Part shown: positions 1 to 64,000 of the stretch, piece after piece
How positions within the stretch are numbered: the first letter of the stretch is position 1
How the letters are laid out: each line of letters opens with the position of its first letter
Notes under the pieces: model-generated
What the model was told of the DNA's origin: nothing
What the model saw: the letters and a program-made list of their open reading frames with translations, nothing else
Databases searched by the model: none
Virus record (IMG/VR): IMGVR_UViG_3300045015_000053
DNA length: 64,000 nucleotides
DNA from: a virus
Taxonomy: Duplodnaviria; Caudoviricetes
Strand: one strand, 5' to 3'
Made by a program: the position numbers and the translations under genes

Positions 1-204
1 AAGATGTCATCAACCAACAGTCCAAGTTCCAACAAGGCAGAGGCAAACCACCAGAATTGCCGATGCCGGCTCGTCAACGGGCGGCTAACCGCGACGATCA
101 CTGGAGGGGTTGAAAATCGCCGCCGCGTCGATTACGCGGCCAGTTAGAAGTCAAAAGCGACATCTGTAAAATGTCATTGCTCACTGACACGAAAGTGTCT
201 TAAT

Positions 205-332
205 GCCGGGTTAGCTCAGTGGCAGAGCGCGTAAAAGTTGACTCACCACATTTTGCCCGCAAGGGATGACTCGATGGGTTTACATTCCATTCCCAGGACG
301 AGGTCGCGAAGTTCGATTCTTCGCTCCCGGCT
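205..332 (+). ncRNA. Y RNA-like (YrlA-type), circularly permuted: tRNA acceptor, D and T arms with a Ro-type stem in place of the anticodon arm
   Basis: Acceptor GCCGGG/CCCGGC, D arm TAGCTCAGTGGCAGAGC, T loop GTTCGATTC; middle TTTTG-CCC-GCAA-GGG-ATGAC...GGGTTTACATTCC matches the five sister elements. Confidence 0.7.
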
Positions 333-338
333 TTATCT

Positions 339-417
339 GTCGTAGGAACCTAAATTCGCGTGGTGCGGAGCGGGCCTGCAAAGCTTGTGGTAAGGGGTTC
401 GATTCCTCCCTACGACT
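339..417 (+). tRNA. tRNA-Cys(GCA), atypical D arm
   Basis: Acceptor GTCGTAG/CTACGAC, anticodon arm CGGGC-CTGCAAA-GCTTG, T loop TTCGATT. Confidence 0.65.
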
Positions 418-496
418 CTTGATTCCGAAACGATCTGCAAAGCAACAGTTACGACCGTTGTTTTAGGCAGCTACTCATCGTCGGAAGTTCTCACAT

Positions 497-569
497 GCCC
501 CGTTTGCTACAATGGTGAAGCGCCTGTCTCTTAAACAGGTTACGGCCGGTTCGATCCCGGCACGGGGTA
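497..569 (+). tRNA. tRNA-Lys(CTT)
   Basis: Acceptor GCCCCGT/ACGGGGT, anticodon arm CCTGT-CTCTTAA-ACAGG. Confidence 0.85.
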
Positions 570-601
570 CTGATTCATGCTGTCTCTGATTTAGAAAGAT
601 T

Positions 602-684
602 GACTTGCACGCAGTAGTGGCATCTGCCTCTCGCTCTTAACGAGACGCCGTAAGGCATTCAGGGTTCAAGTCCCTGGCGAGTCA
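602..684 (+). tRNA. tRNA with Lys(CTT) anticodon and a long variable arm
   Basis: Acceptor GACTTGC/GCGAGTC, arm TCTCG-CTCTTAA-CGAGA, variable hairpin GCC-GTAA-GGC, T loop TTCAAGT. Confidence 0.75.
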
Positions 685-690
685 CTGGAC

Positions 691-866
691 CTGTGGTTAC
701 TGCGAGTTCAATCTCGCAAAGATGGCGGGGACAAAAGCAGTCGTGGAAACACGGGGCTTCCCTGCGGAGGATCAGGTTGCCGACTGAAAGACATTACAGC
801 GAGTTCAATCTCGCCCGGATGTGAAAAACCAACTGCAAAGACCACATACGCAGTGAAAGTCGGCAC
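691..866 (+). ncRNA. Unknown structured RNA with two identical T-loop-like hairpins
   Basis: GCGAGTTCAATCTCGC occurs twice; pairings TGTGGT/ACCACA and GCCGACT/AGTCGGC; non-coding gap between tRNA-like genes. Confidence 0.45.
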
Positions 867-870
867 ACAT

Positions 871-997
871 TGTGGGGTAGCTCAGTGGTAGGGCGCGTAA
901 AACTAGATTCGCGCCTTTTTGCCCTAACGGGATGTCCTTGCGGATTTACATTACATGTGAGGACGAGGATGTAAGGTTCGATTCCTTACCCCCACAG
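871..997 (+). ncRNA. Y RNA-like, circularly permuted (copy 2)
   Basis: Acceptor TGTGGGG/CCCCACA, D arm TAGCTCAGTGGTAGGGC, TTTTTG-CCC-TAAC-GGG-ATGT...GGATTTACATT, T loop TTCGATT. Confidence 0.7.
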
Positions 998-1000
998 CTA

Positions 1001-1260
1001 GTTGACGTTTGTGGCGAACCCACCGGGGTTCGCCACAACCTTTGATGAATACGTTGAGTGGCGAAACGAAGAACGCAGAGGGACCACAGAGAACGGTCGC
1101 TCGGCACGCTAACTCGCAGTACAACTTGGAGGACCGTGTCAGCGGTATCCTCTCAAGCTCTGGAGTGTCCTTGCGACACCCCCACTTCAGTGTGGGACCA
1201 TCTACGAGGCTGACCCCTGACAGGGAAGTGCAATGTGAGGTTTGAGTCCTCACCTCGACG
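1001..1260 (+). ncRNA. 260-nt RNA closed by an acceptor-like stem and T arm
   Basis: GTTGACG/CCTCGAC stem (1 mismatch), T arm TGAGG-TTTGAGT-CCTCA, internal hairpin TGTGGCGAACC/GGTTCGCCACA. Confidence 0.45.
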
Positions 1261-1266
1261 TATAAC

Positions 1267-1339
1267 GGGCCATGAGTTCGGTTAGTAGAACATCCCCCTG
1301 TCACGGGGAAGGTTGCGGGTGCGACTCCCGTATGGCTCG
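1267..1339 (+). tRNA. tRNA-Asp(GTC)
   Basis: Acceptor GGGCCAT/ATGGCTC, arm TCCCC-CTGTCAC-GGGGA. Confidence 0.85.
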
Positions 1340-1367
1340 CTTTTGTTTTTGTTGATATAATCGGGTC

Positions 1368-1994
1368 ATGCCATACAAAGACCCGCTTCGACAAAAAGAA
1401 GCCCAACGTCAACACTATCTCGCCAACAAGCAAAATTACATTTGCAGTCGGCGGAAAAATCGTGATGAACGAGATGTTTGGCTCGAAGAGTACAAGCGTG
1501 ACAAGAAATGCGTCAGATGCGGCGAACCCGATTCGAGATGTTTCGATTTCCACCATCCCGACGCCTCGAAAAAGCTGTTTCAAATAACCGAAGCTGTTAA
1601 GCAAGGTTATGCTCTTGGCAGGATCAAGGCTGAGATTGCGAAGTGCGAGATTCTCTGCGCCAACTGTCACCGCCTTGAACATTACCAAGAAAGAACGCCT
1701 GAAGATTACGCGAGGTCTTGGGTCGGCGAAAACGTTCTTTGGTTGCGTCAGCAGAAGTCCATGAGAGTCTGCATGAAATGCCAGACCGAAGATTGGAGAT
1801 TGCTAGACTTCCATCATCGTGACGGTGTCGAAAAGAAACAAACTCTTTCAAAGATGGCCGGAAGTGGCTGTTCGATTCAGGCTCTTTTGGAAGAGATCGC
1901 GAAGTGTGACGTGTACTGTGCCAACTGCCACAGGAAGCATCACAACAACAACAAATGGAAAGAAGCGTCTGTAAGAAAAGGCTCTATGGTGTAG
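1368..1994 (+). CDS. Free-standing HNH endonuclease with two tandem HNH/Zn modules
   Basis: Two copies of CxxC...DFHH...KCxxxCANCHR; stop codon lies inside the downstream tRNA-Asp. Confidence 0.85.
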   Translation: MPYKDPLRQKEAQRQHYLANKQNYICSRRKNRDERDVWLEEYKRDKKCVRCGEPDSRCFDFHHPDASKKLFQITEAVKQGYALGRIKAEIAKCEILCANCHRLEHYQERTPEDYARSWVGENVLWLRQQKSMRVCMKCQTEDWRLLDFHHRDGVEKKQTLSKMAGSGCSIQALLEEIAKCDVYCANCHRKHHNNNKWKEASVRKGSMV

Positions 1995-2052
1995 TGGTCT
2001 GCACGCTTGGTTGTCAACCAATAAGAGTGGGGTTCGATTCCCCCTAGAGCCG
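1980..2052 (+). tRNA. tRNA-Asp(GTC)
   Basis: Acceptor GGCTCTA/TAGAGCC, anticodon loop TTGTCAA, T loop TTCGATT. Confidence 0.8.
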
Positions 2053-2141
2053 CTCTGGTTTGTCGGTATCAGTCTGCTTCGGCAGTGTCACCGACTTGAA
2101 CGTAGACGATGGTGCCTGTCAGGTTCGTCTAGCCGGTAACT

Positions 2142-2302
2142 GGGCTGCGTCGTGAAATAATCGACTATGGTCAAGGTGTGGTCCGACGAGGATAATCCAC
2201 CCGTTCGCGAACGGGCAGACAAGTGAATCGGCTTTTCATGCGACGGTGTGAAGAACCGAGGAACAGCCATACTGATATGGGGTTCGATTCCCCTGCGGTC
2301 CT
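2142..2302 (+). ncRNA. 161-nt tRNA-shelled RNA with G3-U70 (mini-tmRNA-like)
   Basis: Acceptor GGGCTGC/GCGGTCC, TCGAC followed by helix TATGGT/GCCATA, T loop TTCGATT; no anticodon arm. Confidence 0.4.
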
Positions 2303-2315
2303 CCTAAATACCCGC

Positions 2316-2906
2316 ATGATGAATTTCATGCTGTGGATCGAAGGTGTAGAAAATCGCGGGCCTCAAGGCACACCCAAAAGGGGTCGCGGGCCGCGAGAAG
2401 ACATTTACGAAGTGATGGAAGCCGGGATGCACCACGGCGTCATCGTCGGTCCCATGTGGGAATATGTCGCGAGACTCCACGGCGGCGCGGCGATGAACCA
2501 ACCGTCCGAAGCCGAGCGGGTGAAAAAACTCGCCGGCCAGATTTCCGGTTTCGGCGGATACTGGGAGCGGCCGATTGTTGACGAAGAAAACGTCGTCATG
2601 GAAGGCCAGCACCGGCTCGAAGCCGCAAGGCACTTGGGATACAAGAAGATCCCGATCATGCGAGTCATGGACCTCGGCCGCGTCTTCGGTTACGAACAAA
2701 TGGCTGCGGCGGCAAAAGCCGTGAAGCCGATGGGTGGCGATGCCCTTCAGCAGATTGTCGGTCGCGCCCTCGACACCTTGTACGAAGAGAAGGGCAACGT
2801 CGAAGAGGCTTTGCAGTACACTGTCGGTCGCGGGTACGATGACGCCTTCCACGCCGCGATCAATGCGGCGAAAAGGGCAAAGCTGCCGAACTACATAAAA
2901 GCATGA
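2316..2906 (+). CDS. ParB/Srx-like domain protein with CTS-like N-terminus
   Basis: RPIVDEENVVMEGQHRLEAARHLG is a ParB-N-type motif; TAAATA at 2305-2310. Confidence 0.65.
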   Translation: MMNFMLWIEGVENRGPQGTPKRGRGPREDIYEVMEAGMHHGVIVGPMWEYVARLHGGAAMNQPSEAERVKKLAGQISGFGGYWERPIVDEENVVMEGQHRLEAARHLGYKKIPIMRVMDLGRVFGYEQMAAAAKAVKPMGGDALQQIVGRALDTLYEEKGNVEEALQYTVGRGYDDAFHAAINAAKRAKLPNYIKA

Positions 2907-4255
2907 ACGGCTTTCAAAACTGGTTCGAGTCACAAACGGCAGACCTCGAAGACAAGATCTTCGCGGCCATCAGCGACGACAAAGCTTCCGACTTTGACGC
3001 GATGCTCAAGGAATGGGTCAAAAGCACCAACCCGTCGATGTCCGGCGTGGTCCTGAAACGGGACCACTACGGCAAGAATCGCGGCGAGGGCGTGACCTAC
3101 TTCAGCGGCCAACTGACGCCCTCTTACCGAGAGGTGTCGGCTCACCGCAAGAGCGAGAGCGGGTTTTCTGGGATGGGCCTGATCGTCACGCCCCTGACCT
3201 ACCGCTACCTCCGCTCGCACACGTTGGAGCATTTCGACGGCATCGGGATCGACAACGGGATGTTCACGGAAGCCGGACAGAAGAATTTTTCGTGGACCAA
3301 GTACGAGAAGATGATCAAGGTGGCCCTCGCCCAAGAGAAGCGAGAGGTACTCGGCCAACTGCACTTCTTCACGGTGCCGGATCAGCCGTTCGACTGGGCG
3401 GCGACGATGAAGAAGTTCAAGGAACACGCTTCCGACGTGAAGCGACTTCGGAGTTGGGGAGCGCCGGTTGCCATCTGTATTCAGAACGGGGCGGTCGTCG
3501 CCAACGTGCCGTGGGGCGAGATCGACGTGATCTTCATCGGCGGCAACGACGAGTACAAGACCGGGCCGGACGCACAGGCGATCACGGCCGAGGCCAAGAA
3601 GCTCGGCAAGGGCGTTCACATGGGACGTGTGAACAACCTGAAAAGAATGAACAAAGGGTCGGAATGGGGCGTGGATACCGCTGACGGGACATACGTCATG
3701 CACGAGCTTGCGAAGGCTCTCCACGAGATTGAGACAAAGAACCCGATCCGGCCGCGAGAGGGGATCGTCCAGTACCACGAAAGACTGAGGCGGTTGCTGC
3801 ACGGTACGCACGCGGAAAAAGACTTGCACGTTCCGGGCAGCAAACACCTGACGGAGCCAGAGATCATCGACAATCTTGTTTCGCACATTCTGGACATCCA
3901 GACTAAGAACAACATGGGTGCGAGGTACAACGCGATTGCCGACATGGTCGCCCACATGAAGGGCAAGCCGTTGAGCCGGGACGCGGTTCGAGAGTCGGAC
4001 AGATTCTTGCCGCAGGTTCCACACATCTCGCCCGACGACGATGTGGTACAATATGACGACGCGGGGAACGTGAAGCTCGGACGCGACGGCCGACCACTCA
4101 AGAACTACAAAGTCTTCAGTCAGTTGGCGGATCGCCCGGAGTACCGACCGATGCCGAAGGGCATCCCGTTCGACCCGAAAGACATGAGCGTGTACAACAA
4201 GTACATCAACAAATACATCATGAGGATGCGAGACGCGGGCGTACTGCCCCACTGA
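2903..4255 (+). CDS. Protein with a central TGT/DpdA-like TIM-barrel domain
   Basis: Motifs IDNGMF, VPD, FIGG-x4-K, VHMGRVN, DTADGT resemble phage transglycosylase-like proteins (recognised from memory). Confidence 0.45.
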   Translation: MNGFQNWFESQTADLEDKIFAAISDDKASDFDAMLKEWVKSTNPSMSGVVLKRDHYGKNRGEGVTYFSGQLTPSYREVSAHRKSESGFSGMGLIVTPLTYRYLRSHTLEHFDGIGIDNGMFTEAGQKNFSWTKYEKMIKVALAQEKREVLGQLHFFTVPDQPFDWAATMKKFKEHASDVKRLRSWGAPVAICIQNGAVVANVPWGEIDVIFIGGNDEYKTGPDAQAITAEAKKLGKGVHMGRVNNLKRMNKGSEWGVDTADGTYVMHELAKALHEIETKNPIRPREGIVQYHERLRRLLHGTHAEKDLHVPGSKHLTEPEIIDNLVSHILDIQTKNNMGARYNAIADMVAHMKGKPLSRDAVRESDRFLPQVPHISPDDDVVQYDDAGNVKLGRDGRPLKNYKVFSQLADRPEYRPMPKGIPFDPKDMSVYNKYINKYIMRMRDAGVLPH

Positions 4256-4262
4256 GGCCACC

Positions 4263-4493
4263 ATGATGCAGTTGATCGACAAGTGGTACAAAGAGTACAC
4301 TGACCTTCTGAAAGAAGCCGACAAGCTGGACATTCAGCGGGACGCGAACTCGACGTACTACAGCCGGATGACGGAAGCGGAAAAAGTTCAGTTCGATGAT
4401 TTGCGTGACCGGGCCTACCGGATGCGGATCGAGGCGTCGGCGGTGAAACGGTGCTACGACCAGTTGGTCGCGCACTTCACATGCAATGCGTGA
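4263..4493 (+). CDS. Hypothetical protein
   Basis: ORF with GAGG upstream, genome-typical codon usage. Confidence 0.6.
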   Translation: MMQLIDKWYKEYTDLLKEADKLDIQRDANSTYYSRMTEAEKVQFDDLRDRAYRMRIEASAVKRCYDQLVAHFTCNA

Positions 4494-4685
4494 GAGCCAT
4501 GAAGGAATACCGCTACAAGATGCTGACGGAATACACTTGCGAGCTTTGCCAGACGACTTACCCTCTTGCCAGACCGACAGCCAACGACTGTTTCATCGCA
4601 CTTTGTCAGGGCTGTATCAGGAAGTGCAAGGAAGAAGGCAAGAGCTTGTTTGAGGAACTCAAGAAAGCTCGCGAGGCCAAACGCA

Positions 4686-5174
4686 ATGATCACCCACAAT
4701 GACATCGAATCGCAACTGGATCAGTCGCCCCAGAACTGGTGGTTGAGGAAGCACTACGCGGGGTGGCTGGCCGACAATGGCAACGTGCCTCTGGCGCGGG
4801 TGCAGTTGTGGCTCGCGAAGAACGAGAAATGCCCTGGCCCGAAGTGTGTGCTGGAAGGCAAGTGGCACGAGGCGACTTGGTGGTCGGAAGATCAGGCTGG
4901 CAAAAGGTGGACCCTCGATTACAACGAGAGCGTTCACATCAAGCCGGAATGGTGTTTGCCGCACAAGGTCTTCAATGCGACCAAAGGGTATCTGGTTGCA
5001 GACCGGCGTGACAAGGGGTTCCACAACAAGTTTGCCCGTTCTTGGAACGGTCGGCGTGACGCGGAAGCGGCCATGATGATCTTCGCGGTGGAAAAGAAGA
5101 AGAAACTCGTTCAGTTCCGGTCGCTGGATGCGTTGTGGGATTACGACGAACCCTTGAAGCCGCTGTTTGAGTAA
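4686..5174 (+). CDS. Hypothetical protein
   Basis: Trp-rich ORF coupled to the upstream ORF. Confidence 0.6.
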   Translation: MITHNDIESQLDQSPQNWWLRKHYAGWLADNGNVPLARVQLWLAKNEKCPGPKCVLEGKWHEATWWSEDQAGKRWTLDYNESVHIKPEWCLPHKVFNATKGYLVADRRDKGFHNKFARSWNGRRDAEAAMMIFAVEKKKKLVQFRSLDALWDYDEPLKPLFE

Positions 5175-5179
5175 TTGAT

Positions 5180-5255
5180 TGCTGTGGGGTGACTGTTGGT
5201 AGTCACGCGAAGCTGTTAACTTCGTCTCCCGATGGTTCGATTCCATCCGCAGCAG
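5180..5255 (+). tRNA. tRNA-Asn(GTT)
   Basis: Acceptor TGCTGTG/CGCAGCA, loop CTGTTAA, T arm GATGG-TTCGATT-CCATC. Confidence 0.8.
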
Positions 5256-5260
5256 CTTAT

Positions 5261-5349
5261 TCCTGGGTAGCATACGTTGGTTAAATGCAGACGGCTGTTA
5301 ACCGTCAGAGGGGGAAACCTCTCCGCTGGTTCGATTCCAGCCCCAGGAG
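5261..5349 (+). tRNA. tRNA with Asn(GTT) anticodon and a long variable arm
   Basis: Acceptor TCCTGGG/CCCAGGA, arm GACGG-CTGTTAA-CCGTC, variable hairpin AGAGG...CCTCT. Confidence 0.8.
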
Positions 5350-5353
5350 CTTT

Positions 5354-5655
5354 CTCGATGTAGTGTGAATCGCCGTACCCAGTAGGGCGGCGTGAAAGGG
5401 ACAGATAAGGCGTCCGAAAACGGCGTGTAACGTAGCAATGGGCAAATCGCTTTGTGCGAAACTAGAACTAAGGTTCTAGTTTCAGGCACGGCAACCATAA
5501 AAACCGTGAGCCAGAGGTAGGGTCTGGACAGGCACGCCGCCTAAGACGAGATAATGGTCTTCAGTAACGTCGTTCGGAAAGTATGGTAGGCCAGCACGCA
5601 GCTATGCACATTGCTACCGGAGGCTGAGGTTCAGGTTCGAGTCCTGACATCGAGA
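5354..5655 (+). ncRNA. 302-nt structured RNA within a tRNA shell
   Basis: Perfect acceptor CTCGATG/CATCGAG, T arm TCAGG-TTCGAGT-CCTGA, internal helices GGCGGCGTG/CACGCCGCC and GAAACTAGAAC/GTTCTAGTTTC. Confidence 0.55.
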
Positions 5656-5657
5656 CT

Positions 5658-6058
5658 TTACAACTCGAATCCGTCATCAGGGTTGGTGGTCCGCAGAGGC
5701 GAAGATTCGCCGGTCGGTTGGGCCGGTTTCGGAGCGGTCGGTTCGACGTACTTCTTCTTGCGGTAGTATTCGTCGGCCTGGGCGATGACCTTCATCTGGG
5801 CGAGGATTTTGTTCGCGAGCTTTCTCGATGCGGTCTTGATGCCTTTGGACAGATCGCGAACGCTGTTCGCAACGTCGTGGTATGCTTTGAAAACCGGGTC
5901 GTGCGGGTCCAGGCTCATACCCCGCTCACGAATGAGGGAGTTATAATTGTTGTCGAGGCCGGTGGTCATGCCGTCGAGCGCTTGACGATTTGCCTGAGAA
6001 CGTCGTGGTTCTCTGTGTAAGGTGTGTTGGTTTCGAGCCAGTTTTTGAATGAACGCAT
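5658..6058 (-). pseudogene. CTS-like N-terminus gene (MRSFKNWLET) with an apparent 1-nt frameshift near 5985
   Basis: SD AAGGAG and ATG at 6058; protein-like reading continues in another frame to the stop at 5658. Confidence 0.5.
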
Positions 6059-6102
6059 GTCGCTCCTTTTGATGCGATATGTAGGGGTTGACTGACAAAA
6101 AC

Positions 6103-6173
6103 AGGTCGGTGATGTAATGGTAGCATAACAGTCTCCAAAACTGTTCGTCGGGGTTCGAGTCCCTGCCGACCTG
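6103..6173 (+). tRNA. tRNA-Trp(CCA)
   Basis: Acceptor AGGTCGG/CCGACCT, arm ACAGT-CTCCAAA-ACTGT. Confidence 0.9.
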
Positions 6174-6176
6174 CTT

Positions 6177-6425
6177 ATGAGAAAGAAAGAACAGACCGTG
6201 AAACAAGAACGCAAAGCGGTGCGAAAGCAACGCAGAGGCTGGTTCATCGTGAAGGCACAACACGACTGTGGCTGCTGCCACAGCGAGATGTACTTCAAAA
6301 GTGAAGCTTCGGCCAAGAAAGCTTGGTCGGCCGCTGGACTTCAGTTGTCGGCGAAGATTACCGACGACAAGGGAACCGTTCACGAAGGTGTGGATACGTT
6401 CTACGGGGTAGTCAGGATTTCTTGA
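6177..6425 (+). CDS. Hypothetical protein
   Basis: ORF directly after the tRNA. Confidence 0.5.
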   Translation: MRKKEQTVKQERKAVRKQRRGWFIVKAQHDCGCCHSEMYFKSEASAKKAWSAAGLQLSAKITDDKGTVHEGVDTFYGVVRIS

Positions 6426-6810
6426 GCAGATCGAGAATCTGATTCTCGACATCCTTGTTCTGGTTCTTGAGGATCATCAGGATCTCTTTCTCGATCCTGA
6501 TGTCCTTCTTGATGAGGCGGCGGATACCGTGCAGGGTTCTCCGGTGGGCGGCTTCGGCCTTCTTCTCGGCGCGACCTTGCGACATCAGGATGAAGGGGGC
6601 TTGAAAGGCGGCAACCATGCTGAGAAGCAGGTTGAGTAGAATGAAGGGGTAGGGATCGAATTGAAGGTTCTTGGTGGCGAGCAGGTTCCAAGAAGCCCAA
6701 GCGGACATTACGCAGAGGGCCGAGATGATGAACCACCATGAGCCGCCGAAGCTGGCGATGTGGTCTGCGATGCGTTCGCTCCGGGTCCGGTCGTCGTGTG
6801 GCGGATTCAT
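6412..6810 (-). CDS. DUF1003-family membrane protein
   Basis: ERIADHIASFGGSWWFII...FDPYPFILLNLLLSMVAAFQAPFILMSQ signature; SD GGAGG. Confidence 0.85.
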   Translation of the reverse strand: MNPPHDDRTRSERIADHIASFGGSWWFIISALCVMSAWASWNLLATKNLQFDPYPFILLNLLLSMVAAFQAPFILMSQGRAEKKAEAAHRRTLHGIRRLIKKDIRIEKEILMILKNQNKDVENQILDLLKKS

Positions 6811-6848
6811 CGTTGCCTCCCGTAGTAGTTGTTTGCAAGTATCTAGAA

Positions 6849-6923
6849 GGCCGATTGATCGTAGTAGTGGTAACTCGCTTGTTTTACACGCAAGAGTCGG
6901 GGGTTCGATTCCCTCATCGGCCA
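6849..6923 (+). tRNA. tRNA-Val(TAC)
   Basis: Acceptor GGCCGAT/ATCGGCC, loop TTTACAC. Confidence 0.85.
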
Positions 6924-6935
6924 CTGTTAGTTGAT

Positions 6936-7006
6936 AGATCCGTGTAGGTGGTCCTACAGCGAAACTCCAAATCTCGCCAAACCGGGTTCGATTCCTGGCG
7001 GATCTG
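6936..7006 (+). tRNA. tRNA-Trp(CCA), short D loop
   Basis: Acceptor AGATCCG/CGGATCT, loop CTCCAAA, T loop TTCGATT. Confidence 0.7.
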
Positions 7007-7031
7007 CTTCAAATTCTTCGATTAGTTTGGA

Positions 7032-7061
7032 GTCTTCATGACTAAGATAAGTCATGAAGAC
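7032..7061 (+). promoter_or_regulatory. 12-bp inverted repeat sequestering the HNH start codon
   Basis: GTCTTCATGACT-AAGATA-AGTCATGAAGAC; ATG 7054 lies in the 3' arm. Confidence 0.65.
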
Positions 7062-7485
7062 TAAACATTGCAAACGATGTTCGTTGGACTTGCCAACGTC
7101 ATCATTCTCGAAGAACTGCCGTAAATCTGATGGCCTTCAAATCAGTTGTAAAAGCTGTATGAAGGCAATGAACGCCAAACACTATGTCCAGTACAAAGAC
7201 AAGCAGTTGGCGATCAACCGAGAAAACAAACGCATCATCCGCGAAAAGGTTCGATTTCTGAAAGAGGCGAACCCTTGCGGTTGTGGCGAGTCTGCTGTGT
7301 GCTGTTTGGACTTCCACCATATCGGGAAGAAGTCTGACACGATTTCAAGGATGTTGTCCAACACATACAGTTGGGAGCGACTGGAAGCTGAACTCAGGAA
7401 ATGTTGTGTGTTGTGCGCCAACTGCCATCGCAAGCATCATGCGGGCGAAAAATTGAAGTTCAAATGCGTTCCGATTTTGTTGTGA
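7054..7485 (+). CDS. HNH endonuclease with N-terminal Zn finger
   Basis: CxxC...CKSC, LDFHH, CCVLCANCHRKHH. Confidence 0.85.
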   Translation: MKTKHCKRCSLDLPTSSFSKNCRKSDGLQISCKSCMKAMNAKHYVQYKDKQLAINRENKRIIREKVRFLKEANPCGCGESAVCCLDFHHIGKKSDTISRMLSNTYSWERLEAELRKCCVLCANCHRKHHAGEKLKFKCVPILL

Positions 7486-7501
7486 TTCCTGGCGGATCTG
7501 C

Positions 7502-8221
7502 TTGATGATCAATCCCAACAACCCGTACACCAACATGCAAAAAAGGGTGTACGGCTCGCAGTCGCCGTGGTGGTCGGTTCATCGACGCGATCCCGTTGTC
7601 GGGACGTTCGACGCCCACAACAAACACTCCGACTACGAGTTGTTGTTCAAAGGAATCGACACCAAAGAACTGGTCGCACTCGACTTCGGATGTGGTCCGG
7701 GTCGAAACATCGTGAAGTACGCCGGCCGCTTCCGTCGTATCGACGGCGTGGATCTCGACTACGCCAACCTGCTCAACGCGAAGAGTTGGGCCGATCACAA
7801 CGGGTTGAACGGGTTCAAACTGTACCTGTGCAACGGTGTGGATCTCGGCGGCATCGGAAATGACGAGTACGATCTGGTGATGACGACGATCACCCTTCAA
7901 CACATCTGCGTACACGAGATACGCCAGAACTACTTCCGAGAGTTCTGTCGGGTGCTGAAGCCGGGCGGTCGGTTGTCGTTCCAAATGGGGTTCGGGTCGC
8001 CGTCGCCGAACGCGGTGAGCTATTACGCGAACCACTACGAGGCGACCGCGACGAACAGGGGTTGCGACACCGAGGTGTCCGACCCGGATCATCTAAAAGA
8101 AGATCTGGGCAAGGCCGGTTTCGATGGGTTCGAGTACGATCTGCGGCCACCGGGTCCGGGTGACTATCACCCCCAGTGGATCTTCGTGCGGGCGAGAAGT
8201 CGCGCTCAGGAGGATAGATAG
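7502..8221 (+). CDS. Class I SAM-dependent methyltransferase
   Basis: LDFGCGPGRN motif I, GVD, TLQHI, RVLKPGG. Confidence 0.85.
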   Translation: MMINPNNPYTNMQKRVYGSQSPWWSVHRRDPVVGTFDAHNKHSDYELLFKGIDTKELVALDFGCGPGRNIVKYAGRFRRIDGVDLDYANLLNAKSWADHNGLNGFKLYLCNGVDLGGIGNDEYDLVMTTITLQHICVHEIRQNYFREFCRVLKPGGRLSFQMGFGSPSPNAVSYYANHYEATATNRGCDTEVSDPDHLKEDLGKAGFDGFEYDLRPPGPGDYHPQWIFVRARSRAQEDR

Positions 8222-8572
8222 GTGTGAACGATTCACGCCGAGCTAAGGAGGCTCATGAGCGAAAAGGACTTCAAAAACAAGCGTGCGCGTAAGGCACTGC
8301 GGGATTTGTGAGAGGTACAGTGAGCGGCTGTCGTTGTTCGAGGCCGAGTTGATGGTGTTGGCGATCAGGGCGGGCAGCATGGTGGCGGCTCTGAAAGAAA
8401 TTGGGATTGCAAAAAGCAGGATAAAGGGCATACTGAGAGCGGCCAGGGAACTGGACGAAAAACTCAGAGACATGTGAACCTTCGGATGGACGGCAGCGTC
8501 CATCCAGTACAGAGATCCGGCGAGAAGCAACAGGATGAAGGGCGTGACGCTCGCTTGTGATTATGAGTTAAC

Positions 8573-8643
8573 GGGGTCGTGGTGAAGTGGTATCATGCGA
8601 CAATGGCATTGTTGAGGTAGGGGTTCGATTCCCCTCGGCTCCA
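8573..8643 (+). tRNA. tRNA-Ala(GGC)
   Basis: G3-U70, arm CGACA-ATGGCAT-TGTTG. Confidence 0.85.
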
Positions 8644-8651
8644 CTAAAGGT

Positions 8652-8894
8652 GTGATGATGACGGACGAAGAACTTTGGGACGCTCTCGACGGCTTGTTCG
8701 CCTATGACATGGGCTGTCGCTCGTCGGGCATCAAAGATGATAAGCTTCGAGATCGCGTCAAGGCTGAATTGGAGAAAGACAAGCTGAGACTGTCGCGCAT
8801 CGTCAGAGATCGAATGCTGACGGAAAACCGACTGGCTCAAGGATACGGTCTGGAAGACGTAAAAGAGTTCATTGATTGGTCAGACCGCCTGTAG
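8652..8894 (+). CDS. Hypothetical protein
   Basis: ORF with AAGG upstream. Confidence 0.55.
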   Translation: MMMTDEELWDALDGLFAYDMGCRSSGIKDDKLRDRVKAELEKDKLRLSRIVRDRMLTENRLAQGYGLEDVKEFIDWSDRL

Positions 8895-8904
8895 GAAGAA
8901 AGTC

Positions 8905-9270
8905 ATGAGCGTCAGAAGTCGCGCGGCGAACAAGGCAAAGGCTACGAAGCTCGGCATCTCGCTCCAAAAGATCGAGAAGCTCCACCTACCCTACAGCGGG
9001 TGCGGTGACGCGGCCGAGTGGCACAGTCTTCTGGGCGAGTTCCTCGCGACCTACAAGGACGCGAAGCCACGGGTCGAAATCGATGTTGACGGGTACGATG
9101 GGTATCCAGACAACGTGGTGGTTTCGGCCGTCGTGGACAAGACCGATCAGGAACTGATCAACGAGATCAAGTCGAAGGAAGACCTGATCGCCGCTCAGAA
9201 GAAGAAGATCGAAGACAAGGAACGGGCTGAACTCGAACGGCTTGAGGCCAAGTACAGGAAGAAGTCATGA
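8905..9270 (+). CDS. Hypothetical protein
   Basis: ORF, ATGA-coupled to the next gene. Confidence 0.6.
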   Translation: MSVRSRAANKAKATKLGISLQKIEKLHLPYSGCGDAAEWHSLLGEFLATYKDAKPRVEIDVDGYDGYPDNVVVSAVVDKTDQELINEIKSKEDLIAAQKKKIEDKERAELERLEAKYRKKS

Positions 9271-9500
9271 TCACCGACGACGACCGCGCCTACGTCGCAA
9301 AGAAGATCGGCGAGTGGGTTGCCACCCTAGAAGCCGAGGGTTTGGCCGACAAGCCGATCATGTCTTGTGCGTGCGGGCAGTGTCCGAATGGGGTCGTCAC
9401 GCCGCGCAGCGTTCTCAGGGACATTGAGAACCGGACGGAAGAGGGCGAGCGGTTCGTTGAGAGTTGGGTGGACTTGAACGTCCGAGGTATTCTGAAATGA
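9267..9500 (+). CDS. Hypothetical protein
   Basis: ORF, genome-typical codons. Confidence 0.55.
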   Translation: MITDDDRAYVAKKIGEWVATLEAEGLADKPIMSCACGQCPNGVVTPRSVLRDIENRTEEGERFVESWVDLNVRGILK

Positions 9501-9690
9501 CGCCTCCTTTCCCGAATTTCATCGCCGTGGTGCTTGGTCTGTCGATGGCGTCCTGTTTTTTCTTGGGTGGCAACATCCGAAAGTGGATGTTGGGGCATAA
9601 ATTGGATGTGTGGGAAAAGGCCGGGATGCTGTTGCACCCGGTGGTGATTGTGGCGGGTGTCGTGAACGTGTTCTTGGCACTTGGGAATAA

Positions 9691-9758
9691 GGGGTCACTA
9701 GCGGACTAGCTCTGTCGTTCGCAACGACGGATTCGGGGTTCGACTCCCCGTGGCTCCA
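9691..9758 (+). tRNA. tRNA-Ala(CGC), reduced D arm
   Basis: Acceptor GGGGTCA/TGGCTCC with G3-U70, arm TGTCG-TTCGCAA-CGACG. Confidence 0.75.
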
Positions 9759-9814
9759 CTGCACGCTTCTTGCTGAAATGCGGATAAATCGACGTGCGTT
9801 AAAAATATCGGCCT

Positions 9815-9885
9815 GGGGTGTTGGTATAGTGGTATTACGTCTGCTTTGCAAGCAGAAGACCGGGGTCCGATTCCCCGACGCTCCA
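9815..9885 (+). tRNA. tRNA-Ala(TGC)
   Basis: G3-U70, arm TCTGC-TTTGCAA-GCAGA. Confidence 0.85.
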
Positions 9886-9887
9886 CT

Positions 9888-9947
9888 GCGAAGATGACAG
9901 TTGGGATTACATCGCCAATGTGAAATCTCAGCGACTTTTTGCTTCGC
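9888..9947 (+). ncRNA. Minimal Y RNA-like hairpin 1
   Basis: GCGAAG-ATGAC-AGTTGGGATTACAT...ATGTGAAATCTCAGCGACT-TTTTG-CTTCGC. Confidence 0.7.
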
Positions 9948-9951
9948 GATT

Positions 9952-10022
9952 GCCTTCATAGTTTAGTGGCAGAACACGATCTTGGTAAGATTGAAACCTG
10001 AGTTCGATTCTCAGTGAAGGCT
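9952..10022 (+). tRNA. tRNA-Thr(GGT)
   Basis: Acceptor GCCTTCA/TGAAGGC, arm CGATC-TTGGTAA-GATTG. Confidence 0.9.
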
Positions 10023-10360
10023 CTTGGAGACACCGATGTCATCCGAAGAAGATGAGGTTGAAGGTGGTCCGTGTCACACGGTGACGGCGGAAGACATGAT
10101 CGAGATACGCCGGCGCATGTGCGGCGGTGATGTCCTCAAGCTAGTCAACCACTACTTGATTTCATACGGCACGCCGTACTCGGCAGAATTGGTTGTGAAC
10201 GACACCAGTCTCGTCTGCGTGACGAAGGACGTGTCGGAAGGCCAAAGCACCGAGTGCTACAACGCCGAAGAGTTGTTGAAGTCACTGGAACGCTGTTCTT
10301 CGACGGAAGACGTGCGAGTGGTTTTGGAAGAAAGCGGTCTGGCTCTGTGAATGGGGGAAC

Positions 10361-10717
10361 TTGAGGACGTTTAACGAGTGGGTTCTGCTGCAAGAAGATA
10401 CGATCTGGGAGAAGCACGGTCGCGATCTCCCGTCCATCTTTAAGTCAACCCATTATGCTCTGCCGACCTATCAACAACTGGAAGAGTTCAGCGACTATCC
10501 CGAACTGACGGCAGAAGAGATCGTTCAAGGTTTCGGGTATACGATTGTGGGTCGTGGCGTGAGCAGTCCCGACAACTGCAAGAAGATCGTTGAGTCGATT
10601 CGGTTGTTGGTGGAGCGATACCCCGACCGGCTGGAATACAAAGAGGCGTTGACTAAGGCCGAAGAAGAGGCCAAGATCAAACTCGAAAAGTGGCGCAGGG
10701 GGGTACGTTTCCCGTAA
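10361..10717 (+). CDS. Hypothetical protein with CTS-like N-terminus (MRTFNEWVLLQE)
   Basis: TTG start after GGGGAA; shared N-terminal motif. Confidence 0.6.
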   Translation: MRTFNEWVLLQEDTIWEKHGRDLPSIFKSTHYALPTYQQLEEFSDYPELTAEEIVQGFGYTIVGRGVSSPDNCKKIVESIRLLVERYPDRLEYKEALTKAEEEAKIKLEKWRRGVRFP

Positions 10718-10730
10718 TGGAGGGATTGTC

Positions 10731-11162
10731 ATGACGCTTCCGACCGGCAAGAACAAGACGAAGCTCGTCCGCGAGGGTGAGGAAAAACGGCTCGCACAAG
10801 AAAGTGAGCAGAAGCGGCAAGAGACGGAAAAGGCTGCGGCCGAGCAGCGAAAGAAGGATGACGAGTTCTCCAAGCTCGTCACGAGCTTGAAGGAACGGAT
10901 CGAAGCAACCGTTTACCGCGCGATCAACGCCGGTCATCGGGAAACCGAGATCATCATCCCGAAGGACTACGCCGAGCCTCGATACCTCGAAGCGTGGACG
11001 AAGGCGGTGGTCGGGCTGCGGCGCAGTTACGGCAAAGAATACAAGTTCGATTTGCACGAACACCGCCTATACTGTGACAACAGGTTCGAGGCCGCGAACG
11101 TGGACGGCGTCAGCTACCAAGAGTGGACCGAAGACGCTCACAGGTTGAAGGTCACTTGGTGA
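10731..11162 (+). CDS. Hypothetical protein
   Basis: SD GGAGG, coiled-coil N-terminus. Confidence 0.65.
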   Translation: MTLPTGKNKTKLVREGEEKRLAQESEQKRQETEKAAAEQRKKDDEFSKLVTSLKERIEATVYRAINAGHRETEIIIPKDYAEPRYLEAWTKAVVGLRRSYGKEYKFDLHEHRLYCDNRFEAANVDGVSYQEWTEDAHRLKVTW

Positions 11163-11204
11163 TTTTGCGGTGAAGTTTGAAAACGGGTCTATAATGACCT
11201 TGAT

Positions 11205-11278
11205 GGTGTGCGTGGTGTAGTGGCTTTGCACGTTTCCCTGTGAAGGAAAAGGTGGCGGATCGTAACCGCTCGCACACC
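11205..11278 (+). tRNA. tRNA-His(GTG) with encoded G-1
   Basis: 8-bp acceptor GGTGTGCG/CGCACACC, arm TTTCC-CTGTGAA-GGAAA. Confidence 0.85.
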
Positions 11279-11345
11279 CTAGTCGAGATGACAGACAGGA
11301 GTACATTCACTACTCGTTCTCTTGTCAACTTATTGCTCGGCTTAT

Positions 11346-11413
11346 GCCCCGCCCTGCGGTCAGGTTCGGAGTCTACGAAACTCTGAAGTTCCGTTCGACT
11401 CGGAAGCGGGGTA
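11346..11413 (+). tRNA. tRNA-Arg(ACG), reduced D arm
   Basis: Acceptor GCCCCGC/GCGGGGT, arm GGAGT-CTACGAA-ACTCT. Confidence 0.7.
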
Positions 11414-11416
11414 CTT

Positions 11417-11487
11417 GCCCGGTCCAGCGGTTTACCGGCACTGAGCTTGCGAAGCTCGGTTGCGTGGTTCGACTCCACGACAGGGTA
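11417..11487 (+). tRNA. tRNA-Arg(GCG)
   Basis: Arm TGAGC-TTGCGAA-GCTCG, T loop TTCGACT, one acceptor mismatch. Confidence 0.7.
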
Positions 11488-11490
11488 CTC

Positions 11491-11551
11491 GGTGAGATGA
11501 ACGTAGGGATTACATTGGTTATGTGAAATCTCTACAACCTTTTTGCTCATC
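11491..11551 (+). ncRNA. Minimal Y RNA-like hairpin 2
   Basis: GGTGAG-ATGA-ACGTAGGGATTACAT...ATGTGAAATCTCTAC...TTTTG-CTCATC. Confidence 0.7.
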
Positions 11552-11574
11552 ACATTTTCTTCCGAAAGGCGCGA

Positions 11575-11853
11575 ATGGCGACGAGTGGCGACCCTGAGAT
11601 CTGGTTGTTGCAACGCATTGATGAGTTGCAGGACAAACCTAATTGGCCCGCGACCCACAAGAACATCTGGCAGGGCAGTTATGATGTGTGGTTCTCGGAA
11701 CAAGATCGGATCGACGCCTACGAGATTCCAAAAAGACGGATGGCGAGCGCTGTCAAGCAGGATCTCATTCAGAGTAGCATCAAGGAAGTCGGGAAGTACA
11801 AGTTCGAGGTCTGGAGTTTGACCGAGAAGGGCAAGCAGTTGATTGGCAAGTGA
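11575..11853 (+). CDS. Hypothetical protein
   Basis: ORF with AAGG upstream. Confidence 0.55.
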   Translation: MATSGDPEIWLLQRIDELQDKPNWPATHKNIWQGSYDVWFSEQDRIDAYEIPKRRMASAVKQDLIQSSIKEVGKYKFEVWSLTEKGKQLIGK

Positions 11854-12058
11854 TGTGGGCAATAACATGAGCAAGACGATTTTGCCGTGGCCGATGATTT
11901 TGGGGCTAACCGCCGGAATCATGGTCGGAAATTGTTGCTTGAAATTGCTTGAAGACTGGCCTCGCGACAAAGGGTTGTTGTTCGGTTTGGTTTGCGGCCT
12001 CGTGAACGTTGTTTTGTGCGGTTCGTTCCGTGTAATTGAATGGATGGTTCGGCGTTAA

Positions 12059-12132
12059 CGGCCCATAGTGTAGTGGTTTCTGCACGAGAGTCTGATAAAC
12101 TCTAAGTCGAAGTTCGATTCTTCGTGGGCCGA
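12059..12132 (+). tRNA. tRNA-Ile(GAT)
   Basis: Acceptor CGGCCCA/TGGGCCG, loop CTGATAA. Confidence 0.85.
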
Positions 12133-12141
12133 CTGATTGAT

Positions 12142-12211
12142 GGTGTACGACTCCGGTGAGTAGTTGTGGTTGTGAACTATGACAAGGTGGGTTCGACCCC
12201 CATCGTACACC
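12142..12211 (+). tRNA. tRNA-His(GTG), degenerate
   Basis: 8-bp acceptor GGTGTACG/CGTACACC, loop TTGTGAA; weak D and anticodon stems. Confidence 0.6.
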
Positions 12212-12214
12212 CTT

Positions 12215-12292
12215 GCGAGATGACCTTGTTGGGGATTACATTCCTTTTCAGAATGTGCCGAAAGGCACAATCTCCGACGTTCTTTTGCTCGC
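12215..12292 (+). ncRNA. Minimal Y RNA-like hairpin 3 (with extra GAAA hairpin)
   Basis: GCGAG-ATGACC-TTGTTGGGGATTACATTC...AATCTCCGAC...TTTTG-CTCGC. Confidence 0.7.
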
Positions 12293-12298
12293 TTTATT

Positions 12299-12370
12299 CG
12301 GCCTGTCGTTCAATGGTTAGGACAGTGGTCTGATAAACCGCAAACGGTGGTTCGACTCCACCCAGGCCGA
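12299..12370 (+). tRNA. tRNA-Ile(GAT)
   Basis: Acceptor CGGCCTG/CAGGCCG, arm GTGGT-CTGATAA-ACCGC. Confidence 0.9.
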
Positions 12371-12374
12371 CTTC

Positions 12375-12404
12375 TGTCTGATAATTTTTCCAATTTATCA
12401 GACA
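12375..12404. repeat. Inverted repeat copying the Ile anticodon loop, upstream of HNH
   Basis: TGTCTGATAA-N10-TTATCAGACA; GTCTGATAA is shared with the tRNA. Confidence 0.8.
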
Positions 12405-12422
12405 ACATGGCTATAATACGTC

Positions 12423-12890
12423 ATGGAGAAATACTGCTCGACATGCAAGCAGACCAAGCTTTGCTCTGCATTCAACAAGAACCGCTATCGCAAAGACGGC
12501 CTGCAAGTCAGGTGCAGAGATTGCGACAAAGCCAGATCAAAACAGAGGTATCAGGGCGAGTACAAAGACTACTACATCGCCAAGAGCCAAGAGACGCTGG
12601 CTGCACGACGCCAGTGGTTCGAGGATTACAAGAAAGACAAATGCTGTTCACGGTGTGGCGACCTTCGCTGGTATGTGTTGGAGTTTCACCACCGTGACGG
12701 CGTTGACAAGGAAGACGAAATCTCTCGAATGGTCTTCAACAAGAGATCGGTCGATAAGATCATGCTGGAGATAGCCAAGTGCGATCTGGTGTGCGCCAAC
12801 TGCCACCGTGAATTGCACCACATGCAAAAACAGACGGGCGGTTCGACCCCGCCCTTCCGTACTGACGGGTTTCCACCCAGTAAAAACTAG
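12423..12890 (+). CDS. HNH endonuclease with N-terminal Zn finger
   Basis: CSTC...CRDC, LEFHHRDG, KCDLVCANCHR; TATAAT upstream; 3' end contains a tRNA T-arm remnant. Confidence 0.85.
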   Translation: MEKYCSTCKQTKLCSAFNKNRYRKDGLQVRCRDCDKARSKQRYQGEYKDYYIAKSQETLAARRQWFEDYKKDKCCSRCGDLRWYVLEFHHRDGVDKEDEISRMVFNKRSVDKIMLEIAKCDLVCANCHRELHHMQKQTGGSTPPFRTDGFPPSKN

Positions 12891-12997
12891 CAGGGTATCG
12901 GCTAGTTTCCCTGTCTACCCATAACCTCTGGTACGCTTGCGTGCCGGAAGGCTGAAACAACAGTGTACTGGTCGCTTTGCGGCCGGTGGGGACAAAA

Positions 12998-13070
12998 GGC
13001 GGCGTAGCCAAGTGGTAAGGCACCTACCCGCAAGGTAGGAGATTCGGGGGTTCGAGTCCTTCCGCCGCCT
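12998..13070 (+). tRNA. tRNA-Cys(GCA)
   Basis: Acceptor GGCGGCG/CGCCGCC, arm CCTAC-CCGCAAG-GTAGG, U73. Confidence 0.85.
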
Positions 13071-13084
13071 CTGAGGATTTCAAG

Positions 13085-13312
13085 ATGAAAGACTTCGATG
13101 AAACCGTCGCGCGGTTCAAGAATCAAGAACTCGACGTAGACGATTGGAACTTTGTCGTCCACTACGAAGGTGCCGGCGACTACGCGGCCTACATCATGGG
13201 CGAAGGCTCTCAGCAGTGCCTCGCCTACAAGACGGGGTTCGCGAGCAAGGAAGTAGTCATCGAGTTCTTCAAGTCCCTCGGCGTCAGCCGGGTACTCGAA
13301 GGGCTTGGGTAA
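13085..13312 (+). CDS. Hypothetical protein
   Basis: SD GAGG, genome-typical codons. Confidence 0.6.
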   Translation: MKDFDETVARFKNQELDVDDWNFVVHYEGAGDYAAYIMGEGSQQCLAYKTGFASKEVVIEFFKSLGVSRVLEGLG

Positions 13313-13383
13313 CAGGGGTAATTGTTACGGTAGCATTCTACTTTTGGAAAGTAGCAGCGTGGGTTCGACTCCCGCACCCCTGA
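13313..13383 (+). tRNA. tRNA-Pro(TGG)
   Basis: C1-G72, A73, arm CTACT-TTTGGAA-AGTAG. Confidence 0.85.
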
Positions 13384-13603
13384 CTCGGAAACGCCTATGA
13401 CATGAGGGCCGAGCAGAGAACCTTCACCGCCGAACTTCTGGCTTGGGGTTCTCTCCTGCTGGCTCTGGGCTTTCTGGTGGTCCCCATCTTGATGGGCGAA
13501 CCACGGCACATGTCGAACCCGATCTGCGAAAACGGGTTCATCGTGTTCGGCTTCGCCTGTTGCGCGTTTTTCTTGGTCGTGTTCGTGAATCCTGACAAAT
13601 GAC

Positions 13604-14001
13604 CGGGGACAAGTGTTCCGCTTCTGCTATAATTTGGGTATGAGCAGAGCAGAATACCGTCGCGAGTATCGTCGCCGTCGCAACTTGACCGACCCGAACT
13701 GGCGCAAAACAGAAAACGCAGATCAACTGAAACGGATTGAGCGAAATCGCCAGTTCGTAAATGAATTCAAGAAAAACAAAGGTTGCAAGTATTGCCCGGA
13801 GGCGGCTGTTTGTTGCCTCGACCTCCATCACCGAGATGGTGAAGAGAAAGACAAGGCGGTTTCCTACATGGTCAAAATGGGCTATGGTTTGGAACGCCTA
13901 AACGAAGAGATTCAGAAGTGTGACGTGGTGTGTGCAAACTGTCATCGCAAGTTGCACGCTGGTCACGTTCTGAATAGTAGATAACGGGGACAAGTGTTCC
14001 G
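13604..14001. repeat. 17-bp direct repeat (tRNA-Pro 5' end) flanking an HNH gene
   Basis: CGGGGACAAGTGTTCCG at 13604-13620 and 13985-14001. Confidence 0.9.
13640..13984 (+). CDS. HNH endonuclease
   Basis: CKYC, LDLHHRDG, KCDVVCANCHRKLH. Confidence 0.85.
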   Translation: MSRAEYRREYRRRRNLTDPNWRKTENADQLKRIERNRQFVNEFKKNKGCKYCPEAAVCCLDLHHRDGEEKDKAVSYMVKMGYGLERLNEEIQKCDVVCANCHRKLHAGHVLNSR

Positions 14002-14056
14002 GTACGCACCCGTGCTTTGGGAGCATGGAGAGCGGGTTCGATTCCCGCGTCCCCGA
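13985..14056 (+). tRNA. tRNA-Pro(TGG)
   Basis: Acceptor CGGGGAC/GTCCCCG, arm CGTGC-TTTGGGA-GCATG. Confidence 0.9.
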
Positions 14057-14418
14057 CTTATGCGACACCTACTCAACTTTCTGATCCTGCTGACGGCGGT
14101 CATCGGATTGCCATTCGGGTGGATCGTTGCTTGGAACAAGCCCATTGGCAAGAAGCTCCAGACGAGCTTCGTGTGCGGCGTAGTTCTTGTAGCGGCCGTC
14201 ATCCTGTACTTCAGCTTGAGGTGATTTGTGGGTGCAAAATCAACCATAGACATCACGCGGGCCGAGGCGTTGGCTTTCATCATGGACGCTTTGGGTCGTG
14301 CCGACAACGAGACGATTTCGCGTGTTCTTGAAGAATTGAACGACTGCGTTCGTGAGAGCGGCGACTACTCGAACAGTCTCGGCTTGCACAACTTTGCGGT
14401 TCGGGGCTAAATAACCAC

Positions 14419-14616
14419 ATGAAGAAGACCTTGTTTTCAAAGTGGTTGAAGGTTCGCGAGGCGGTGGGCGGCGCGGTCGGCCCTTACATCGCGGGCAAAA
14501 AGGACAAGACTGGTTCCGGGTGCGGCAAGCACACCGACTTCCAAGTCAGCGGCGCGTGCAGCGACCTGAACACTGAGAAGGGGAACAAGAAGATCCGCGA
14601 CGGCAACATCAAGTAA
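14419..14616 (+). CDS. Small protein with CTS-like N-terminus
   Basis: MKKTLFSKWLKVRE; TAAATA at 14408-14413. Confidence 0.55.
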   Translation: MKKTLFSKWLKVREAVGGAVGPYIAGKKDKTGSGCGKHTDFQVSGACSDLNTEKGNKKIRDGNIK

Positions 14617-14706
14617 CGGATGGGTAGATTAACTGGTAGAGCGATAAGTGTAGACGGAGATCCGTCAAGCATCAAAGTGTGTGGGTTCGAGTCCCACCCC
14701 ATCCGC
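14617..14706 (+). ncRNA. tRNA-like RNA lacking an anticodon loop
   Basis: Acceptor CGGATGG/CCATCCG, D loop TGGTA, T arm GTGGG-TTCGAGT-CCCAC; central arm ends in GACGG-AGAT-CCGTC. Confidence 0.55.
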
Positions 14707-14714
14707 TCGACAAT

Positions 14715-14787
14715 CGGGGTGAAGTCTTGTTAGTGAGACGCCTGTCTGGGGGACAGGAAGCGGCCGGTGCAACTCCGGTCACCCCGA
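14715..14787 (+). tRNA. tRNA-Pro(GGG)
   Basis: Acceptor CGGGGTG/CACCCCG, arm CCTGT-CTGGGGG-ACAGG. Confidence 0.85.
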
Positions 14788-14793
14788 CTTTAT

Positions 14794-14865
14794 GCACCGG
14801 AGCCTCTATGGTTGGGGTGCCGTCTTATAAGCGGCTAGTCGTGGGTTCGATTCCCACCCGGTGTA
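14794..14865 (+). tRNA. tRNA-Ile(TAT)
   Basis: Acceptor GCACCGG/CCGGTGT, arm GCCGT-CTTATAA-GCGGC, A73. Confidence 0.75.
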
Positions 14866-14877
14866 CTCGGAGGTCGG

Positions 14878-15366
14878 ATGATGAAACGCATCTTGTCCAG
14901 ACTGTTCGCCGCTGCTGTTCTGGGGTTCCTGTTTTGGATCGTCTACACGGCCGGTCATCTCGACGGCCACAAACACGTCGAGGAAGCCAAGCTCGCGGCT
15001 AAGGCGGAAACGCCCAAATCGCCGCCCCTCACCGACTGGAAGAAGTTCTACGATCTGGTGAAGGCCGACAAAGCTGGCTACATGTTGATCGAGGTCGAAG
15101 CATCGTGTGCCGACCGCGAACAATCCGATTTCACTTTGTTTCTCGTAGACGGCAATCGCTGGTACGAGATGCAAGTCGGCGGCTTGTGGAGTTGCGGCGG
15201 GCCGCACCCCGACAAGCCGTATCGTTTTTTCGCCCTGCCCCAACCGTCATTCGATTCGATTTTGAAGAGGGTTCCCTCCGACGACGCCAAGTTCGTCATG
15301 GTGGGACCGGGTCAGCCGAAACTGACCAACGTCAAGATCTCCTATCACGACAAGGACAGGCCATGA
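14878..15366 (+). CDS. Membrane-anchored hypothetical protein (paralog A)
   Basis: N-terminal TM segment; shares TDWKKFY, LFLVDG.RWYE, LWSCGGPH and VPSDDAKFV with the next gene. Confidence 0.75.
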   Translation: MMKRILSRLFAAAVLGFLFWIVYTAGHLDGHKHVEEAKLAAKAETPKSPPLTDWKKFYDLVKADKAGYMLIEVEASCADREQSDFTLFLVDGNRWYEMQVGGLWSCGGPHPDKPYRFFALPQPSFDSILKRVPSDDAKFVMVGPGQPKLTNVKISYHDKDRP

Positions 15367-15857
15367 AAAAGGCACTGCTCGCTTCGGCCGCGATCATCTT
15401 CGCTGTCTGGTTCGGTCATTACGTCGGCTACAGCCGGTGCAAGATCGACACGATGGAGCGTGAGAACGCCGAGTCCCGCGCCAAGATGATGGCGACGAAG
15501 CCCATCATTCCTCCAGTTACCGACTGGAAAAAGTTCTACATCGCCATTGAAAGTGGCGATGTCAACGCGATGGAATGGAGTGTTGGCGTTCAGGCCGATC
15601 CCGATTCGGAATACAACCGCTGCACCTTGTTTCTCGTAGACGGGGACCGCTGGTACGAGGTGGAAGATCTCAGTTTGTGGAGTTGCGGCGGGCCGCACGA
15701 AGACGGCGAACTGTACCGTTCTTACGTTCTGCCGCGAGACAAGTTCCGCAAGATGTTGAAGACGGTGCCGTCCGACGACGCGAAGTTCGTGGTGGTCGGC
15801 CCCGGTCGCGCCAAACTGGTCGAAGTCGAAATCAAGTATCGCGAACGCAAACGATAA
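15363..15857 (+). CDS. Membrane-anchored hypothetical protein (paralog B)
   Basis: In the C-terminal part of listed ORF 15105-15857; start MKKALLASAA overlaps the upstream stop. Confidence 0.75.
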   Translation: MKKALLASAAIIFAVWFGHYVGYSRCKIDTMERENAESRAKMMATKPIIPPVTDWKKFYIAIESGDVNAMEWSVGVQADPDSEYNRCTLFLVDGDRWYEVEDLSLWSCGGPHEDGELYRSYVLPRDKFRKMLKTVPSDDAKFVVVGPGRAKLVEVEIKYRERKR

Positions 15858-15885
15858 CGTATACTGACGGCTGGAGGACAAAGCC

Positions 15886-16233
15886 ATGACCCCGGCCGAA
15901 CGCAAACAAAAGATCCGCGACCTTCAATGTCGCGCCGCCGATCTCTACCGGGAGGCCGGCGACCTTCGATGCGACTGCAACCACAACGTTCTGGTCAAAG
16001 AACCGGACGAATCCGGTCACTACGGCAGTGCCGAGTGCGAGGGTTGCGACGAAGACTTCGGGTGGTACTGTCACGCTTCCCCAGATCGTCGCTGTCACTA
16101 CTGGTTCCAGATCGAAGGCGAACGCAAGTTCGTTACGCTTGTCGATGGGACTCAGCACGACGTACCGGCCGACACTGAGGAACCGTATTACGAAGATTGC
16201 ATCTTCTGCGGACACCCCGACGAAAGAAAGTAG
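15886..16233 (+). CDS. Cys-rich hypothetical protein
   Basis: Multiple CxC/CxxC motifs; SD GGAGG. Confidence 0.65.
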   Translation: MTPAERKQKIRDLQCRAADLYREAGDLRCDCNHNVLVKEPDESGHYGSAECEGCDEDFGWYCHASPDRRCHYWFQIEGERKFVTLVDGTQHDVPADTEEPYYEDCIFCGHPDERK

Positions 16234-16559
16234 ACGCAATTTCGGAGACTGGCTCTTTCCCAGTTTATACTGAGCGGGAACTTACTTTCTCGGAGCCAGC
16301 CATGAACAAGGAATCGATCTTGGAACGTGTCCGCACCCACCCGGCCGAGCCGTTAAAGGACGACGCCCTTTACGTCTTTCGGATCACGCAGTTCAAGGGT
16401 CTGCTCGACCTCGTTGAAGACACGATGAAAAAGAGCGGCAAGGATCTGCCGACCGTTCTCGGCGCGTTCGCCAAGAACCGGGAGATCGTCCTGAACAGCT
16501 TCCCCTACGTTGGGGATGCGTTCGATGTCCTCATCAAAGACTTTAGCTGAGGACAAGCC

Positions 16560-17156
16560 ATGCGACGCGCCGTTTACTTGGGAATCGTGTCGGGTCTGTG
16601 CGTGGCGTGGACCCTTTTGATGATCGTCGCCGCAGGTTGGGCGAAGGATCACCCGGTCGCGGGTGTGTTCCCGATTGTGTTGCTCGTGATGGTCCCGATG
16701 GCCGTGGCGATCTACCTGATCCAGTCGGTTTACATCATGTACACACAACCGGAGTGGCACTTCTGGCCCTCGGTTGCGCGGTGCCAACTCTGTCAGAAGC
16801 GGATTTACGTCTGGCAGAACTACGAGCGGCGCGACATGAAGATGAAGGTGATGATGACCTGTACTTTGCCGGTGCAAGTCTGGGGCAGTTCCTTGTGCCA
16901 CACGGCCTGTGAGGGACAGCCTGAAGGTGAAGTAACGGCGAGTCGGGAAGTGGTTACTCGTTCGGCGGCAGACGAGCGGTTCACTGACGAGGAAATGAAG
17001 CAGCCGCACGTTCAGCAGTACCTGTTGGATCGCGTGAACCGGGAAGACGCGGCGCGAGCGGCCGAAGAACGTCGAAGTGCCGAAATGCTCGCCGAAGCGG
17101 AGCAACAGGTGGATCGCGAGTACCCTGCAAAGGGCTGGCCCGTTCAGAAAGACTAA
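16560..17156 (+). CDS. Membrane protein with CxxC
   Basis: Two N-terminal TM segments; SD GAGG. Confidence 0.6.
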   Translation: MRRAVYLGIVSGLCVAWTLLMIVAAGWAKDHPVAGVFPIVLLVMVPMAVAIYLIQSVYIMYTQPEWHFWPSVARCQLCQKRIYVWQNYERRDMKMKVMMTCTLPVQVWGSSLCHTACEGQPEGEVTASREVVTRSAADERFTDEEMKQPHVQQYLLDRVNREDAARAAEERRSAEMLAEAEQQVDREYPAKGWPVQKD

Positions 17157-17516
17157 AATGTCTAAGCAGCAAGAGCGAGATGAGCAACTCGCTGAGTTGT
17201 GGCGGGTGTTAACAGAAACACACGAACCGAGCCACCGCGCACGGCGCAAGCCGGGTGAGGAAATATCCCACACAACTGCCAAAGTGGAAGAAAAAGGTCG
17301 CGAGGCCGAGTATCGCTATCACCACGAATGTGCAAGCCAAACAGACCTGAGCCGGGGGCAGGGCGTTGAAGGTCGGGTTGGTGCGGCAGCTATCGGGCTG
17401 CGGGGCGAGCAATCGCCTCAGTCTAATGGTGGCACTTGTTATACGCGACTCAAAGGTTACGGCCTTTGAGTCAGGCGTGTGGCATAGAACAGAATGGGAG
17501 TTACGGGTTCGTGGAC

Positions 17517-17588
17517 GGTCGATTCGTCTAGTGGCGAAGACATCTGCATCACACGCAGAAAACAGGGGTTCGATTCCCTTATCGACTA
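17517..17588 (+). tRNA. tRNA-Val(CAC)
   Basis: Acceptor GGTCGAT/ATCGACT, arm TCTGC-ATCACAC-GCAGA. Confidence 0.85.
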
Positions 17589-17768
17589 CTAACTACTCTG
17601 GAGTCTGATCATGGCGAGCTTCGCGGACGGGATCGGTCAGGGACTCGACGGGATATTCAAGGTCGGCGGGTGCATCATCATCTTCCTTTTGGGTCTGAGC
17701 GTTCTGTCGCTCGGCACTACGGCTTACCTGCTGTGGCGGTTCTGGGGTCAGTTGTTTTGAGTTGTGAT

Positions 17769-17839
17769 CGGCGATTCGTTCAATGGTAGGACACCTGCCT
17801 GACGTGCAGAAGACGGGGGTTCGATTCCCTCATCGCCGA
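17769..17839 (+). tRNA. tRNA-Val(GAC)
   Basis: Acceptor CGGCGAT/ATCGCCG, loop CTGACGT. Confidence 0.85.
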
Positions 17840-18003
17840 CTTTGACCAGAGGTGTCTTATGCCCAGAAACTCCATCCTCGGTGAAGCTCTCGCCTGTTTC
17901 ATCATGGCGGGTCTTATGCCGATCTTCATTCTCGTCTTTTTGACTGGCGGCATTCCAACTTTGGCTGTCGCCAGTCATCGCCGAGATTGACTAAGATTAC
18001 GGT

Positions 18004-19341
18004 ATGATCACCACCGTAATCTTCGACCTCGACGGCGTTCTCATCGACGCCAAGCCTTACCACTTCAAGGCTCTGAACGACGCTCTCCCAGAGCAATTCC
18101 GCATAACCGACATCGAACACCTGTCGGTTTACGATGGCTTGCCTACTCGCGACAAGCTGCTCAAGCTGTCTCAACTCAAATCCTTCCCACGCGATTGGCA
18201 CCAAAAGACCATCGACGCGAAGAACAAGAACTTCTTCGCATACCTCGCGTCTTTGGCCCCGGACGCTCAGAAACAAGAACTGTTCGCCAAACTGACCGGC
18301 GACGGCTTTAGGATCGCCGTGGTCAGCAATTCCATCAGGCACACCATCGTTTCTGCCCTGAAGCGGCTAGGGCTGTACGAATATGTCTCGCACATTGTCT
18401 CGAACGAGGACATCGCGTCCCCGAAGCCGAACCCGCAACCGTACATGTCGGCGATGTTGTTTCTGGGGGTCGGGCCGCACGAAACGCTGATCGTTGAGGA
18501 CTCTCCTGTGGGCCTCGAAGCGGCCTACAGATCCGGCGCACACGTTCTTCAAGTCGCTGATTCGACCGAGGTCACTTGGATCAACATCAACGCGGCGATC
18601 AAGAACGCCCGCCGCCGCGAGGTGTGGACCGACTACAAGATGAACGTGGTCGTTCCGATGGCCGGCAACGGGAAGAGGTTCGCCGAAGCGGGGTTCGTGG
18701 TCCCCAAGCCGCTGATCGAGATCAACGGCCAGCCGATGATCAAACTCGCGGTCAACTCGCTCAACGTGAAGGCCAATTTCTTCTTCTTGGCTCGGCGAGA
18801 ACACATTCCCCAGTGTGTGTTCCTCGCCTACGATAACCCGGCTTCGCGGTTCGTTCCTGTGGACGGGCTGACCGAAGGCGCGGCGTGTACCGTGCTTCTG
18901 GCCGAGCGTTTCATCGACAACGACAAGCCGCTGCTCATCGCGAACTCGGATCAGTTCGTCGTTTACGATGCTCTCAGGTTCTTCTACACGGCGAAGGACT
19001 ACGACGGGAGCATCCTGACCTTCCCGGCGAAAGAGAGCAAGTGGAGCTACGCGGCCGTGGAAGACGGGATCGTAACGCGGGTGGCCGAGAAGGAAGTGAT
19101 TTCGCCTCACGCGACGGTGGGTGTCTACTTGTGGAACAAGGGCAGTGATTTCGTGAAGTACGCGAAGCAGATGATGGCGAAGGACGTTCGCGTGAACAAC
19201 GAGTTCTACGTCTGCCCGGTTTTCAACGAGGCGATTGCGGACGGCAAGCGGTTCACGATCTTCCCGGTGGAGCAAATGATCGGTATGGGTACGCCAGAAG
19301 ATTACGCAAAAGCTATGTACCCGTTGACCAAGTTGATGTAA
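18004..19341 (+). CDS. HAD phosphatase fused to a sugar-nucleotidyltransferase
   Basis: FDLDGVLID, KPNP, VEDSPVG in the N-half; VVPMAGNGKRF...PKPLI, IANSDQ in the C-half. Confidence 0.85.
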   Translation: MITTVIFDLDGVLIDAKPYHFKALNDALPEQFRITDIEHLSVYDGLPTRDKLLKLSQLKSFPRDWHQKTIDAKNKNFFAYLASLAPDAQKQELFAKLTGDGFRIAVVSNSIRHTIVSALKRLGLYEYVSHIVSNEDIASPKPNPQPYMSAMLFLGVGPHETLIVEDSPVGLEAAYRSGAHVLQVADSTEVTWININAAIKNARRREVWTDYKMNVVVPMAGNGKRFAEAGFVVPKPLIEINGQPMIKLAVNSLNVKANFFFLARREHIPQCVFLAYDNPASRFVPVDGLTEGAACTVLLAERFIDNDKPLLIANSDQFVVYDALRFFYTAKDYDGSILTFPAKESKWSYAAVEDGIVTRVAEKEVISPHATVGVYLWNKGSDFVKYAKQMMAKDVRVNNEFYVCPVFNEAIADGKRFTIFPVEQMIGMGTPEDYAKAMYPLTKLM

Positions 19342-19367
19342 TATGATCGGGAACTGGAGGACCGATC

Positions 19368-19982
19368 ATGCCGCCGTATCAGCAAGAAGACCGCCTTCGT
19401 CCCTTGATCTCGCGTCTGGTCGAGCCTGGACTCGTGCCGGCGATCCAGAAGTTCCACGACGACCACCTCGATGACATCCTCGCCAACCCCGGCAGCGGCC
19501 ACAATCATCAGAACTGGTACGGCGGTTACTGCGACCACATCGTTCAGTGTCTGACGCTGGCCGAACAACAGTACAAAATGCTGTGCAAGTTCCATTCGGC
19601 CAAGTTCGGCAACGAGCGGAAGTTCGCTTCGTACACGCCCCCGTTCACGCTGGCGAGTGCTGCTCTCGTTCTCTACTTCCACGACGTGGAGAAGATCCCG
19701 AAGTACACCCGCACACCGCACATGTTCAACGACGCTCTGAAGTATAACCAAGAGATCTGGTACTACGGCGTTCTGCCAGAGTGGTACGGGATCATCTTTA
19801 TGCCCAACGAACAGAACGCCCTGAAGTACGTTCACGGCGAACACGACCACTCGAAGACCGAGCGGAAGGCCAAGCCGCTGGCCGCATTCTGTCACTGCTG
19901 CGACATGATGTCATCGCGGATGTTCCACGACACCTACGAGTTGAGGGTTCCCAATGGCTCTGACGTGCTGCCTCAAGTGTGA
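19368..19982 (+). CDS. HD-domain phosphohydrolase
   Basis: HNHQ...GGYCDHI...YFHDVEK...HG.H...CDMMSSR. Confidence 0.7.
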   Translation: MPPYQQEDRLRPLISRLVEPGLVPAIQKFHDDHLDDILANPGSGHNHQNWYGGYCDHIVQCLTLAEQQYKMLCKFHSAKFGNERKFASYTPPFTLASAALVLYFHDVEKIPKYTRTPHMFNDALKYNQEIWYYGVLPEWYGIIFMPNEQNALKYVHGEHDHSKTERKAKPLAAFCHCCDMMSSRMFHDTYELRVPNGSDVLPQV

Positions 19983-20429
19983 CAAGTGCTACGGCGAAAA
20001 CAAACCGCGTTGTCCGCATTGCGGTGCGTACAACTTCTTCGCCGACAACGACACCCTCGGACCAGCCGTGGATGTACTGGTCGAGAAAGTCAAGCTCGAT
20101 GCCAAACTCGCCGAACTTGCGGCGGTGCGGGCTGAGATTCTTGACCCCCTTCCATTTGCCGAGGAAATCTGATGAGAGACAAACCGTCGCGGCTCCGAGA
20201 GATGGCCGAGGAAGAACGGTCGGCCCGTGGGTTCGGGATCACCGTGGAACAACTTCGTCAGCAAAGGCGCGAACTCGGCCAGTTGTTGACGGGTCCATAC
20301 GCCGGGTGTTCGCCGGATTTCGCCGATTTCATGGAGTCGAGCAAGAAAGTCTCGAAACTTCTTGCGCAATTTCGGAGACAGTGAAAGACGGCCCTTTTTC
20401 AGCGTATACTGATCACCGGAGGTAAGGCC

Positions 20430-21389
20430 ATGAACTTCGTCGGTTTCCCAAGCATCGAGAGTTTTCATCACATCGTTCGTTACGCTGCGGCGTACCCGGA
20501 CGCGATCAAGGCTCCCGTTCGTTACCGGGGCAAGGTGAAACTCCACGGCACGAACGCCGGCATCCGCGTCGTCAACGGCGAGGTGCAGGCTCAGTCCCGT
20601 AGCCAACTGATCACACCGCAGTCCGACAACGCCGGGTTCGCGCGGTGGGTGGACGGAAACAAGGACTTCTGGCCGGTTCTGAACGCGACCCTCCCCGACT
20701 GCACCGTCTTCGGCGAGTGGGCCGGGCCGGGCATCATGAAGGGTACGGCGATCAACCAAGCGGCCGGCAAATTCTTCGCCGTGTTCGCCATCTACACGCC
20801 GACCGAGATCATCGCCGACCCCGCCGAGATCGCGGCTCTGCTCCCTAACCGTCCGGCCGACGTTCACATTCTGCCGTGGTACGGGGAAGAGTTCGAGGTG
20901 GACTACTGCAACGAAGCCTCGATGCGTCGGACGGTGCCGAACCTGAACGCGGTGGTCGAGACGGTCGAGAAGTGCGACCCGTGGGCGAAGGAAGTTCTGG
21001 GCGTCGAAGGCGTCGGCGAGGGCGTGGTGTACTACCCGCAGACCCGCGACAGCGAGGTGTTCAAGACCCTCGTGTTCAAGGCGAAGGGCGAACAGCACCG
21101 CGTCGTCAAGGCGAAGGAAGCCGTGCAAATGGCTCCCGAAGTCGCCGAGAACATCACCGCGTTCGTGACGATGTTCGTCACCCCGGCGCGACTAGAACAG
21201 GGGCTGGCGGCGGTGGGCGGGCAAGCTCTCATGCCGAAGATGAAGGACTTCCTTCAGTGGATGATGGGGGACGTGGTCAAGGAAAGCAAGGCGGAACTGG
21301 AGGCTTCGGGCATGAAGTGGGAACAGGTCGATAAGGCCGTTCTCAAGGCGTGCCGCGAGTGGTTTATCCAGAAGAGTCGCACCGTCTAA
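20430..21389 (+). CDS. RNA ligase, Rnl2 family
   Basis: KLHGTN (motif I), FGEWAG, GEGVV, FKAKGE. Confidence 0.8.
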   Translation: MNFVGFPSIESFHHIVRYAAAYPDAIKAPVRYRGKVKLHGTNAGIRVVNGEVQAQSRSQLITPQSDNAGFARWVDGNKDFWPVLNATLPDCTVFGEWAGPGIMKGTAINQAAGKFFAVFAIYTPTEIIADPAEIAALLPNRPADVHILPWYGEEFEVDYCNEASMRRTVPNLNAVVETVEKCDPWAKEVLGVEGVGEGVVYYPQTRDSEVFKTLVFKAKGEQHRVVKAKEAVQMAPEVAENITAFVTMFVTPARLEQGLAAVGGQALMPKMKDFLQWMMGDVVKESKAELEASGMKWEQVDKAVLKACREWFIQKSRTV

Positions 21390-21473
21390 GTACAAGAAGT
21401 ACAACGACACCGAGATCGAGTTAAACCTGTTGTCCGAGCATTTGATGCTCGAAGTCATGATGATGGAGAAGAA

Positions 21474-21782
21474 ATGACCGCCGAAGAGTTCAACGTGTTG
21501 TGTCAGGGGTTGATTACCTACAACCCCAACAACTTCCTCGAAAAGCTGTTCAAGACCGACAACGGGTGGTTCCCGTTCGGCGAGTTGGGCATCGCCTCGC
21601 CAGAGGCGATTCGGGTGACGTACATGCAGACGCCGTGGGCGAACTTGGCGGTGATCGTGTTCTTCCACATGTTCGAGGGCTACACCTACAGCAAGACGTA
21701 CAAGATCACCGATCTGCCGTCCGTGCGGGACGGGTACGCGAAACTCAAGGAATCGTTGCCGGGCAACTCCGTCTGCCAGTGA
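21474..21782 (+). CDS. Hypothetical protein
   Basis: SD GGAG. Confidence 0.55.
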   Translation: MTAEEFNVLCQGLITYNPNNFLEKLFKTDNGWFPFGELGIASPEAIRVTYMQTPWANLAVIVFFHMFEGYTYSKTYKITDLPSVRDGYAKLKESLPGNSVCQ

Positions 21783-22473
21783 CGGGCGCGGGGTTCAACT
21801 CCCCGCGATTCCTTTTCGGGGCCGAAAGGCAGGGCGAGCGAAAGCTGTGACCTCTGGTGGGAGCCGCCAAAGACTGTCGCCTAGTCTGGGCTTGCCTCGT
21901 AGCAGGTGACTATAGAGCAAGATGGCAACTTGCGTGGCCGACCCCACCCCCGACAACTCTCTGGTATAATGTACAGGAAGTACACATTACCGTGAGGCAA
22001 ACAATGGACGACATTCTCAAGGACATCGCAGCCCAACTCGCCGCCGACCCGAAGCAGGCGTTCGTTGAAGTCGATCAAGACGACTTCTTCACGCCTGCGG
22101 TCATGACCCGTATCGAAGACCAGTTCCCGAACTATGTGGCAAACACAGGTTCCGGTCGCGGGTCCGGGTCTTGGGTCCAACTCCTACCGAAAGACTGAGT
22201 CATGCTGTTCGCAAACGTGGTCGGCGATTTCATATTGATCTGTTTGGTATTCGCCCTCGTCGGCTTGTTCTGGCTTCTCTACCACATCGGTTACTGGCTG
22301 GCTTACCTGTGCGCCGGCAAACACGGACGCCGGTATATCAGGCGGAAACGCAAGGCCGAACAATTGAAGTTTGCGGAACAAGAACTCGCCAGTCTTCACG
22401 CGGCGACCGATGCTAAGACGGCTGAAGTCAACCGATTGAATGCCGAACTTGACGCCATCTGATACAATTCAGC

Positions 22474-23268
22474 ATGGTTTACGACACGTTCATTTTCCTC
22501 AACGAGTTCGAGATCCTCGACATCCGCTTCCGCGAACTCGAAGACGTGGTTGACACGTTCGTGATCGTGGAGGCCGGCGAAACGCACAGCGGGAAACCCA
22601 AGCCGTTCTTCTTCGAGGAAAAGGCTCGGTGGTTCGCCCGCTGGCTTCACAAAGTCACTCACGTCAAGGTTCAGAAGATCCCTCCGGGCTATCCCGACAA
22701 GCCCATCGCTTACGCCCGCGAGCATTCACACCGCGATTGTACGATCCACGGCTTGGGCAACGTCAAGGCCGACGACTACGTCATGGTCGGTGACGTTGAC
22801 GAGATCCCATCGGCGAACGCCGTTCTTCGCGCCAAAGAGTTGACCGACATGCAGGAGTCGGTGTGGTTCAACCAGCCGCTCTACTACTACTACTTGAACA
22901 ACTTCATGTCGCCGATCTGGAACGGCACCCGGATGGTGAAGGGAAAGTTCTTTCAAGACAAAGAAAACACTGCTACTATGTGTAAGTCGGTTTGGACGCG
23001 GCCGGGGTGCGAGTTGAAGGACGCGGGGTGGCACTTTTCGTGGATGGGTAGTGCCGAGAAGTTGTCGTACAAGCTGTCGTCTTTCATGCACCAAGAATGG
23101 AACCAGCCGCAATACAATAATCTCGCCAACTTCCAAAAGAGCTTGGACACGGGCGACGATTTCTGGGGGCGGGCGCACAAGGGGACCATCGTGCCGCTCG
23201 ACCAGATGCCCAAGTGTGTCCGTGACAATCCGTCGAGCTACGCGGCTCTACTCAAAGCGAAGTGGTGA
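22474..23268 (+). CDS. Glycosyltransferase family 17-like (GnT-III-like)
   Basis: YDTFIFLNEFEILDIRFREL.DVVD.FVIVEA..THSG..KP, GDVDEIP, GWHFSW. Confidence 0.85.
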   Translation: MVYDTFIFLNEFEILDIRFRELEDVVDTFVIVEAGETHSGKPKPFFFEEKARWFARWLHKVTHVKVQKIPPGYPDKPIAYAREHSHRDCTIHGLGNVKADDYVMVGDVDEIPSANAVLRAKELTDMQESVWFNQPLYYYYLNNFMSPIWNGTRMVKGKFFQDKENTATMCKSVWTRPGCELKDAGWHFSWMGSAEKLSYKLSSFMHQEWNQPQYNNLANFQKSLDTGDDFWGRAHKGTIVPLDQMPKCVRDNPSSYAALLKAKW

Positions 23269-23271
23269 ATC

Positions 23272-23619
23272 ATGACAGAGGTTAAAGACAAGCCCGCCGA
23301 GAAACCAATCGTCACTCTGGCCGAACTCTACGAGGACTACGGCAATCTGAGGAGCGATTTGTTCGAGTTGGTGGAACTTTTGCCGGACGGCGATCTCAAA
23401 GATCACATACTCGAAACCGACAAGAGGATTCTGAACATCATCGACGGCAAGGTGAACACGCCGTTGAAGTGCAGACACTGCGAGCAATCGGCCCAGTTTT
23501 GGGCTGAGAAGGCGAGGGAGAAGTGCTTGGAGATGGGGCTTGAGGAAGAACCGGACAACGTCATGTATGCGTTGAAGTGTTACATCGTACAGAACGCGGG
23601 GAGCCACCCGGTTTCATGA
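23272..23619 (+). CDS. Hypothetical protein
   Basis: ORF following the GT gene. Confidence 0.55.
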   Translation: MTEVKDKPAEKPIVTLAELYEDYGNLRSDLFELVELLPDGDLKDHILETDKRILNIIDGKVNTPLKCRHCEQSAQFWAEKAREKCLEMGLEEEPDNVMYALKCYIVQNAGSHPVS

Positions 23620-23747
23620 GCCGGGAAGGTGGGATGCGCAGCAGGGGCAACTCTGTACCACCCCCGCGACCAACACGGCAAAAAGCACGCGACATTCGCG
23701 TGCTTTTTGTCTATACTGGTTTTAACTTGCACACACAGGATTCCAAC

Positions 23748-24362
23748 ATGACCGGCTACACCCAAGAACTCGTTGATCGGAAGCTAGGATTCGAGGACTT
23801 CGCACTCCTCTGTAGTCGGGCCTTCGGCGCACTCGTCACCCTCCGCGACGAACCCCTTTCTGCACCGATCCCCCAAGAACTCAAGCCGAGCAACTACCAC
23901 TTCAAGGAAATCGGCAAGGCGAAAGCCGCACTCCTCAAGCTCCGCGCGATCAAGACCAAGAAAGACCGCATCGTTTGGGGCCGCAAGCGGCTCAAGAAGG
24001 ACATCGCGGCTTACACCGTACACCGCGACGAAGCGAAGTCGAAAGATACTACCGGCCAAATGCGTGCCGTTCTGATGAAGGTCGAGGCGTGGAAGCCGCC
24101 GCACCCCGACCATGCGGAGTTCAAGAAGTTCATGGTGCAACAACTGACCGACTCCATTGCGATGGAGGAACGGTCGGGCGACTTCTACGGCGACATGGTC
24201 ACCAAGCTGGAAGGCACCGGCCCGCTCACCGCTTACGAGCAAGCACTCAAGAAGGCGAAGGACGATCTCGCCTACCACACGAAAGAGTGGAAGGAAGAGG
24301 TCGCCCGCACAAAGAGCCGGAACCTCTGGCTCGGTCGCCTGCGTCGTTCTCTGAAGAAGTGA
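23748..24362 (+). CDS. Hypothetical protein
   Basis: SD AGGA; TATACT -10 at about 23712. Confidence 0.65.
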   Translation: MTGYTQELVDRKLGFEDFALLCSRAFGALVTLRDEPLSAPIPQELKPSNYHFKEIGKAKAALLKLRAIKTKKDRIVWGRKRLKKDIAAYTVHRDEAKSKDTTGQMRAVLMKVEAWKPPHPDHAEFKKFMVQQLTDSIAMEERSGDFYGDMVTKLEGTGPLTAYEQALKKAKDDLAYHTKEWKEEVARTKSRNLWLGRLRRSLKK

Positions 24363-24544
24363 TCCGCCCTTAACTGGAGTTCTGTCATGTCTGTTCTCGA
24401 ACGCATGCGCAAGGTTCGTAAGGTTCCCGATCACCTCCGTCAGTACCGCGATCCCGAAACCGGGTGGCTGTACATCCGCGACGGAGCGTACCTGATCACC
24501 TACTGGGCCAACGGGGAAGTCAAGTCCGTCGAGGTGGTCGGCAA

Positions 24545-24976
24545 GTGATCATCGAAGAAACCGGCAAGCATGTGCCGCTGTTTGCGGGGACCGGCGTACT
24601 GCGGTACTCCCGGCCCCCTGAATACGGCTTCAGGCTCGTGATGGAATGCGATCAGGCTATCGCCGACTACTACCGCGCCCTGATCCCCAAATACAAGAAA
24701 CCCGCTCCGCAAAGATACGGCGCACACGTCTCGGTCGTCAGGAAGGAAATTCCCGACTTGGCGGCTTGGGGGCGGTACGAGGGCGAGCCGATTGAGTACA
24801 TCTACACCGGCACCGTCTACTTCGGCCGGGTCTACTGTTGGCTGAACGTGTTCTGCACGCGGCTAGAGGAAGTGCGGCGCGAGTTGGGCCTCCCGGTAGC
24901 CAGTGAGTACACCCTGCCGCCGGAAGGCTTCACCAAGTGCTTCCACATGACAATTGGCAATTTTAAGGAACTGTGA
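24545..24976 (+). CDS. 2H phosphoesterase-family protein
   Basis: Two Hx(S/T) motifs, AHVSVV and FHMTIG, about 70 aa apart. Confidence 0.65.
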   Translation: MIIEETGKHVPLFAGTGVLRYSRPPEYGFRLVMECDQAIADYYRALIPKYKKPAPQRYGAHVSVVRKEIPDLAAWGRYEGEPIEYIYTGTVYFGRVYCWLNVFCTRLEEVRRELGLPVASEYTLPPEGFTKCFHMTIGNFKEL

Positions 24977-25236
24977 TGACACTTCCACCACTGCCGTATG
25001 CCGACTGGATCACGGCGATCCTCACCATCAGCTACATGCAGTTGATGGCGATGAGGAACGGGTGGGCGTGGCCGCTCGGCATCGCCACGCAGTTCCTCTG
25101 GATCTACATGAGCGTCTCGAAAGAGATGTACGGCATCGTGGTGCTTTCTCTGGTGTTGATGGCACAGTGTGCTTACGGCTGGTGGAACTGGAGCCGCCCG
25201 CCAGAGAAAGAACCCCTCGAAATGGGTGACCAATGA
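24973..25236 (+). CDS. Short PnuC-like (3-TM) transporter
   Basis: WAWPLGI...LWIY...YG...YGWWNW pattern. Confidence 0.6.
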   Translation: MMTLPPLPYADWITAILTISYMQLMAMRNGWAWPLGIATQFLWIYMSVSKEMYGIVVLSLVLMAQCAYGWWNWSRPPEKEPLEMGDQ

Positions 25237-25407
25237 GATACCGAATCTTGATGGCCGTTTTGTTGGCGTCGGGTGTGGCAGGTTGGATCGCAATGATTCC
25301 CGCGCCGCCCTGTCAGAAAAACAAGTCGAATTCAGGGTTGTCAACCACGCGAAGGTTTGATACCTTCTTCTTGAAGCCTCTAACTGCGGACACCGTTCCG
25401 CTGCAAC

Positions 25408-25734
25408 ATGAAGTATTCAGACCGAATCCTGAAGGTCGGCGAGAAACGCTACCGAAGCCTTTCCGCGACCTTGTACCGCCACGACCTTGAGAACCTCGTC
25501 TTGTGTGGCGTTCCGGCCGACGAATACGCTCACGAGGCGTTGTTGGTACTCGAAGAGGCCGACAAAGAAACGAACTTGACCGAGGCGCGGGTGCTGGCGA
25601 TCTTGGTGGACGTTTTCACCAAGATGTTCTCCCCGCCACGCGAAGACTACCGGCGAAACCGAATCGAGCGAGCTTCGGTCAGCCCGAAGTACGCGGCGGC
25701 GGCGAAGGAAGTCTTTGAGGAGTTGACATCGTGA
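25408..25734 (+). CDS. Hypothetical protein
   Basis: ORF ending just before the tRNA half. Confidence 0.55.
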   Translation: MKYSDRILKVGEKRYRSLSATLYRHDLENLVLCGVPADEYAHEALLVLEEADKETNLTEARVLAILVDVFTKMFSPPREDYRRNRIERASVSPKYAAAAKEVFEELTS

Positions 25735-25860
25735 TCGTTGGTCCCGTAGCTCAGTTGGTAGAGCAGCGCACTATTTATTGAGTTAACTTGGGGATAAATA
25801 ATGGTTATTTTTTAATTTTCGTAATATATAATTAAAATAATTAAAATAAAAGGATCAAAT

Positions 25861-26292
25861 ATGAAATCATTTAGAGAATGGGTTAAGAAAAATAAGAATG
25901 TAAATTTAAATGAAAATAGTAATGAAGCTGAAATCCAACAATTGGTAGGATTAATTGATGAACCGATGAAACAAATCTTGTCCATTCAAAAACAGTTTAC
26001 TTTCAATCCACATGTTGCAAACACACCAGAGCAAAATAGCCAAATTCACCAAATTGCGAATCAAATTTCTCCCACCATTAAGAAACTGGGAAGTTCGGTG
26101 CTATCAGTCCATGAAAAAACAGGCTATGAGATGATGAAATTGGGAGATTCGTTGTTCAAAAGCGACTCAAATACAACACGAGCTATTTTGGAGTTTGCTC
26201 AAAAATGGGAACAGATAAAACAATTGGCATTATCTGCATCATCATCTGCAAAAAAATTGTTTAAAAGTAAATTCGGCAAATTCGGCGGATGA
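25861..26292 (+). CDS. AT-rich hypothetical protein with CTS-like N-terminus (MKSFREWVKK)
   Basis: Visibly AT-rich versus flanks; SD AAGGA; inside the split tRNA. Confidence 0.75.
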   Translation: MKSFREWVKKNKNVNLNENSNEAEIQQLVGLIDEPMKQILSIQKQFTFNPHVANTPEQNSQIHQIANQISPTIKKLGSSVLSVHEKTGYEMMKLGDSLFKSDSNTTRAILEFAQKWEQIKQLALSASSSAKKLFKSKFGKFGG

Positions 26293-26330
26293 AATTTTTG
26301 ATACCGTCGATCCACCCTTTGGAGAATCGA

Positions 26331-26408
26331 ATGGATATCTGGAAGGACATTCCTGGGTATGAAGGCTTCTACCAAGTGAGCAATACGGGGAACGTTAGGA
26401 ATGCGTAG
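26331..26408 (+). pseudogene. NUMOD4 (HNH-associated) N-terminal remnant
   Basis: MDIWKDIPGYEGFYQVSNTGNVR with SD GGAGA; runs into the tRNA 3' half and stops. Confidence 0.8.
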
Positions 26409-26555
26409 GTCGAGGGTTCGACTCCCTCCGGGGCCACTTGAAGACAATCTGCGGTCTAATGTTCGAGGCGATGATTGCAATGGTGTTGGTAACCATTGCA
26501 ATCATCGCCTCTTTTTTCTTGGGTATAATCTCACAGCCCACAACCGGAGGACAAA

Positions 26556-27281
26556 ATGGCAGCTTACGAAGAACAAGATGAAGAATTGCCGCTCGACGGC
26601 CCGGACTCTTACGAGGATTCCCCGCCGCGCCCAGATCTTACGCCCGAAGAAGCGTTGAAGATCTACGAGAAGATCCGCGCCCTCGGCGGCACAGAACTCA
26701 ACGAGAAGCTCGACGCCGCCATCAAAACCGACGCCGGTATGCGTCAGGGCATGTGGGGCGTTGCGGCTTCGTGGAACGGCACCGAGCTTCCCGAACACCT
26801 TTCCGAACAACTGACCTTTGAGTTCGGGGAGGGCTACCTCTACGCACGGAATCTCGTTTCGTTGCACGGCGAATGGATCGAACTGGGCGTGCTGACCGGC
26901 TATCTTCCCGACTCCATCATCCTCAAGGACTTCGATTTCTCGATGGAAGGCAAGGCGAAGGAAGTGGGCATCGATTTCGAGAAACTGTGTGACGACATCG
27001 CGGAATTGTTCGTCGGCATCGACAAGGATTGCGGCGGCAACAGATTGTTCGTGTTCCGTGACGGGCTGGAAGAGGGCCGCTGGTGTGACATCATGCGGGT
27101 GACGGGAGCCGGCAGCGTGTACGGCGACTGGGGACGGGGTCGCGGCTGGCGCGGTATTCCGGCCGAAGGTCTGGCCGGGGAGAACCTGAAAGAGATCCTC
27201 AACATCGAAGACCTCGATAACCCCGTCATTCAATTCACACCGCCAGACAACCCCGAAAACTCCAACTCAGGGAACGAGTAA
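26556..27281 (+). CDS. Acidic hypothetical protein
   Basis: TATAAT and SD GGAGG upstream. Confidence 0.7.
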   Translation: MAAYEEQDEELPLDGPDSYEDSPPRPDLTPEEALKIYEKIRALGGTELNEKLDAAIKTDAGMRQGMWGVAASWNGTELPEHLSEQLTFEFGEGYLYARNLVSLHGEWIELGVLTGYLPDSIILKDFDFSMEGKAKEVGIDFEKLCDDIAELFVGIDKDCGGNRLFVFRDGLEEGRWCDIMRVTGAGSVYGDWGRGRGWRGIPAEGLAGENLKEILNIEDLDNPVIQFTPPDNPENSNSGNE

Positions 27282-27688
27282 TGGCTCAAGGCCGAAGGGT
27301 TAGTCCGACAGGGTGTGCTATTGTCATCCTGTTCTGGCCGTTTTTGATCTGGTGGGCCTTGATCGACATGTCGATCAAGGCCGTCTGGGGTGACAAGCGA
27401 GTTGTCGCCCCGCCAACAAAGGCTCAAGTTCAAGACGTAGCCAAAGCCTATCGAGATGCTAAAAAGCTCATCGAGATAAGGCTGAAGGTGTTGAGGAGAG
27501 AAGATGGAAAGCGTGGTGATCAGGGACATCGTGGACTTCCTCAAGAAACACATGAAGCTGGAAGTCAAAAAGAAGACGTTTGACATGGTGTGTTACGAAG
27601 AAACGCTGGTTGTCAAAATCGGCGAAGAGGTTATTACCGAAGTGTGTTTGAGACAGGAGACATTGCCGGACTGGGGCTAAATAGCTGT

Positions 27689-27991
27689 ATGCCTCACACA
27701 TTCCTCGAATACGTCGGCCAGCGAACCGAGAGCTACTTGATTCACACGGCCCAGAAGATCAAGCACGGTCCCGATTACGGGTACTTGTACTGGAACGAAG
27801 AGAAGAAAAAGGTTCACTGGACTGCGGCAGACGGCGACGGGTTCGATCCGAGGGACGAACACCCGTTGACATCGCTGAAGGAAATCAAGAAGATGTTCGC
27901 CAGCATCCCCGGCGTCAAGGACGTGGAGATCGGCGACGAGTGGTCGCCGAAGGGCGACGGGTGGCAACGGATTGACTACAAGAGGAAGTGA
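27689..27991 (+). CDS. Hypothetical protein (leaderless, TAAATA promoter)
   Basis: TAAATA at 27678-27683; MPHTFLEYV. Confidence 0.6.
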   Translation: MPHTFLEYVGQRTESYLIHTAQKIKHGPDYGYLYWNEEKKKVHWTAADGDGFDPRDEHPLTSLKEIKKMFASIPGVKDVEIGDEWSPKGDGWQRIDYKRK

Positions 27992-29086
27992 TGAAAAACA
28001 CCGTTCGCGAAACCAAGTTGGAAGACTTGGTTCGCCTCGATGAAAAGATCCTCGCCAACATGCTCAAGGACGCGAACATGGACCTCAAGATGGATCGTGT
28101 CGCCGACAAGATCGAAGAGGGCGTCGTGATGACCGCTGAAATGGCTTCACTGGCGAAGATCGCCTGCTACGCGATGGCGGTCGAACTGCGGCTCAAGACT
28201 TTTTCTGCGCCTGCTCACGTTGTTTGACCCATTCGGCGAACGATTTCTTCTGTTCGCCGACCGTGACGGTTTCGCCGCCGGTGTCGAGCGCGAATTTGAT
28301 GCCCTTCTTCTTTTTCTTCTTGCAGTTTTCTGCGAGTGGTTTCTTATTCATGGAGGTATGTATGCTCCACTGGCCGATTAAAGCTCGCGAGAATACGGCC
28401 CATTACGGCGTCGGTGTCAACTCGGCGAGAACGCACGTTCTGGTGCAGTTGGGCGAGGACGTACACTACCCGGAAGACGACCACGTTCAGATCCGAGTTC
28501 CGTTGACGCGGGAGGAGGCTTTGAATATGATCGAGCTACTTCAAAGATCTATCGCGGGACTTTCCACCGAAGACCAACAGGACATGTCCCGCGTTCCTGG
28601 GTTCGACGGCTAAACGCAAAGGGGCAAAATGGGGGTCGATTTCTTTCTCTGCGACTATTGCAGTGACTCGATCTGTGACTGCGGGTCGTGGGAGCGGTGC
28701 AACGAGCATTGCGGTCGCCGCTGGTGCGACATGAAGTGCGCCGCAGCGGACGGCTATCGACAAGATGACGATTGGCCGGAAGACGGCAGTTGCAAGTATT
28801 GTCGAGACGAAGACGCGACGGACAGACAACTCCTGTACTTCCTCATGAGGTGGTATGGAACCAATTTGAAGAAGGCCAAGAAGCTGTACGTCGAACATGG
28901 CGGCGTCGTGCCGAAAGGGAAGAATGCCAAAAAAGCAAAGCCTCGATCACGAAAAGAAGTACATCCAGTTTCTGGAGAAGAGGCTGGCGAGTGCGAACTA
29001 CAAGGCGAACGTGACGCCGGAAGAGTACCAGAAAACGAAGGACAAACTGGCGAAGGCGCGGCTGAAGCTCAAACTACTGAGGTAAA

Positions 29087-29326
29087 GTGAACACGAACTT
29101 GAACGACGTAGTTCCCAGGCAGTTGTTCGTAAAGGGCGACTTCAAATCAGCGGCCGGCTTGACCTTACCCTGGAAGGTCGAGTGCGACTCCCTGAACGAA
29201 TGGGACTGGGACACTCTGGCGTTGATGGCTCTGCCGTTGCTGCCGCCCTTCGGCCGTGTCGAGGCGGTGATGAACGGGGGTTTGAATTTCGGCTCTTGTT
29301 TGATGCGGCACCGGACGCCCTCGTAA
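29087..29326 (+). pseudogene. Truncated phosphoribosyltransferase (PyrE-like) N-terminal half
   Basis: LF..GDF...G..LPWKVECD.L...DW.TLA...FGRVEAV..GG; the PRPP-binding DD loop is missing. Confidence 0.5.
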
Positions 29327-29715
29327 ACGGCCACAAAATAAGTTGTCCACAATGTGGCAGAAATCGTGCAGGCAACAAGCTATGGAGAGGCACAGGCAAT
29401 ATCAGCGGCAAGTTTTGGAGTAGCATCCGTTGGAGTGCGAAAGTTCGTAACTTGGTTTTTGCTATTGAGCCTCGATACGCTTGGGATCTTTTTGAGAAAC
29501 AAGATCGCAAATGCGTTTTGACTGGCGAGCCTATTGAGATCCATCGATACGGTGAAGTCACTGCTTCGTTAGATCGTATCCGTTCTGACGAAGGCTATGT
29601 TGCGGGAAATGTGCAATGGGTTCACAAACGTATCAACTGGATGAAAAGCGACATGTCAGAAAAGGATTTCATTGATTGGTGTAAGAAAGTGACCTTGAAA
29701 TCGGCAGGTTTGTAA
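29327..29715 (+). pseudogene. EndoVII/HNH-like endonuclease, 5'-truncated
   Basis: QDRKCVLTG, ASLDRIRS..GY..GNVQWVHK.IN.MK; no plausible start with RBS. Confidence 0.6.
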
Positions 29716-29764
29716 TCGAGATCAAGGGGTTCAACAAGTTCAGCTTCCGCAAGGACAAGTCCAC

Positions 29765-30286
29765 ATGATCGTCACGCTCGAAGACTTCGAGATGGACATC
29801 GCCAACTTCGTCGGCCACCGTCGCCAAGAGGAGGCCGAGAAGAAGGGACTGCCGGACAAACACGGCTTCGAGGGCGGCACCGCAGAGGGGACTCACATCC
29901 ACTGCTGCGGTGCCGTCGCCGAGTTTGCGGTGGGCAAAGCACTTGACATCCACTGGGGCGGCTCAGTCAACACGTTCAAACGCGGCGGCGACGTGGGCCA
30001 CTTCCAAGTCCGCTACCGCAGTCAAGAACATTACCAACTCATTGTCCGCGCCGACGACCGGGACGAAGACATCTTCATCTTGGTTCGCGGCACGCCCCCG
30101 ACGCTCGACGTGGTGGGCTGGCTCACGGGCAAAGACGCCAAGAACCCCGAATGGGTACGCAGGTACGGCGGCAGACCCCCGGCCTTCTTCGTGCCGGACG
30201 ACCAGTTGAAGCCGACCGTGGACCTTCTGAAACAGTACCTCAAAGACAAGTTCGCGAGAGTACGGGAATGCAAGTCGTCAACGTGA
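29765..30286 (+). CDS. Hypothetical phage protein
   Basis: Long ORF, genome-typical codons. Confidence 0.7.
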   Translation: MIVTLEDFEMDIANFVGHRRQEEAEKKGLPDKHGFEGGTAEGTHIHCCGAVAEFAVGKALDIHWGGSVNTFKRGGDVGHFQVRYRSQEHYQLIVRADDRDEDIFILVRGTPPTLDVVGWLTGKDAKNPEWVRRYGGRPPAFFVPDDQLKPTVDLLKQYLKDKFARVRECKSST

Positions 30287-30594
30287 GCGTGTACGGCGGC
30301 GTCGAGAAGGCCAAAAAGAAGGGCGTCATCTACTGCGGCCGTCCTTCGACCCTCGGCAACCCGTACCCACTGAAGAACGAGGCCGACCGCGCCGCAGTTC
30401 TCGAACAGTATCGCGAGTGGTTGCTGTTTATGGTGGCCGACAACGACGAGCCGGTGATGGACGCCCTTCGCGAATTGAACGAAGACAGCGTACTGGGCTG
30501 CTGGTGCAAGCCGCATCATGTGGCAACCGGGTTATGTCACTGCGAGATCATTATCGAGGTGTGGAAGGATCTGAAAGCTCGGTCTGTGATCTAG
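30268..30594 (+). CDS. DUF4326-family protein
   Basis: IYCGRPS.LGNPY, QYREWL, LGCWCKP...CH..II. Confidence 0.8.
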   Translation: MQVVNVSVYGGVEKAKKKGVIYCGRPSTLGNPYPLKNEADRAAVLEQYREWLLFMVADNDEPVMDALRELNEDSVLGCWCKPHHVATGLCHCEIIIEVWKDLKARSVI

Positions 30595-30601
30595 ATAAGG
30601 C

Positions 30602-31093
30602 ATGCGATTCAAAGAGTGGCTTCTTGCCGAAGACATCCAGATTTACGGCGGCGACGACGACAGCGAAGCCGCGAGCGGTGCCGCTTACGTTATGGACGAC
30701 GCCGGTCTGCGATGGACCCGTGACAAGAGTTTGTTGTTGGTTGCGGTGGACGGCAAGCGTGGGGAGGACTTCGACGGGAGCGACGTGGTCGGATGCGTCG
30801 TCTACAGTTGGGGTCCAGACCATGAGTCCGAGGACCGCGATCACTACGTTTTCGATTTCGACACAGCCGTAAGACGCGACTATCAGGCGAAACCCATGTT
30901 GCGTGTCGGCCCGCGATTGATTGACGCCGCAATTGCGTACTACCGCAGCTTGGCCTCCGAAGTTGACAGTTCCGAGATCAGAGTGTACGCCGTGAACCCG
31001 AACATCGTCAAGTTCTTGACCGGCCCGCGTTACGGGTTCAGGGTGGAAGAGGAACTTCAGGGAGGGAAGGCGATTTTGTCTTGGCGCAGATAG
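30602..31093 (+). CDS. GNAT-like protein with CTS-like N-terminus
   Basis: MRFKEWLLAE; VVGC...DTAVRRDYQ...G.RLI resembles GNAT motif A. Confidence 0.5.
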   Translation: MRFKEWLLAEDIQIYGGDDDSEAASGAAYVMDDAGLRWTRDKSLLLVAVDGKRGEDFDGSDVVGCVVYSWGPDHESEDRDHYVFDFDTAVRRDYQAKPMLRVGPRLIDAAIAYYRSLASEVDSSEIRVYAVNPNIVKFLTGPRYGFRVEEELQGGKAILSWRR

Positions 31094-31513
31094 ATAATGT
31101 CATGCGTGTCTTGCGAATTCTCTTCTTGGTTTTGATCCCCGCATGTTGCCTGACGCTGCCGATCCAGCGTCCAGTCCCGCCTAGTTCGACCACAGTAAAA
31201 CGATCTGCTCAGACCCCGTTCAAAGAGGTGACACGCCGGTGTGTCGTTTCCGGTCGGTTCGTGGGTTTCCACGACAGCTTCATCTACGTTGAAAGTCCCA
31301 AAGAGGGGCTGGTGCGGGTGAAGGTTTCGCCTAAGACGCGGATCTTGTTTCACAACTACACGACGCACGAGCGGCTGGAAGCGACCAGCGTCAAAGAGGT
31401 GATTTTGAAGTTGCCAGACGCGGTGACGATTGGCGTTAACGGGATGGCGGAAGACGTGATCTTTGCGGTTACTGAAGACTGAGGGGGCGTCAATTTGACG
31501 CCCCCCTTGTCGT

Positions 31514-31807
31514 TTACCATCCGAACCGCCCGAACTGGTACTGATACTGGAATCCGAACTGGTTGTATCGGAACCGGAACGTTTCGGAGAAACCGAACGC
31601 CACTGGCGGGTAGGGATACAGGAACGGCTGGACGTAGGGACGCGGCAGCACGACCGGCGGCGCGACGAACGGACGCCCGAACGGGTAGGCCGGGCCGGGG
31701 ACCAGAACGGGTTGTACAACGACCACCGGCGGGCGACGATTGGGTTGTGCCTGTGCGGTCGATGCGAACAGGCAGAGGGCGGCGGCGATAGCTAATAGTG
31801 TCTTCAT
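31514..31807 (-). CDS. Secreted Pro/aromatic-rich small protein
   Basis: Signal peptide MKTLLAIAAALCLFASTAQA; SD AAGGA. Confidence 0.6.
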   Translation of the reverse strand: MKTLLAIAAALCLFASTAQAQPNRRPPVVVVQPVLVPGPAYPFGRPFVAPPVVLPRPYVQPFLYPYPPVAFGFSETFRFRYNQFGFQYQYQFGRFGW

Positions 31808-31885
31808 TTCTTTTCCTTTGTTTGGGTCTTACAGGGCTAATGAAGTTTAGTGTGCAATTTGCGCGGAGTTGGCCTAAATAACCGC

Positions 31886-32131
31886 ATGAAGACTTTCTTG
31901 CAACTTCACGAAAACGCTCTCCGCTTCAACGAGTCGGTGATCGATGACGCTTGTGTCAAAAGCTTCAAGAAGAAGCTGGACGAGATCAAGAAGATGATCG
32001 CAGAGTGTCCCGATCCCAAAGCGAAGCAGACCATGCAGAGCTACTACTACTCCTTCTACGCTGGCGTGCGTAACGCGCTCATGCAGAGCAAATACGCGGA
32101 GGTGTGGCCGGAAGAAAACCCTACATGGTGA
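31886..32131 (+). CDS. Small protein with CTS-like N-terminus
   Basis: TAAATA 31875-31880; MKTFLQLHE. Confidence 0.6.
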   Translation: MKTFLQLHENALRFNESVIDDACVKSFKKKLDEIKKMIAECPDPKAKQTMQSYYYSFYAGVRNALMQSKYAEVWPEENPTW

Positions 32132-32186
32132 GCGGCATCTCTTCGTACCCACTCATGCCGCTGACCGCTTATAAGTCAGCGTACTG

Positions 32187-32969
32187 ATGGCTGATGTCGC
32201 TCGGCAGATCGCAACTCACTACAACATCCCGTCAAATCCGTCCCTCGGCGTAGTCATCGGGACGTTCGGGACGCCGGGGTTTGTGCATCTGCATCTGGAA
32301 GCAATGAAGCGTTACAACCCCGGTGTTCGGGTTCTGGTGTCGGACGACGCGAGTGGTCGCCCGGAGTTCGAGGGGTTGTGTCGTGAATACGGGGCCGAAT
32401 TCGTCACCAACCCTCGCCGTCTGGGACACATCCCCGGCGATCTTTCCGCCATGTACAACGGCCTGCGTTGGGCCAGATCTAACGGTTTCGACCTTCTGGT
32501 CAAGTTCTCTCGTCGTTGGCTCCCTCACAAAGAGTGGACCGACGATTTCAAAAACCTAGCAGTCAGAACTCAACACCACACTTTCAGCAGCAAGTGCAGT
32601 TGGAGCGGTTTTTCGTTCAGGAGCGAGTCGCTCGGCATGTCGGCCGTCGCTTGGCACCCGTTCGTTTACGAGCTTGAAAAAGTTGTCCAAGATGCTGCTT
32701 CACCCAACTGGGTCGAGTATTGGTTGCACGACCGGGCGATCAACATGCAGGCCAATTTTCCCGCCTACCAGTACGAATCGCCCGCCAAAGGCTATGTCGA
32801 ATGGGAGGCGATGTTCGGCAACCGAAGTCGCAAAGTGAACCCGCCCGGTGTTTTTTGGCACAACGCTACTCGTACAGAAGAGTACGTCGCGTTGGCGCGT
32901 TCGTGGGGTTTGCCGACCGATGACAATTACTTCACCTACCAACTGGAACAGGACAAACACGATGATTGA
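32187..32969 (+). CDS. Glycosyltransferase-like (GT-A) protein
   Basis: VVIGTF...VLVSDDAS...EFVTNP.RLGH..GD pattern. Confidence 0.55.
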   Translation: MADVARQIATHYNIPSNPSLGVVIGTFGTPGFVHLHLEAMKRYNPGVRVLVSDDASGRPEFEGLCREYGAEFVTNPRRLGHIPGDLSAMYNGLRWARSNGFDLLVKFSRRWLPHKEWTDDFKNLAVRTQHHTFSSKCSWSGFSFRSESLGMSAVAWHPFVYELEKVVQDAASPNWVEYWLHDRAINMQANFPAYQYESPAKGYVEWEAMFGNRSRKVNPPGVFWHNATRTEEYVALARSWGLPTDDNYFTYQLEQDKHDD

Positions 32970-33297
32970 GCAAGATCACTGGGCCGTGTTCGTCTTTTAT
33001 TCTTCACACACTGAGCAGGGTAAAGCCGGTTCGGTCACACAGGCACAGAACCAGCTTCACGGCCTTTTGGCCGAGTGCGATCCGGGGTACGCCACGGGAA
33101 TGATCGTCCAGATGAAAGAGGGGGACGGGTTTCCGCCGCACGCGGCTCCAGAAGATCGCAAGGGTTATTTCGCCCTGTCGGAAGACGGGTCGATGAGGAT
33201 GATTTCGCGGGAAGAGGTTTACAAGCTGGCGTTGTCGGCTTATAGTGTCAGGGCTGGTAAGTTACCCAACTGATTACTTTAACCCCCGCAGAAAGCC

Positions 33298-33651
33298 ATG
33301 AAAGAAAAGTTCCAGATGCTGGCCCGCGTCCTCACCGCGATGACCGACGGCAAGGCCACCGCGAAGGACAAGGCCAAGTTCCGCGAAGACCTGATCGCCA
33401 CGTCCGGCGACACCAACAAGGACGGCACCGCGAAGACCTACGCGGACTATGACGCGGACGAACGCGGCGAGATCGATGAGGTGGTGGACGCCCTGTTCGG
33501 CCTCGGCGACGTGATCGACACCGTCTACGAAGCCCGCGCCCGGCTGACTTTCAAGTTCTTCACCGCGCTCAAGAAGGCCGGCTTCGATGAGAAGTCCGCT
33601 CTGCTCATCACCGCGCACCAGCAGAACGTCACGATGACCGACAGCAACTGA
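33298..33651 (+). CDS. Hypothetical protein
   Basis: Strong genome-typical codon bias. Confidence 0.65.
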   Translation: MKEKFQMLARVLTAMTDGKATAKDKAKFREDLIATSGDTNKDGTAKTYADYDADERGEIDEVVDALFGLGDVIDTVYEARARLTFKFFTALKKAGFDEKSALLITAHQQNVTMTDSN

Positions 33652-34624
33652 TCGGGACGCGACGGCCATGAAGTTCTCACTCATCTCCTGCGGCAAGCCG
33701 ACCACGCCGGTTCCCGGCGTGGACGGTCAATACATCGCGTACTGCCCCCGTTGCGACGACAGCGAACTCTTCGCAACGCGGGGCGGTTTCACCGGCGTCG
33801 AACACTGCTACGGCTGCGGCTTGGAAAAGGAAGTACGCGGCCTCAAGCAACGCGACATCGACGGCCTGATTCTTTCTTCTTGGAGCCACTGGCAGAGATG
33901 GCCCCTCTTGCCTTATAATTGGCACGAGAAGACCGAGGAAGAGAAGATGAAGATTCTCTTCCCCAAGAGGGCCAAGACATGATAAGCCGTCTTACGGCGA
34001 TGATTATCGCCTCTCGCGACGACATCCACTGCACCAGTGCCGGTCCCGTCGATGGTAAGTACCTCGGCTGGATCACACTCGGTGCAGATGATCGTTTTCG
34101 GCCGCTGTTGAACACCGAGCCGCATTACGCCTCGGCACAGGAAGCGGTCGCCGCGATGGAGGCCATCGTCAAAGAGATCCGCGACAAAGAGTCGAAACCC
34201 AAGTGCGAAGAATGCGGCGGGAGCGGTTACGGGATCTACGGACAGCCCGGCGACACGCCCTGCGCCGCGTGCAACTCGTGAGGCGAACGTGGGCAACACC
34301 AAGAAGCTCGAAGCGATCACAATGAGTCCGGCCGTCATCGAGGCCATCAACGAAGAACTCGCATACCAAGCGACCCTACCCGGCAGTGGTCGCGCTGATG
34401 CGAACGATCACGGCGTGGCGGGCCAACTCGTCACCCTTCAGGTCTACACGGCCGAAGCGATGGTGGCGTGGACGAAAACGGCCGGGGACGAAAAGGCTCT
34501 GGGCGCACTGAGGAAAGTGGCGGCGATTGCGATTCGCGCTCTCGAACAACACGGATGCCCGCGACGAAATCAGTAATCTTGGTCTATACTGACGCCTCGT
34601 CGGTTACTCCAAGAGGAACGGGAA

Positions 34625-35173
34625 ATGAACGCTTTCTTAGACTGGGTTCTGCCGATGAACTGCAACTGGTTCATCCTGTGGTGCATTCTGGCGGTGGTCG
34701 CGACGATCCTCGCTTGGTGCTGGACCGCGAGCGACAACACGACTTCTGAGTTGGTCAACGGGGTGCGTGTCGAACACTACCACGGCGTCTACGCCTTCTC
34801 GAAGGGTGTCTTCTCGCTGGCGGTGACGGTGATCGCCCTGAGCGTGTTCGTCTGGCTGATCTACTCCGCGAGCCGCGACCTCGAAGTCGAACACGAGGAG
34901 AGGATCGAGATCAAGCCGGTGAAGTACCCGGACGGCAAGGTCGTCCAGATGTTCACCTGCAACGACAAGAACTACAACTGCAACTCGCTCTACTCGTGTT
35001 CGCCGCCGGAAGGCAGTTACATTCGGCGTGTGGTTTACAAGAAGGTGTACGTCGGCGTATACTGGCCTGCGAACCGGGTCAACCGCCGGTCGAGCAACGA
35101 CGACGCCTTCTTCCTTGTGACGCCCAATGGGGTAGACAAGAAGGCCGATAAAATGGAACCAGCCACTAACTAA
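34625..35173 (+). CDS. Membrane protein
   Basis: Two TM segments; TATACT upstream. Confidence 0.65.
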   Translation: MNAFLDWVLPMNCNWFILWCILAVVATILAWCWTASDNTTSELVNGVRVEHYHGVYAFSKGVFSLAVTVIALSVFVWLIYSASRDLEVEHEERIEIKPVKYPDGKVVQMFTCNDKNYNCNSLYSCSPPEGSYIRRVVYKKVYVGVYWPANRVNRRSSNDDAFFLVTPNGVDKKADKMEPATN

Positions 35174-35288
35174 GCAGAAGAACCTCGAACCGCCAGCAAA
35201 CGGGAGAACCGCCGCCATGCTCGTCCTCTGAGTGATTTCTGAAACATCACAATCACTTAGAGGGGCGTGCGCACGCACGTCAGCGGTC

Positions 35289-35675
35289 ATGGCACAATCA
35301 TTCACGATGCGGTTCGCGTTCTTTTTTCCAGAACGTAGCAAAGGTATTTTCTGGAGCGGCCCGTATCAGGTTTACGCGAAGACGGTCAACGAGGCGAAGG
35401 ACATCCTGACGGACGCGGTTCTGAAAGAGACGCGGCGCGAAGACGGCCCGCTCTACCAGATCAGCCTCCTCGAATGCGAGAACCGGCTGAACCCCGGCCG
35501 CAACGAAGAACACTACTGTTGCATCAACATCGGCATCGCCGAAGAGATCCACAAGCGTGCGGTGTTCCGCGAGCAGTTCGAGTGGAAGAAATACCTCGAA
35601 AAGAGGTTCCCGAAGGGCGTACCCAAGATCAGGAGCTTGGACGCCGAATGGGACTGGGGCGATGGAGATCTGTGA
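35289..35675 (+). CDS. Hypothetical protein with RxLDxEW tail
   Basis: Ends PKIRSLDAEWDWGDGDL. Confidence 0.6.
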   Translation: MAQSFTMRFAFFFPERSKGIFWSGPYQVYAKTVNEAKDILTDAVLKETRREDGPLYQISLLECENRLNPGRNEEHYCCINIGIAEEIHKRAVFREQFEWKKYLEKRFPKGVPKIRSLDAEWDWGDGDL

Positions 35676-36415
35676 TGTCGCTTTACAGAACGTATACTGG
35701 CGCGGCGAACGAAGAACAGGCACTGCAAAGGACTTTCGCTCGGCGAGCCTACGCGATTTGGCTCGCCGAGGGCAAACCGCTTGGCAAGGAAGAAGAACAC
35801 ATGCGGCGAGCCAAAGAGGAATACGCGGAAGCTCAGGAAGCGATCCGGCTCAGAGAACTCGAAGAATCGAAAAAACGGAGATAGTCATGTTGTAGGTTAA
35901 CGATTGTCGCGAGGTGGTTTTCCACTTCAACAAGGCCAGCATCCAAGACCCCACGGTTCCGCCGTGGGTCGTCAAGGCGAAGGGCCAGACGTATTACGTC
36001 ATGCACGTTACCGCGTCGGCCCCGTGGTCTACGAAGGAAACCCCCGACAACGCCCACACGAAGGGCAGCATCAAGTTCAAGAACGTGGACGTGGTCATTG
36101 ACGACGAGAACTGCGCCGAGATCACCCCTGCGAAAGATTCGTCATGAAAGCCTTCAAATACGTCTTGTTGGTCTTGTTTGTCTTGTCCGTCTTCACAGGG
36201 ATGATTTTGGTTGTGCGGCAAGACAGCGTGAGACGATGGGACGCATACTACGAGAGACGAAATCAAGCAGTTCAACAGGCTTACGACGAAGGTCGGGCCG
36301 CTGCTTCGCAGGGCATTCCTGTGCAAGCATGCCCATACGGGACCAACAAAGCACACTCTGCCGAAGGCTGGAAACGCGGATGGATTGATGCTACTCAGTC
36401 GAAAGGTAAATAGTC

Positions 36416-36868
36416 ATGGGCGTCCATCGTAAAAGGCCAAGTGGCGAGCCGCGTCGGGCGTACTATCCGTCCGGCCCGTGGATCGACGGCATCAAGCCGC
36501 CGGGGTACGACGACCACCGGCCGGGCGTGGCGATTCCCGAACCGCCACCCCCGCCTTTGGGCAACCCCGACCCTGACAACTACCAGATCGTGAAGGCCGA
36601 AGAACACGGCAAGTGGTTGATCCTTCAGATGAAATACCCGGACTGCACGAATTTTGAAGGGCAGAAGATCCTCGTCTTCAAAGACACGACGTTGATCGAG
36701 TTGGTCAACCAGAAGTTGATCGACCCGCACTTCTTCAACGACAAGAAGTTCAAGTCCCCGGTCGCGCGGTTCGTGCCGACTGACGAAGGGTGGGCAATGG
36801 CTCAGATCTTCGTGAACGCGATGATCGCCAAAGCTGACAGCAAGGTTTCAGGAGCGACCAAGCGATGA
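36416..36868 (+). CDS. Hypothetical phage protein
   Basis: YPDCTNFEG.KILV...DPHF...SPVARF.P. Confidence 0.65.
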   Translation: MGVHRKRPSGEPRRAYYPSGPWIDGIKPPGYDDHRPGVAIPEPPPPPLGNPDPDNYQIVKAEEHGKWLILQMKYPDCTNFEGQKILVFKDTTLIELVNQKLIDPHFFNDKKFKSPVARFVPTDEGWAMAQIFVNAMIAKADSKVSGATKR

Positions 36869-37296
36869 CCCGCAAGGAACTTCAAGACATCGCCACGTCG
36901 TTACTGATGCGGCGAAACTTCATCGAGACTGGTACGGTCACGATGTCGGCGAACGACGCCGTGGCAGCGAAGAAACACAATCTGATCAAGGCTCTGGAGC
37001 CTCAGCAGAAAGAAACGATCCGGCGGCTGGAAAGTCTTCATGCAAAATTCCAGCGTGCGGCCTTTGAAAAGCCGGACGACGAAGATACAATGCCTTGATG
37101 ATCACCATCAATGCTGTTGTTAATGACGGACCAGTCCGACTCAGTGAACCGCAGTCCGTCGAAGTTTATGTGGGGGCAATGGAGTCTTACGAGGTTTTCC
37201 ATCTGGGCGGCGTGCGTTGGAAATTCCCGACCGGGATGGTCGAAGACCTTTTGACGGAATTCAAAAAGAAACGCGCCGAAGAGGATACATAATAGT

Positions 37297-37414
37297 TGAC
37301 TGGCTTAGGTGCCTAAGACAACTCGTGCCGCCTTCGGGCGACTCTGCGGTTCTGGTGGTTTCGACTACCGCTCACGCGGAACGGCATTATACGATTGTCA
37401 CCATCGAGCCGTCA
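37297..37414 (+). ncRNA. Multibranch structured RNA upstream of tRNA-Gly
   Basis: Closing TGAC-TGGCT/AGCC-GTCA; hairpins CTTAGG/CCTAAG and CGCC-TTCG-GGCG; T-loop-like TTCGACT. Confidence 0.45.
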
Positions 37415-37417
37415 CTT

Positions 37418-37488
37418 GCGACCATGATGTAGCGGTAGCCTAGAACTTTGCCAAAGTTCATGTCCGGGTTCGACTCCCGGTGGTCGCT
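37418..37488 (+). tRNA. tRNA-Gly(GCC)
   Basis: Acceptor GCGACCA/TGGTCGC, arm GAACT-TTGCCAA-AGTTC, U73. Confidence 0.9.
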
Positions 37489-37492
37489 CTCA

Positions 37493-37520
37493 ACCCCCGG
37501 TAACACGGGGGTTTTCTTTT
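37493..37520 (+). terminator. Intrinsic terminator
   Basis: AACCCCCG-GTAACA-CGGGGGTT followed by a T-rich run. Confidence 0.7.
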
Positions 37521-40504
37521 TGGAGGTCGTCAATGAACATCGCCAAAGCAACCAAAGCGTTCGAGATCATTTCCAAGTACGACAAGAAGGGCGAGATCGG
37601 CGTCGGCCACGACGTGCTGTACGCCGGTGGCGGGAAGAAAGCAGAACCAGAGAAGATGGAGAAAGCCGATCTTGAGGCTCTTGAAAAGCTCGGCTGGATG
37701 TGGAGCGAAGAAAGTTATTCTTGGTTTTGTTTTGTGTGAACCACGCTCTACTACGCGCATGGAAAAACAAACATGCAGTTCGCACCCTGCTGCCAAAAAG
37801 TGCAAATCCGCTTCCTCCCCCAACTGGGGCCGTCAGGGGCAGTGGGTGAAGTATGCCGCTCACGAGAAGTGCTGCAACCAGAAGGATGACGGGATGACAC
37901 ACGGGCCGGACGACCACTACGTCCACGGCCGCAGCGAGTACGATCTCCCGCTTACCGGGGGATTGTGTGGCGTCGGGATCGGCGGCAAACGCAAGCTCGC
38001 CAAGTACGCCTCTTCGATGGACAACTGGGCCGAAGCCTATATCGAGTCCGAACTCGCACACGTCGAAGAGTTGCGGAAACTGGGCGAGCGGTTCGTGGCA
38101 CTCGACGGCGCGTACCGGGCCAGACTGAGGAAGACCGAGAACGAGTACGCCGAAGCTCTCGAACAGGGTTTCGAGGAAGCTTACGCGGTCGTCGTAGAAG
38201 TTCAGGCCGAACTGAAGAAGGTCAAGGACGAGCTTGTGCGGTGCTACGAGGTGATGTCGCGGTGTTGCCCCGGCGAACTGCCGAAGCAAGACGCGGGTGT
38301 TGAGAAGGACGAGTGGCCGAGCATCAAGGAAGCCGGTTGTTGCAACCGCAAGCAAGTTCGAGTAGCATGAATAAATAGTGCCGATGGCTTGGCACATGGC
38401 CCGTCCGCTGGTGCGGCGTTGAGGTTTCGACCCTCGACCGAGCAGTCCGATTCTGCTATGGGTCTTTATGGGACTTTTCAAACACAGGGTCTGGGACCGT
38501 TCAAAGCAGACGTACTTCATCTTGCGCCGGGGTACGCCCTGGAAGGTCATGGACATGAAGGGCGAACGCACGGTTGCTGACTACCCGGCGTTCCTTTACA
38601 ATGGTCTGTTGGAAGAACGTGTCTGTTTCGCCGCGAGCGACGAGGCAGTTGTCGAGATCATGAAGAAGCACGCCGAGGGGAAGTTCCCGTGAAAGCGAAC
38701 GAACGCAAGATGCACGTCGAGCTTAACAAGCGATGGCTGTCCGAGGACAACCGCCTGCCCCGGTGGAACCATCTGAGGGACCGCTGTGGGTTGGAGCCGC
38801 TGACGCTCGAACAGGCCGCTGAACTGATGGCGGTCAACAAGCAAGTCGATAAGGACATCAGGGAATACTTGGAGGGTTGATGAAGAAGTACGTTGCCGTT
38901 TTGAAAGAAGGCAGTGACACGTCAAAGTTTCAAGCGGCAGTTGAAGAGATGGGCGGGGTGGTCCGCGATGCGAACGTCAAATACATCTTGGTCGAACTCC
39001 CCGGCGCGGCCGGCGACTTGAAGAAGCTCCGAGCGATTCCCGAAGTGAGAATCGCCGATACCGTCAAATACGCCAAACCAGCGGGGAGTTGAAGCATGTG
39101 GGCTTACAAAGCGGATACGACCGTCTACGTTGAGGAAAGCTGGTACGACATCCTGTTTCAAGGGTTCATCGCTTTCTGGTTCGCTTTTTGGATCTTGATC
39201 GTTGCCGTTTTGTTCTCGCCGTTTGGAGCGGCGTGGGCGGCATACCGTCAATACAGGTACTCAAACTGCCCGCTGCCCGAAACCGAAGTTCGCGAGCGAG
39301 CGCATTTGGGGTAACGCGAGGGCTGTGACGTGAACGAAGATTTCGATTCTTTCGTGGTCTACTACGTCGCTTGGCACGAAGGCGAGTTCAACCTCCAGAC
39401 CATGAAGAAGATGGTGCTGGATGACATCGGCCAAGAGGGTCTGACGAACGCTCTGATCGTTTTCAGAGCCAAGCGTTTGGAGCGTGAGTCGAGGGGCGAC
39501 TACCGCACATTGTTCCAAGCAATGCAGGCGTCACCATGAAGCCCGGCAAGTACATCTGGAAGGCCAAGCACCACGCGGTCATTCACAACGGCAACGAGTA
39601 CAAATTGTTCTCGCCCGCGCCACGCATCTTCTCTTCGAGCGTATACGACATCAACTCCTACTCGGACTTTGAGTACGGGATCAACTCGCGGTTGGTCCTG
39701 AGAATGAACAGATTCTTTGTCACGGTTGACGACCGCCATCTTCAAAAATGGGTGTGCGGCGGCTCGGTCGCTTATCCGACAGGATGGAACGGTGACGCGA
39801 ACGGGGTGTATTTCGGCGGAAGGGTGAACTGATGAAGTGGGAAGTTTCAATTCCGCCGCCGTCCGCAGCGAGGATGGCGGGAACCGGGAAGCTGTTTGTC
39901 CAGGTGTCTGACGGGTGGTGTGCGCACCGACCCGAACAACTCTTCTTCGCCCCCGAACACACGACCGTCCAGTTCGACGTGGGCGACGATTACGAGTGGA
40001 TCGGTGCGAGGACGACGATGGACGGGCCGAACTTCACGGTTTGGATCGAATACAATAACTCAACTGGCAGTCGCCAAGAGAAGATCAGGCTCGTGCCTGG
40101 GAAGGTGGAATAATGGGTCAAAAGCAACTGACACGCGAACAGATCATCAACAGGATCATCGGTTTCGATTTCTTGGAGTGGTACGAGCGGCTTCTCGACA
40201 TCAAGGCCGTAATTGATCTTCCAAAACCAAAGAACGGCGTGTATCATCAAGGTCCAGTGACAAAGCCCAAACCGGCTTCGATCTTTGAAACGGGAACTGT
40301 CGGATTCGCTCCGACCGATGAACCACGTCGAAAGTACCGGCACAGGTTCGATTCCGTGTCAACGGAAAGCGAATTCGGGGACACGAATGAGTGGAACAAG
40401 CGGTCGAAAGCGAAAAAACTTGGAAAAGGCTGAACCTTTGGCGTACTAGATACGTCAAAGTTGTGGTCACACCTGCGGGCAGGTTTTGTCCCTCCCGCAT
40501 CGAA

Positions 40505-40573
40505 GCCCCTGCCAGCGGTCTGGCTCTATCCCTCCGAAGGATGGTTGCGAAAGTCCGACTCTTTCCAGGGGTA
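40505..40573 (+). tRNA. tRNA-Arg(CCG), short D arm
   Basis: Acceptor GCCCCTG/CAGGGGT, arm TATCC-CTCCGAA-GGATG, T arm GAAAG-TCCGACT-CTTTC. Confidence 0.75.
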
Positions 40574-40577
40574 TTTT

Positions 40578-40610
40578 GTACCTCCGAAGCAATTTTTGCT
40601 TCGGAGGTAC
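40578..40610. repeat. Perfect 15-bp inverted repeat copying the Arg anticodon loop, upstream of HNH
   Basis: GTACCTCCGAAGCAA-TTT-TTGCTTCGGAGGTAC; CCTCCGAAG is shared with the tRNA. Confidence 0.85.
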
Positions 40611-40622
40611 TCGTTTACAGGT

Positions 40623-41099
40623 ATGAAAACATGCCACAAATGTTGCAAGTGCAAAGAACTTGAACAGTTCCCGATCAACCGTAGTCGCAAAGATGGTCGT
40701 AGTGAAACTTGTTTACTCTGTAAACGAGAGTACAATCGTATCCACTACAAAAACAATCGCTCTTATTACATGGACAAGGCTCAAGCGGCAAGAGATCGTT
40801 TGAAGGAGGCTTTTCGTCAATTGAAAAGCGAGATGAAATGCAGTCGTTGTCCAGAGACTCATGTTGCGGCTTTGCAATTCCATCATACCGATCCTTCTAA
40901 GAAGGAATTCTCCATTTCGATGGCGGTACAATCCAATTGGTCAAAAGACAGAATCATGAATGAGATTGCTAAGTGTGAAGTTTTGTGCGCCAATTGCCAC
41001 CTCAAACATCATTGGAGCGAACGGCATGCTTCCGACCTCCCGATGGAAGTTACGGCAAACGCTCATCAAGGTGTACCAGAGCAAGATCGAACACCTTGA
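40623..41099 (+). CDS. HNH endonuclease with N-terminal Zn finger
   Basis: CxxC...CLLC, LQFHH, KCEVLCANCHLKHH. Confidence 0.85.
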   Translation: MKTCHKCCKCKELEQFPINRSRKDGRSETCLLCKREYNRIHYKNNRSYYMDKAQAARDRLKEAFRQLKSEMKCSRCPETHVAALQFHHTDPSKKEFSISMAVQSNWSKDRIMNEIAKCEVLCANCHLKHHWSERHASDLPMEVTANAHQGVPEQDRTP

Positions 41100-41607
41100 G
41101 GGCGGCATACGTTCGGCTCTGGGGATCGTCGGGGATCTGATCGACGCATCCGACTACGAAGGCGCGGCGAGCATTCAAGTCGTAATCGCCCAAGACGAGC
41201 AAACGCTCGCCGAGTTGAGAGAAAAACTTGAACTCGTCAGTGACGAGGACGAGTTCAACAAAATGGCAGACCACTTTGAGGGTGAAGTGGAAGAGGAACC
41301 GTTCCTCGAATAGAATTGGTCATGAGCAAACGCAAGCGAGCGACGAAGATGATCGGCAAGACGATGCGACTGGGCATCGTCGGCGATTGCCTCATCACTG
41401 GCGTCGAAGAGATCACCTACAGCAAGAAACGCTCTCCGTTCGAGGTTTGGGGCGGTCGGCGTGACGCCAAGACGGAACTCTGTTATACCGTCGAGCCGCT
41501 CGCGGAGATCCAAGATCATTTGAAGAACCCGTTTTACGGCTACCGCGAGAAGACTGGTGACTTCTTGGTCCGAGTTGTGGACCGCATCTACTACGAGGCC
41601 AAAGTCC

Positions 41608-42096
41608 ATGAAGATTATCCACAGTGACCAGTCGATCCCCGACGACCTCGGCCCCTCGATCTTTCTGGCCGGGCCGACGCCGCGCCTCGAAAAGCCTGTT
41701 CCTTCTTGGCGTCCAGACGCACTAAAGGTGCTGCTCGACAAGGGCTTCGACGGCACAGTCTTGATTCCAGAATACAGTGCGTTCTCGCCGCTCAGGGATT
41801 ACGACGCTCAGGTGGAGTGGGAGTGGAAAGGTTTGCACAACGCGAGCGTGATCGCGTTCTGGGTGCCGCGAAACCTCGACACGCTGCCCGGATTCACGAC
41901 GAACTACGAGTTCGGGTTCTACATCAACAAACGGCCGATTGTGTACGGTCGGCCGGAAGGGTCCGCGAAGAACAGGTACGGCGACTGGTTGTACGGAAAG
42001 GTGTTGGGCAAGCAACCGTGCCTGACCCTCGAAGACACCATGCTCGCCGCAATGAAACTCTGCCGGTCAGGTGAGCCGTCCTGTGGGAATGGGTGA
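41608..42096 (+). CDS. Nucleoside 2-deoxyribosyltransferase-like protein
   Basis: IFLAGPTPR, QVEWE, FWVPR, TTNYEFG. Confidence 0.8.
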   Translation: MKIIHSDQSIPDDLGPSIFLAGPTPRLEKPVPSWRPDALKVLLDKGFDGTVLIPEYSAFSPLRDYDAQVEWEWKGLHNASVIAFWVPRNLDTLPGFTTNYEFGFYINKRPIVYGRPEGSAKNRYGDWLYGKVLGKQPCLTLEDTMLAAMKLCRSGEPSCGNG

Positions 42097-43005
42097 CGAT
42101 GTCGGCTATGGCCCCGTGCAAGCCGTTGCGGGTAATACAGTCGTCACCAACCAGTGGAGTTTTTCGTGCTGTCGTACACGCTGCACCGCTCGCAGAGGTT
42201 CGAGATGAAGGTCGTCGGAAAGACAACTCAGGATCTCCGAAAAGCGTATGAGTCGGAGTCCGAAGAGTACAAGGCATTTGCATTCGGTTTCGCCGCAGGC
42301 CAAGCTGAGAAGGTACACCTCGGCGTGTGCAAAGCGGCAATGTTCCGGCCGGGGCCGGAACACATGGAATGGTACTTGCCGCTTGTCGAGAAGGCCGCTA
42401 TTGCTTACGGTTTGCACGTCGTTGTCCTCGACTCCGGGTGCAAAGATACGCCGAAGGAAATTTGGATTTGTGTCGATGCCAAAGACGTAGGCGGTTGGTT
42501 CGAGTTTGATGTCAACTCGGTGCCGTGGCACGCGGCTCGCGCCGCCGCGTGTGGCATCCCGCCACGCAAGTGGGACTTCGAGTATCACCTCCGCAAAGGT
42601 TACGGTGAAAGGTGTGACTGATGAATAGCATCGCCGACAAACTACAAGCTTGAGAAATTCGACAGCATGATCATCAAGCTCTACGACGGCTGCGGTGACC
42701 TTCTTGAGTCTTGGGTGTTGCCCGATGTCAAGTTGTTTTCGATCACCGACGAGGGTGAAGGCTTTGATGCCCCCAACGGCGAACACGTCTACTCTTTTTC
42801 TGTTACTCACGGCGTTCCGAAGTACACCTGCTTCAAGGAACTGGCATGACGATCATTGCTTGGCACTGGATTGACGACCGAACGATGATGGTTCTTGCCG
42901 ACGATCTCCATTGGTATCGACTCGAAAACGTCTACCCGCAGGCCATTCATTTTGACGGATTGGATATGAGCGACAAAGACGATTTGACGTTCACGATGCC
43001 CTCCG

Positions 43006-44187
43006 TCAAGTACCAGCCTTCTTCTTGAAAGCCACGACGACCGCAATGGGTTCGTCCTGCCATCCGGCCGCGTTCAGAAGTTGGCCGTTGATGATCGGCA
43101 TGATGTGGGCTTCGTGTTCGGCTGTTTCCGAGATTGATGCTACGCCGAGTTTGATGTTGGAACCGGCACGCAGTTCTTTGACCGGCCTACCTCTCCAGGT
43201 TCGCGTCGGCGAGGTGTCCCTCTCGAAGCCACGGTCTTCGATCTCGAAGACGGTTTGAGGTAATGTGCGTTCAACGTCGTCGGCCGCTGATTGTGTAACG
43301 GCCTGAATCGCGACCGCGCTGCACTCCCTTCGACGCGGCAACACACTTTCTGTTACGCCCGGTGTTGCATCCGGTTTTTCGCCCGGCACAACAGCCGCGA
43401 GCAGCTTGGCGTTCTTCTTCATGTCTTCGATTACCGACAGGTCTGTGAGCCTGTAGTACGTCATGTTCATTGGCGGTTTTCTTTGGATCGGATACGAGTG
43501 GGCGAGTTCGGTTCCTTTCTTGGTTGTCGCCATGTAGAACTCGCACCGCGTGTAACTGTAACTGGACATGCTCTGCCAACGCTTCACAAGGTCGGGGAGG
43601 TTGGTTTCCAGTGTTTTGGGATTCATCAGGCAGATGCTGTGCGTGCCGTCTTTTCTGTAGTTGATTTGAACGCCGACCGTTTTCAACTTGCTGTCGTCGG
43701 AAAGGCCGAACTTTTCGGATTTATCGGTCAACGGCACCTCGAACCCGACTTTCGCACTCAGTTCTCGCGCCATCCTGATGAACTTTGCCCCGTGGTCTTC
43801 GCTCAAGTTGCCCGTGACGGCGAAATAGACGTGGATCATTTCGTGGACCAGAATTGCGTCCAATCCGGCTTCAGATTTCTTGAACGTGTTACTGATCTGC
43901 ATGCGGAGGGTTCCCTCCTTGATTTTTCCGCCGTGGTACTTGTCCTGCAATTTTCTGCGAACAAGCATCGGGTTCGGCAGGTTGTGCGGGTCCATGATCA
44001 CGGTAAACAATACGACGCCGCCGACGCCTTTGAGTTTGGCGTATTCGATGGGGATCTCAGGCAACTCGCCCCTGAAGAGGAGTTGGTTGTAGTGGGCGTA
44101 TTTCTTTTGGAGGTCGTACTCGGCGAAGTCGATGGCGGTGGCCGGTTTTGCTTCGACGGATTCGAGCCAATTTTTGAAGCTGAACAT
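43006..44187 (-). CDS. SprT-like zinc metalloprotease with CTS-like N-terminus
   Basis: YAHYNQLLFRGELP, LVHEMIH, HGAKF; MFSFKNWLES; TAAATA on the minus strand at 44194-44199. Confidence 0.75.
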   Translation of the reverse strand: MFSFKNWLESVEAKPATAIDFAEYDLQKKYAHYNQLLFRGELPEIPIEYAKLKGVGGVVLFTVIMDPHNLPNPMLVRRKLQDKYHGGKIKEGTLRMQISNTFKKSEAGLDAILVHEMIHVYFAVTGNLSEDHGAKFIRMARELSAKVGFEVPLTDKSEKFGLSDDSKLKTVGVQINYRKDGTHSICLMNPKTLETNLPDLVKRWQSMSSYSYTRCEFYMATTKKGTELAHSYPIQRKPPMNMTYYRLTDLSVIEDMKKNAKLLAAVVPGEKPDATPGVTESVLPRRRECSAVAIQAVTQSAADDVERTLPQTVFEIEDRGFERDTSPTRTWRGRPVKELRAGSNIKLGVASISETAEHEAHIMPIINGQLLNAAGWQDEPIAVVVAFKKKAGT

Positions 44188-44193
44188 TGAGGT

Positions 44194-44232
44194 TATTTAG
44201 CCGTCTGAATTTGGACCTTGAATTGTTAAATA
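44194..44232. promoter_or_regulatory. Divergent pair of TAAATA late-type promoters
   Basis: TATTTA 44194-44199 (minus) and TAAATA 44227-44232 (plus), each 5-6 nt from an ATG. Confidence 0.6.
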
Positions 44233-44237
44233 GCTTC

Positions 44238-45125
44238 ATGGAAGAAGTTGAAATCCGTGGCGAATACTGGGTCCAGAACGGTCAGGTCGATTTCGCGGAC
44301 GGCGACATCGGCGATCAGAACCACGAAGGCATTGCCATTGACCACGTCGTCAGCAAATACGCTGATGAAGTTTCTAGTTTGGCAGACGAGTTGAATCTCG
44401 GTCACGAAGCACTCGATTCAGGCTACAACGGCTATGATTCCGAGGCCGTGTCGAAGCTTTTGTGGCGCGTTTACGAAACCTTGACTGTCGGTCGAGATCC
44501 CGACGACGAAGACGAACAGGGCGAAGAACGCGACCCCATTAGTGACGAAGAAGCCGACAGTTACATCATGAAAGAATTACGGTGTAACGCGGACGCCTAC
44601 CAGATTTTGCTCGGTCGTGGTGACGCAAGGCTTTACGTCATGAAGTACGAGGGGTGGATGGCGATCCGTTCGCACTCAATTGAGGTTTACGGGTATTCAG
44701 ATGCGATGCGTCCGCAAGTGGCGAGTGCCATCCAAGATGTGATTTACGAAGAACATAATTTGACCGACGACGAGTACGACCCAGAGACGGTTGAAATTGA
44801 TCTCCACGATCTCAAAAACAACAAATACTACAGTGTGACTTTGGCAGAGCTTTTGGCCCCACCAGCGATGCCGACGACTCAGACGCGGAACATTGACGAC
44901 GGCAAGAACGCTTACACTGGGAAGTTGAAAGACACCTCCACGGCAAGTTCACGCCCGGATCGCGCCGAGAGTGATCCGCAGTGGAACAAGAACAAGAGCG
45001 TGATGGGCAAATGGAACAGAGCCGTTAAGGACGTGACGGGTCAAGACCTGTGGCGTGGCACGTCGGAATGGCGTGTTACCTTCGGGGAATGGCTTGCGGA
45101 AAAGCATCCAGATCTACTAGAATAA
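44238..45125 (+). CDS. Acidic hypothetical protein
   Basis: Leaderless ATG after TAAATA; ends TFGEWLAEKHPDLLE. Confidence 0.7.
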   Translation: MEEVEIRGEYWVQNGQVDFADGDIGDQNHEGIAIDHVVSKYADEVSSLADELNLGHEALDSGYNGYDSEAVSKLLWRVYETLTVGRDPDDEDEQGEERDPISDEEADSYIMKELRCNADAYQILLGRGDARLYVMKYEGWMAIRSHSIEVYGYSDAMRPQVASAIQDVIYEEHNLTDDEYDPETVEIDLHDLKNNKYYSVTLAELLAPPAMPTTQTRNIDDGKNAYTGKLKDTSTASSRPDRAESDPQWNKNKSVMGKWNRAVKDVTGQDLWRGTSEWRVTFGEWLAEKHPDLLE

Positions 45126-45171
45126 AATTCGACGCGGGATTGGTATATCGGCTGTGCCGAAGATTTCCGAC

Positions 45172-45243
45172 GCGAGCGTAACTCAATGGTAGAGTGCTTG
45201 CCTTCCAAGCAAGCTGTTGTGGGTTCGAGTCCCATCGCTCGCT
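45172..45243 (+). tRNA. tRNA-Gly(TCC)
   Basis: Acceptor GCGAGCG/CGCTCGC, arm CTTGC-CTTCCAA-GCAAG. Confidence 0.9.
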
Positions 45244-45278
45244 CTTGCCTTCCAAATTTGACAAATTTGGAAGGCAAG
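45244..45278. repeat. Perfect 16-bp inverted repeat copying the Gly anticodon arm, upstream of HNH
   Basis: CTTGCCTTCCAAATTT-GAC-AAATTTGGAAGGCAAG; CTTGCCTTCCAA is shared with the tRNA. Confidence 0.9.
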
Positions 45279-45292
45279 TTGCTAAATACGGC

Positions 45293-45691
45293 ATGGTTAA
45301 AAAGTGCTGTATGTGTAAGCTGGATAAACTGCTCGATGCTTTCAAAAGCAATCCGCGACGACATGACGGATTGCAATCTCAATGTGCTGAATGCCACGCC
45401 GAGTATCGTCGTAAACATTACCTCGCTAACCGCGAGAAGTACATCAAGAAAGCAGCAAGCTGGAAGAAGAATTTCCAGGCTTGGTGGAAAGAGTACAAGA
45501 AGCAGTTCAAGTGTTCACGCTGCCCAGAACAACACCCTGCGTGCATCCAATTTCATCATCCCAATGACGACAAAGAGTTAGGTGTGTCGCAATGGGTTGG
45601 CAGAGGTGATAAAGAACGGGTTTTGGAAGAGATTGCCAAGTGCATCCCTCTTTGTGGCAACTGTCACGCTAAAGAGCATTGGAAAGACTAA
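45293..45691 (+). CDS. HNH endonuclease with N-terminal Zn finger
   Basis: CCMC...CAEC, IQFHH, KCIPLCGNCHAKEH; TAAATA 45283-45288. Confidence 0.85.
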   Translation: MVKKCCMCKLDKLLDAFKSNPRRHDGLQSQCAECHAEYRRKHYLANREKYIKKAASWKKNFQAWWKEYKKQFKCSRCPEQHPACIQFHHPNDDKELGVSQWVGRGDKERVLEEIAKCIPLCGNCHAKEHWKD

Positions 45692-45718
45692 CTCCCGTAT
45701 CCCGCTCTGGAGAATCAC

Positions 45719-46099
45719 ATGAGAGCATTCATCGCCGCCCTGTTGCTTTCCACCAGTCTTCAAGCGGCTCCCGTTCCGCCCGGTCCTCGGCCGGACCCTC
45801 TCGCCACCCCTCTGCTCGGCGTTCGCGAATCACAAGTCCTCTCGCCTAGTGGCGTAGTCATCGGGACGGTCATCAGGAACTCGGCGGCTGAGAAGGCGGG
45901 GATCAAGGAAGGTGACATTCTGGTAAAGTTCGGTCTAAATTCCATCGACAGCTTCCAAAAGCTCCGAGAGACTGTTATCCTTTACCGGCCGGGTGCCGTT
46001 ATCGAGGTCGAAATCGAGCGGGACCGCAAGAAACTGATCCTGAAAGTCTGCCTGACAGAAATGTTGCCAGACGAGCCGGTGATTATCCTCGAACCCTGA
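45719..46099 (+). CDS. Secreted PDZ-domain protein
   Basis: Signal peptide; LLGV...V..NSAAEKAGIKEGDILV. Confidence 0.8.
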   Translation: MRAFIAALLLSTSLQAAPVPPGPRPDPLATPLLGVRESQVLSPSGVVIGTVIRNSAAEKAGIKEGDILVKFGLNSIDSFQKLRETVILYRPGAVIEVEIERDRKKLILKVCLTEMLPDEPVIILEP

Positions 46100-46107
46100 G
46101 AACCCGC

Positions 46108-46659
46108 ATGAGCAAGCTCATCGACTTCCTGCGTGGCGAAGGAACAGCAGAAGGCAGGACGGTCGATGAGATCGTGGGGATGTCCGATGCGGCGTTAGAA
46201 GTCGCGCATAACTGGGTTCAGTGGGCCTTCCCCCTCCAAGTCGCCAGCAATTTCAACCCAGAAGCTCCACTTCTGACGGACGATGAAATCAAGATCGTCC
46301 GTAACGATCCTGTGATTCAAGAGAACTTCGACCGGCTGTGCGCCCGGTTTTTGGAGTTCTTGGGCCTGACTGAAGACGACTGTGGTGTGTTGGAGGGTCC
46401 GCGTTTTTGGGATCGACACCCGTTCGTTTGGAAGTCTTTCAACCATAACTACCTTCGCGTGACGCGGTTCCTTGAGAGCATGCGGCTGTTCGGTCGGGAC
46501 TATCTGAGCGCCTCTGTGTTCGAGTGTCTGAGGCGACTTTCGGGTGGCGGCGACATCGCGAGCAGTGAAAACGCGATGAAGTATTGGGCCAAGACTCAGG
46601 AGAAGAATGATCAAGGACGTTACACTGGAAGCACAACAGCAACTCCAACTACTGGCTGA
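46108..46659 (+). CDS. OGFr-N-like domain protein
   Basis: LE..HNWVQWAFPL...NP.APLLT, NHNYLRVTRFL.S. Confidence 0.75.
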   Translation: MSKLIDFLRGEGTAEGRTVDEIVGMSDAALEVAHNWVQWAFPLQVASNFNPEAPLLTDDEIKIVRNDPVIQENFDRLCARFLEFLGLTEDDCGVLEGPRFWDRHPFVWKSFNHNYLRVTRFLESMRLFGRDYLSASVFECLRRLSGGGDIASSENAMKYWAKTQEKNDQGRYTGSTTATPTTG

Positions 46660-47017
46660 GACGTTCGGACTCGACCCGGCGACCGCTTACTTCAAGGTCG
46701 AAGCCAGAATGCGGTTCCCGCCGCAATTCGTCTGGTTCATTTCCGTGGCCGATTTTTATGACCCGAAGGAATTCGAGCTACGCGAGCTTTATGGGCTTCA
46801 TTTTGCAGTCCAGAAGGGCGGCGCGATCTTTCTGACTGAAGCCACTCTCGATTACGACACCAAGCTTTTGAAGGACAACCGCCTGTTCGCCCCGACCAAC
46901 ACCCAACTCGACAAACCCGTTTGGCCGCGTGGGTTCGCTCTGCTCGATCAGAAGACCGAGTATTTTTCAACTTGACATGGAGGCCGTTCGTGCCGATTTT
47001 TCACTCTGGAGGTGAAC

Positions 47018-47533
47018 ATGGCAAAAATGGCGATCCCGTCAATTGGCAGTGTCATTGTGTTGACGGAAGAGTGGGATTTCGATCTCTACTTCGACTACAA
47101 GAACTACCCGCTCATCCAGGCTCTGTACGCCGGGCCTGAGTACGTCGCGCCGCCCATCCCGAAGGACCAAGCTGCTTACTACAAGAACAACACGAAGTGG
47201 TGGGACCAGTACAACAGAAAGCAGCACGGCACCAAGCCCGAAGAATGGCACGGCGACGAGCGATACCGCGTCATGAAGGCAGAACACCCGAATGCGGTTG
47301 GCGTCACTTCTCGTGAAAAGCATTGGATCAAAGAGGATCGACCCTATCTTGCCATCCGTTTACCGGCGGGAACGCCGTTGAGGGTTGACCGGGTGCAGAT
47401 CAAGAGGGGGTTGGATGTTTTTTCCAACTTGTACATGGGCATCACTAAAGAGTGCCTCAACAAGAAGTTACGCGGGAAACGCTTCTGGGCGACTTTGAAG
47501 GATGTCAACCGAATGATTTGCGAGGTAATCTGA
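47018..47533 (+). CDS. Hypothetical protein
   Basis: SD GGAGGT. Confidence 0.65.
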   Translation: MAKMAIPSIGSVIVLTEEWDFDLYFDYKNYPLIQALYAGPEYVAPPIPKDQAAYYKNNTKWWDQYNRKQHGTKPEEWHGDERYRVMKAEHPNAVGVTSREKHWIKEDRPYLAIRLPAGTPLRVDRVQIKRGLDVFSNLYMGITKECLNKKLRGKRFWATLKDVNRMICEVI

Positions 47534-47589
47534 GCCGGGTATACTTACATAGGTAGGCGGGACGTGTGGACGCACGGCCCCGCTAACTT

Positions 47590-47728
47590 CCGGGCTTCCA
47601 CACCGCCTTGAGCCGCAAGGCTCACACTTGGCGAGGCGACATCAAAACGCCTAATAGCCCACCAAAGCGTATCATTTCGTCGTTTAGCCGGTCCATGTCT
47701 CCGAAGGCGGTGTGGAACTCGGTTTTTT
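47590..47728 (+). ncRNA. Long-stem-closed 3' RNA element A with U-tract
   Basis: CCGGG-CTTCCACACCGCCTTGAG pairs with CTCCGAAGGCGGTGTGGAACTCGG, then T6. Confidence 0.55.
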
Positions 47729-47803
47729 CTTTTTGGACTTGACGCGGGGCTTTCCCGGCTCCAGAATGAGTGACACAACGAAACACGCGAAGGGGACACG
47801 ATC

Positions 47804-48304
47804 ATGGGCGAAGCCAAAGTGCAAGCGGAAGACTCGGAGATCAAGATCAGCTTGGCGAAGCTGATGAAGGTCAAGAACCGTCTGGCGGGCCGCATCGCTT
47901 CGGTCGTGTCCGAGATTCAGTCTTACAACTCCGTGGTCAAGAACTCGGAAACGCCGGACGTGCGTGAGTTGAACGAGAAGCGGAAGCAGATGGTCGCCCA
48001 GATGATCAAGTTGAAGGTCACGCTGGACGACGCGAACCGCGCCGGGCAACGCGAGCGGATCTATCAGATCGCGGAGAAGAAGAGTGAACTGGCGTGGCTC
48101 CGCACGCTGAACACGCGACACGGGTCGCAGCGGGGATACGACAACGAGGTGATCGAGTACGTCGCGGCCTTCCGCAAGCAGGAAGTGGACGACACGGTAC
48201 GCCGCCTCGAACGCGAGATCGATGAACTTCAGGACGCCATCGACGCCTTCAACGCGAGCCGCAAGGTGGCCGTTGACGCGGAACTGTTCGCGCTGGTGTC
48301 CTAA
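47804..48304 (+). CDS. Coiled-coil protein, DIP1984/DUF6847-like
   Basis: SLAKLMK.K..L...I, E.D.LQ.AID.FN pattern (recognised from memory). Confidence 0.5.
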   Translation: MGEAKVQAEDSEIKISLAKLMKVKNRLAGRIASVVSEIQSYNSVVKNSETPDVRELNEKRKQMVAQMIKLKVTLDDANRAGQRERIYQIAEKKSELAWLRTLNTRHGSQRGYDNEVIEYVAAFRKQEVDDTVRRLEREIDELQDAIDAFNASRKVAVDAELFALVS

Positions 48305-48310
48305 CCGTAC

Positions 48311-48514
48311 ACGGCAGGGGGGTAGGCAGTAGGGTTGCTGGCGTTTCGCCTACAAAGCGAAAATCTCCTGGCTTCTCGGAGCCTGGATAAATCATACGAC
48401 TCCGATGTGGACCCCGAACTCAAAACTCAAGGGTTATCATCACATCAAAGCGTAAGATTCAGCAGTCAAGCCTTTTAAGCCGCACTTTGCGGTCTGCCTC
48501 TCCTGTCCGTTTTT
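48311..48514 (+). ncRNA. Long-stem-closed 3' RNA element B with short A/C-rich repeats
   Basis: ACGGCAGGGGGGTAGGCAG pairs with CTGCCTCTCCTGTCCGT; loop has ACTCAA twice, ATCAAA, ATTCAG, GTCAAG; U-tract follows. Confidence 0.55.
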
Positions 48515-48650
48515 AACGAAACTGGTGCCTAACTATAGGCACCAGTTTCTGTTTGCGAAGGGGCAACAAATGGGTCTTGAAAGAAGCAGCGGCGGCGAGG
48601 ACAAGGTCGAAAAAGTTAAAGGCGAAGTCGCAGAGGCAGAGAAGGAACCC

Positions 48651-49346
48651 ATGAAGCGGAAGTTCATCCGCGTCAGCGGCATGCAACGTTCGGGCATTCA
48701 CGCTGTGGCCGAGTGGCTGAGAATGTCACACGCCCAGATGGGCTATTCGTCGTTCTACGACAATAACGCGCCACTCGACCGGCCCAACGACATCGCCAAG
48801 TTCCTTCCGCCGAGTGGCGACAAGGAAGAGACTTTCTTGTGGATGATCGAACACGAAGACATCATGTTCGTTGACATCCCGATCCTCAACCCGAAGCTTT
48901 TCGCCAACTTCGAGTTTACGGACGTTGTTGTCATCCGTGACGTGTTCAACACGATGGCCTCGCGGCGGAAAATGGACGAACGGTTCTTCAGTCGCCGCGC
49001 CGTCCAACAGTGGAAACACTTCGCCTGCGAAGCAAAGAACCTGACCAACTTCCTCGGCCCGAACAAAGTTGTCGTCACTTTCAACCAGTGGCACAGCGAC
49101 ATGAAGTATCGCGAGAAAATTGCTCAAGGGTTCGGGATCGATGGTGTCGGCGTCGGGACAGAAAAGATGGCGTCCACAAGTTACTGGGAGCCGACCGTAA
49201 CCAAGTCTTCGGACTTGAAGTTGTTTGATCGGTGGAAGAATTTCCCGGCCGGGTCTGACTTCTGGGCCGTTTTCGACCGTCAGGTTTACGATCTGAACAC
49301 CAGTCTTTTCGGGGCGAACGAGGAGGTCGCCAAGTTGATTCGTTGA
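48651..49346 (+). CDS. Sulfotransferase-like P-loop protein
   Basis: GMQRSGIHAV (5'-PSB-like), IRDVFN.MAS (3'-PB-like). Confidence 0.55.
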   Translation: MKRKFIRVSGMQRSGIHAVAEWLRMSHAQMGYSSFYDNNAPLDRPNDIAKFLPPSGDKEETFLWMIEHEDIMFVDIPILNPKLFANFEFTDVVVIRDVFNTMASRRKMDERFFSRRAVQQWKHFACEAKNLTNFLGPNKVVVTFNQWHSDMKYREKIAQGFGIDGVGVGTEKMASTSYWEPTVTKSSDLKLFDRWKNFPAGSDFWAVFDRQVYDLNTSLFGANEEVAKLIR

Positions 49347-49378
49347 GTCCCGAATTCATAAGGTTCGGGGATACATAG

Positions 49379-49502
49379 GCTGGAGTGGCGCAGTGGCAGC
49401 GCGCGTAAAGTATCTCGACAACTATTGCCCTCACGGGATGCGGTTGGGATTACATTCCATAATCAGGACGAGGTCGCGAGGTTCGATTCCTCGCCTCCAG
49501 CA
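49379..49502 (+). ncRNA. Y RNA-like, circularly permuted (copy 3)
   Basis: Acceptor GCTGGAG/CTCCAGC; ATCTCGAC..TATTG-CCC-TCAC-GGG-ATGC-GGTTGGGATTACATTCC; T loop TTCGATT. Confidence 0.75.
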
Positions 49503-49523
49503 TTTTCAACGAACAGAGGACCA

Positions 49524-49973
49524 GTGGCAGAACAAGTAACCGTCTCGGTCAACCCGAAAGAACCGGACCCGAAGCCCAAGCCCAAGCTCGACGCCAAGAC
49601 CGTTCAGGACGCCGTGAACACGGCCGTTGTGGTCGGCGGCGTATTGTCAAAACTACCCCTCTCTGATACCCTCAAGGGGTTGCTGCTGAAATTGTTCATC
49701 TTCGGTTTCGGTGTCTTCTGTGGCATCGGCGTCGTGTACAAGAGCGGTCTACAGCCGCAACCGCAACCCGCGCCGGCCTCGAACGTCTCCGTTTACCAGA
49801 AGCGGATTGATGAACTTCAGAAAGAGAACACGGATCTGAAACGGCAGCTTGAGGAGCATCAGGTGCCGTTCCCTCAGCCGCAACCGCCCGTTGTCACGCC
49901 ACCCAACCCAGTGACCCCGAAGCTGAATCCGGTCAACCCCGACCGGCCGCGACCGGGCTTCATTGTGAAGTGA
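49524..49973 (+). CDS. Membrane protein with coiled coil and Pro-rich tail
   Basis: SD GAGGA, GTG start, TM segment. Confidence 0.55.
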   Translation: MAEQVTVSVNPKEPDPKPKPKLDAKTVQDAVNTAVVVGGVLSKLPLSDTLKGLLLKLFIFGFGVFCGIGVVYKSGLQPQPQPAPASNVSVYQKRIDELQKENTDLKRQLEEHQVPFPQPQPPVVTPPNPVTPKLNPVNPDRPRPGFIVK

Positions 49974-49980
49974 GAACGCC

Positions 49981-50367
49981 ATGAGCCTGTCCCTCTACTT
50001 CGACGGTTCTTGTTTCCCGACAGGGTCCGAAGCTCACGGAGCTTTTGTGTTGAAGGAGGGGGACACGGTTCTTCACGAACACAACTTCCTCGAAGCGAAG
50101 GAAGGCACCAACAACATCGCGGAATGGGCCGGACTCGTACACGGCCTCCGCTACCTGCGGCAGAATCACCCCAACTGCACCGTGGAGATCTTCGGGGACT
50201 CCCAACTCGTCATTCGCCAACTCATCGGCCAGTACGCCTGCAACAAAGAACACCTCAAGCCGTACCTCAAAGAAGCCCGCGAACTGCTGGAAGGCATGGA
50301 GTGGAAAGCGACTTGGGTGCGTAGAAACAAGAATTCTCACGCCGACGAGCTTTCAAAGAAGCGATAG
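49981..50367 (+). CDS. rnhA: Ribonuclease HI family
   Basis: YFDGS, TNNIAEW.GL, GDSQLVIRQ, WVRR..N..ADELS. Confidence 0.85.
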   Translation: MSLSLYFDGSCFPTGSEAHGAFVLKEGDTVLHEHNFLEAKEGTNNIAEWAGLVHGLRYLRQNHPNCTVEIFGDSQLVIRQLIGQYACNKEHLKPYLKEARELLEGMEWKATWVRRNKNSHADELSKKR

Positions 50368-50548
50368 CGGTCTATAGTGACGGCATGTGCAAGAGGAAGC
50401 AGGCCGTTCGCCGTCAGTTCCGTGACGGCACCTTCAAACGCGACAAGTTTCGTTGCGTCTGTTGCGGCTTCGCGTCAACTCCCGAACGTGCCGAGAACGA
50501 GCTTGACGCTCACCACATTACTTGTTCAGGCATGTTGCTATATATGGC

Positions 50549-51553
50549 ATGAAAAATTTTCGTTCATGGTTTGAAGAGAACCAAGGTTTGAATGGTTGGG
50601 AAATTCACTCCCATTTGACCAAAATGCGTCGAGACTCGCCGGAGGATTTCCGAAATTATGGACTACCGTATACACAGGGCATGATTGTTCACAATGACGG
50701 AAATGTCTATGAAAAGAAATGGGATGCTAGTTTAGACAGGAAAAAATGGAGTCATGTAGATGACTCTACTCCCAAAAAGACTCCTGAAAATGAAGAGCAT
50801 TTCGCCCGTGACAAATACGGTCATGAGGTAGTAAATCACCATGAATTGTATAGGAAAAAAGCAATTGAAGAAGTTTCAGACAAGGTGAAGATCGTTGGAG
50901 GTCACGATCTGAGTCAGATTAACGGCCGAGTTCCCAGAGGAACCAAACCATCTCCAGATAAAGTTTGGGAAACAGCAATACAGTACGGTACTAACCTGAG
51001 AATGCTTTCAAATGATAAAGGCGAAGTAATTATTGGAGGGGCAAACGCTCATATGTATCTTCCCAATAGATATACGTTTTCTGGTAGCGGTGAATTATTC
51101 TACATGCGTTGGTTCATTAATCCAGATTCAAAAATGATAACTCTCAGTTCAACCGATGTAGGTAGCAAAGACGAAACAGTTAAAGCGGAGTTTTGGAAAC
51201 GACCTGACAAGTTCATAAATTTGACGTTGCGATCTCTTGTGGATTCGGGGTTGGTTAATGGAGGCTGGAGGGTGGAAGCGGGTACGCAGGCTCATGCTCT
51301 TGGTGCGCCATTGAAGACGGTTGGAGATTGGTTAGGTTTTAAGTCAAAAGCCGACATTGATGCTGATCTCGCTCGAAAAGCACAAGAAAAATTCGACAGG
51401 GACGCCGAGTATAGAGCCACTTGGCCAGCGAGACGGTATATGAGAGAATTAATGCGACGAGGTGAAGGCCCGTGGCACTTACCTCGGGGGGAAGCTCACC
51501 AATGGTCATTTGCCAAATATGTCAGTCTTAGAGAAAACATGGTGCTATCATGA
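50549..51553 (+). CDS. AT-rich hypothetical protein with CTS-like N-terminus (MKNFRSWFEE)
   Basis: Lower GC than flanks; TATATA directly upstream; within the split HNH. Confidence 0.75.
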   Translation: MKNFRSWFEENQGLNGWEIHSHLTKMRRDSPEDFRNYGLPYTQGMIVHNDGNVYEKKWDASLDRKKWSHVDDSTPKKTPENEEHFARDKYGHEVVNHHELYRKKAIEEVSDKVKIVGGHDLSQINGRVPRGTKPSPDKVWETAIQYGTNLRMLSNDKGEVIIGGANAHMYLPNRYTFSGSGELFYMRWFINPDSKMITLSSTDVGSKDETVKAEFWKRPDKFINLTLRSLVDSGLVNGGWRVEAGTQAHALGAPLKTVGDWLGFKSKADIDADLARKAQEKFDRDAEYRATWPARRYMRELMRRGEGPWHLPRGEAHQWSFAKYVSLRENMVLS

Positions 51554-51595
51554 TGTTATGGAAAAGATCGTACTGTTTTGTTTGGTTCTGAAATA

Positions 51596-51624
51596 AAAAG
51601 CCCCGAGTCATCTCGGGGCTTTTT
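51596..51624. terminator. Bidirectional intrinsic terminator
   Basis: AAAAGCCCCGAG-TCAT-CTCGGGGCTTTTT. Confidence 0.85.
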
Positions 51625-51877
51625 ATTACGCTTTGACCACGATTTCTGTCTTGAAGTCGTTGAGTCCGCTGTTCTTCAGTCTTCGCGACGAGATGCCCAA
51701 CGGCGGGTACGTCAAAGAGAATGGCGTGACGCTGTGCAAAGGTGATGACGGAACGTCTTGCCACGAGAAGGCGGAAATGGTATTACAGGGGATCGACATT
51801 CCGGGGTTCTCCCCGGACGACCTCTACACCCTGATCGGTTCCGACCGGGACCGAGCATTCCAAGAGAGCGAGAAGTT

Positions 51878-52747
51878 ATGACGACTGCCATCGCCAGCCC
51901 CGACCGCATGACCGACGACGAGTTCAAGAGCTTCTTCCTCGAAAACTCCGTCAGCCCGAACGACGACGACGATCCCGCCGCCGTTCTCAAGAACTACATC
52001 CGCACGCGCAACGAGACGATCTTCAAGGCGACCGAACTCGGCATCGGCGAAGCCGGCCTCCAAGAGATCAAGTCGAAGGCCGCGAACGCCTTCCTCAAGC
52101 GGTGGATGATGCTCCGGTTCGCCACCGTCGATCTGTCCTTCACCGACCGCAAGTGGTGGCTGAAACTCGAACGCGACACCAACGGCGTCAAGGTCGTTCA
52201 GGCATCGCACGAACCCATCGACGTGACCGGCGATCCGGCCTTCTTCACCGTCGCCGAGATCAACCGCTTCTTCAAGGTCGAGACGAACGCCGAGGAGTTC
52301 GCGTTCGGCAAGAAGATCAGCGACAAAAAGGCTCACCAAAGCAATGGCGGTTTCGCTCCGACACGCAAGAACGGCGGCATGCCCCGCACTAACCTGACCA
52401 TTTCGGCGGTTCTGCCGGACGGGATCGGCCAGAAGCAGATGAAGAAGGCTCAGGTGGCAATCGGCCACAAGCACTTCGCCCGCGCCGTCTGCTACTGCCA
52501 CGGCATCGATCTCGAAGCCGATCTGGGCCGCACACGGTGGGATCGGCGCGACTCAACCGTCTCGGTAATCTGGGGGCCGAACGCGGACGTTCTCAGCTTC
52601 ACCCAGACGCCGCCGCGTCCGGCCGGTGACCCCGCCATCGTCATCGACATCGGCGAGGAAACGTACCTGCTGGACTTCTACGACACGCCGGACGAACTCC
52701 CGATCAGCAACCTGATTCGCGAGTTCAGCGAAGGGAAGCTTCGCTAA
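51878..52747 (+). CDS. Hypothetical protein
   Basis: Long ORF with strong genome-typical codon bias. Confidence 0.7.
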   Translation: MTTAIASPDRMTDDEFKSFFLENSVSPNDDDDPAAVLKNYIRTRNETIFKATELGIGEAGLQEIKSKAANAFLKRWMMLRFATVDLSFTDRKWWLKLERDTNGVKVVQASHEPIDVTGDPAFFTVAEINRFFKVETNAEEFAFGKKISDKKAHQSNGGFAPTRKNGGMPRTNLTISAVLPDGIGQKQMKKAQVAIGHKHFARAVCYCHGIDLEADLGRTRWDRRDSTVSVIWGPNADVLSFTQTPPRPAGDPAIVIDIGEETYLLDFYDTPDELPISNLIREFSEGKLR

Positions 52748-52796
52748 AATATGAAGGACGCCCGACATTCGGGCGTCCTTCAAGCTAGGAGAAGTT

Positions 52797-53075
52797 ATGC
52801 GGAAAATCATCGTCGCCTTGATTTTGGCTCTGGTGTTGGCCTGTCTGATTGGTTGTGGTCCACAACCACCGGCCGCTCATGCCGAGCCGGTGCAAGAGGC
52901 CAACATCACGAAAATGTTGCCGCACGGTTATACCAACCTCAAAAAACTGGGCAACCAGTGGTTCTCATACGACCTTGAGGTCGGCGGCAAGAAACGTCAA
53001 TTCATGGTCCGGTATTCGACTGGCTCGCACGGAGAGTACAGTCTTGCCGTGACCGAACTACACGAAGGGAAGTGA
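52797..53075 (+). CDS. Putative lipoprotein
   Basis: Hydrophobic signal with lipobox-like LIGC. Confidence 0.6.
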   Translation: MRKIIVALILALVLACLIGCGPQPPAAHAEPVQEANITKMLPHGYTNLKKLGNQWFSYDLEVGGKKRQFMVRYSTGSHGEYSLAVTELHEGK

Positions 53076-53078
53076 CTT

Positions 53079-53921
53079 ATGGGAGCCGCAATCGTTGAAG
53101 GCGGTGTTGACACCCGTCAAGTAGGATGGGACAGCATCCGGGTGCTGTCCTCGACCGACAAGAACGTAAAGAAGTACGTCTTCGAGAAGGGGGATGCCGT
53201 CGCCGAGTCGGTACTGTACAAGTACCCCGACTACGAAACCCGCACCGTCATCTGCTGCTCAACTCAGAGCGGCTGTCCGGTCGGCTGTCGGTTCTGCGGC
53301 GCGGGCGACAACTTCGTGCGGTCGCTGACCAGCGAAGAGATCTTCTCGCAACCGAAGCGGTTGCTGGATGACACGGGTGTCGATCCGACGAAGATGGGCC
53401 GACTCCAGATCATGTTCATGAGCATGGGCGAGCCGTTGCTCAACCAGAACAACTTGATCCCGGCCCTGTACCGTCTGCACGAGAAGTACCCGAACGCCGC
53501 CCTGTTGATTTCTACCAGCGGCCCGCGAGTCGGTTACGGTCGAATCCGCGACGTGTCGGTGGCGATCCCGACCATCGGCCTCCAGTTCTCGATTCACGAA
53601 AGCACGGACGAGGCGCGAAACAAGCTGATCCCGTTCGAGAAGAAGCTGACGCTGACAGAGATCGCGGCCGAGGGCAAGCTGTGGTACGAAGCAACGGGCC
53701 GCACACCGTTCTTCAACTACTGCGTCCACGACAAGAACAACACGCCAGAAGACGTGGAACGGCTCACCGCCCTGTTCGATCCCGACATCTGGCAGGCGAC
53801 GATCTCCGTGATCTGCGAGCGTGACGAATACGTCGCGGCGGCGAACGCCCGTCAGAAGGCTCTGGCAGACGATTTCCGGGGTGGTCTGATGAGCAAGGGG
53901 TTCCGCACTCGCGTGTTTGAA
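53079..53921 (+). CDS. RlmN/Cfr-like radical SAM RNA methyltransferase, C-terminally truncated by an inversion
   Basis: CCSTQSGCPVGCRFC, FMSMGEPLLN, LQFSIH; the C-terminal catalytic-Cys motif expected in this family is absent. Confidence 0.75.
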
Positions 53922-54340
53922 GATGCCGAACGACGCGCCGGATTCGAGGCCGAGCATCTCCCGCTTCACGAAGTCGAGAGCGTTGCGTACCGCGTCGTGG
54001 CAAGCGTCCTGACGGGTGTGGGGGTCCATGTTCAGGACGTTCCAGACCTCGCTGATCTGGCCGATCCCGATGCGACTGTAGAAATCCAGAGCCGCCACAA
54101 GGATCGCACCCTGTTCGGCCGTGACTTCCAGCGTGAATTTCTTCTCTTCCGGCATGATCGGCCTCACACTTTGGTGCCGCGAGATTTGAGGAACTTGACG
54201 GCCTCGCCGTCCCACTTCTCCAAGTTCATCGCCCGCAGCCTCTCCACGTCAATGAAGGCGTTGGTGTAAGCGTGCGGGTGCTTGACGAACGTTTCTGCTA
54301 CGGCCCGCGAAACCTCGCGGGCGTACAACTCGCCGTTCAA
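53917..54340 (-). other. 424-bp inverted segment bounded by TTGAA/TTCAA
   Basis: Minus strand encodes a gene 3' end and the N-half MPEEKK...GASFGIF (ATG 54155); plus strand from 54336 continues FNSKVPERYKTAWDLQQVIRH. Confidence 0.7.
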
Positions 54341-54739
54341 CAGCAAGGTGCCTGAGCGGTACAAGACCGCGTGGGATCTCCAGCAGGTGATTCGGCACGT
54401 TCTGGCGTGGGACGCGAACCCGGAAGGCGGGTTCGGTGTCAATTTCCACGAGCCGCTGAAATCGGGCAAGCACGGCCTTGCTACAATGAAAGTATCCGAA
54501 CAGTGGCTGCGGGAGATGGCCGAGAAGGAAGACAACGGCATCATCTCTGTCGGCGGTCTGGTAACAAGAATGAGGCAAGCCAATGATCCCGCCGTCAATC
54601 CTGATGCTGGACATGCTGAAACCGAACGGAAAACCACCGAAGAATGAACCGTGGTGGCAGACCGCGATCACGGTCGTACTCCTGACGGCCGTGCTGATCG
54701 GCACGCTCGTCGGCGCGATCTACTTGATGAAGCATTGAG

Positions 54740-55186
54740 GTGAACGTGAGCATACGGTCCTACGATCTGAGCGGCGATCAAGCCGCCGAACTGATTCTTG
54801 CCCTCAACGGTGACGCAGAGAAACGCGAGAAATGGTTGAGGCAGTTACGCAAGTGGGTCGCCTACCGTGATCTCAAGCTGAAGATCCTCGGTTTGACGGA
54901 GAATTGGCTCAAAGCCTTCGGTTTGAAGAAGGGCGTTCACGTCGGTCGGGAAGATTGGCAGAGCGACGAAGAAAACCTTCTGGACTGGGTGTACTACCAG
55001 ATGGAGTACATGAGTGGCTTGACATGGGACGAAGCGACGAAAAGTGTGATCATCAACAAGTACGCTTCGAGCCGCCCGCTGCTGCGGGACGAAGAGACAA
55101 AAGAACTCTTGGAATTTTTGACGTTGGAAATTGGCAAGGATACTGTATATAATGAACTGACGGCCCATCCGCCGGCGCGGTGTTAG
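54740..55186 (+). CDS. Hypothetical protein
   Basis: SD GAGG, GTG start. Confidence 0.6.
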   Translation: MNVSIRSYDLSGDQAAELILALNGDAEKREKWLRQLRKWVAYRDLKLKILGLTENWLKAFGLKKGVHVGREDWQSDEENLLDWVYYQMEYMSGLTWDEATKSVIINKYASSRPLLRDEETKELLEFLTLEIGKDTVYNELTAHPPARC

Positions 55187-55230
55187 AGCTTCTACCTCTG
55201 ACTGGACGGGTTCAACTCCTGTATGGGCTT
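55162..55230 (+). tRNA. Degenerate tRNA, Arg(TCT) anticodon
   Basis: Acceptor GGCCCAT/ATGGGCT, arm TAGAG-CTTCTAC-CTCTG, T loop TTCAACT; poor D arm. Confidence 0.5.
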
Positions 55231-55237
55231 CTTGACT

Positions 55238-55308
55238 GCCGCTATCGTATAGTGGGATTACCCTTGTCTTGTAAACAAGTGACCTCAGTTCGATTCTGAG
55301 TAGCGGCT
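55238..55308 (+). tRNA. tRNA-Thr(TGT)
   Basis: Acceptor GCCGCTA/TAGCGGC, arm CTTGT-CTTGTAA-ACAAG. Confidence 0.9.
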
Positions 55309-55319
55309 CTGATTGATTT

Positions 55320-55390
55320 GCCAGCATCGTATAGTGGTATTATGCTTGTTTCGTAAACAAGTGACCTGAGTTCGATTCTCAGTGCTGGCT
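55320..55390 (+). tRNA. tRNA-Thr(CGT)
   Basis: Acceptor GCCAGCA/TGCTGGC, arm CTTGT-TTCGTAA-ACAAG. Confidence 0.9.
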
Positions 55391-55610
55391 CTGTACCCCT
55401 CCCGTGGATAGAATCGCGGGACCATCACCTCGGTCTAAACCACCGAGGTGATTCTTTTGGTAGAATTCATCATGGCGCGACAGCACTTCAAAGATCCGAG
55501 CATCAGTCAACGAAACGACGCGAGTTGCATCAACAACAAGCGTGGCATGGCTCGTCGCGCCAAACGCAAGTCAGGCAAAACCGACCGCCAACTACTGAAG
55601 AAGGCTCTCG

Positions 55611-56264
55611 ATGAAATTCAAGATCAAGAAGTCCAATCCGGTTCCGGGTGTGATTCACCTGCTGTTCAAGAACCAGTATGAGACGTGTTCCACGTTCATG
55701 CGGCTCCAAGAGTTCTATGAGTCGCCGTTCAAGCAGATTCGCGGCAAGCTGTTCTCGCTCGAACAGTTGATGGACCTGTACGCCAAGCAGCAGGGCAACT
55801 TCACTTACACCTGCGACTGGGGCGGCTTCAACGTGCCGGGCCACGTCGTTGACGAGTTCTTCCGTCTTTACGACGGGCAGTTGCTCGAAAAAGAGAAGGA
55901 CTTGAGGGAACTGGTTAAGGACAAGGCCGGCAAGATTGCGGTCGGCTCTAAGTATTACGTCATCGGGATGTACGGCGAAGAATGTCTGGATCACGAACTG
56001 GCCCATGCGTTATACTACCTCAATGACGACTACCGCCGTCAAGTTAACGGCCTAGTCAAAGCGTTGCCGGAATCGGTAAAGTCTGCCATCGCGAAGTGGC
56101 TCTTGGACAAAGGGTACTCGAAGCCGCTGATCGTGGACGAAACCAACGCCTACTTGACGACCGACGATCAGGAAGAGTTGACGAAGCGTTTCGGCAAAGC
56201 GGTCGGCAAGCGGTACGCGAAGTACGAGCCTTTCAGGAGAGCGTTCGATGACGCAAAGTTCTGA
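55611..56264 (+). CDS. Hypothetical protein with HExxH motif
   Basis: YVIG...LDHELAHALYY. Confidence 0.65.
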   Translation: MKFKIKKSNPVPGVIHLLFKNQYETCSTFMRLQEFYESPFKQIRGKLFSLEQLMDLYAKQQGNFTYTCDWGGFNVPGHVVDEFFRLYDGQLLEKEKDLRELVKDKAGKIAVGSKYYVIGMYGEECLDHELAHALYYLNDDYRRQVNGLVKALPESVKSAIAKWLLDKGYSKPLIVDETNAYLTTDDQEELTKRFGKAVGKRYAKYEPFRRAFDDAKF

Positions 56265-57084
56265 GCCGTGGCGTGACGCAGTCACCTGTTTTGAGGACGG
56301 GGTGATTACCCAACACGAGTTCGTCAACACCATGTTCGATCTGTTGACGGTCGAGAACGTTTGGGAGATCGGCAAGCAGATCGACAAGAAGTATTTCGAC
56401 ATGCTCGCGGCGCGGCTCTCCGAACTGCCCGACGACGACGAGGGCTGGTCGAAGATGCGACGTTCCCACATGGGGAGCTTCACCGGCCCGGTCACCCAGA
56501 ACGAAGACTTCTCTGCAATGCGGCGTGGTGTCGAAGCTTTCCGCCGTTACTGTCTGATCCCGACAAAAGCACAAAAGAACTGGAAGTGCCTGTGCTATCT
56601 CTGCTTCCCCGAAGCGGTGGAGTACGGCGAACTTATCCCAGACATGTTTCTGTTCAAGGACGGCGACACCTACGGGTTGATGATGCAGTCCGGGCATCGC
56701 GGGGACTACATACTCTTGTTCCCAGAAAAGCCGACGCCGGACCCCGATCCTGAGTGTGTCCACGAATACGACGAGATCGCCACATCCGAGCGTTGGGTGG
56801 ATGTGGTGGCCGACTGGCAGGAGAAGTTGAAGCTGTTTCCGTCCGAGGGGCATCATCTGGTAGAGTCCTGCAAAGAGGCCGGGTGGAGCTACAAGCACGG
56901 CCACATGCTGTTCTGGCTGTTCGACCGCGCCGGGAAGATGCTGGAGGGTCAGGATGTTTCCGGTCAAACCGCAGGATCTGGATCTGCTTCCGAACCGGAG
57001 TGCAGAGTTGAGGGAGAAGATTCTGATCGGGCATGTGGTTCGCCCGATCAAGGTGGAGTGGTTGGACCTGAAGGAGCCGACTAA
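56248..57084 (+). CDS. Hypothetical protein
   Basis: Long ORF; its 3' end overlaps the next ORF. Confidence 0.55.
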   Translation: MTQSSEPWRDAVTCFEDGVITQHEFVNTMFDLLTVENVWEIGKQIDKKYFDMLAARLSELPDDDEGWSKMRRSHMGSFTGPVTQNEDFSAMRRGVEAFRRYCLIPTKAQKNWKCLCYLCFPEAVEYGELIPDMFLFKDGDTYGLMMQSGHRGDYILLFPEKPTPDPDPECVHEYDEIATSERWVDVVADWQEKLKLFPSEGHHLVESCKEAGWSYKHGHMLFWLFDRAGKMLEGQDVSGQTAGSGSASEPECRVEGEDSDRACGSPDQGGVVGPEGAD

Positions 57085-57139
57085 GCCGAAGAAGGGTTTG
57101 CCTCCGATGCGGTCCTTAGACGACGAGTGGGAGTCATGA
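56954..57139 (+). CDS. Small protein with RxLDDEW tail
   Basis: Ends PPMRSLDDEWES. Confidence 0.55.
   Translation: MFPVKPQDLDLLPNRSAELREKILIGHVVRPIKVEWLDLKEPTKPKKGLPPMRSLDDEWES

Positions 57140-64000: not shown

Follow-up and report, generated by a model that had tools for sequence, protein, structure and literature searches.

Inverted repeats copying tRNA anticodon loops ahead of HNH nuclease genes in a lake-water phage

The I-TevI endonuclease of phage T4 represses its own gene by binding, without cutting, an operator similar to its homing site (Edgell et al. 2004; reviewed in PMC2988022), and autorepression is regarded as putative for I-TevII as well as I-TevIII (PMC2988022). In tRNA arrays, the free-standing endonucleases SegB and F-TflI/II/IV cut inside tRNA genes and favour the inheritance of the tRNA region or amplify this region (PMC2330249, PMC13096335). 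No description of palindromes that copy an anticodon loop was found in the literature searched. Such palindromes are present in a lake-water phage of 188 kb, which carries five HNH cassettes with an inverted repeat whose arms correspond to the anticodon loop of the adjoining tRNA. Four of them (Trp, Ile, Arg-like, and Gly) lie in the window, i.e., the whole stretch of 64,000 nucleotides analysed here, and the fifth, Gln-CTG, lies 3.8 kb before it and matches its tRNA over 6 nt in sense and 7 nt in antisense. Judged from sequence, a structural model, and analogy, these cassettes are tentatively read, at a little under even confidence, as free-standing homing endonucleases directed against anticodon-loop DNA and autorepressed via a palindromic operator of two target copies.

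Anticodon-loop copies in the phage genome

All features of the window described here lie on the + strand. In the Gly cassette, tRNA-Gly(TCC) (45172-45244; ARAGORN, Rfam 71 bits) is followed by the palindrome CTTGCCTTCCAAATTT-gac-AAATTTGGAAGGCAAG (45244-45278), with a 16-bp stem, 11 nt between the loop copies, and the hexamer TTGACA (45258-45263) at its centre. The palindrome and the tRNA have CTTGCCTTCCAA in common (11 nt sense, 12 antisense), and the repeat matches its own tRNA at 12/12 positions, including stem bases missing from the other Gly-TCC gene of the genome. The 132-aa HNH gene follows (45293-45691; profile match to the family). On either side of the unit stand GCGGGAT (45134-45140) and ATCCCGC (45700-45706), perhaps the two acceptor strands left by a destroyed tRNA. 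In the Ile cassette, tRNA-Ile(GAT) (12299-12371; ARAGORN, Rfam) precedes the palindrome TGTCTGATAA-10 nt-TTATCAGACA (12375-12404), where the loop copies (12378-12384 and 12395-12401) are separated by 10 nt and match the tRNA arm over GTCTGATAA in sense (9 nt) and over 10 nt in antisense. A TATAAT hexamer (12412-12417) stands 5 nt ahead of the ATG of the 155-aa HNH gene (12423-12890; profile match), and a T-arm-like tRNA fragment (~12836-12870) is contained in the 3' part of this gene. Both palindromes had been proposed in the original prediction and were confirmed.

The Arg-like palindrome GTACCTCCGAAGCAA-TTT-TTGCTTCGGAGGTAC (40578-40610; 15-bp stem, 11 nt between loop copies) likewise copies the loop of the adjoining element, with which it has CCTCCGAAG in common (9/9 nt sense/antisense), and precedes an HNH gene of 158 aa (40623-41099; profile match). 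The element itself (~40505-40573; loop CTCCGAA, anticodon CCG) had been called tRNA-Arg-CCG, a designation that did not hold, as ARAGORN does not call the element, Rfam has no match to it even at E<=10, and it consists of no more than acceptor stem and anticodon arm. The hairpin predicted at 7007-7033 in the Trp cassette stood only in part. Here, tRNA-Trp(CCA) (6936-7007) travels with the cassette, is called by ARAGORN with a non-canonical D arm, and scores below the Rfam gathering threshold. In the repeat (7007-7032), the copy is exact only in antisense, as TTTGGAGT (7026-7033, 8 nt), where TTTGGAG (7026-7032) is the exact complement of the Trp loop CTCCAAA; the partner arm CTTCAAA (7007-7013), across a 12-nt gap, pairs via one G.T, the sense match being 5 nt. 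The perfect palindrome of this cassette is another one (7031-7062; 13 bp, loop TAAGAT), whose right arm contains the ATG (7054) of the HNH gene. This gene (7054-7485; 143 aa; hmmsearch, phrog_2255 E = 1.6e-25) encodes an N-terminal CxxC..CxxC zinc ribbon, and the cassette is bracketed by two copies of a 20-nt direct repeat of the tRNA-Trp 3' end (6990-7009 and 7484-7503).

The family members of the genome, collected by hmmsearch, share only 32-43% identity, and the GC content of the cassettes is 44-50% versus 56% for the genome. The layout, described in the original prediction as always present, is not universal, since no anticodon-copy inverted repeat was found at the Asp, Pro, and ninth members, and the repeat of the Glu cassette, outside the window, does not match the tRNA of that cassette. 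A tandem of two HNH cores between two tRNA-Asp genes (1368-1994) and the member ahead of tRNA-Pro(TGG) (13640-13984), the latter with a 17-nt repeat of the tRNA-Pro 5' end on each side (~13604 and ~13986), contain neither zinc ribbon nor anticodon repeat; a further member (58954-59661), with an HNH core and two C-terminal HTH domains, has no tRNA nearby and only a short, unrelated palindrome. The statement that six of seven members abut tRNA genes is correct if the Arg-like element is counted. The repeat follows 4/7 of the tRNAs that are followed by an HNH gene (5/7 with Trp, missed in the count solely because its arm overlaps the masked tRNA end) versus 0/44 of the other tRNAs (Fisher p = 1.4e-4 on 4/7). 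Moreover, the longest matches of the palindromes to other tRNAs of the genome are 4-6 nt, which is background, and the four window regions fold far better than shuffled sequences (z -3.7 to -6.9). Chance is excluded as the source of the anticodon match in this genome.

Recurrence, geometry, and promoter overlap

Loci of this family lie within tRNA arrays in 43/80 cases from IMG/VR and 49/80 from metagenomes. Copies of at least 6 nt in both orientations were found in 13/40 loci versus a cross-locus null of 9.5% (p = 5e-5), and in the pooled viral and metagenomic set a pair of sense and antisense 7-mers was present in 15 of 79 independent loci versus ~0.008 per cross-locus pairing. The outside loci extend the design to at least ten further anticodons, covering Lys-TTT, Lys-CTT, Gly-TCC, Met, Trp, Pro-CGG, Ile-TAT, Gln-TTG, Phe, Arg-TCT, and Arg-ACG. 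The design is thus general and recurs across many unrelated phages. About two thirds of the tRNA-adjacent family members lack it, among them those of the GenBank phages Nappy, Hena1, and Wc4. The matched tRNA may be upstream, downstream, or on the opposite strand. Fragments of tRNA 5' ends stop at loop position 38-39 in L006, L121, L158, L166, and L011, and after the arm in L016, where the fragment and a spare tRNA have an identical 17-nt arm; the stops at 38/39 mark the insertion point, beside the copied sequence.

The order of loop copy, gap, and inverted copy is fixed, with a convergent arrangement in 19/20 cases and, when 0-60 nt were permitted, a gap of 10-14 nt in 13/15 outside loci and 5/5 cases in the genome. 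The hairpin "loops" measure 3 to 14 nt, but the loop copies keep a constant spacing. L091 contains two direct copies of the loop instead of a hairpin, and in L011 and L163 both arms depart from the tRNA identically, so symmetry itself has been maintained. Cassettes of the class that the window contains (the window class) have a -10-like hexamer 8-12 nt past the antisense copy and 5-6 nt ahead of the ATG, and the gap holds a -35-like hexamer, namely TTGAC(A/T) in the Gly cassette of the window (W_Gly), L003, L011, and L109, TTGGAG in L085, or TTGCAA in L166, with spacers of 17-19 nt; for Ile, Arg, Gln, and Trp the -35 assignments are weak. Members of the other class have the antisense copy directly at the ATG and, often, a -10-like hexamer in the gap. 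Judged by consensus, the repeat would thus straddle a core promoter element. A strict sigma-70 scan of the cassettes returned a full promoter only at the Pro cassette, and, of the promoter in the predicted layout, the -10-like box ahead of the ATG was the only consistent part. Intrinsic terminators were rejected, as no U-tract follows the hairpins.

The predicted nuclease and competing explanations

The AlphaFold2 model of the Gly HNH protein (mean pLDDT 96.8) contains only a zinc ribbon, a helical hairpin, and an HNH core. A symmetric homodimer is predicted with a score of 0.48, versus 0.00 for the best of three controls, a mark that was reached by 20/30 proteins solved as same-chain pairs versus 1/23 solved as single chains and that expresses likeness, not binding. 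The runs agree in 100% of the contacts (partner pLDDT 87), and the predicted interface lies in the HNH core, at residues 79-84 and 121-130. In L045 and L064 the repeat is present and the N-terminal zinc ribbon absent; the ribbon therefore cannot be the only reader of the repeat.

Each cassette would represent a free-standing homing-endonuclease gene from a small family of zinc-finger HNH proteins that inhabits phage tRNA arrays and is directed at the anticodon arm of tRNA genes. The inverted repeat would most likely be a DNA operator over the cassette's own promoter, formed by two convergent copies, 10-14 bp apart, of a recognition core that comprises anticodon loop positions 32-38 and a few 5'-stem bases. 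A nuclease dimer would bind this operator tightly and switch off its own transcription in the manner of I-TevI; at a tRNA gene with the same loop, it would cut or nick beside the loop, beginning a gene conversion that copies the cassette, often with a spare tRNA. In read-through RNA from the tRNA array the repeat would also form a hairpin, and silencing at the RNA level, of the kind found in T4 endonuclease genes, may act as a second layer; such a layer is hinted at by the one internal G.T and the very long perfect Arg and Gly stems. We infer DNA binding, dimerisation, repression, cleavage specificity, and leaderless transcription.

Among the three alternatives of the original prediction, the two-copy operator fits best, on account of the convergent copies, their 10-14 nt gap, the straddled hexamers, the direct copies of L091, the free placement and strand of the tRNA, the 5' tRNA fragments that stop at the loop, and the predicted symmetric dimer. 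Several features run against it. The Arg and Gly stems, perfect over 15-16 bp with 3-nt loops, exceed what an operator requires, the Trp arms pair through a G.T in an RNA-like manner, and the HNH proteins of one target anticodon do not cluster in the tree, which is itself unresolved. The outcome of the strict sigma-70 scan, the weak -35 assignments, the repeats of L045 and L064 beside proteins lacking the zinc ribbon, and the many tRNA-adjacent members that have no repeat also count against it. Moreover, the repeat matches the co-travelling tRNA and, therefore, the nuclease would bind its own cargo tRNA gene too. An explanation by an RNA hairpin only, which in tRNA-array read-through would silence translation or direct processing of the nuclease mRNA, is rather unlikely, though the most probable of the rivals; the likeness to the loop would then stem only from insertion of the element at 38/39 and from the evolution of a complement to the fixed flank on its upstream side, a flank that the two-armed copies brought along. 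In agreement with this explanation, the antisense arm ends 1-7 nt before the ATG in L016, L006, L037, L121, L018, L045, and L064, the loop of the tRNA fragment itself forms the sense arm in L016, L121, and L166, the window regions fold stably, G.T on the sense strand accounts for the sole internal mismatch (Trp) as well as for two mismatches at the edge, and A.C for none, and I-TevI, segB, and mobE of T4 provide a precedent (PMC2330249, PMC2988022). However, in the window class the hairpin stops 16-37 nt short of the ATG and upstream of the -10-like box, and therefore hides neither the start nor a ribosome site. The conserved gaps of 10-14 nt are poor RNA loops and contain -35- or -10-like hexamers, and the direct copies of L091 and the missing U-tracts also speak against this explanation.

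The repeat is improbable as a functionless by-product of insertion or repair through microhomology, co-conversion of flanks, or gene conversion with the adjoining tRNA. The duplicated tRNA pieces that bracket cassettes (20 nt for Trp, 17 nt for Pro, 7-nt acceptor strands for Gly) and the tRNA fragments beside many cassettes agree with such an origin, but simple duplication of a flank yields no inverted copy, the same convergent geometry and spacing occur in ~20 cassettes whose proteins are just 25-50% identical, and the parallel deviations of L011 and L163 point to maintained symmetry. Slightly less probable still is a tRNA-sensing RNA switch, in which the antisense arm would pair with the anticodon loop of the tRNA, mature or precursor, open the hairpin, and tie nuclease expression to that tRNA. 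The antisense match equals or exceeds the sense match (10 versus 9 nt in Ile, 10 versus 7 in L003, 8 versus 5 in Trp) and is specific to the tRNA travelling along; against this, Rfam found no T-box or other riboswitch, the complement is buried in a stable stem rather than exposed in a loop, the tRNA is sometimes downstream or on the other strand, and a switch predicts neither constant spacing nor promoter overlap. The switch is the second alternative of the original prediction; the third found no support. This third alternative proposes that the tRNA plus hairpin, or the antisense arm alone, guides the 130-160-aa HNH protein to complementary anticodon sequences, which is very improbable. Targets seem to switch among poorly clustered proteins, and a complementarity of 7-12 nt is available, but the model contains no guide-binding domain, the window-class consensus promoter would place the transcription start downstream of the repeat, the tRNA is not always co-oriented, and the low identity of the paralogues leaves ample room for specificity encoded in the protein.

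Comparison with known systems

The cassettes would resemble I-TevI in that a sequence like the presumed homing site precedes the endonuclease gene and overlaps its own putative promoter. I-TevI, however, is a monomeric GIY-YIG enzyme encoded in an intron and has one operator copy, whereas the nucleases described here are free-standing HNH proteins, predicted to dimerise, with a palindrome of two tRNA anticodon-loop copies and a 10-14-bp gap. As for SegB of T4/T6 and F-TflI/II/IV of T5, the nuclease gene is located in a tRNA array with a hairpin before the ORF (PMC2330249, PMC13096335), but SegB belongs to the GIY-YIG enzymes and recognises the common T-loop motif RAWTSGAAC instead of one anticodon, and no anticodon-copy repeat has been reported for SegB or the T5 enzymes. 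The HNH restriction endonucleases PacI (3LDY) and Hpy99I (3FC3) are small enzymes of the beta-beta-alpha-metal type, each with two Cys4 zinc sites, and cut palindromic DNA as symmetric dimers, a constitution that is predicted here. The zinc ribbon of the model superposes on an Hpy99I zinc finger (Z 5.8, rmsd 1.5 A, 39 residues), and whole-chain likeness to either enzyme was not detected (Foldseek E > 0.1); their sites are short and contiguous, whereas two half-sites lie here 17-21 bp apart, centre to centre. Finally, a stable hairpin right before the ORF, with a promoter inside or after it, is shared with the T4-type hairpins of I-TevI/II/III, segB, and mobE, and the second Trp palindrome (7031-7062) fits the start-sequestering form exactly. 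T4-type hairpins hide the ribosome site with a sequence unrelated to the target, whereas most repeats described here stop a good distance ahead of the ATG and are copies of the anticodon loop.

HNH genes of the tRNA array and their protein family

The window spans positions 73123-137122 of one contig of 188,369 bp with a GC content of 56%, and a sequencing-run search places the phage DNA in lake-water metagenomes only, with no RNA run among those listed. ARAGORN recognises 50 tRNA genes in the genome, 30 of them in the window. The HNH genes of the window match the PHROG family phrog_2255 'HNH endonuclease' (E = 1e-25 to 9e-33), and a profile built from four of them retrieves nine family members in the genome. 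Eight of these nine adjoin tRNA genes, an Arg-like element included: two lie just before the window, after tRNA-Gln(CTG) and tRNA-Glu(CTC), and those in the window follow tRNA-Asp, tRNA-Trp, tRNA-Ile, tRNA-Pro, the Arg-like element and tRNA-Gly(TCC). The cassettes have a GC content of 44-50%, versus 56% for the genome. The member between two tRNA-Asp genes (1368-1994) is a single 208-aa ORF with two HNH cores in tandem and without the N-terminal zinc ribbon. The HNH ORF ends inside or directly against the next tRNA gene at positions 1980 and 13985 of the window and 69772 and 72437 of the genome. At such junctions, RNase P processing would cut the nuclease mRNA at its stop, which has reportedly been proposed for T4 segB.

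The ninth member (58954-59661) has no tRNA ahead, and two C-terminal helix-turn-helix domains (HTH_38, 2.3e-7; HTH_7, 1.2e-4) replace its zinc ribbon. Ahead of its TATAAT, at a distance of 11 nt, stands a short and unrelated palindrome, TGCAAAA-ctc-TTTTGCA. The HNH gene is directly followed by a gene for a Ro60/TROVE protein with a vWA domain (59603-61396; Pfam PF25045, 6.5e-14; PF05731, 1.3e-7). The usual partners of Ro60 proteins are tRNA-like Y RNAs.

No Pfam family matches the four window HNH proteins at E <= 0.01, and Pfam HNH gives weak matches only, in 19/62 relatives (best E = 1.9e-4). The (D/E/Q)FHH and C(A/G)NCH motifs are kept in the six zinc-ribbon copies of the genome. Four residues of CxNCH (C, N, C and H) do not vary across 62 sequences, and neither do the zinc-site cysteines flanking the core (C74, C77, C121 and C124, as CxxC ... 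CxxC). An additional N-terminal ribbon is formed by C5, C8, C31 and C34. The AlphaFold2 (AF2) model of the Gly HNH protein, based on the 62 sequences (mean pLDDT 96.8), comprises a zinc ribbon (1-30), a long helical hairpin (32-69) and an HNH core (74-131) with a strand-strand-helix at 85-131. The H..N..H motif and this predicted beta-beta-alpha core assign the family to the His-Me finger (HNH) endonucleases. A Foldseek search against the PDB returned nothing at E <= 0.001, its weak rows including PacI, Hpy99I and a nicking HNH, and the zinc ribbon of the model superposes on an Hpy99I zinc finger (VIA-align Z 5.8, rmsd 1.5 Å, 39 residues). Prediction with two copies gives a symmetric pairing through the HNH core, with a score of 0.48 versus 0.00 for the best of 3 controls, 100% contact agreement between runs and a partner pLDDT of 87. 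The mark applied to this score is reached by 20/30 proteins solved as one-chain pairs and by 1/23 solved as single chains. The prediction lends support to a putative dimer. The three ribbon-less members of this genome are all devoid of the repeat described below; the N-terminal ribbon was rejected as the reader of that repeat, since two loci of other origin (L045 and L064) carry the repeat without a ribbon.

Repeats that copy the neighbouring anticodon loop

The original prediction described four inverted repeats of the window, each placed between a tRNA and an HNH gene and each copying the anticodon loop of its own tRNA. Direct reading confirms these sequences, the Trp case being exact in the complement arm only. 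The Ile repeat is TGTCTGATAA-10 nt-TTATCAGACA, compared with the tRNA arm GGTCTGATAAA; the Arg repeat is GTACCTCCGAAGCAA-TTT-TTGCTTCGGAGGTAC, compared with CCCTCCGAAGG; and the Gly repeat is CTTGCCTTCCAAATTT-gac-AAATTTGGAAGGCAAG, compared with CTTGCCTTCCAAGCAAG. In the Trp repeat, the exact match is the complement TTTGGAGT, and its partner CTTCAAA pairs via one G.T. The same cassette contains a perfect palindrome (7031-7062) that is separate from the loop copy and has TAAGAT in its loop and the ATG in its arm. A fifth case, Gln(CTG), lies before the window and reads GGCTCTGA-12 nt-TCAGAGCC, with the loop CTCTGAA in its tRNA. For the other tRNAs of the genome, the longest match to the anticodon arm in the next 110 nt is 4-6 nt, barring cases with a similar tRNA downstream. 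With tRNAs masked, a sense and antisense pair of the 7-nt loop follows 4/7 tRNAs that precede an HNH gene and 0/44 others (Fisher p = 1.4e-4), a count from which Trp is absent because its arm overlaps the masked tRNA end.

Other parts of the prediction had to be amended. The supposed tRNA-Arg(CCG) is recognised neither by ARAGORN nor by Rfam at E <= 10, and shows, besides an acceptor stem of 7 bp and an anticodon arm (CCG), no recognisable D or T arms (40505-40573). Likewise, the rule that a repeat precedes the tRNA-adjacent HNH genes holds for the Trp, Ile, Arg-like, Gly and Gln cassettes, whereas the Asp, Pro and ninth members have none. The Glu cassette does have a repeat, although it does not copy its tRNA: the palindrome ACGTCCGA-11 nt-TCGGACGT, at genome positions 71988-72014 (L001:5989-6015 under the locus handle of this genome), matches neither flanking tRNA-Glu. 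Since its core TCCGA is similar to an Arg-CCG loop, this cassette may have been displaced from its original tRNA.

Phages commonly carry the family: tblastn finds it in 182 GenBank phage records, and IMG/VR and metagenomes each contributed more than 500 stretches. From the latter two sources, 80 loci each were analysed, with tRNAs within 1.5 kb in 43/80 IMG/VR loci and 49/80 metagenome loci; the usual setting of the HNH gene is inside a tRNA array and on the same strand. Copies of the loop plus 3 flanking bases were sought in both orientations within 100 nt ahead of the HNH start, and upstream regions paired with tRNAs of other loci served as the null. Copies of at least 6 nt in both orientations occur in 13/40 IMG/VR loci versus 9.5% in the null (p = 5e-5), and copies of at least 7 nt in 6/40 versus 1.7%. 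Among pooled independent loci, 15/79 have the 7-nt loop of the neighbour in a sense and an antisense copy, one mismatch being tolerated, versus about 0.008 per cross-locus pairing. The anticodons of these outside loci are Lys-TTT, Lys-CTT, Gly-TCC, Met-CAT, Trp-CCA, Pro-CGG, Ile-TAT, Gln-TTG, Phe-GAA, Arg-TCT and Arg-ACG. The palindrome thus covaries with the anticodon, in a survey of the kind that the original prediction had called for.

The repeat is missing in about two thirds of the tRNA-adjacent family members, and the GenBank phages Nappy, Hena1 and Wc4 have an HNH gene 15-25 nt after a tRNA with no repeat there. At the outside locus L091 (about 395-500), tRNA-Arg(CCT) is followed, ahead of the HNH gene, by the loop sequence CTCCTAA in two direct copies at a distance of 15 nt, with no inverted pair. 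Two viral contigs (L021 and L051) have a tRNA with a CTA anticodon, of amber-suppressor type and labelled 'Pyl' by ARAGORN, adjoining family HNH genes. In a tree of 50 family proteins, branches are long, most forks are open and no clustering of cassettes with the same anticodon is evident; L016 and L166, the only close pair encountered (51% identical), have Gly-TCC in common.

Repeat geometry, promoter-like elements and probable insertion sites

Alignment of 20 cases on their loop copies reveals a common plan, namely a loop copy, a gap of 10-14 nt and an inverted copy, with 17-21 bp from centre to centre and a convergent arrangement in 19/20 cases. The gap falls within 10-14 nt in 13/15 outside loci and 5/5 in-genome cases, in a search that permitted 0-60. 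The apparent hairpin loop measures between 3 and 14 nt, as in some cases the palindrome continues towards its centre, yet the spacing of the loop copies is constant. The tRNA-like portion always covers loop positions 32-38, adds 0-5 bases of the 5' stem and ends sharply at 38/39.

Two classes of cassettes can be distinguished by the position of the repeat relative to the start codon. In class A (all window cases and loci L003, L085, L092, L109, L005, L011, L163 and L166), the antisense copy precedes the ATG by 16-37 nt and is followed after 8-12 nt by a -10-like hexamer (TATAAT, TAAGAT, TACGAT or TAAACT). The gap contains TTGACA or TTGACT in the window Gly cassette, L003, L011 and L109, TTGGAG in L085 and TTGCAA in L166, with spacers of 17-19 nt. 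TATAAT or TAAGAT stands 5-6 nt ahead of the ATG in 7/9 genome cassettes, a distance that suggests leaderless class A transcripts beginning downstream of the repeat. In class B (L006, L016, L018, L037, L045, L064, L121 and L052), the antisense copy reaches to within 1-7 nt of the ATG, and a -10-like hexamer often lies in the gap. At the level of consensus hexamers, the repeat appears to straddle a core promoter element in both classes. A simple, strict sigma-70 scan calls a full promoter at the Pro cassette only, so the other promoter assignments stay at that consensus level. No T-tract was found after the repeat.

Several loci carry a 5' tRNA fragment directly ahead of the repeat, which ends at position 38-39 in L006, L121, L158, L166 and L011 and after the anticodon arm in L016. 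In these loci, the sense copy is the loop of the fragment itself, and a complete, sequence-divergent tRNA with the same anticodon lies downstream of the HNH gene. Junctions at position 38/39 bring the putative break next to the bases that are copied. The window cassettes run in the order complete tRNA, repeat and HNH gene, and the unit as a whole appears to be what was inserted. GCGGGAT and ATCCCGC bracket the Gly unit. Upstream of the Trp unit, Rfam finds a tRNA (6853-6923) with the Val-UAC-like loop TTTACAC and the acceptor 5' strand GATTGAT, the complement of which (ATCAATC, 7508-7514) lies some 580 nt downstream, past the Trp cassette; the Trp tRNA, palindrome and HNH gene therefore seem to sit inside the 3' acceptor strand of that tRNA. 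Bracketing repeats of tRNA ends measure 20 nt at the Trp cassette and 17 nt at the Pro cassette. Judging from these sequences, the tRNA fragments, bracketing repeats and low GC are characteristic of free-standing homing-endonuclease cassettes, which settle in tRNA genes and provide a spare copy.

In the search for close relatives and empty sites, megablast gave no match of the Gly region, L003, L006 or L045 to GenBank phages, and IMG/VR yielded neither a relative by way of the neighbour protein nor the exact 27-mer of tRNA-Gly'. Contigs of four lake-water metagenome runs, compared with positions 1-20000, yielded no usable empty-site junction, the pieces being fragmentary and the joint sides 20-22 nt between tRNA-like segments. 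Fold-back and microhomology priming were also considered on paper as ways in which an inverted copy might originate or might help copying, and none of these schemes gives the observed structure.

A candidate operator and its relation to known systems

Among the alternatives raised in the original prediction, an operator made of two target-site copies is the best supported. The recognition core would be the anticodon loop of the tRNA gene type invaded by the element, and the repeat a palindromic operator of two such cores over the endonuclease's own promoter, which the enzyme would bind and throttle. As a whole, a homing endonuclease aimed at anticodon-loop DNA and autorepressed in this manner is put forward tentatively, with slightly less than even confidence. 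The main rival is a hairpin in read-through RNA as the sole function of the repeat. A DNA-level site is favoured over an RNA structure because half-site spacing is constant despite variable stems, the promoter hexamers are in register with the repeat, L091 has a direct-repeat variant, the position and strand of the tRNA are immaterial and the protein is predicted to be dimeric. However, the Arg and Gly cassettes have perfect stems that greatly exceed the length required of an operator, and the Trp arms pair via G.T; these weak points of the operator suggest that, as in T4, read-through RNA may add a hairpin layer alongside it. The operator reading has further weak points. The repeat matches the co-travelling tRNA including its specific stem bases (Gly 12/12), so the cargo gene would be a putative target too; proteins with the same presumed target do not cluster in the largely open tree; and the repeat occurs in the ribbon-less L045 and L064.

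The antisense arm might instead act by base pairing, as a tRNA-sensing leader RNA or as a short nucleic-acid guide for the 130-160-aa HNH protein, which would explain how one small protein family matches many different anticodons. This is considered very improbable, nothing specific speaking for the switch or the guide. The anticodon complement lies in a stem. As for a T-box or other tRNA-sensing riboswitch, Rfam has no match that reaches the gathering score anywhere in the window, and none with E <= 10 in the surroundings of the Arg repeat. Two other candidates were rejected. A group I intron in the anticodon loop is at odds with the window cassettes, which have no 3' tRNA half after the HNH gene and only about 50-80 nt apart from the ORF, and Rfam finds nothing but tRNAs in the window. 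An intrinsic (rho-independent) terminator is called at 0/4 window repeats, and their tails are not T-rich.

If the operator reading holds, these genes represent a widespread family of very small nucleases specialised on a function-constrained part of the tRNA gene, the anticodon loop, each member bearing, within its promoter, a legible copy of the sequence it targets, so that the target could be predicted from sequence alone. The family would provide a small, naturally occurring collection of dimeric HNH proteins whose 7-12-bp specificities differ, in which the evolution of DNA recognition could be studied. It would also help to account for duplicated, broken and odd tRNA genes in phage tRNA arrays, which are now regarded as counter-defence loci.

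Free-standing endonucleases in phage tRNA clusters and autorepression via homing-site-like operators are already known, and no account of anticodon-copy palindromes before HNH genes, or of their spacing rule, was found in the literature searched. The repeat is well documented here as an observation, and the mechanism is a proposal. Enzymes of the I-TevI type have operators that are similar to the homing site and coincide in part with the promoter (PMC2988022). The candidate operator copies a loop in which the insertion junctions of several loci lie (38/39), a putative homing site, and consensus -10/-35 hexamers, not called by the strict scan, stand in fixed register with the repeat. If the operator reading holds, I-TevI-type autorepression, a matter of three intron enzymes in T4, would be widened to a large family from the environment. 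Moreover, phage endonucleases in tRNA clusters cut inside tRNA genes, SegB recognising a T-loop motif (PMC2330249, PMC13096335), and an enzyme directed at the anticodon loop would fit this habit.

What the first reader, a model, noticed from the sequence alone, without database searches (positions are those of the whole stretch)
9888..12292. Minimal Y-RNA-like hairpins embedded directly behind tRNAs
Each of the three short elements starts 2-3 nt after a tRNA 3' end (Ala-TGC, Arg-GCG, His), so tRNA 3' processing would release it. They are only 60-78 nt and conserve the asymmetric ATGA/TTTTG loop while the closing stems covary (GCGAAG/CTTCGC, GGTGAG/CTCATC, GCGAG/CTCGC). This suggests a minimal Ro60 ligand with no effector domain.
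Basis: partly seen in the sequence, partly recalled or inferred. Interest (0 to 1): 0.65.

Follow-up and report, generated by a model that had tools for sequence, protein, structure and literature searches.

The report
Phage minimal Y RNAs behind tRNAs
A huge lake-water phage that encodes its own Ro60/Rsr protein carries at least five 60-78-nt hairpin genes, each 2-3 nt behind a tRNA, that have the same docking "handle" as the small Y RNAs found next to rsr in bacteria, so they are most likely minimal Ro60 partner RNAs cut out of the tRNA transcript.

Summary
There are four such hairpins in the window, not three: E1 9888-9947, E4 11282-11341, E2 11491-11551 and E3 12215-12292. A fifth lies upstream in the same phage. 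All start 2-3 nt after a tRNA. Two of those "tRNAs", Arg-GCG and a second His, are degenerate and are called only at relaxed thresholds.

Each hairpin has the layout stem1, AUGA loop, stem2, UACAU, cap, stem2', U-rich UUG loop, stem1'. A pattern for this layout hits 181 times on the rsr strand and once on the other strand in 80 bacterial rsr loci. A covariance model built only from bacterial rsr-linked minimal elements recovers all five phage elements. In 101 planctomycete genomes that model hits 9 of 10 rsr-positive and 1 of 91 rsr-negative genomes. The phage encodes an intact Rsr at 59603-61396. Myxococcus phage Mx1 places YrlA-type RNAs flush behind tRNAs in the same way.

So these are YrlB-class minimal Y RNA-like genes. 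Release by RNase P and RNase Z, and binding to Rsr, are inferred; no RNA data exist. Phage Y RNAs and minimal Y RNAs are already known. The flush position behind tRNAs, the copy number and the distance from rsr are the new points. This scan has noted Y-like RNAs in phage tRNA operons on other DNA.

The parts
9815..9886 (+). tRNA-Ala(UGC). No CCA is encoded. The discriminator A is at 9885, followed by the spacer CU.
   Evidence: ARAGORN; Rfam tRNA model 63.4 bits
9888..9947 (+). E1, a minimal Y RNA-like hairpin: GCGAAG-AUGACA-GUUGGGAU-U-ACAU(CGCCA)AUGU-GAA-AUCUCAGC-GACUUUUUG-CUUCGC
   Evidence: Sequence; fold; YrlB model 18.5 bits with the same architecture; model R2 21.6 bits; model R1
9952..10023 (+). 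tRNA-Thr(GGU), 4 nt after E1. RNase P cleavage at its 5' end would set the 3' end of E1.
11206..11279 (+). tRNA-His(GUG), canonical
   Evidence: Rfam tRNA model 50.4 bits
11282..11341 (+). Its stem 2 has a different sequence but still pairs: GACAGGAG/CUCUUGUC.
   Evidence: model R2 25.9 bits
11344..11414 (+). tRNA-Arg(ACG), directly after E4
   Evidence: ARAGORN
11417..11488 (+). Degenerate tRNA-Arg(GCG)-like gene. It has a good T arm, one acceptor-stem mismatch and a poor D arm.
   Evidence: Found by ARAGORN only with -ps90. Not called by default ARAGORN or by Rfam.
11491..11551 (+). E2, a minimal Y RNA-like hairpin. It is followed by an ORF that starts at 11576.
   Evidence: model R1 53.9 bits; model R2 29.0 bits, E 7e-6
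12134..12212 (+). Degenerate tRNA-His(GUG)-like gene
   Evidence: ARAGORN with -ps90; tRNA-Sec model 28 bits
12215..12292 (+). E3, a minimal Y RNA-like hairpin with a two-hairpin cap that includes GCC-GAAA-GGC. A bacterial rsr-linked counterpart with the same kind of cap is L165:6599-6674.
   Evidence: model R2 16.6 bits; bacterial counterpart
12299..12371 (+). tRNA-Ile(GAU), 6 nt after E3
59603..61396 (+). rsr, the phage Ro60 orthologue (597 aa; TROVE domain plus Ro60 vWA domain). It is the presumed protein partner.
   Evidence: Pfam PF25045 at 6.5e-14 and PF05731 at 1.3e-7. Full-length homologues are named 60 kDa SS-A/Ro ribonucleoprotein. It is 41% identical to the Mx1 TROVE protein.
49378..49501 (+). 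Context: a 'tRNA-shelled', circularly permuted copy of the same handle. The handle sits where the anticodon arm should be, and stem 1 is capped by a tetraloop. Sister copies lie at 207-334 and about 871-996 of the window, and at genome 68826-68953.

Best explanation
E1 to E5 are genes for YrlB-class minimal Y RNA-like RNAs. Each consists only of the Rsr/Ro60-binding handle, closed by a short cap where YrlA carries its tRNA-like domain. The handle is a terminal stem, an asymmetric internal loop (AUGA on the 5' side, U-rich UUG on the 3' side), a second stem, and then UACAU.

The elements are transcribed as part of the phage's polycistronic tRNA array. They are probably cut out by the tRNA-maturation enzymes. 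An RNase Z-type cut, or trimming behind the discriminator of the upstream tRNA, would make the 5' end 2-3 nt before the stem. RNase P cleavage at the next tRNA would make the 3' end 2-6 nt after it.

The released hairpins of about 65-85 nt would then bind the phage-encoded Rsr ring. By analogy with Rsr-Y RNA-PNPase complexes, they would gate or retarget it during infection.

Shown here: the elements, their covarying fold, their flush position behind tRNAs, homology of the handle to rsr-linked bacterial RNAs, and the presence of rsr.
Inferred: transcription, processing, accumulation as discrete RNAs, Rsr binding, and the downstream function.
For: 1. The phage encodes a full-length Ro60/Rsr.
2. 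The Rfam YrlB and YrlA consensus sequences show the same layout: stem, AUGC, stem, (C)UA(CAU), then ...UUG and stem. YrlB even contains GGGAUUACAU.
3. A descriptor taken from the phage elements hits 80 bacterial rsr loci 181 times on the rsr strand and once on the other strand, in 71 of 80 loci. The median distance is about 300 nt from rsr. Shuffles give 0-4 hits, and 1.0 Mb of unrelated phage DNA gives 12. Thirty-eight of the hits are minimal forms of 90 nt or less, in 31 loci.
4. Model R2, built from 35 bacterial minimal elements only, scores E5 29.3, E2 29.0, E4 25.9, E1 21.6 and E3 16.6 bits. These were the five best hits in the 188-kb record.
5. R2 is specific for rsr. All 246 hits lie on the rsr strand in 888 kb. 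All 10 hits in five genomes of 5-8 Mb fall inside the rsr locus. In 101 planctomycete genomes it hits 9 of 10 rsr-positive and 1 of 91 rsr-negative genomes, Fisher p 5e-11.
6. Covariation is strong: 12 of 14 pairs show compensatory changes.
7. Five of five elements start 2-3 nt after a tRNA or tRNA-like gene, and three are followed by a tRNA within 2-6 nt.
8. Myxococcus phage Mx1 (Rsr 41% identical) has two YrlA-type RNAs, at R2 37.8 and 35.5 bits and Rfam YrlA 32 bits. Each sits 2 nt behind a tRNA, and the first is followed by a tRNA after 5 nt.
9. A phage Ro60 binding phage-encoded Y-like RNAs and host PNPase has been shown for Thermus phage phiLo (PMC12135203). Hairpin-type Y RNAs bound by Rsr are known (PMC4201824).
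Against: - No RNA data exist. No RNA run holds this DNA, so expression, processing and accumulation are untested.
- The elements lie 47-50 kb from rsr, and E5 about 76 kb from it. Published YrlA genes are nearly all within 4 kb (PMC4201824).
- Scores are modest: 16.6-29.3 bits on R2, and 18.5 bits on Rfam YrlB against a gathering score of 97.
- The published GNCGAAN0-1G motif is matched only loosely. E1 has GCGAAG, while the others have CGAG, UGAG or CAGG. The pair that closes the loop is G-C in the phage but A-U in bacteria and Mx1.
- The R2 seeds were picked with a descriptor derived from the phage elements, so ATG, TAC and TTG are shared by construction.
- R2 found nothing near rsr in three actinophages, so this handle is not universal to Rsr systems.
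- The tRNA-like genes in front of E2 and E3 are degenerate, so those two units may not be processed like true tRNAs.
Confidence: 0.72

Rival explanations
1. The handle acts in cis and is not released. Sitting directly on the 3' trailer of a pre-tRNA, it would recruit Rsr, and through it a 3'-to-5' exoribonuclease such as PNPase, to the precursor. That would trim the structured trailer or subject the tRNA to quality control.
For: - All five elements are flush with a tRNA 3' end, and the two Mx1 elements are placed the same way.
- None of these tRNAs encodes CCA, so their 3' ends must be processed.
- From established knowledge: Rsr assists exonucleolytic maturation and decay of structured RNA in Deinococcus.
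Against: - Bacterial homologues of the handle are free-standing genes in arrays beside rsr, spaced 15-80 nt apart and not attached to tRNAs.
- The same phage also puts the handle inside tRNA-shaped RNAs, where it cannot be a trailer.
- YrlB-type RNAs accumulate as stable Rsr-bound species in Salmonella and M. smegmatis (PMC4201824).
Confidence: 0.12
2. For E2 and E3 the functional unit is the unprocessed tandem of a degenerate tRNA-like domain plus the handle. This would be a YrlA-like two-module Y RNA with the modules side by side instead of nested. Only E1, E4 and E5 would be released as minimal RNAs.
For: - The tRNA-like genes in front of E2 and E3 fall below default detection thresholds and have poor D arms.
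- They duplicate the identities of nearby canonical tRNAs, Arg and His.
- YrlA combines a tRNA-like effector module with the same handle (10.1101/312249).
Against: - Their acceptor stems and T arms, which are the determinants for RNase P and RNase Z, are largely intact.
- The spacing of 2-3 nt is the same as behind the canonical tRNAs.
Confidence: 0.1
3. The hairpins are something other than Y RNA handles. Candidates are leaky intrinsic terminators, RNase processing signals between tRNA genes, or self-cleaving ribozymes of the kind found behind phage tRNAs.
For: - Each element is a hairpin followed by a U run inside a tRNA array.
- From memory, not checked here: HDV-like 'theta' ribozymes sit directly 3' of phage tRNAs.
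Against: - The terminator scan flags none of the elements. The U run is 3-4 nt away from stem 2 and is enclosed by the covarying stem 1.
- No ribozyme family matched even at E up to 10.
- The strict association of the same handle with rsr in bacteria has no explanation under this reading.
Confidence: 0.04

Closest known systems
YrlB of Salmonella Typhimurium (Rfam RF02565) and M. smegmatis, and Yrn2 of Deinococcus radiodurans: hairpin-type Y RNAs bound by Rsr (Chen et al. 2013/2014, PMC4201824)
   Same: - A short hairpin RNA consisting of the Rsr handle without a tRNA-like domain.
- The same order of stem, AUG-loop, stem, UACAU..., UUG and stem. GGGAUUACAU is identical to the YrlB consensus.
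- Encoded in a genome that carries rsr, on the same strand.
   Different: - Only 18.5 bits on the Rfam model, whose gathering score is 97.
- Located 47-76 kb from rsr instead of beside it.
- Attached 2-3 nt behind tRNA genes.
- A G-C pair rather than an A-U pair closes the loop, and the 5' loop reads AUGA rather than AUGC.
- At least five copies, plus at least four permuted ones, in one phage.
YrlA (Rfam RF02553), the tRNA-mimicking Y RNA of bacteria and mycobacteriophages (PMC4201824; 10.1101/312249)
   Same: The basal Rsr-binding handle is the same. The Mx1 relatives of the window's elements are of this type and are likewise placed flush behind tRNAs.
   Different: E1-E5 have no nested D, T or acceptor mimic. 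Their cap is 13-31 nt long.
Thermus phage phiLo Ro60 with phage-encoded Yrl1 and Yrl2 (PMC12135203)
   Same: A phage-encoded Ro60 together with phage-encoded Y-like RNAs of stem-bulge-stem form carrying a CGAA-type motif. Binding, and a ternary complex with host PNPase, were shown experimentally.
   Different: The phiLo RNAs lie just upstream of the Ro60 gene and are not described as attached to tRNAs. Sequence relatedness to E1-E5 was not tested here.
tRNA-linked small RNAs released by tRNA-processing enzymes: MHV68 tRNA-miRNA (TMER) units, mascRNA/MALAT1, plant tRNA-snoRNA dicistrons, and mitochondrial tRNA punctuation (from memory, not checked here)
   Same: This concerns how the elements would work, not membership of a family. 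In each case a hairpin RNA placed directly next to a tRNA or tRNA-like structure gets its ends from RNase Z and RNase P.
   Different: The cargo and the organisms are different. Processing has not been shown for this phage.

Membership tests
YrlB-class / rsr-linked minimal Y RNA-like RNAs | The genome encodes a Ro60/Rsr orthologue | tested here: met
   Window 59603-61396 encodes a protein with TROVE and Ro60 vWA domains. Full-length homologues are 48-77% identical.
YrlB-class / rsr-linked minimal Y RNA-like RNAs | Basal handle: terminal stem, asymmetric loop (5' AUG-M, 3' ...UUG), second stem, then UAC(AU) | tested here: met
   - All five elements have it.
- It matches the YrlB and YrlA consensus.
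- Model R2, built from bacterial rsr-linked minimal elements, scores them 16.6-29.3 bits.
- 12 of 14 pairs covary.
YrlB-class / rsr-linked minimal Y RNA-like RNAs | A hairpin with no tRNA-like (D/T/acceptor) domain | tested here: met
   The caps are 13-31 nt long and contain no T-loop motif.
YrlB-class / rsr-linked minimal Y RNA-like RNAs | GNCGAAN0-1G motif near the 5' end (Chen et al. 2014) | tested here: inconclusive
   - E1 reads uGCGAAG, matching 6 of 7 positions.
- E4 reads GUCGAG, E3 GCGAG, E2 GGUGAG and E5 GGCAGG. All deviate.
- Mx1 element 1 reads GCCGAAUG, an exact match.
YrlB-class / rsr-linked minimal Y RNA-like RNAs | Encoded within about 4 kb of rsr on the same strand (the search criterion of Chen et al. 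2014) | tested here: not met
   The strand is the same, but the elements lie 47-50 kb upstream of rsr, and E5 about 76 kb upstream. This is a criterion of genomic context, not a property of the RNA.
YrlB-class / rsr-linked minimal Y RNA-like RNAs | Reaches the Rfam RF02565 gathering score | tested here: not met
   E1 scores 18.5 bits against a threshold of 97. E2-E4 were not reported. The search that defined YrlB found orthologues only in Salmonella enterica serovars (PMC4201824).
YrlB-class / rsr-linked minimal Y RNA-like RNAs | Accumulates as a discrete RNA and is bound by Rsr | not testable with these tools
   No RNA run holds this DNA. The complex predictor does not take RNA.
YrlA (RF02553) | A tRNA-like effector domain nested in the handle | tested here: not met
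   E1-E5 lack it. The weak YrlA hits in the genome fall on tRNAs.
Self-cleaving ribozymes placed next to phage tRNAs (HDV-like, hatchet, hammerhead and others) | A match to a ribozyme covariance model | tested here: not met
   No ribozyme family matched at E up to 10 over 9600-12500.
Intrinsic terminator | A G+C-rich hairpin immediately followed by a U run | tested here: not met
   The scan flagged none of the elements. The U run is separated from stem 2 and is enclosed by stem 1.

The most novel reading that the evidence does not exclude
The flush tRNA-handle fusions are not only a way to make Y RNAs. They would physically couple the phage's Ro60 ring to its own tRNA supply. While the precursor is intact, or permanently in the degenerate tRNA-like units and the tRNA-shelled copies, a real or near-real tRNA would serve as the 'effector module' of a Y RNA. 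Rsr and its exonuclease partner would then act as a built-in maturation and quality-control station for phage tRNAs, or as a shield against host tRNA-cleaving defences.
Probability: 0.15. Interest if true: 0.75.

Novelty: new variant of a known kind. Interest (0 to 1): 0.5.

Why it matters
Ro60-Y RNA particles are conserved from bacteria to humans, where Ro60 is a major autoantigen. How Y RNAs are made in bacteria, and what they do, is still poorly understood.

This phage gives a compact natural set for dissecting what Rsr recognises and what the tRNA module adds. It holds one Rsr gene, at least five bare handles, and at least four handles embedded in tRNA-shaped shells.

The flush position behind tRNAs, shared with Myxococcus phage Mx1, suggests a simple and testable route of biogenesis: tRNA punctuation by RNase P and RNase Z. 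It also ties phage Ro60 systems to phage tRNA arrays.

As a by-product, the analysis shows that YrlB-like minimal Y RNAs are common next to rsr in Acidobacteriota, Planctomycetota, Verrucomicrobiota and Myxococcota. Earlier BLAST searches found them only in Salmonella. The analysis also yields a specific model for annotating them.

Tried and rejected
- Exact-pattern scans of IMG/VR found no true relatives. The patterns were GATGA..GGGATTACAT, the same with ..AATCTC added, and the permuted TTTTGCCCGCAAGGGATG. They returned only coding-sequence chance matches or nothing.
- The search for related loci with the single Rsr protein found nothing in viral contigs.
- The closest Rsr relatives (76-77% identical) lie on contigs of 0.54-0.59 Mb in one NCBI assembly. 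Those contigs cannot be searched whole. The fetched 20-kb stretches (L146, L147) contain no handle by the descriptor. A homologue of the neighbouring ORF 10731-11162 is not syntenic with a tRNA array there.
- No RNA holder was listed for window 9700-12400. All thirteen holders are DNA runs, twelve from lake or fresh water and one from drinking water.
It missed E3 and the Mx1 elements.
- Model R2 found no hit within 12 kb of rsr in the actinophages Myrna, Limpid and Sixama.
- RtcB and a CCA-adding enzyme were not found in the 188-kb fragment. The record is estimated at 37% complete, so this says nothing about the whole phage.
- I considered and rejected a C/D-box (k-turn) reading of GAUGA, because there is no CUGA D box.
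- I also rejected the terminator and ribozyme readings (see the rival explanations).
Full report
**What is there.** The window is part of a 188-kb IMG/VR record, G000:C1:73123-137122. The DNA occurs in lake-water metagenomes. A protein 100% identical to the window's Rsr lies on a contig of 476 kb. ARAGORN finds 30 tRNAs in the window and 50 in the record.

Corrected coordinates are E1 9888-9947, E2 11491-11551 and E3 12215-12292. They share this order of parts: stem 1 of 5-6 bp; a 5' loop AUGA(M); stem 2 of 8-11 bp ending GGGAU; UACAU; a short cap; the return strand AUCUC...; a U-rich 3' loop ending UUUUG; and stem 1'.

I found a fourth copy, E4 (11282-11341). Its stem 2 has a different sequence but still pairs fully. 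I also found a fifth, E5, upstream of the window at genome 56356-56421.

**Position relative to tRNAs.**

| Element | Upstream gene | Spacer |
|---|---|---|
| E1 | tRNA-Ala(UGC) | CU |
| E4 | tRNA-His(GUG) | CUA |
| E5 | tRNA-Ser(GGA) | CUC |
| E2 | Arg(GCG)-like gene | CUC |
| E3 | second His(GUG)-like gene | UU |

The genes in front of E2 and E3 are degenerate. Only ARAGORN at 90% thresholds calls them. None of these tRNAs encodes CCA. E1, E4 and E3 are followed by another tRNA after 4, 2-4 and 6 nt. E2 is followed by an ORF. By a rough count, the chance of five of five starts landing in the 3-nt slot behind a tRNA is about 5e-16.

**Is the fold real?** A descriptor of the layout gives exactly E1-E4 in the 188-kb record, against 0.25 hits per shuffled genome. 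I aligned the five phage elements and two from phage Mx1 to a covariance model. Twelve of 14 pairs show changes on both sides. 94.6% of cells pair, against 36-55% when the partners are slid by 1-3 columns, and 0 of 500 shuffles reach the observed covariation. That alignment was fitted to the model, which favours pairing, but the stems listed above can also be read directly from the sequences.

**What it is.** The window encodes a 597-aa Ro60/Rsr orthologue at 59603-61396, with TROVE and Ro60 vWA domains. Full-length relatives are annotated as 60 kDa SS-A/Ro ribonucleoprotein.

Rfam gives no match above its gathering scores. E1 aligns end to end with YrlB at 18.5 bits. The printed YrlB and YrlA consensus sequences show the same basal layout: stem, AUGC, stem, (C)UA(CAU)..., UUG, stem. 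YrlB contains GGGAUUACAU.

To test whether this handle really travels with rsr, I fetched 80 bacterial rsr loci with 5-kb flanks. The descriptor hits them 181 times on the rsr strand and once on the opposite strand, in 71 of 80 loci and mostly within 2 kb of rsr. Shuffles give 0-4 hits, and 1.0 Mb of unrelated phage contigs gives 12. Hit lengths are bimodal. Thirty-eight hits, in 31 loci, are minimal hairpins of 60-90 nt. The rest mostly carry a T-loop and are therefore YrlA-type. Some minimal bacterial copies even share GGGAUUACAU...AUCUC with the phage, for example L155:4994-5049. One, L165:6599-6674, has the same two-hairpin cap with a GAAA loop as E3.

**An independent model.** I built model R2 from 35 of these bacterial minimal elements, with no phage sequence included.
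- In the phage record its five hits are E5 (29.3 bits), E2 (29.0), E4 (25.9), E1 (21.6) and E3 (16.6).
- All 246 hits at E 0.01 or better in 888 kb lie on the rsr strand.
- In five bacterial genomes of 5-8 Mb, all ten hits fall inside the rsr locus.
- In a sample of 101 genomes from the phylum of G001 (Planctomycetota), R2 hits 9 of 10 genomes with a strong Ro60 match, always just downstream on the same strand. It hits 1 of 91 without one, Fisher p 5e-11.

One caveat applies. The seeds were chosen with a descriptor derived from the phage, so ATG, TAC and TTG are shared by construction. The Rfam consensus and the rsr specificity do not depend on that choice.

**A cultured relative.** The best GenBank phage match to the Rsr is Myxococcus phage Mx1, at 41% identity. 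Its tRNA array has the same style and contains two YrlA-type RNAs with this handle:
- L130:8257-8378 scores 37.8 bits on R2 and 32 bits on Rfam YrlA. It begins 2 nt after an unannotated tRNA-Pro(UGG) and ends 5 nt before tRNA-Pro(GGG).
- L130:8607-8710 scores 35.5 bits on R2 and begins 2 nt after tRNA-Ile.

The flush position behind tRNAs is thus shared by two distantly related Rsr-encoding phages. In bacterial arrays the elements are spaced 15-80 nt apart and are not attached to tRNAs.

**Differences from the bacterial consensus.** In bacteria and Mx1 the loop is closed by CGA|AUGC ... UUG|UCG, an A-U pair. This fits the published GNCGAAN0-1G motif. In this phage all minimal and permuted copies have a G-C pair at that position, AUGA, AUGC or AUGU in the loop, and a longer U run. 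The strict motif is met nearly by E1 only. Because the deviation is the same in all copies, co-evolution with the phage's own Rsr is plausible, but that is inference.

**Mechanism.** The most likely reading is that the array is transcribed as long precursors. RNase P cuts at each tRNA 5' end. An RNase Z-type cut, or trimming behind the discriminator, frees the 3' side. The hairpins fall out as RNAs of about 65-85 nt that bind Rsr.

Rsr-bound hairpin Y RNAs (YrlB, Yrn2) and their processing from a common precursor are documented in PMC4201824. A phage Ro60 that binds phage Y-like RNAs and host PNPase is documented in PMC12135203. What the particle does in this infection is unknown. Retargeting a host exoribonuclease is the best-supported analogy.

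The rivals are a cis-acting handle on the pre-tRNA trailer, unprocessed tRNA-like-plus-handle tandems for E2 and E3, and terminators or ribozymes. They are weighed in their own sections. The terminator scan and the Rfam scans give no support to the last of these.

**Novelty.** Phage Y RNAs were reported in 2014 (22 phages) and 2025 (phiLo), and minimal Y RNAs are known. I found none of the following in the papers I could search:
- the flush, tRNA-punctuated placement;
- at least five bare handles plus at least four tRNA-shelled, permuted handles in one phage;
- their distance of 47-76 kb from rsr.

This scan has already reported Y-like RNAs in the tRNA operons of other phages on other DNA. It has also reported one tRNA-shaped Y RNA of this same genome.

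Noticed in passing
genome G000:C1:56356-56421 (L229:557-622), about 16.7 kb upstream of the window start: A fifth minimal Y RNA-like hairpin, E5, sits 2-3 nt behind tRNA-Ser(GGA) at 56258-56353. Its stem 2 has a single bulged C, and it carries GGACUACAU as in the bacterial consensus. Model R2 scores it 29.3 bits.
   Followed up: yes
window 207-334, about 871-996 and 49378-49501; genome 68826-68953 (L230): There are four 'tRNA-shelled' RNAs. Each has normal acceptor, D and T arms, but the anticodon arm is replaced by a circularly permuted copy of the same handle: stem 2', ..UUG, CCC-tetraloop-GGG, AUG., stem 2, UACAU. A permuted descriptor found no true counterpart in 80 bacterial rsr loci or in the Mx1 stretch. 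The few hits there were junctions between tandem elements.
   Followed up: partly
L149-L228 (80 bacterial rsr loci): rsr in Acidobacteriota, Planctomycetota, Verrucomicrobiota, Myxococcota and other phyla is followed by arrays of about three Y-like RNAs on average, and up to six. These include 60-70-nt minimal YrlB-like hairpins in 31 of 80 loci. Rfam's YrlB model does not reach them. Chen et al. 2014 found YrlB orthologues only in Salmonella.
   Followed up: partly
L130:8180-8255 and 8384-8460 (Myxococcus phage Mx1, OR576727.2 about 45094-45169 and 45298-45374): ARAGORN finds two tRNA-Pro genes (UGG and GGG) that are not annotated in the GenBank record. They flank a YrlA-type RNA. The annotated CDS at L130:8610-8732 overlaps the second YrlA-type RNA and is probably not a gene.
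   Followed up: partly
L146, L147 (NCBI assembly GCA_040384205.1, contigs of 586 and 543 kb): The closest Rsr (76% identical) and a 54%-identical homologue of ORF 10731-11162 lie on two very large contigs. These are rich in small same-strand ORFs and also carry RF-1, SIR2, RNase T-like and NAMPT genes. They probably belong to related huge phages binned into one assembly.
   Followed up: no
window 11206-11279 compared with 12134-12212, and 11344-11414 compared with 11417-11488: Canonical tRNA-His and tRNA-Arg genes each have a degenerate same-identity copy nearby, and that copy carries a Y-like hairpin. This suggests that tRNA-plus-hairpin units were duplicated and the tRNA part then decayed.
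   Followed up: no

Follow-up and report, generated by a model that had tools for sequence, protein, structure and literature searches.

How can an endonuclease gene come to lie inside a tRNA gene without an intron, and what becomes of the function of the gene that it breaks? To our knowledge, homing endonucleases are thought to persist in essential genes only where a self-splicing intron or an intein houses them, or else by occupying positions between genes. Here, we investigated a locus (positions 45134–45707) that would represent a third route for RNA genes, in which the gene is broken and a working, presumably immune copy of it is delivered. The locus is part of a 64,000-nucleotide stretch of Caudoviricetes DNA (IMG/VR record IMGVR_UViG_3300045015_000053; hereafter "the window"), which lies in a 188-kb fragment, estimated to be 37% complete, of a huge lake-water phage. 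The reading that we favor, and regard as likely, is that an HNH homing cassette entered a resident tRNA-Gly(UCC) gene intron-free and brought with it a divergent tRNA-Gly(UCC), a palindrome and the HNH gene; the cleavage, immunity and mobility that this reading includes are inferred.

Anatomy of the broken tRNA-Gly gene and its relatives

The locus follows a gene for a 312-amino-acid protein of unknown function (44187–45125, plus strand), which served as the synteny anchor for finding relatives. The resident tRNA-Gly(UCC) gene survives as two remnants on the plus strand. The 5′ remnant (45134–45171) runs from the acceptor strand GCGGGAT by way of the D arm and the 5′ side of the anticodon stem to the end of the anticodon loop (7 nt, anticodon TCC), and is identical at 32 of 38 positions to the first 38 nt of an intact tRNA gene in a relative, L094. 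The 3′ remnant (about 45691–45707) begins in or just after the stop codon of the HNH gene and consists of the end of the T-loop, the 3′ strand of the T-stem, the acceptor 3′ strand ATCCCGC and the discriminator, with 14 of 16 positions identical to the 3′ end of the same L094 tRNA. The two acceptor strands are complementary at all seven positions (inverted repeat I11). Judged from these alignments, the remnants are not a chance resemblance, as each of them can be aligned with the intact orthologous tRNA that L094 has at this locus. Compared with L094, the resident gene has lost 18–19 nt, corresponding to the 3′ strand of the anticodon stem, the variable loop, the 5′ strand of the T-stem and the start of the T-loop, and has gained about 520 nt.

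The gained sequence starts with a complete, canonical tRNA-Gly(UCC) with the acceptor strand GCGAGCG (45172–45244, plus strand; ARAGORN places its end at 45243 or 45244), which scored 71.1 bits against Rfam RF00005 over the full model (gathering score 29) and is only ~68% identical to the resident lineage. It is followed by a perfect palindrome (45244–45278, no strand assigned; arms at 45244–45260 and 45262–45278; inverted repeat I1, direct repeat D1), a TAAATA box (45283–45288, plus strand) 4 nt ahead of the HNH start codon, and the HNH endonuclease gene (45293–45691, plus strand, 132 amino acids), which is the sole open reading frame in the 520-nt insert. The last 1–3 bases of the 5′ remnant are ambiguous and no evident homology exists there; the exact left junction remains uncertain because the 7-nt repeat CGACGCG occurs at both 45130 and 45168. 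No direct repeats beyond this 7-mer bracket the insert. An integrase-mediated element at a tRNA gene was considered and rejected, given this lack of bracketing repeats and the absence of a recombinase gene from the insert.

An earlier reading, made from the sequence alone, had described 5′ and 3′ fragments of one tRNA with complementary acceptor strands flanking a tRNA-Gly(TCC), a palindrome and an HNH gene, and every one of these elements was recovered at its coordinates. The ARAGORN and Rfam calls, together with the low identity to the resident lineage, also bear out its view that the intact tRNA is divergent from the broken gene. Its 5′ fragment, given as GCGGGAT plus the D arm, is indeed present and is in fact longer, running through the whole anticodon loop.

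Relatives were located through orthologues of the 312-amino-acid upstream gene in public assemblies; in L094 and L095 alike, the tRNA-Gly locus comes after this gene. In L094, where this orthologue (P0002) is 82% identical and the gene order is conserved on both sides, a single intact tRNA-Gly(tcc) is found at 4912–4983 (Rfam 48.3 bits) without an HNH gene, followed by an orthologue of the window gene at 46607–46975. The acceptor pair 4:69 covaries, being G4:C69 in the window remnants and A4:T69 in L094. The sequence-only reading had predicted that HNH-free relatives would carry an intact GCGGGAT...ATCCCGC-type tRNA-Gly, and L094, with GCG(A/G)GAT...ATC(T/C)CGC at the syntenic locus, is such a relative. 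One outcome that would have refuted that reading, the GCGAGCG allele together with the fragments in a relative without the HNH, was not seen in L094, which has neither.

The same target was entered a second time in L095, in which the upstream orthologue (P0003) is 72% identical and a PDZ gene lies downstream, as in the window. Here, the resident-lineage tRNA-Gly is broken in the D-loop, with 13 nt left upstream and the part from about position 23 onward left downstream, and the order of the insert is reversed relative to the window, with the HNH gene followed by a different complete tRNA-Gly(tcc) (Rfam 66.5 bits). The L095 HNH is only 30% identical to that of the window, is frameshifted in its zinc-finger part and reads CANDH instead of CANCH. 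L095 therefore records a separate invasion of this target by a different HNH, one that is older or in decay. In L091–L093, three contigs of the window's phage that were fetched from other samples, the sequence is identical to the window over 45100–45760, and the nuclease is thus polymorphic for presence and absence, the cassette being found in the window and L091–L093 and not in L094, where the target is intact. One syntenic locus is therefore observed in three states, the state before invasion in L094 and two independent states after it in the window and L095.

The donor of the window cassette was not found. A distant blastn search with window positions 43000–48000 against a phage GenBank collection returned generic tRNA matches only, searches of viral contigs with each flanking protein singly gave no relatives, and exact-pattern scans of viral contigs for the substitute tRNA and the resident 5′ fragment found nothing. 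The orthologue of the flanking gene is absent from the large contigs that carry HNH homologues (L011, L014, L015, L026 and L046), and distant orthologues of that gene (P0005 and P0009, 40–48% identical) lie in other neighborhoods without a tRNA.

Related cassettes and the amount of tRNA that they carry

The 188-kb fragment encodes 50 tRNA genes, among them many divergent isoacceptor pairs, and nine open reading frames bearing HNH domains of the window family, one of which has two such domains. For six of the nine, the HNH match begins 49–56 nt 3′ of a same-strand tRNA gene, and for a seventh this distance is 259 nt. Several of the HNH genes are located between two tRNAs for one amino acid, usually with the same anticodon.

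How much of a tRNA accompanies the nuclease varies from locus to locus. The Trp cassette of the window differs from HNH-free counterparts in L192 and L193 only by a spacer plus the HNH gene and by an 18-nt copy of the tRNA 3′ end, which begins in the T-loop at the same place as the Gly 3′ remnant. In the Pro cassette, 17 nt of the tRNA 5′ end are duplicated ahead of the HNH gene, and in the Asp, Glu and Gln cassettes the HNH reading frame shares 12 nt with the following tRNA, whose D-loop supplies the TAG or TAA stop codon. In L136, the 5′ half of a tRNA-Gly ends exactly at the anticodon loop, forms the left arm of the palindrome there, and is followed by an HNH gene and an intact tRNA-Gly. 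At the Val locus of L192, the last ~17 HNH codons are followed by a new tRNA-Val and the 3′ stump of a resident Val-like tRNA, which is intact in the window at 6853–6923. An unrelated nuclease is found in a comparable position in L051, in which a tRNA-Met gene is split cleanly in the anticodon loop, without an intron, by a PD-(D/E)XK nuclease (PF11645, E-value 4.5e-16; top PDB match 2OST, weak with an E-value of 0.04) plus a new tRNA-Met; the tRNA-Met gene is intact in the relative L063.

Read together, these arrangements point to "a nuclease plus a substitute for what it breaks" as a recurrent design that is used by at least two nuclease families and is flexible in the amount of tRNA supplied. 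The mobile unit of tRNA plus HNH inferred by the sequence-only reading is supported, with L095 showing that the whole-tRNA design recurs, but the unit is flexible and not a fixed pair: some paralogues carry only 17–18 nt of tRNA and others a complete gene.

The window HNH has many orthologues at 55–73% identity, as opposed to at most 44% for its paralogues in the same genome. A tRNA-Gly(tcc) is located within 140 nt of the HNH gene at the 10 closest metagenome loci and in L097, L099 and L103, in neighborhoods that are otherwise unrelated. The tRNA-Gly lies upstream of the orthologous HNH gene in L097, L111–L113 and L115, and 4–8 nt downstream of it in L099, L103 and L110. For the family at large (80 loci fetched per collection), a tRNA is present within 150 nt of the HNH gene at 19 viral and 56 metagenomic loci. 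Across the clade, the divergence of the HNH did not correlate with that of the neighboring tRNA-Gly (Mantel r −0.08, p 0.68), in a test that was probably under-powered. On this measure, either tRNA and HNH are not a stable long-term pair, or the signal of 72 nt is saturated.

Proposed mechanism, rival readings and known systems

In the proposed course of events, the enzyme, probably as a dimer, would recognize tRNA-Gly(UCC) genes through the region of the anticodon loop, and an allele without the HNH gene would be cut between the anticodon loop and the T-loop. The break would then be repaired from a cassette-bearing template. On the right side, the joint would be made in the conserved T-loop, so that the old 3′ end is left behind the HNH gene, an arrangement also seen in the Trp paralogue; on the left side, the join would be illegitimate and strand the old 5′ half upstream, as we propose because the donor tRNA had diverged too far for exchange by homology. 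The imported tRNA would keep up the decoding of glycine by UCC and is presumably not cut. A second intact tRNA-Gly(UCC) of the resident type, with the same anticodon loop, is present at genome positions 68388–68459, and therefore the anticodon loop alone cannot specify cleavage; for the same reason, the phage may have been viable without the substitute.

Several other histories could produce a nuclease gene and a tRNA between two tRNA halves. Group I introns do exist in the anticodon loops of bacterial tRNAs, and one of them, in tRNA-fMet, holds the homing endonuclease I-Ssp6803I, which is aimed at the anticodon region (PMC1995217). That the insert is likewise an intron-like element (group I or other) from which the old tRNA is still spliced is nevertheless scarcely credible: Rfam detected tRNA only and no intron family in window positions 44900–45900, even at an E-value of 1, the would-be 3′ exon lacks the 18–19 nt of the anticodon stem 3′ strand, variable loop and T-stem 5′ strand, and a complete tRNA lies within the insert. 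Membership of the group I introns was rejected, as no intron model matched and the exons cannot make a complete tRNA, and with the same Rfam result and the missing 18–19 nt the invasion without an intron that had been inferred from the sequence alone stands. It is also very improbable that the HNH gene was inserted between pre-existing tandem tRNA-Gly genes, one of which decayed later. The pairing of many isoacceptor tRNAs in this genome, with HNH genes between several of them, would suit such a history, but the substitute tRNA is nested between the 5′ and 3′ ends of the old gene, whose middle is cleanly missing rather than degenerate, and L094 has one tRNA only at the locus.

Two further readings concern the nature of the unit more than the course of the invasion. 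The minimal mobile element might be the HNH gene plus a short copy of a tRNA end, in which case the whole tRNA would have come along by accident through co-conversion, from a donor whose HNH gene lay just after its own resident tRNA-Gly, and tRNA plus HNH would be no designed unit. The short tRNA copies of the Trp (18 nt) and Pro (17 nt) paralogues, the lack of co-diversification of HNH and tRNA, and the occurrence of the tRNA-Gly on either side of the orthologous HNH genes all favor this possibility. We consider it unlikely, though deserving of weight, since the replacement of a whole tRNA recurs independently in L095, in L136, at the L192 Val locus with its HNH remnant and, with an unrelated PD-(D/E)XK nuclease, in L051; it overlaps with our preferred explanation more than it excludes it. 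The arrangement might, on the other hand, benefit the phage, with divergent substitutes that evade tRNA-cutting enzymes of the host and a nuclease that drives the duplication and turnover of tRNA genes, and would then be domesticated rather than purely selfish. There is a precedent in SegB, which co-localizes with tRNAs in many phages and drives the amplification of a tRNA gene by which T6 escapes the tRNA-cutting Septu defence (PMC13096335); moreover, the genome fragment has about 50 tRNAs with many divergent isoacceptor pairs, and the cassette is identical in all fetched contigs of the window's phage. Such a benefit remains rather unlikely in our view, as no evidence here ties the new allele to tRNase resistance and the decayed HNH genes (frameshifted with CANDH in L095, the last ~17 codons in L192) fit a selfish cycle of invasion and decay.

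With these readings weighed, what the comparisons support is a form of intron-less homing into a tRNA gene that is made harmless by a substitute tRNA, with cleavage and immunity inferred. If this is general, it would offer a mechanism by which tRNA genes are rapidly turned over and duplicated in large phages.

In fungal mitochondria, mobile endonuclease reading frames bring along a replacement for the end of the gene that they enter, whose original end is left stranded behind them. The likeness to the tRNA cassettes is close, with a nuclease inside a gene, its own copy of the displaced part and the old part left as a stump, and this is exactly what is seen in the window cassettes for Trp (18 nt) and Pro (17 nt). 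Here, however, the target is a tRNA gene instead of a protein gene, and for Gly the replacement comprises the entire gene rather than its end.

The closest known system is SegB of phage T4, an enzyme that cleaves tRNA genes at the T-psi-C motif and whose homing includes neighboring tRNA genes (PMC2330249). Both are free-standing nuclease genes among phage tRNA genes, both recognize a conserved tRNA-gene motif and cut in the 3′ part of the tRNA (for the window enzyme, recognition, cleavage and homing are inferred), and in both cases homing takes neighboring tRNA genes along, replaces markers of the recipient and can duplicate tRNA genes. The window enzyme works like SegB but is not a member of its family, as SegB is a GIY-YIG nuclease, whereas the window enzyme is an HNH nuclease without GIY-YIG among its Pfam and PHROGs matches. 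SegB is also located between tRNA genes and not inside one, it reads a T-psi-C motif that is common to many tRNAs without isotype preference, and neither broken tRNA halves nor a nested substitute tRNA or an anticodon-loop palindrome has been described for it. The group I introns of tRNA genes, such as that of I-Ssp6803I, share with the window cassette a nuclease aimed, in the window by inference, at the anticodon region of one tRNA, an insertion in the anticodon loop and the retention of a working tRNA. In contrast, function at the window locus is restored by a second complete tRNA gene instead of splicing, no ribozyme was detected there and part of the old gene is deleted; the solution of a substitute tRNA is also used by the PF11645 nuclease of L051 with its weak match to 2OST. 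HNH genes within horizontally acquired tRNA clusters have been noted earlier (PMC6582537), and in the literature we found no paper on a nuclease that comes with a whole substitute tRNA inside the gene that it has broken, nor on isoacceptor-specific HNH clades or anticodon-loop palindromes.

The HNH protein and the upstream palindrome

The protein encoded at 45293–45691 matches the PHROGs families phrog_2255 ("HNH endonuclease", E-value 2e-25) and phrog_3106 (E-value 2.6e-19) and is composed of an N-terminal CxxC...CxxC module resembling a zinc ribbon, a long helix and an HNH core. Alignments show the catalytic HH...N...H pattern of the His-Me finger endonucleases, with CxxC pairs that frame the beta-beta-alpha-metal core. 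The FHH, CxNCH and terminal H motifs and all four CxxC pairs are shared without exception by 6 paralogues and 31 orthologues, and the window protein retains all 19 residues that are invariant among the 31 orthologues. Pfam assigned no family to five of the HNH paralogues at an E-value of 0.01, and a PDB sequence search with a profile of the orthologues gave no match. The AlphaFold (AF2) model has a pLDDT of 93. With it, Foldseek retrieved the Gme HNH nickase (4h9d) and McrA (6ghc) only weakly, at E-values above 1, and VIA-align gave a weak alignment with 4h9d (Z 3.1, residues 55–126); neither program yielded a clear structural neighbor, and the long helix draws coiled-coil noise.

A homodimer model reached an ipSAE of 0.54, compared with 0.00 for the best control, with contacts that agreed 100% between runs and a partner pLDDT of at least 79. 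This mark is reached by 20 of 30 proteins that were solved as one-chain pairs and by 1 of 23 that were solved as single chains, benchmark counts that hold only roughly here since the run used the author's own alignment. From this modeling, the enzyme is probably a dimer, which would fit two half-sites and a double-strand cut. The spacing between the half-sites of the palindrome ranges from 1 to 12 nt among loci, which is awkward for a rigid dimer.

The palindrome itself has 17-nt arms that are 100% complementary and are separated by 1 nt. Its core consists of the Gly-UCC anticodon loop CTTCCAA and the complement TTGGAAG, and its left arm repeats 12 nt from the anticodon arm of the substitute tRNA. 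Folded as single-stranded DNA, it has an energy of −17.9 kcal/mol (z −7.1). An inverted repeat with the core TTCCAA...TTGGAA is found 5′ of the start codon in all nine distinct close orthologues that were inspected, with arm extensions and spacing that vary. In the wider family, its place is taken by other anticodon loops, namely CTCCAAA (Trp), CTGATAA or CTTATAA (Ile), CTTAGAA (Leu), CTTTTAA (Lys), TTTGGGA (Pro), CTCTGA (Gln) and CTTTCAA (Glu). Of 54 non-redundant HNH family loci with a neighboring tRNA, 18 have the anticodon-loop 6-mer of that tRNA in both orientations upstream of the start codon (mean of 4.2 and maximum of 11 in 2000 permutations). The palindrome thus changes with the identity of the neighboring tRNA across the wider HNH family.

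The most likely role for the palindrome, inferred by analogy and without binding data, is that of a target-mimicking site, i.e., an operator that is bound without being cut. The analogy is with I-TevI, which binds an operator that mimics its homing site (PMC2988022). In both cases a target-like sequence is placed just upstream of the endonuclease reading frame, at the promoter; the mimic at the window locus differs in that it repeats a 7-nt anticodon loop in inverted orientation and at variable spacing, and both binding and repression are inferred. The left arm matches the stem of the substitute tRNA and not that of the resident tRNA, and a local duplication fits as well as a target mimic. Two other functions were considered and rejected. 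No T-run follows the palindrome and a terminator scan found no intrinsic terminator, and TTGGAA as a −35 box is at odds with a distance to the −10-like box that ranges from 4 to 12 nt among orthologues.

These observations raise the possibility of an undescribed class of isoacceptor-specific homing cassettes, in which a small nuclease, of HNH type in the window and of PD-(D/E)XK type in L051, a substitute for the displaced tRNA or part of it, and an upstream anticodon-loop inverted repeat that would act as address label and operator together shape the tRNA arrays of phages. We put this forward tentatively, as a claim that falls a little short of an even bet. If it is true, cassettes that invade and decay time and again would account for divergent isoacceptor duplicates and for the tRNA stumps in huge phages, and the palindrome would allow the target tRNA of any such nuclease to be predicted from sequence alone. 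If it is general, the anticodon-loop palindrome would be a simple sequence rule that assigns a nuclease to its tRNA target, and the family would be a source of small natural nucleases whose DNA targets are short and can be predicted.

Between the palindrome and the HNH start codon, a scan for the sigma-70 consensus detected no full promoter at the TAAATA box. The box may be a −10-like element giving rise to a nearly leaderless HNH transcript, an inference in keeping with its occurrence elsewhere in the family: similar boxes (TATAAT, TAAGAT or TATATT) are found 5–6 nt ahead of the start codon in paralogues and orthologues.

Broken and whole tRNA genes among relatives

The resident tRNA-Gly(UCC) gene broken by a substitute tRNA-Gly, a palindrome and an HNH gene has its reciprocal at a Val locus, which is whole in the window and broken in a relative. 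A Val(TAC)-like tRNA lies at window 6853-6923 (Rfam 38.3 bits), with an apparent 9-nt anticodon loop and no ARAGORN call at that position. In the relative L192 (2200-2375), only a 3' stump of the same Val-like tRNA is left, and it follows what remains of an HNH gene and a new tRNA-Val(tac).

Debris of tRNA-Gly genes was found at other loci carrying close orthologues of the Gly-cassette HNH. One of these, L112, has an upstream anticodon arm standing alone and, past the HNH, a 5' part about 55 nt long (1-344 and 739-800), and another, L111, has past its HNH a 3' stump from a different tRNA-Gly allele (1881-1915). The genes with PDZ and OGFr_N domains that lie 3' of the Gly cassette (window 45719-46659) are also present in the separately invaded relative L095 but not in the HNH-free relative L094, where a 122-aa gene is located directly 3' of tRNA-Gly.

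A split tRNA-Met(CAT) gene was found in IMG/VR UViG 3300029120_000070 (L051, 2131-2719), where the anticodon loop is cleanly split by a PD-(D/E)XK nuclease gene (PF11645) together with a new tRNA-Met, whereas the tRNA-Met gene of L063 (2710-2783) is intact. No intron was detected at the split tRNA-Met. The best PDB match of this nuclease, entry 2OST, is weak (E 0.04). I-Ssp6803I has the same target region as the L051 nuclease, but splicing occurs there, while a substitute tRNA is found at L051.

HNH cassettes at other tRNA genes

The Trp cassette (window 6936-7518) consists of an intact tRNA-Trp (6936-7007), a spacer that contains the reverse complement of the tRNA-Trp anticodon loop, the HNH gene (7054-7485), and an exact 18-nt copy of the tRNA-Trp 3' end that begins inside the HNH stop codon. 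L192 and L193, both without HNH at this locus, carry a tRNA-Trp of the same lineage, with the methyltransferase start 2 nt further on. In the Ile cassette (window 12299-12890), tRNA-Ile(gat) is followed 3' by a hairpin, GTCTGATAA...TTATCAGAC, that is a copy of its anticodon loop, then by a TATAAT box 5 nt upstream of the HNH ATG and by the HNH gene, whose 3' tail includes a degenerate T-arm-like stretch.

In the Pro cassette (window 13604-14057), tRNA-Pro(tgg) has its initial 17 nt repeated at 13604-13620, immediately ahead of the HNH gene (13613-13984), and the stop codon of that gene directly adjoins the intact tRNA-Pro(tgg) (13985-14057). The Asp cassette (window 1267-2053) has a double-HNH ORF (1368-1994) flanked by two divergent tRNA-Asp genes, and the Glu and Gln cassettes lie just beyond the window (genome 69239-69843 and 71906-72508). 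In all three, the HNH ORF overlaps the downstream tRNA by 12 nt and ends at the TAG or TAA of its D-loop.

Among the other tRNA genes, second copies of tRNA-Lys(ctt) (window 602-685, 84 nt) and tRNA-Asn(gtt) (window 5261-5350, 90 nt) have a large extra arm, and each directly adjoins a normal-length copy.

HNH paralogues without an adjoining called tRNA, and start-proximal boxes

Two more HNH paralogues (window 40434-41099 and 58948-59661) have no adjoining called tRNA. A T-arm-like stretch lies upstream of the former; the latter is extended at its C-terminus by a helix-turn-helix-like part, and the palindrome upstream of it, TTGCAAAA..TTTTGCA, resembles a UGC (Ala) anticodon loop.

Most HNH-family genes of the window and the orthologue loci have a TATAAT-like box just 4-6 nt upstream of the ATG (window 45283-45292, 7040-7053, 12409-12422 and another at 59..), and no Shine-Dalgarno sequence was found at the genes bearing such a box. 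This proximity, together with the absent Shine-Dalgarno sequence, suggests that the predicted HNH-family transcripts may be leaderless or near-leaderless.
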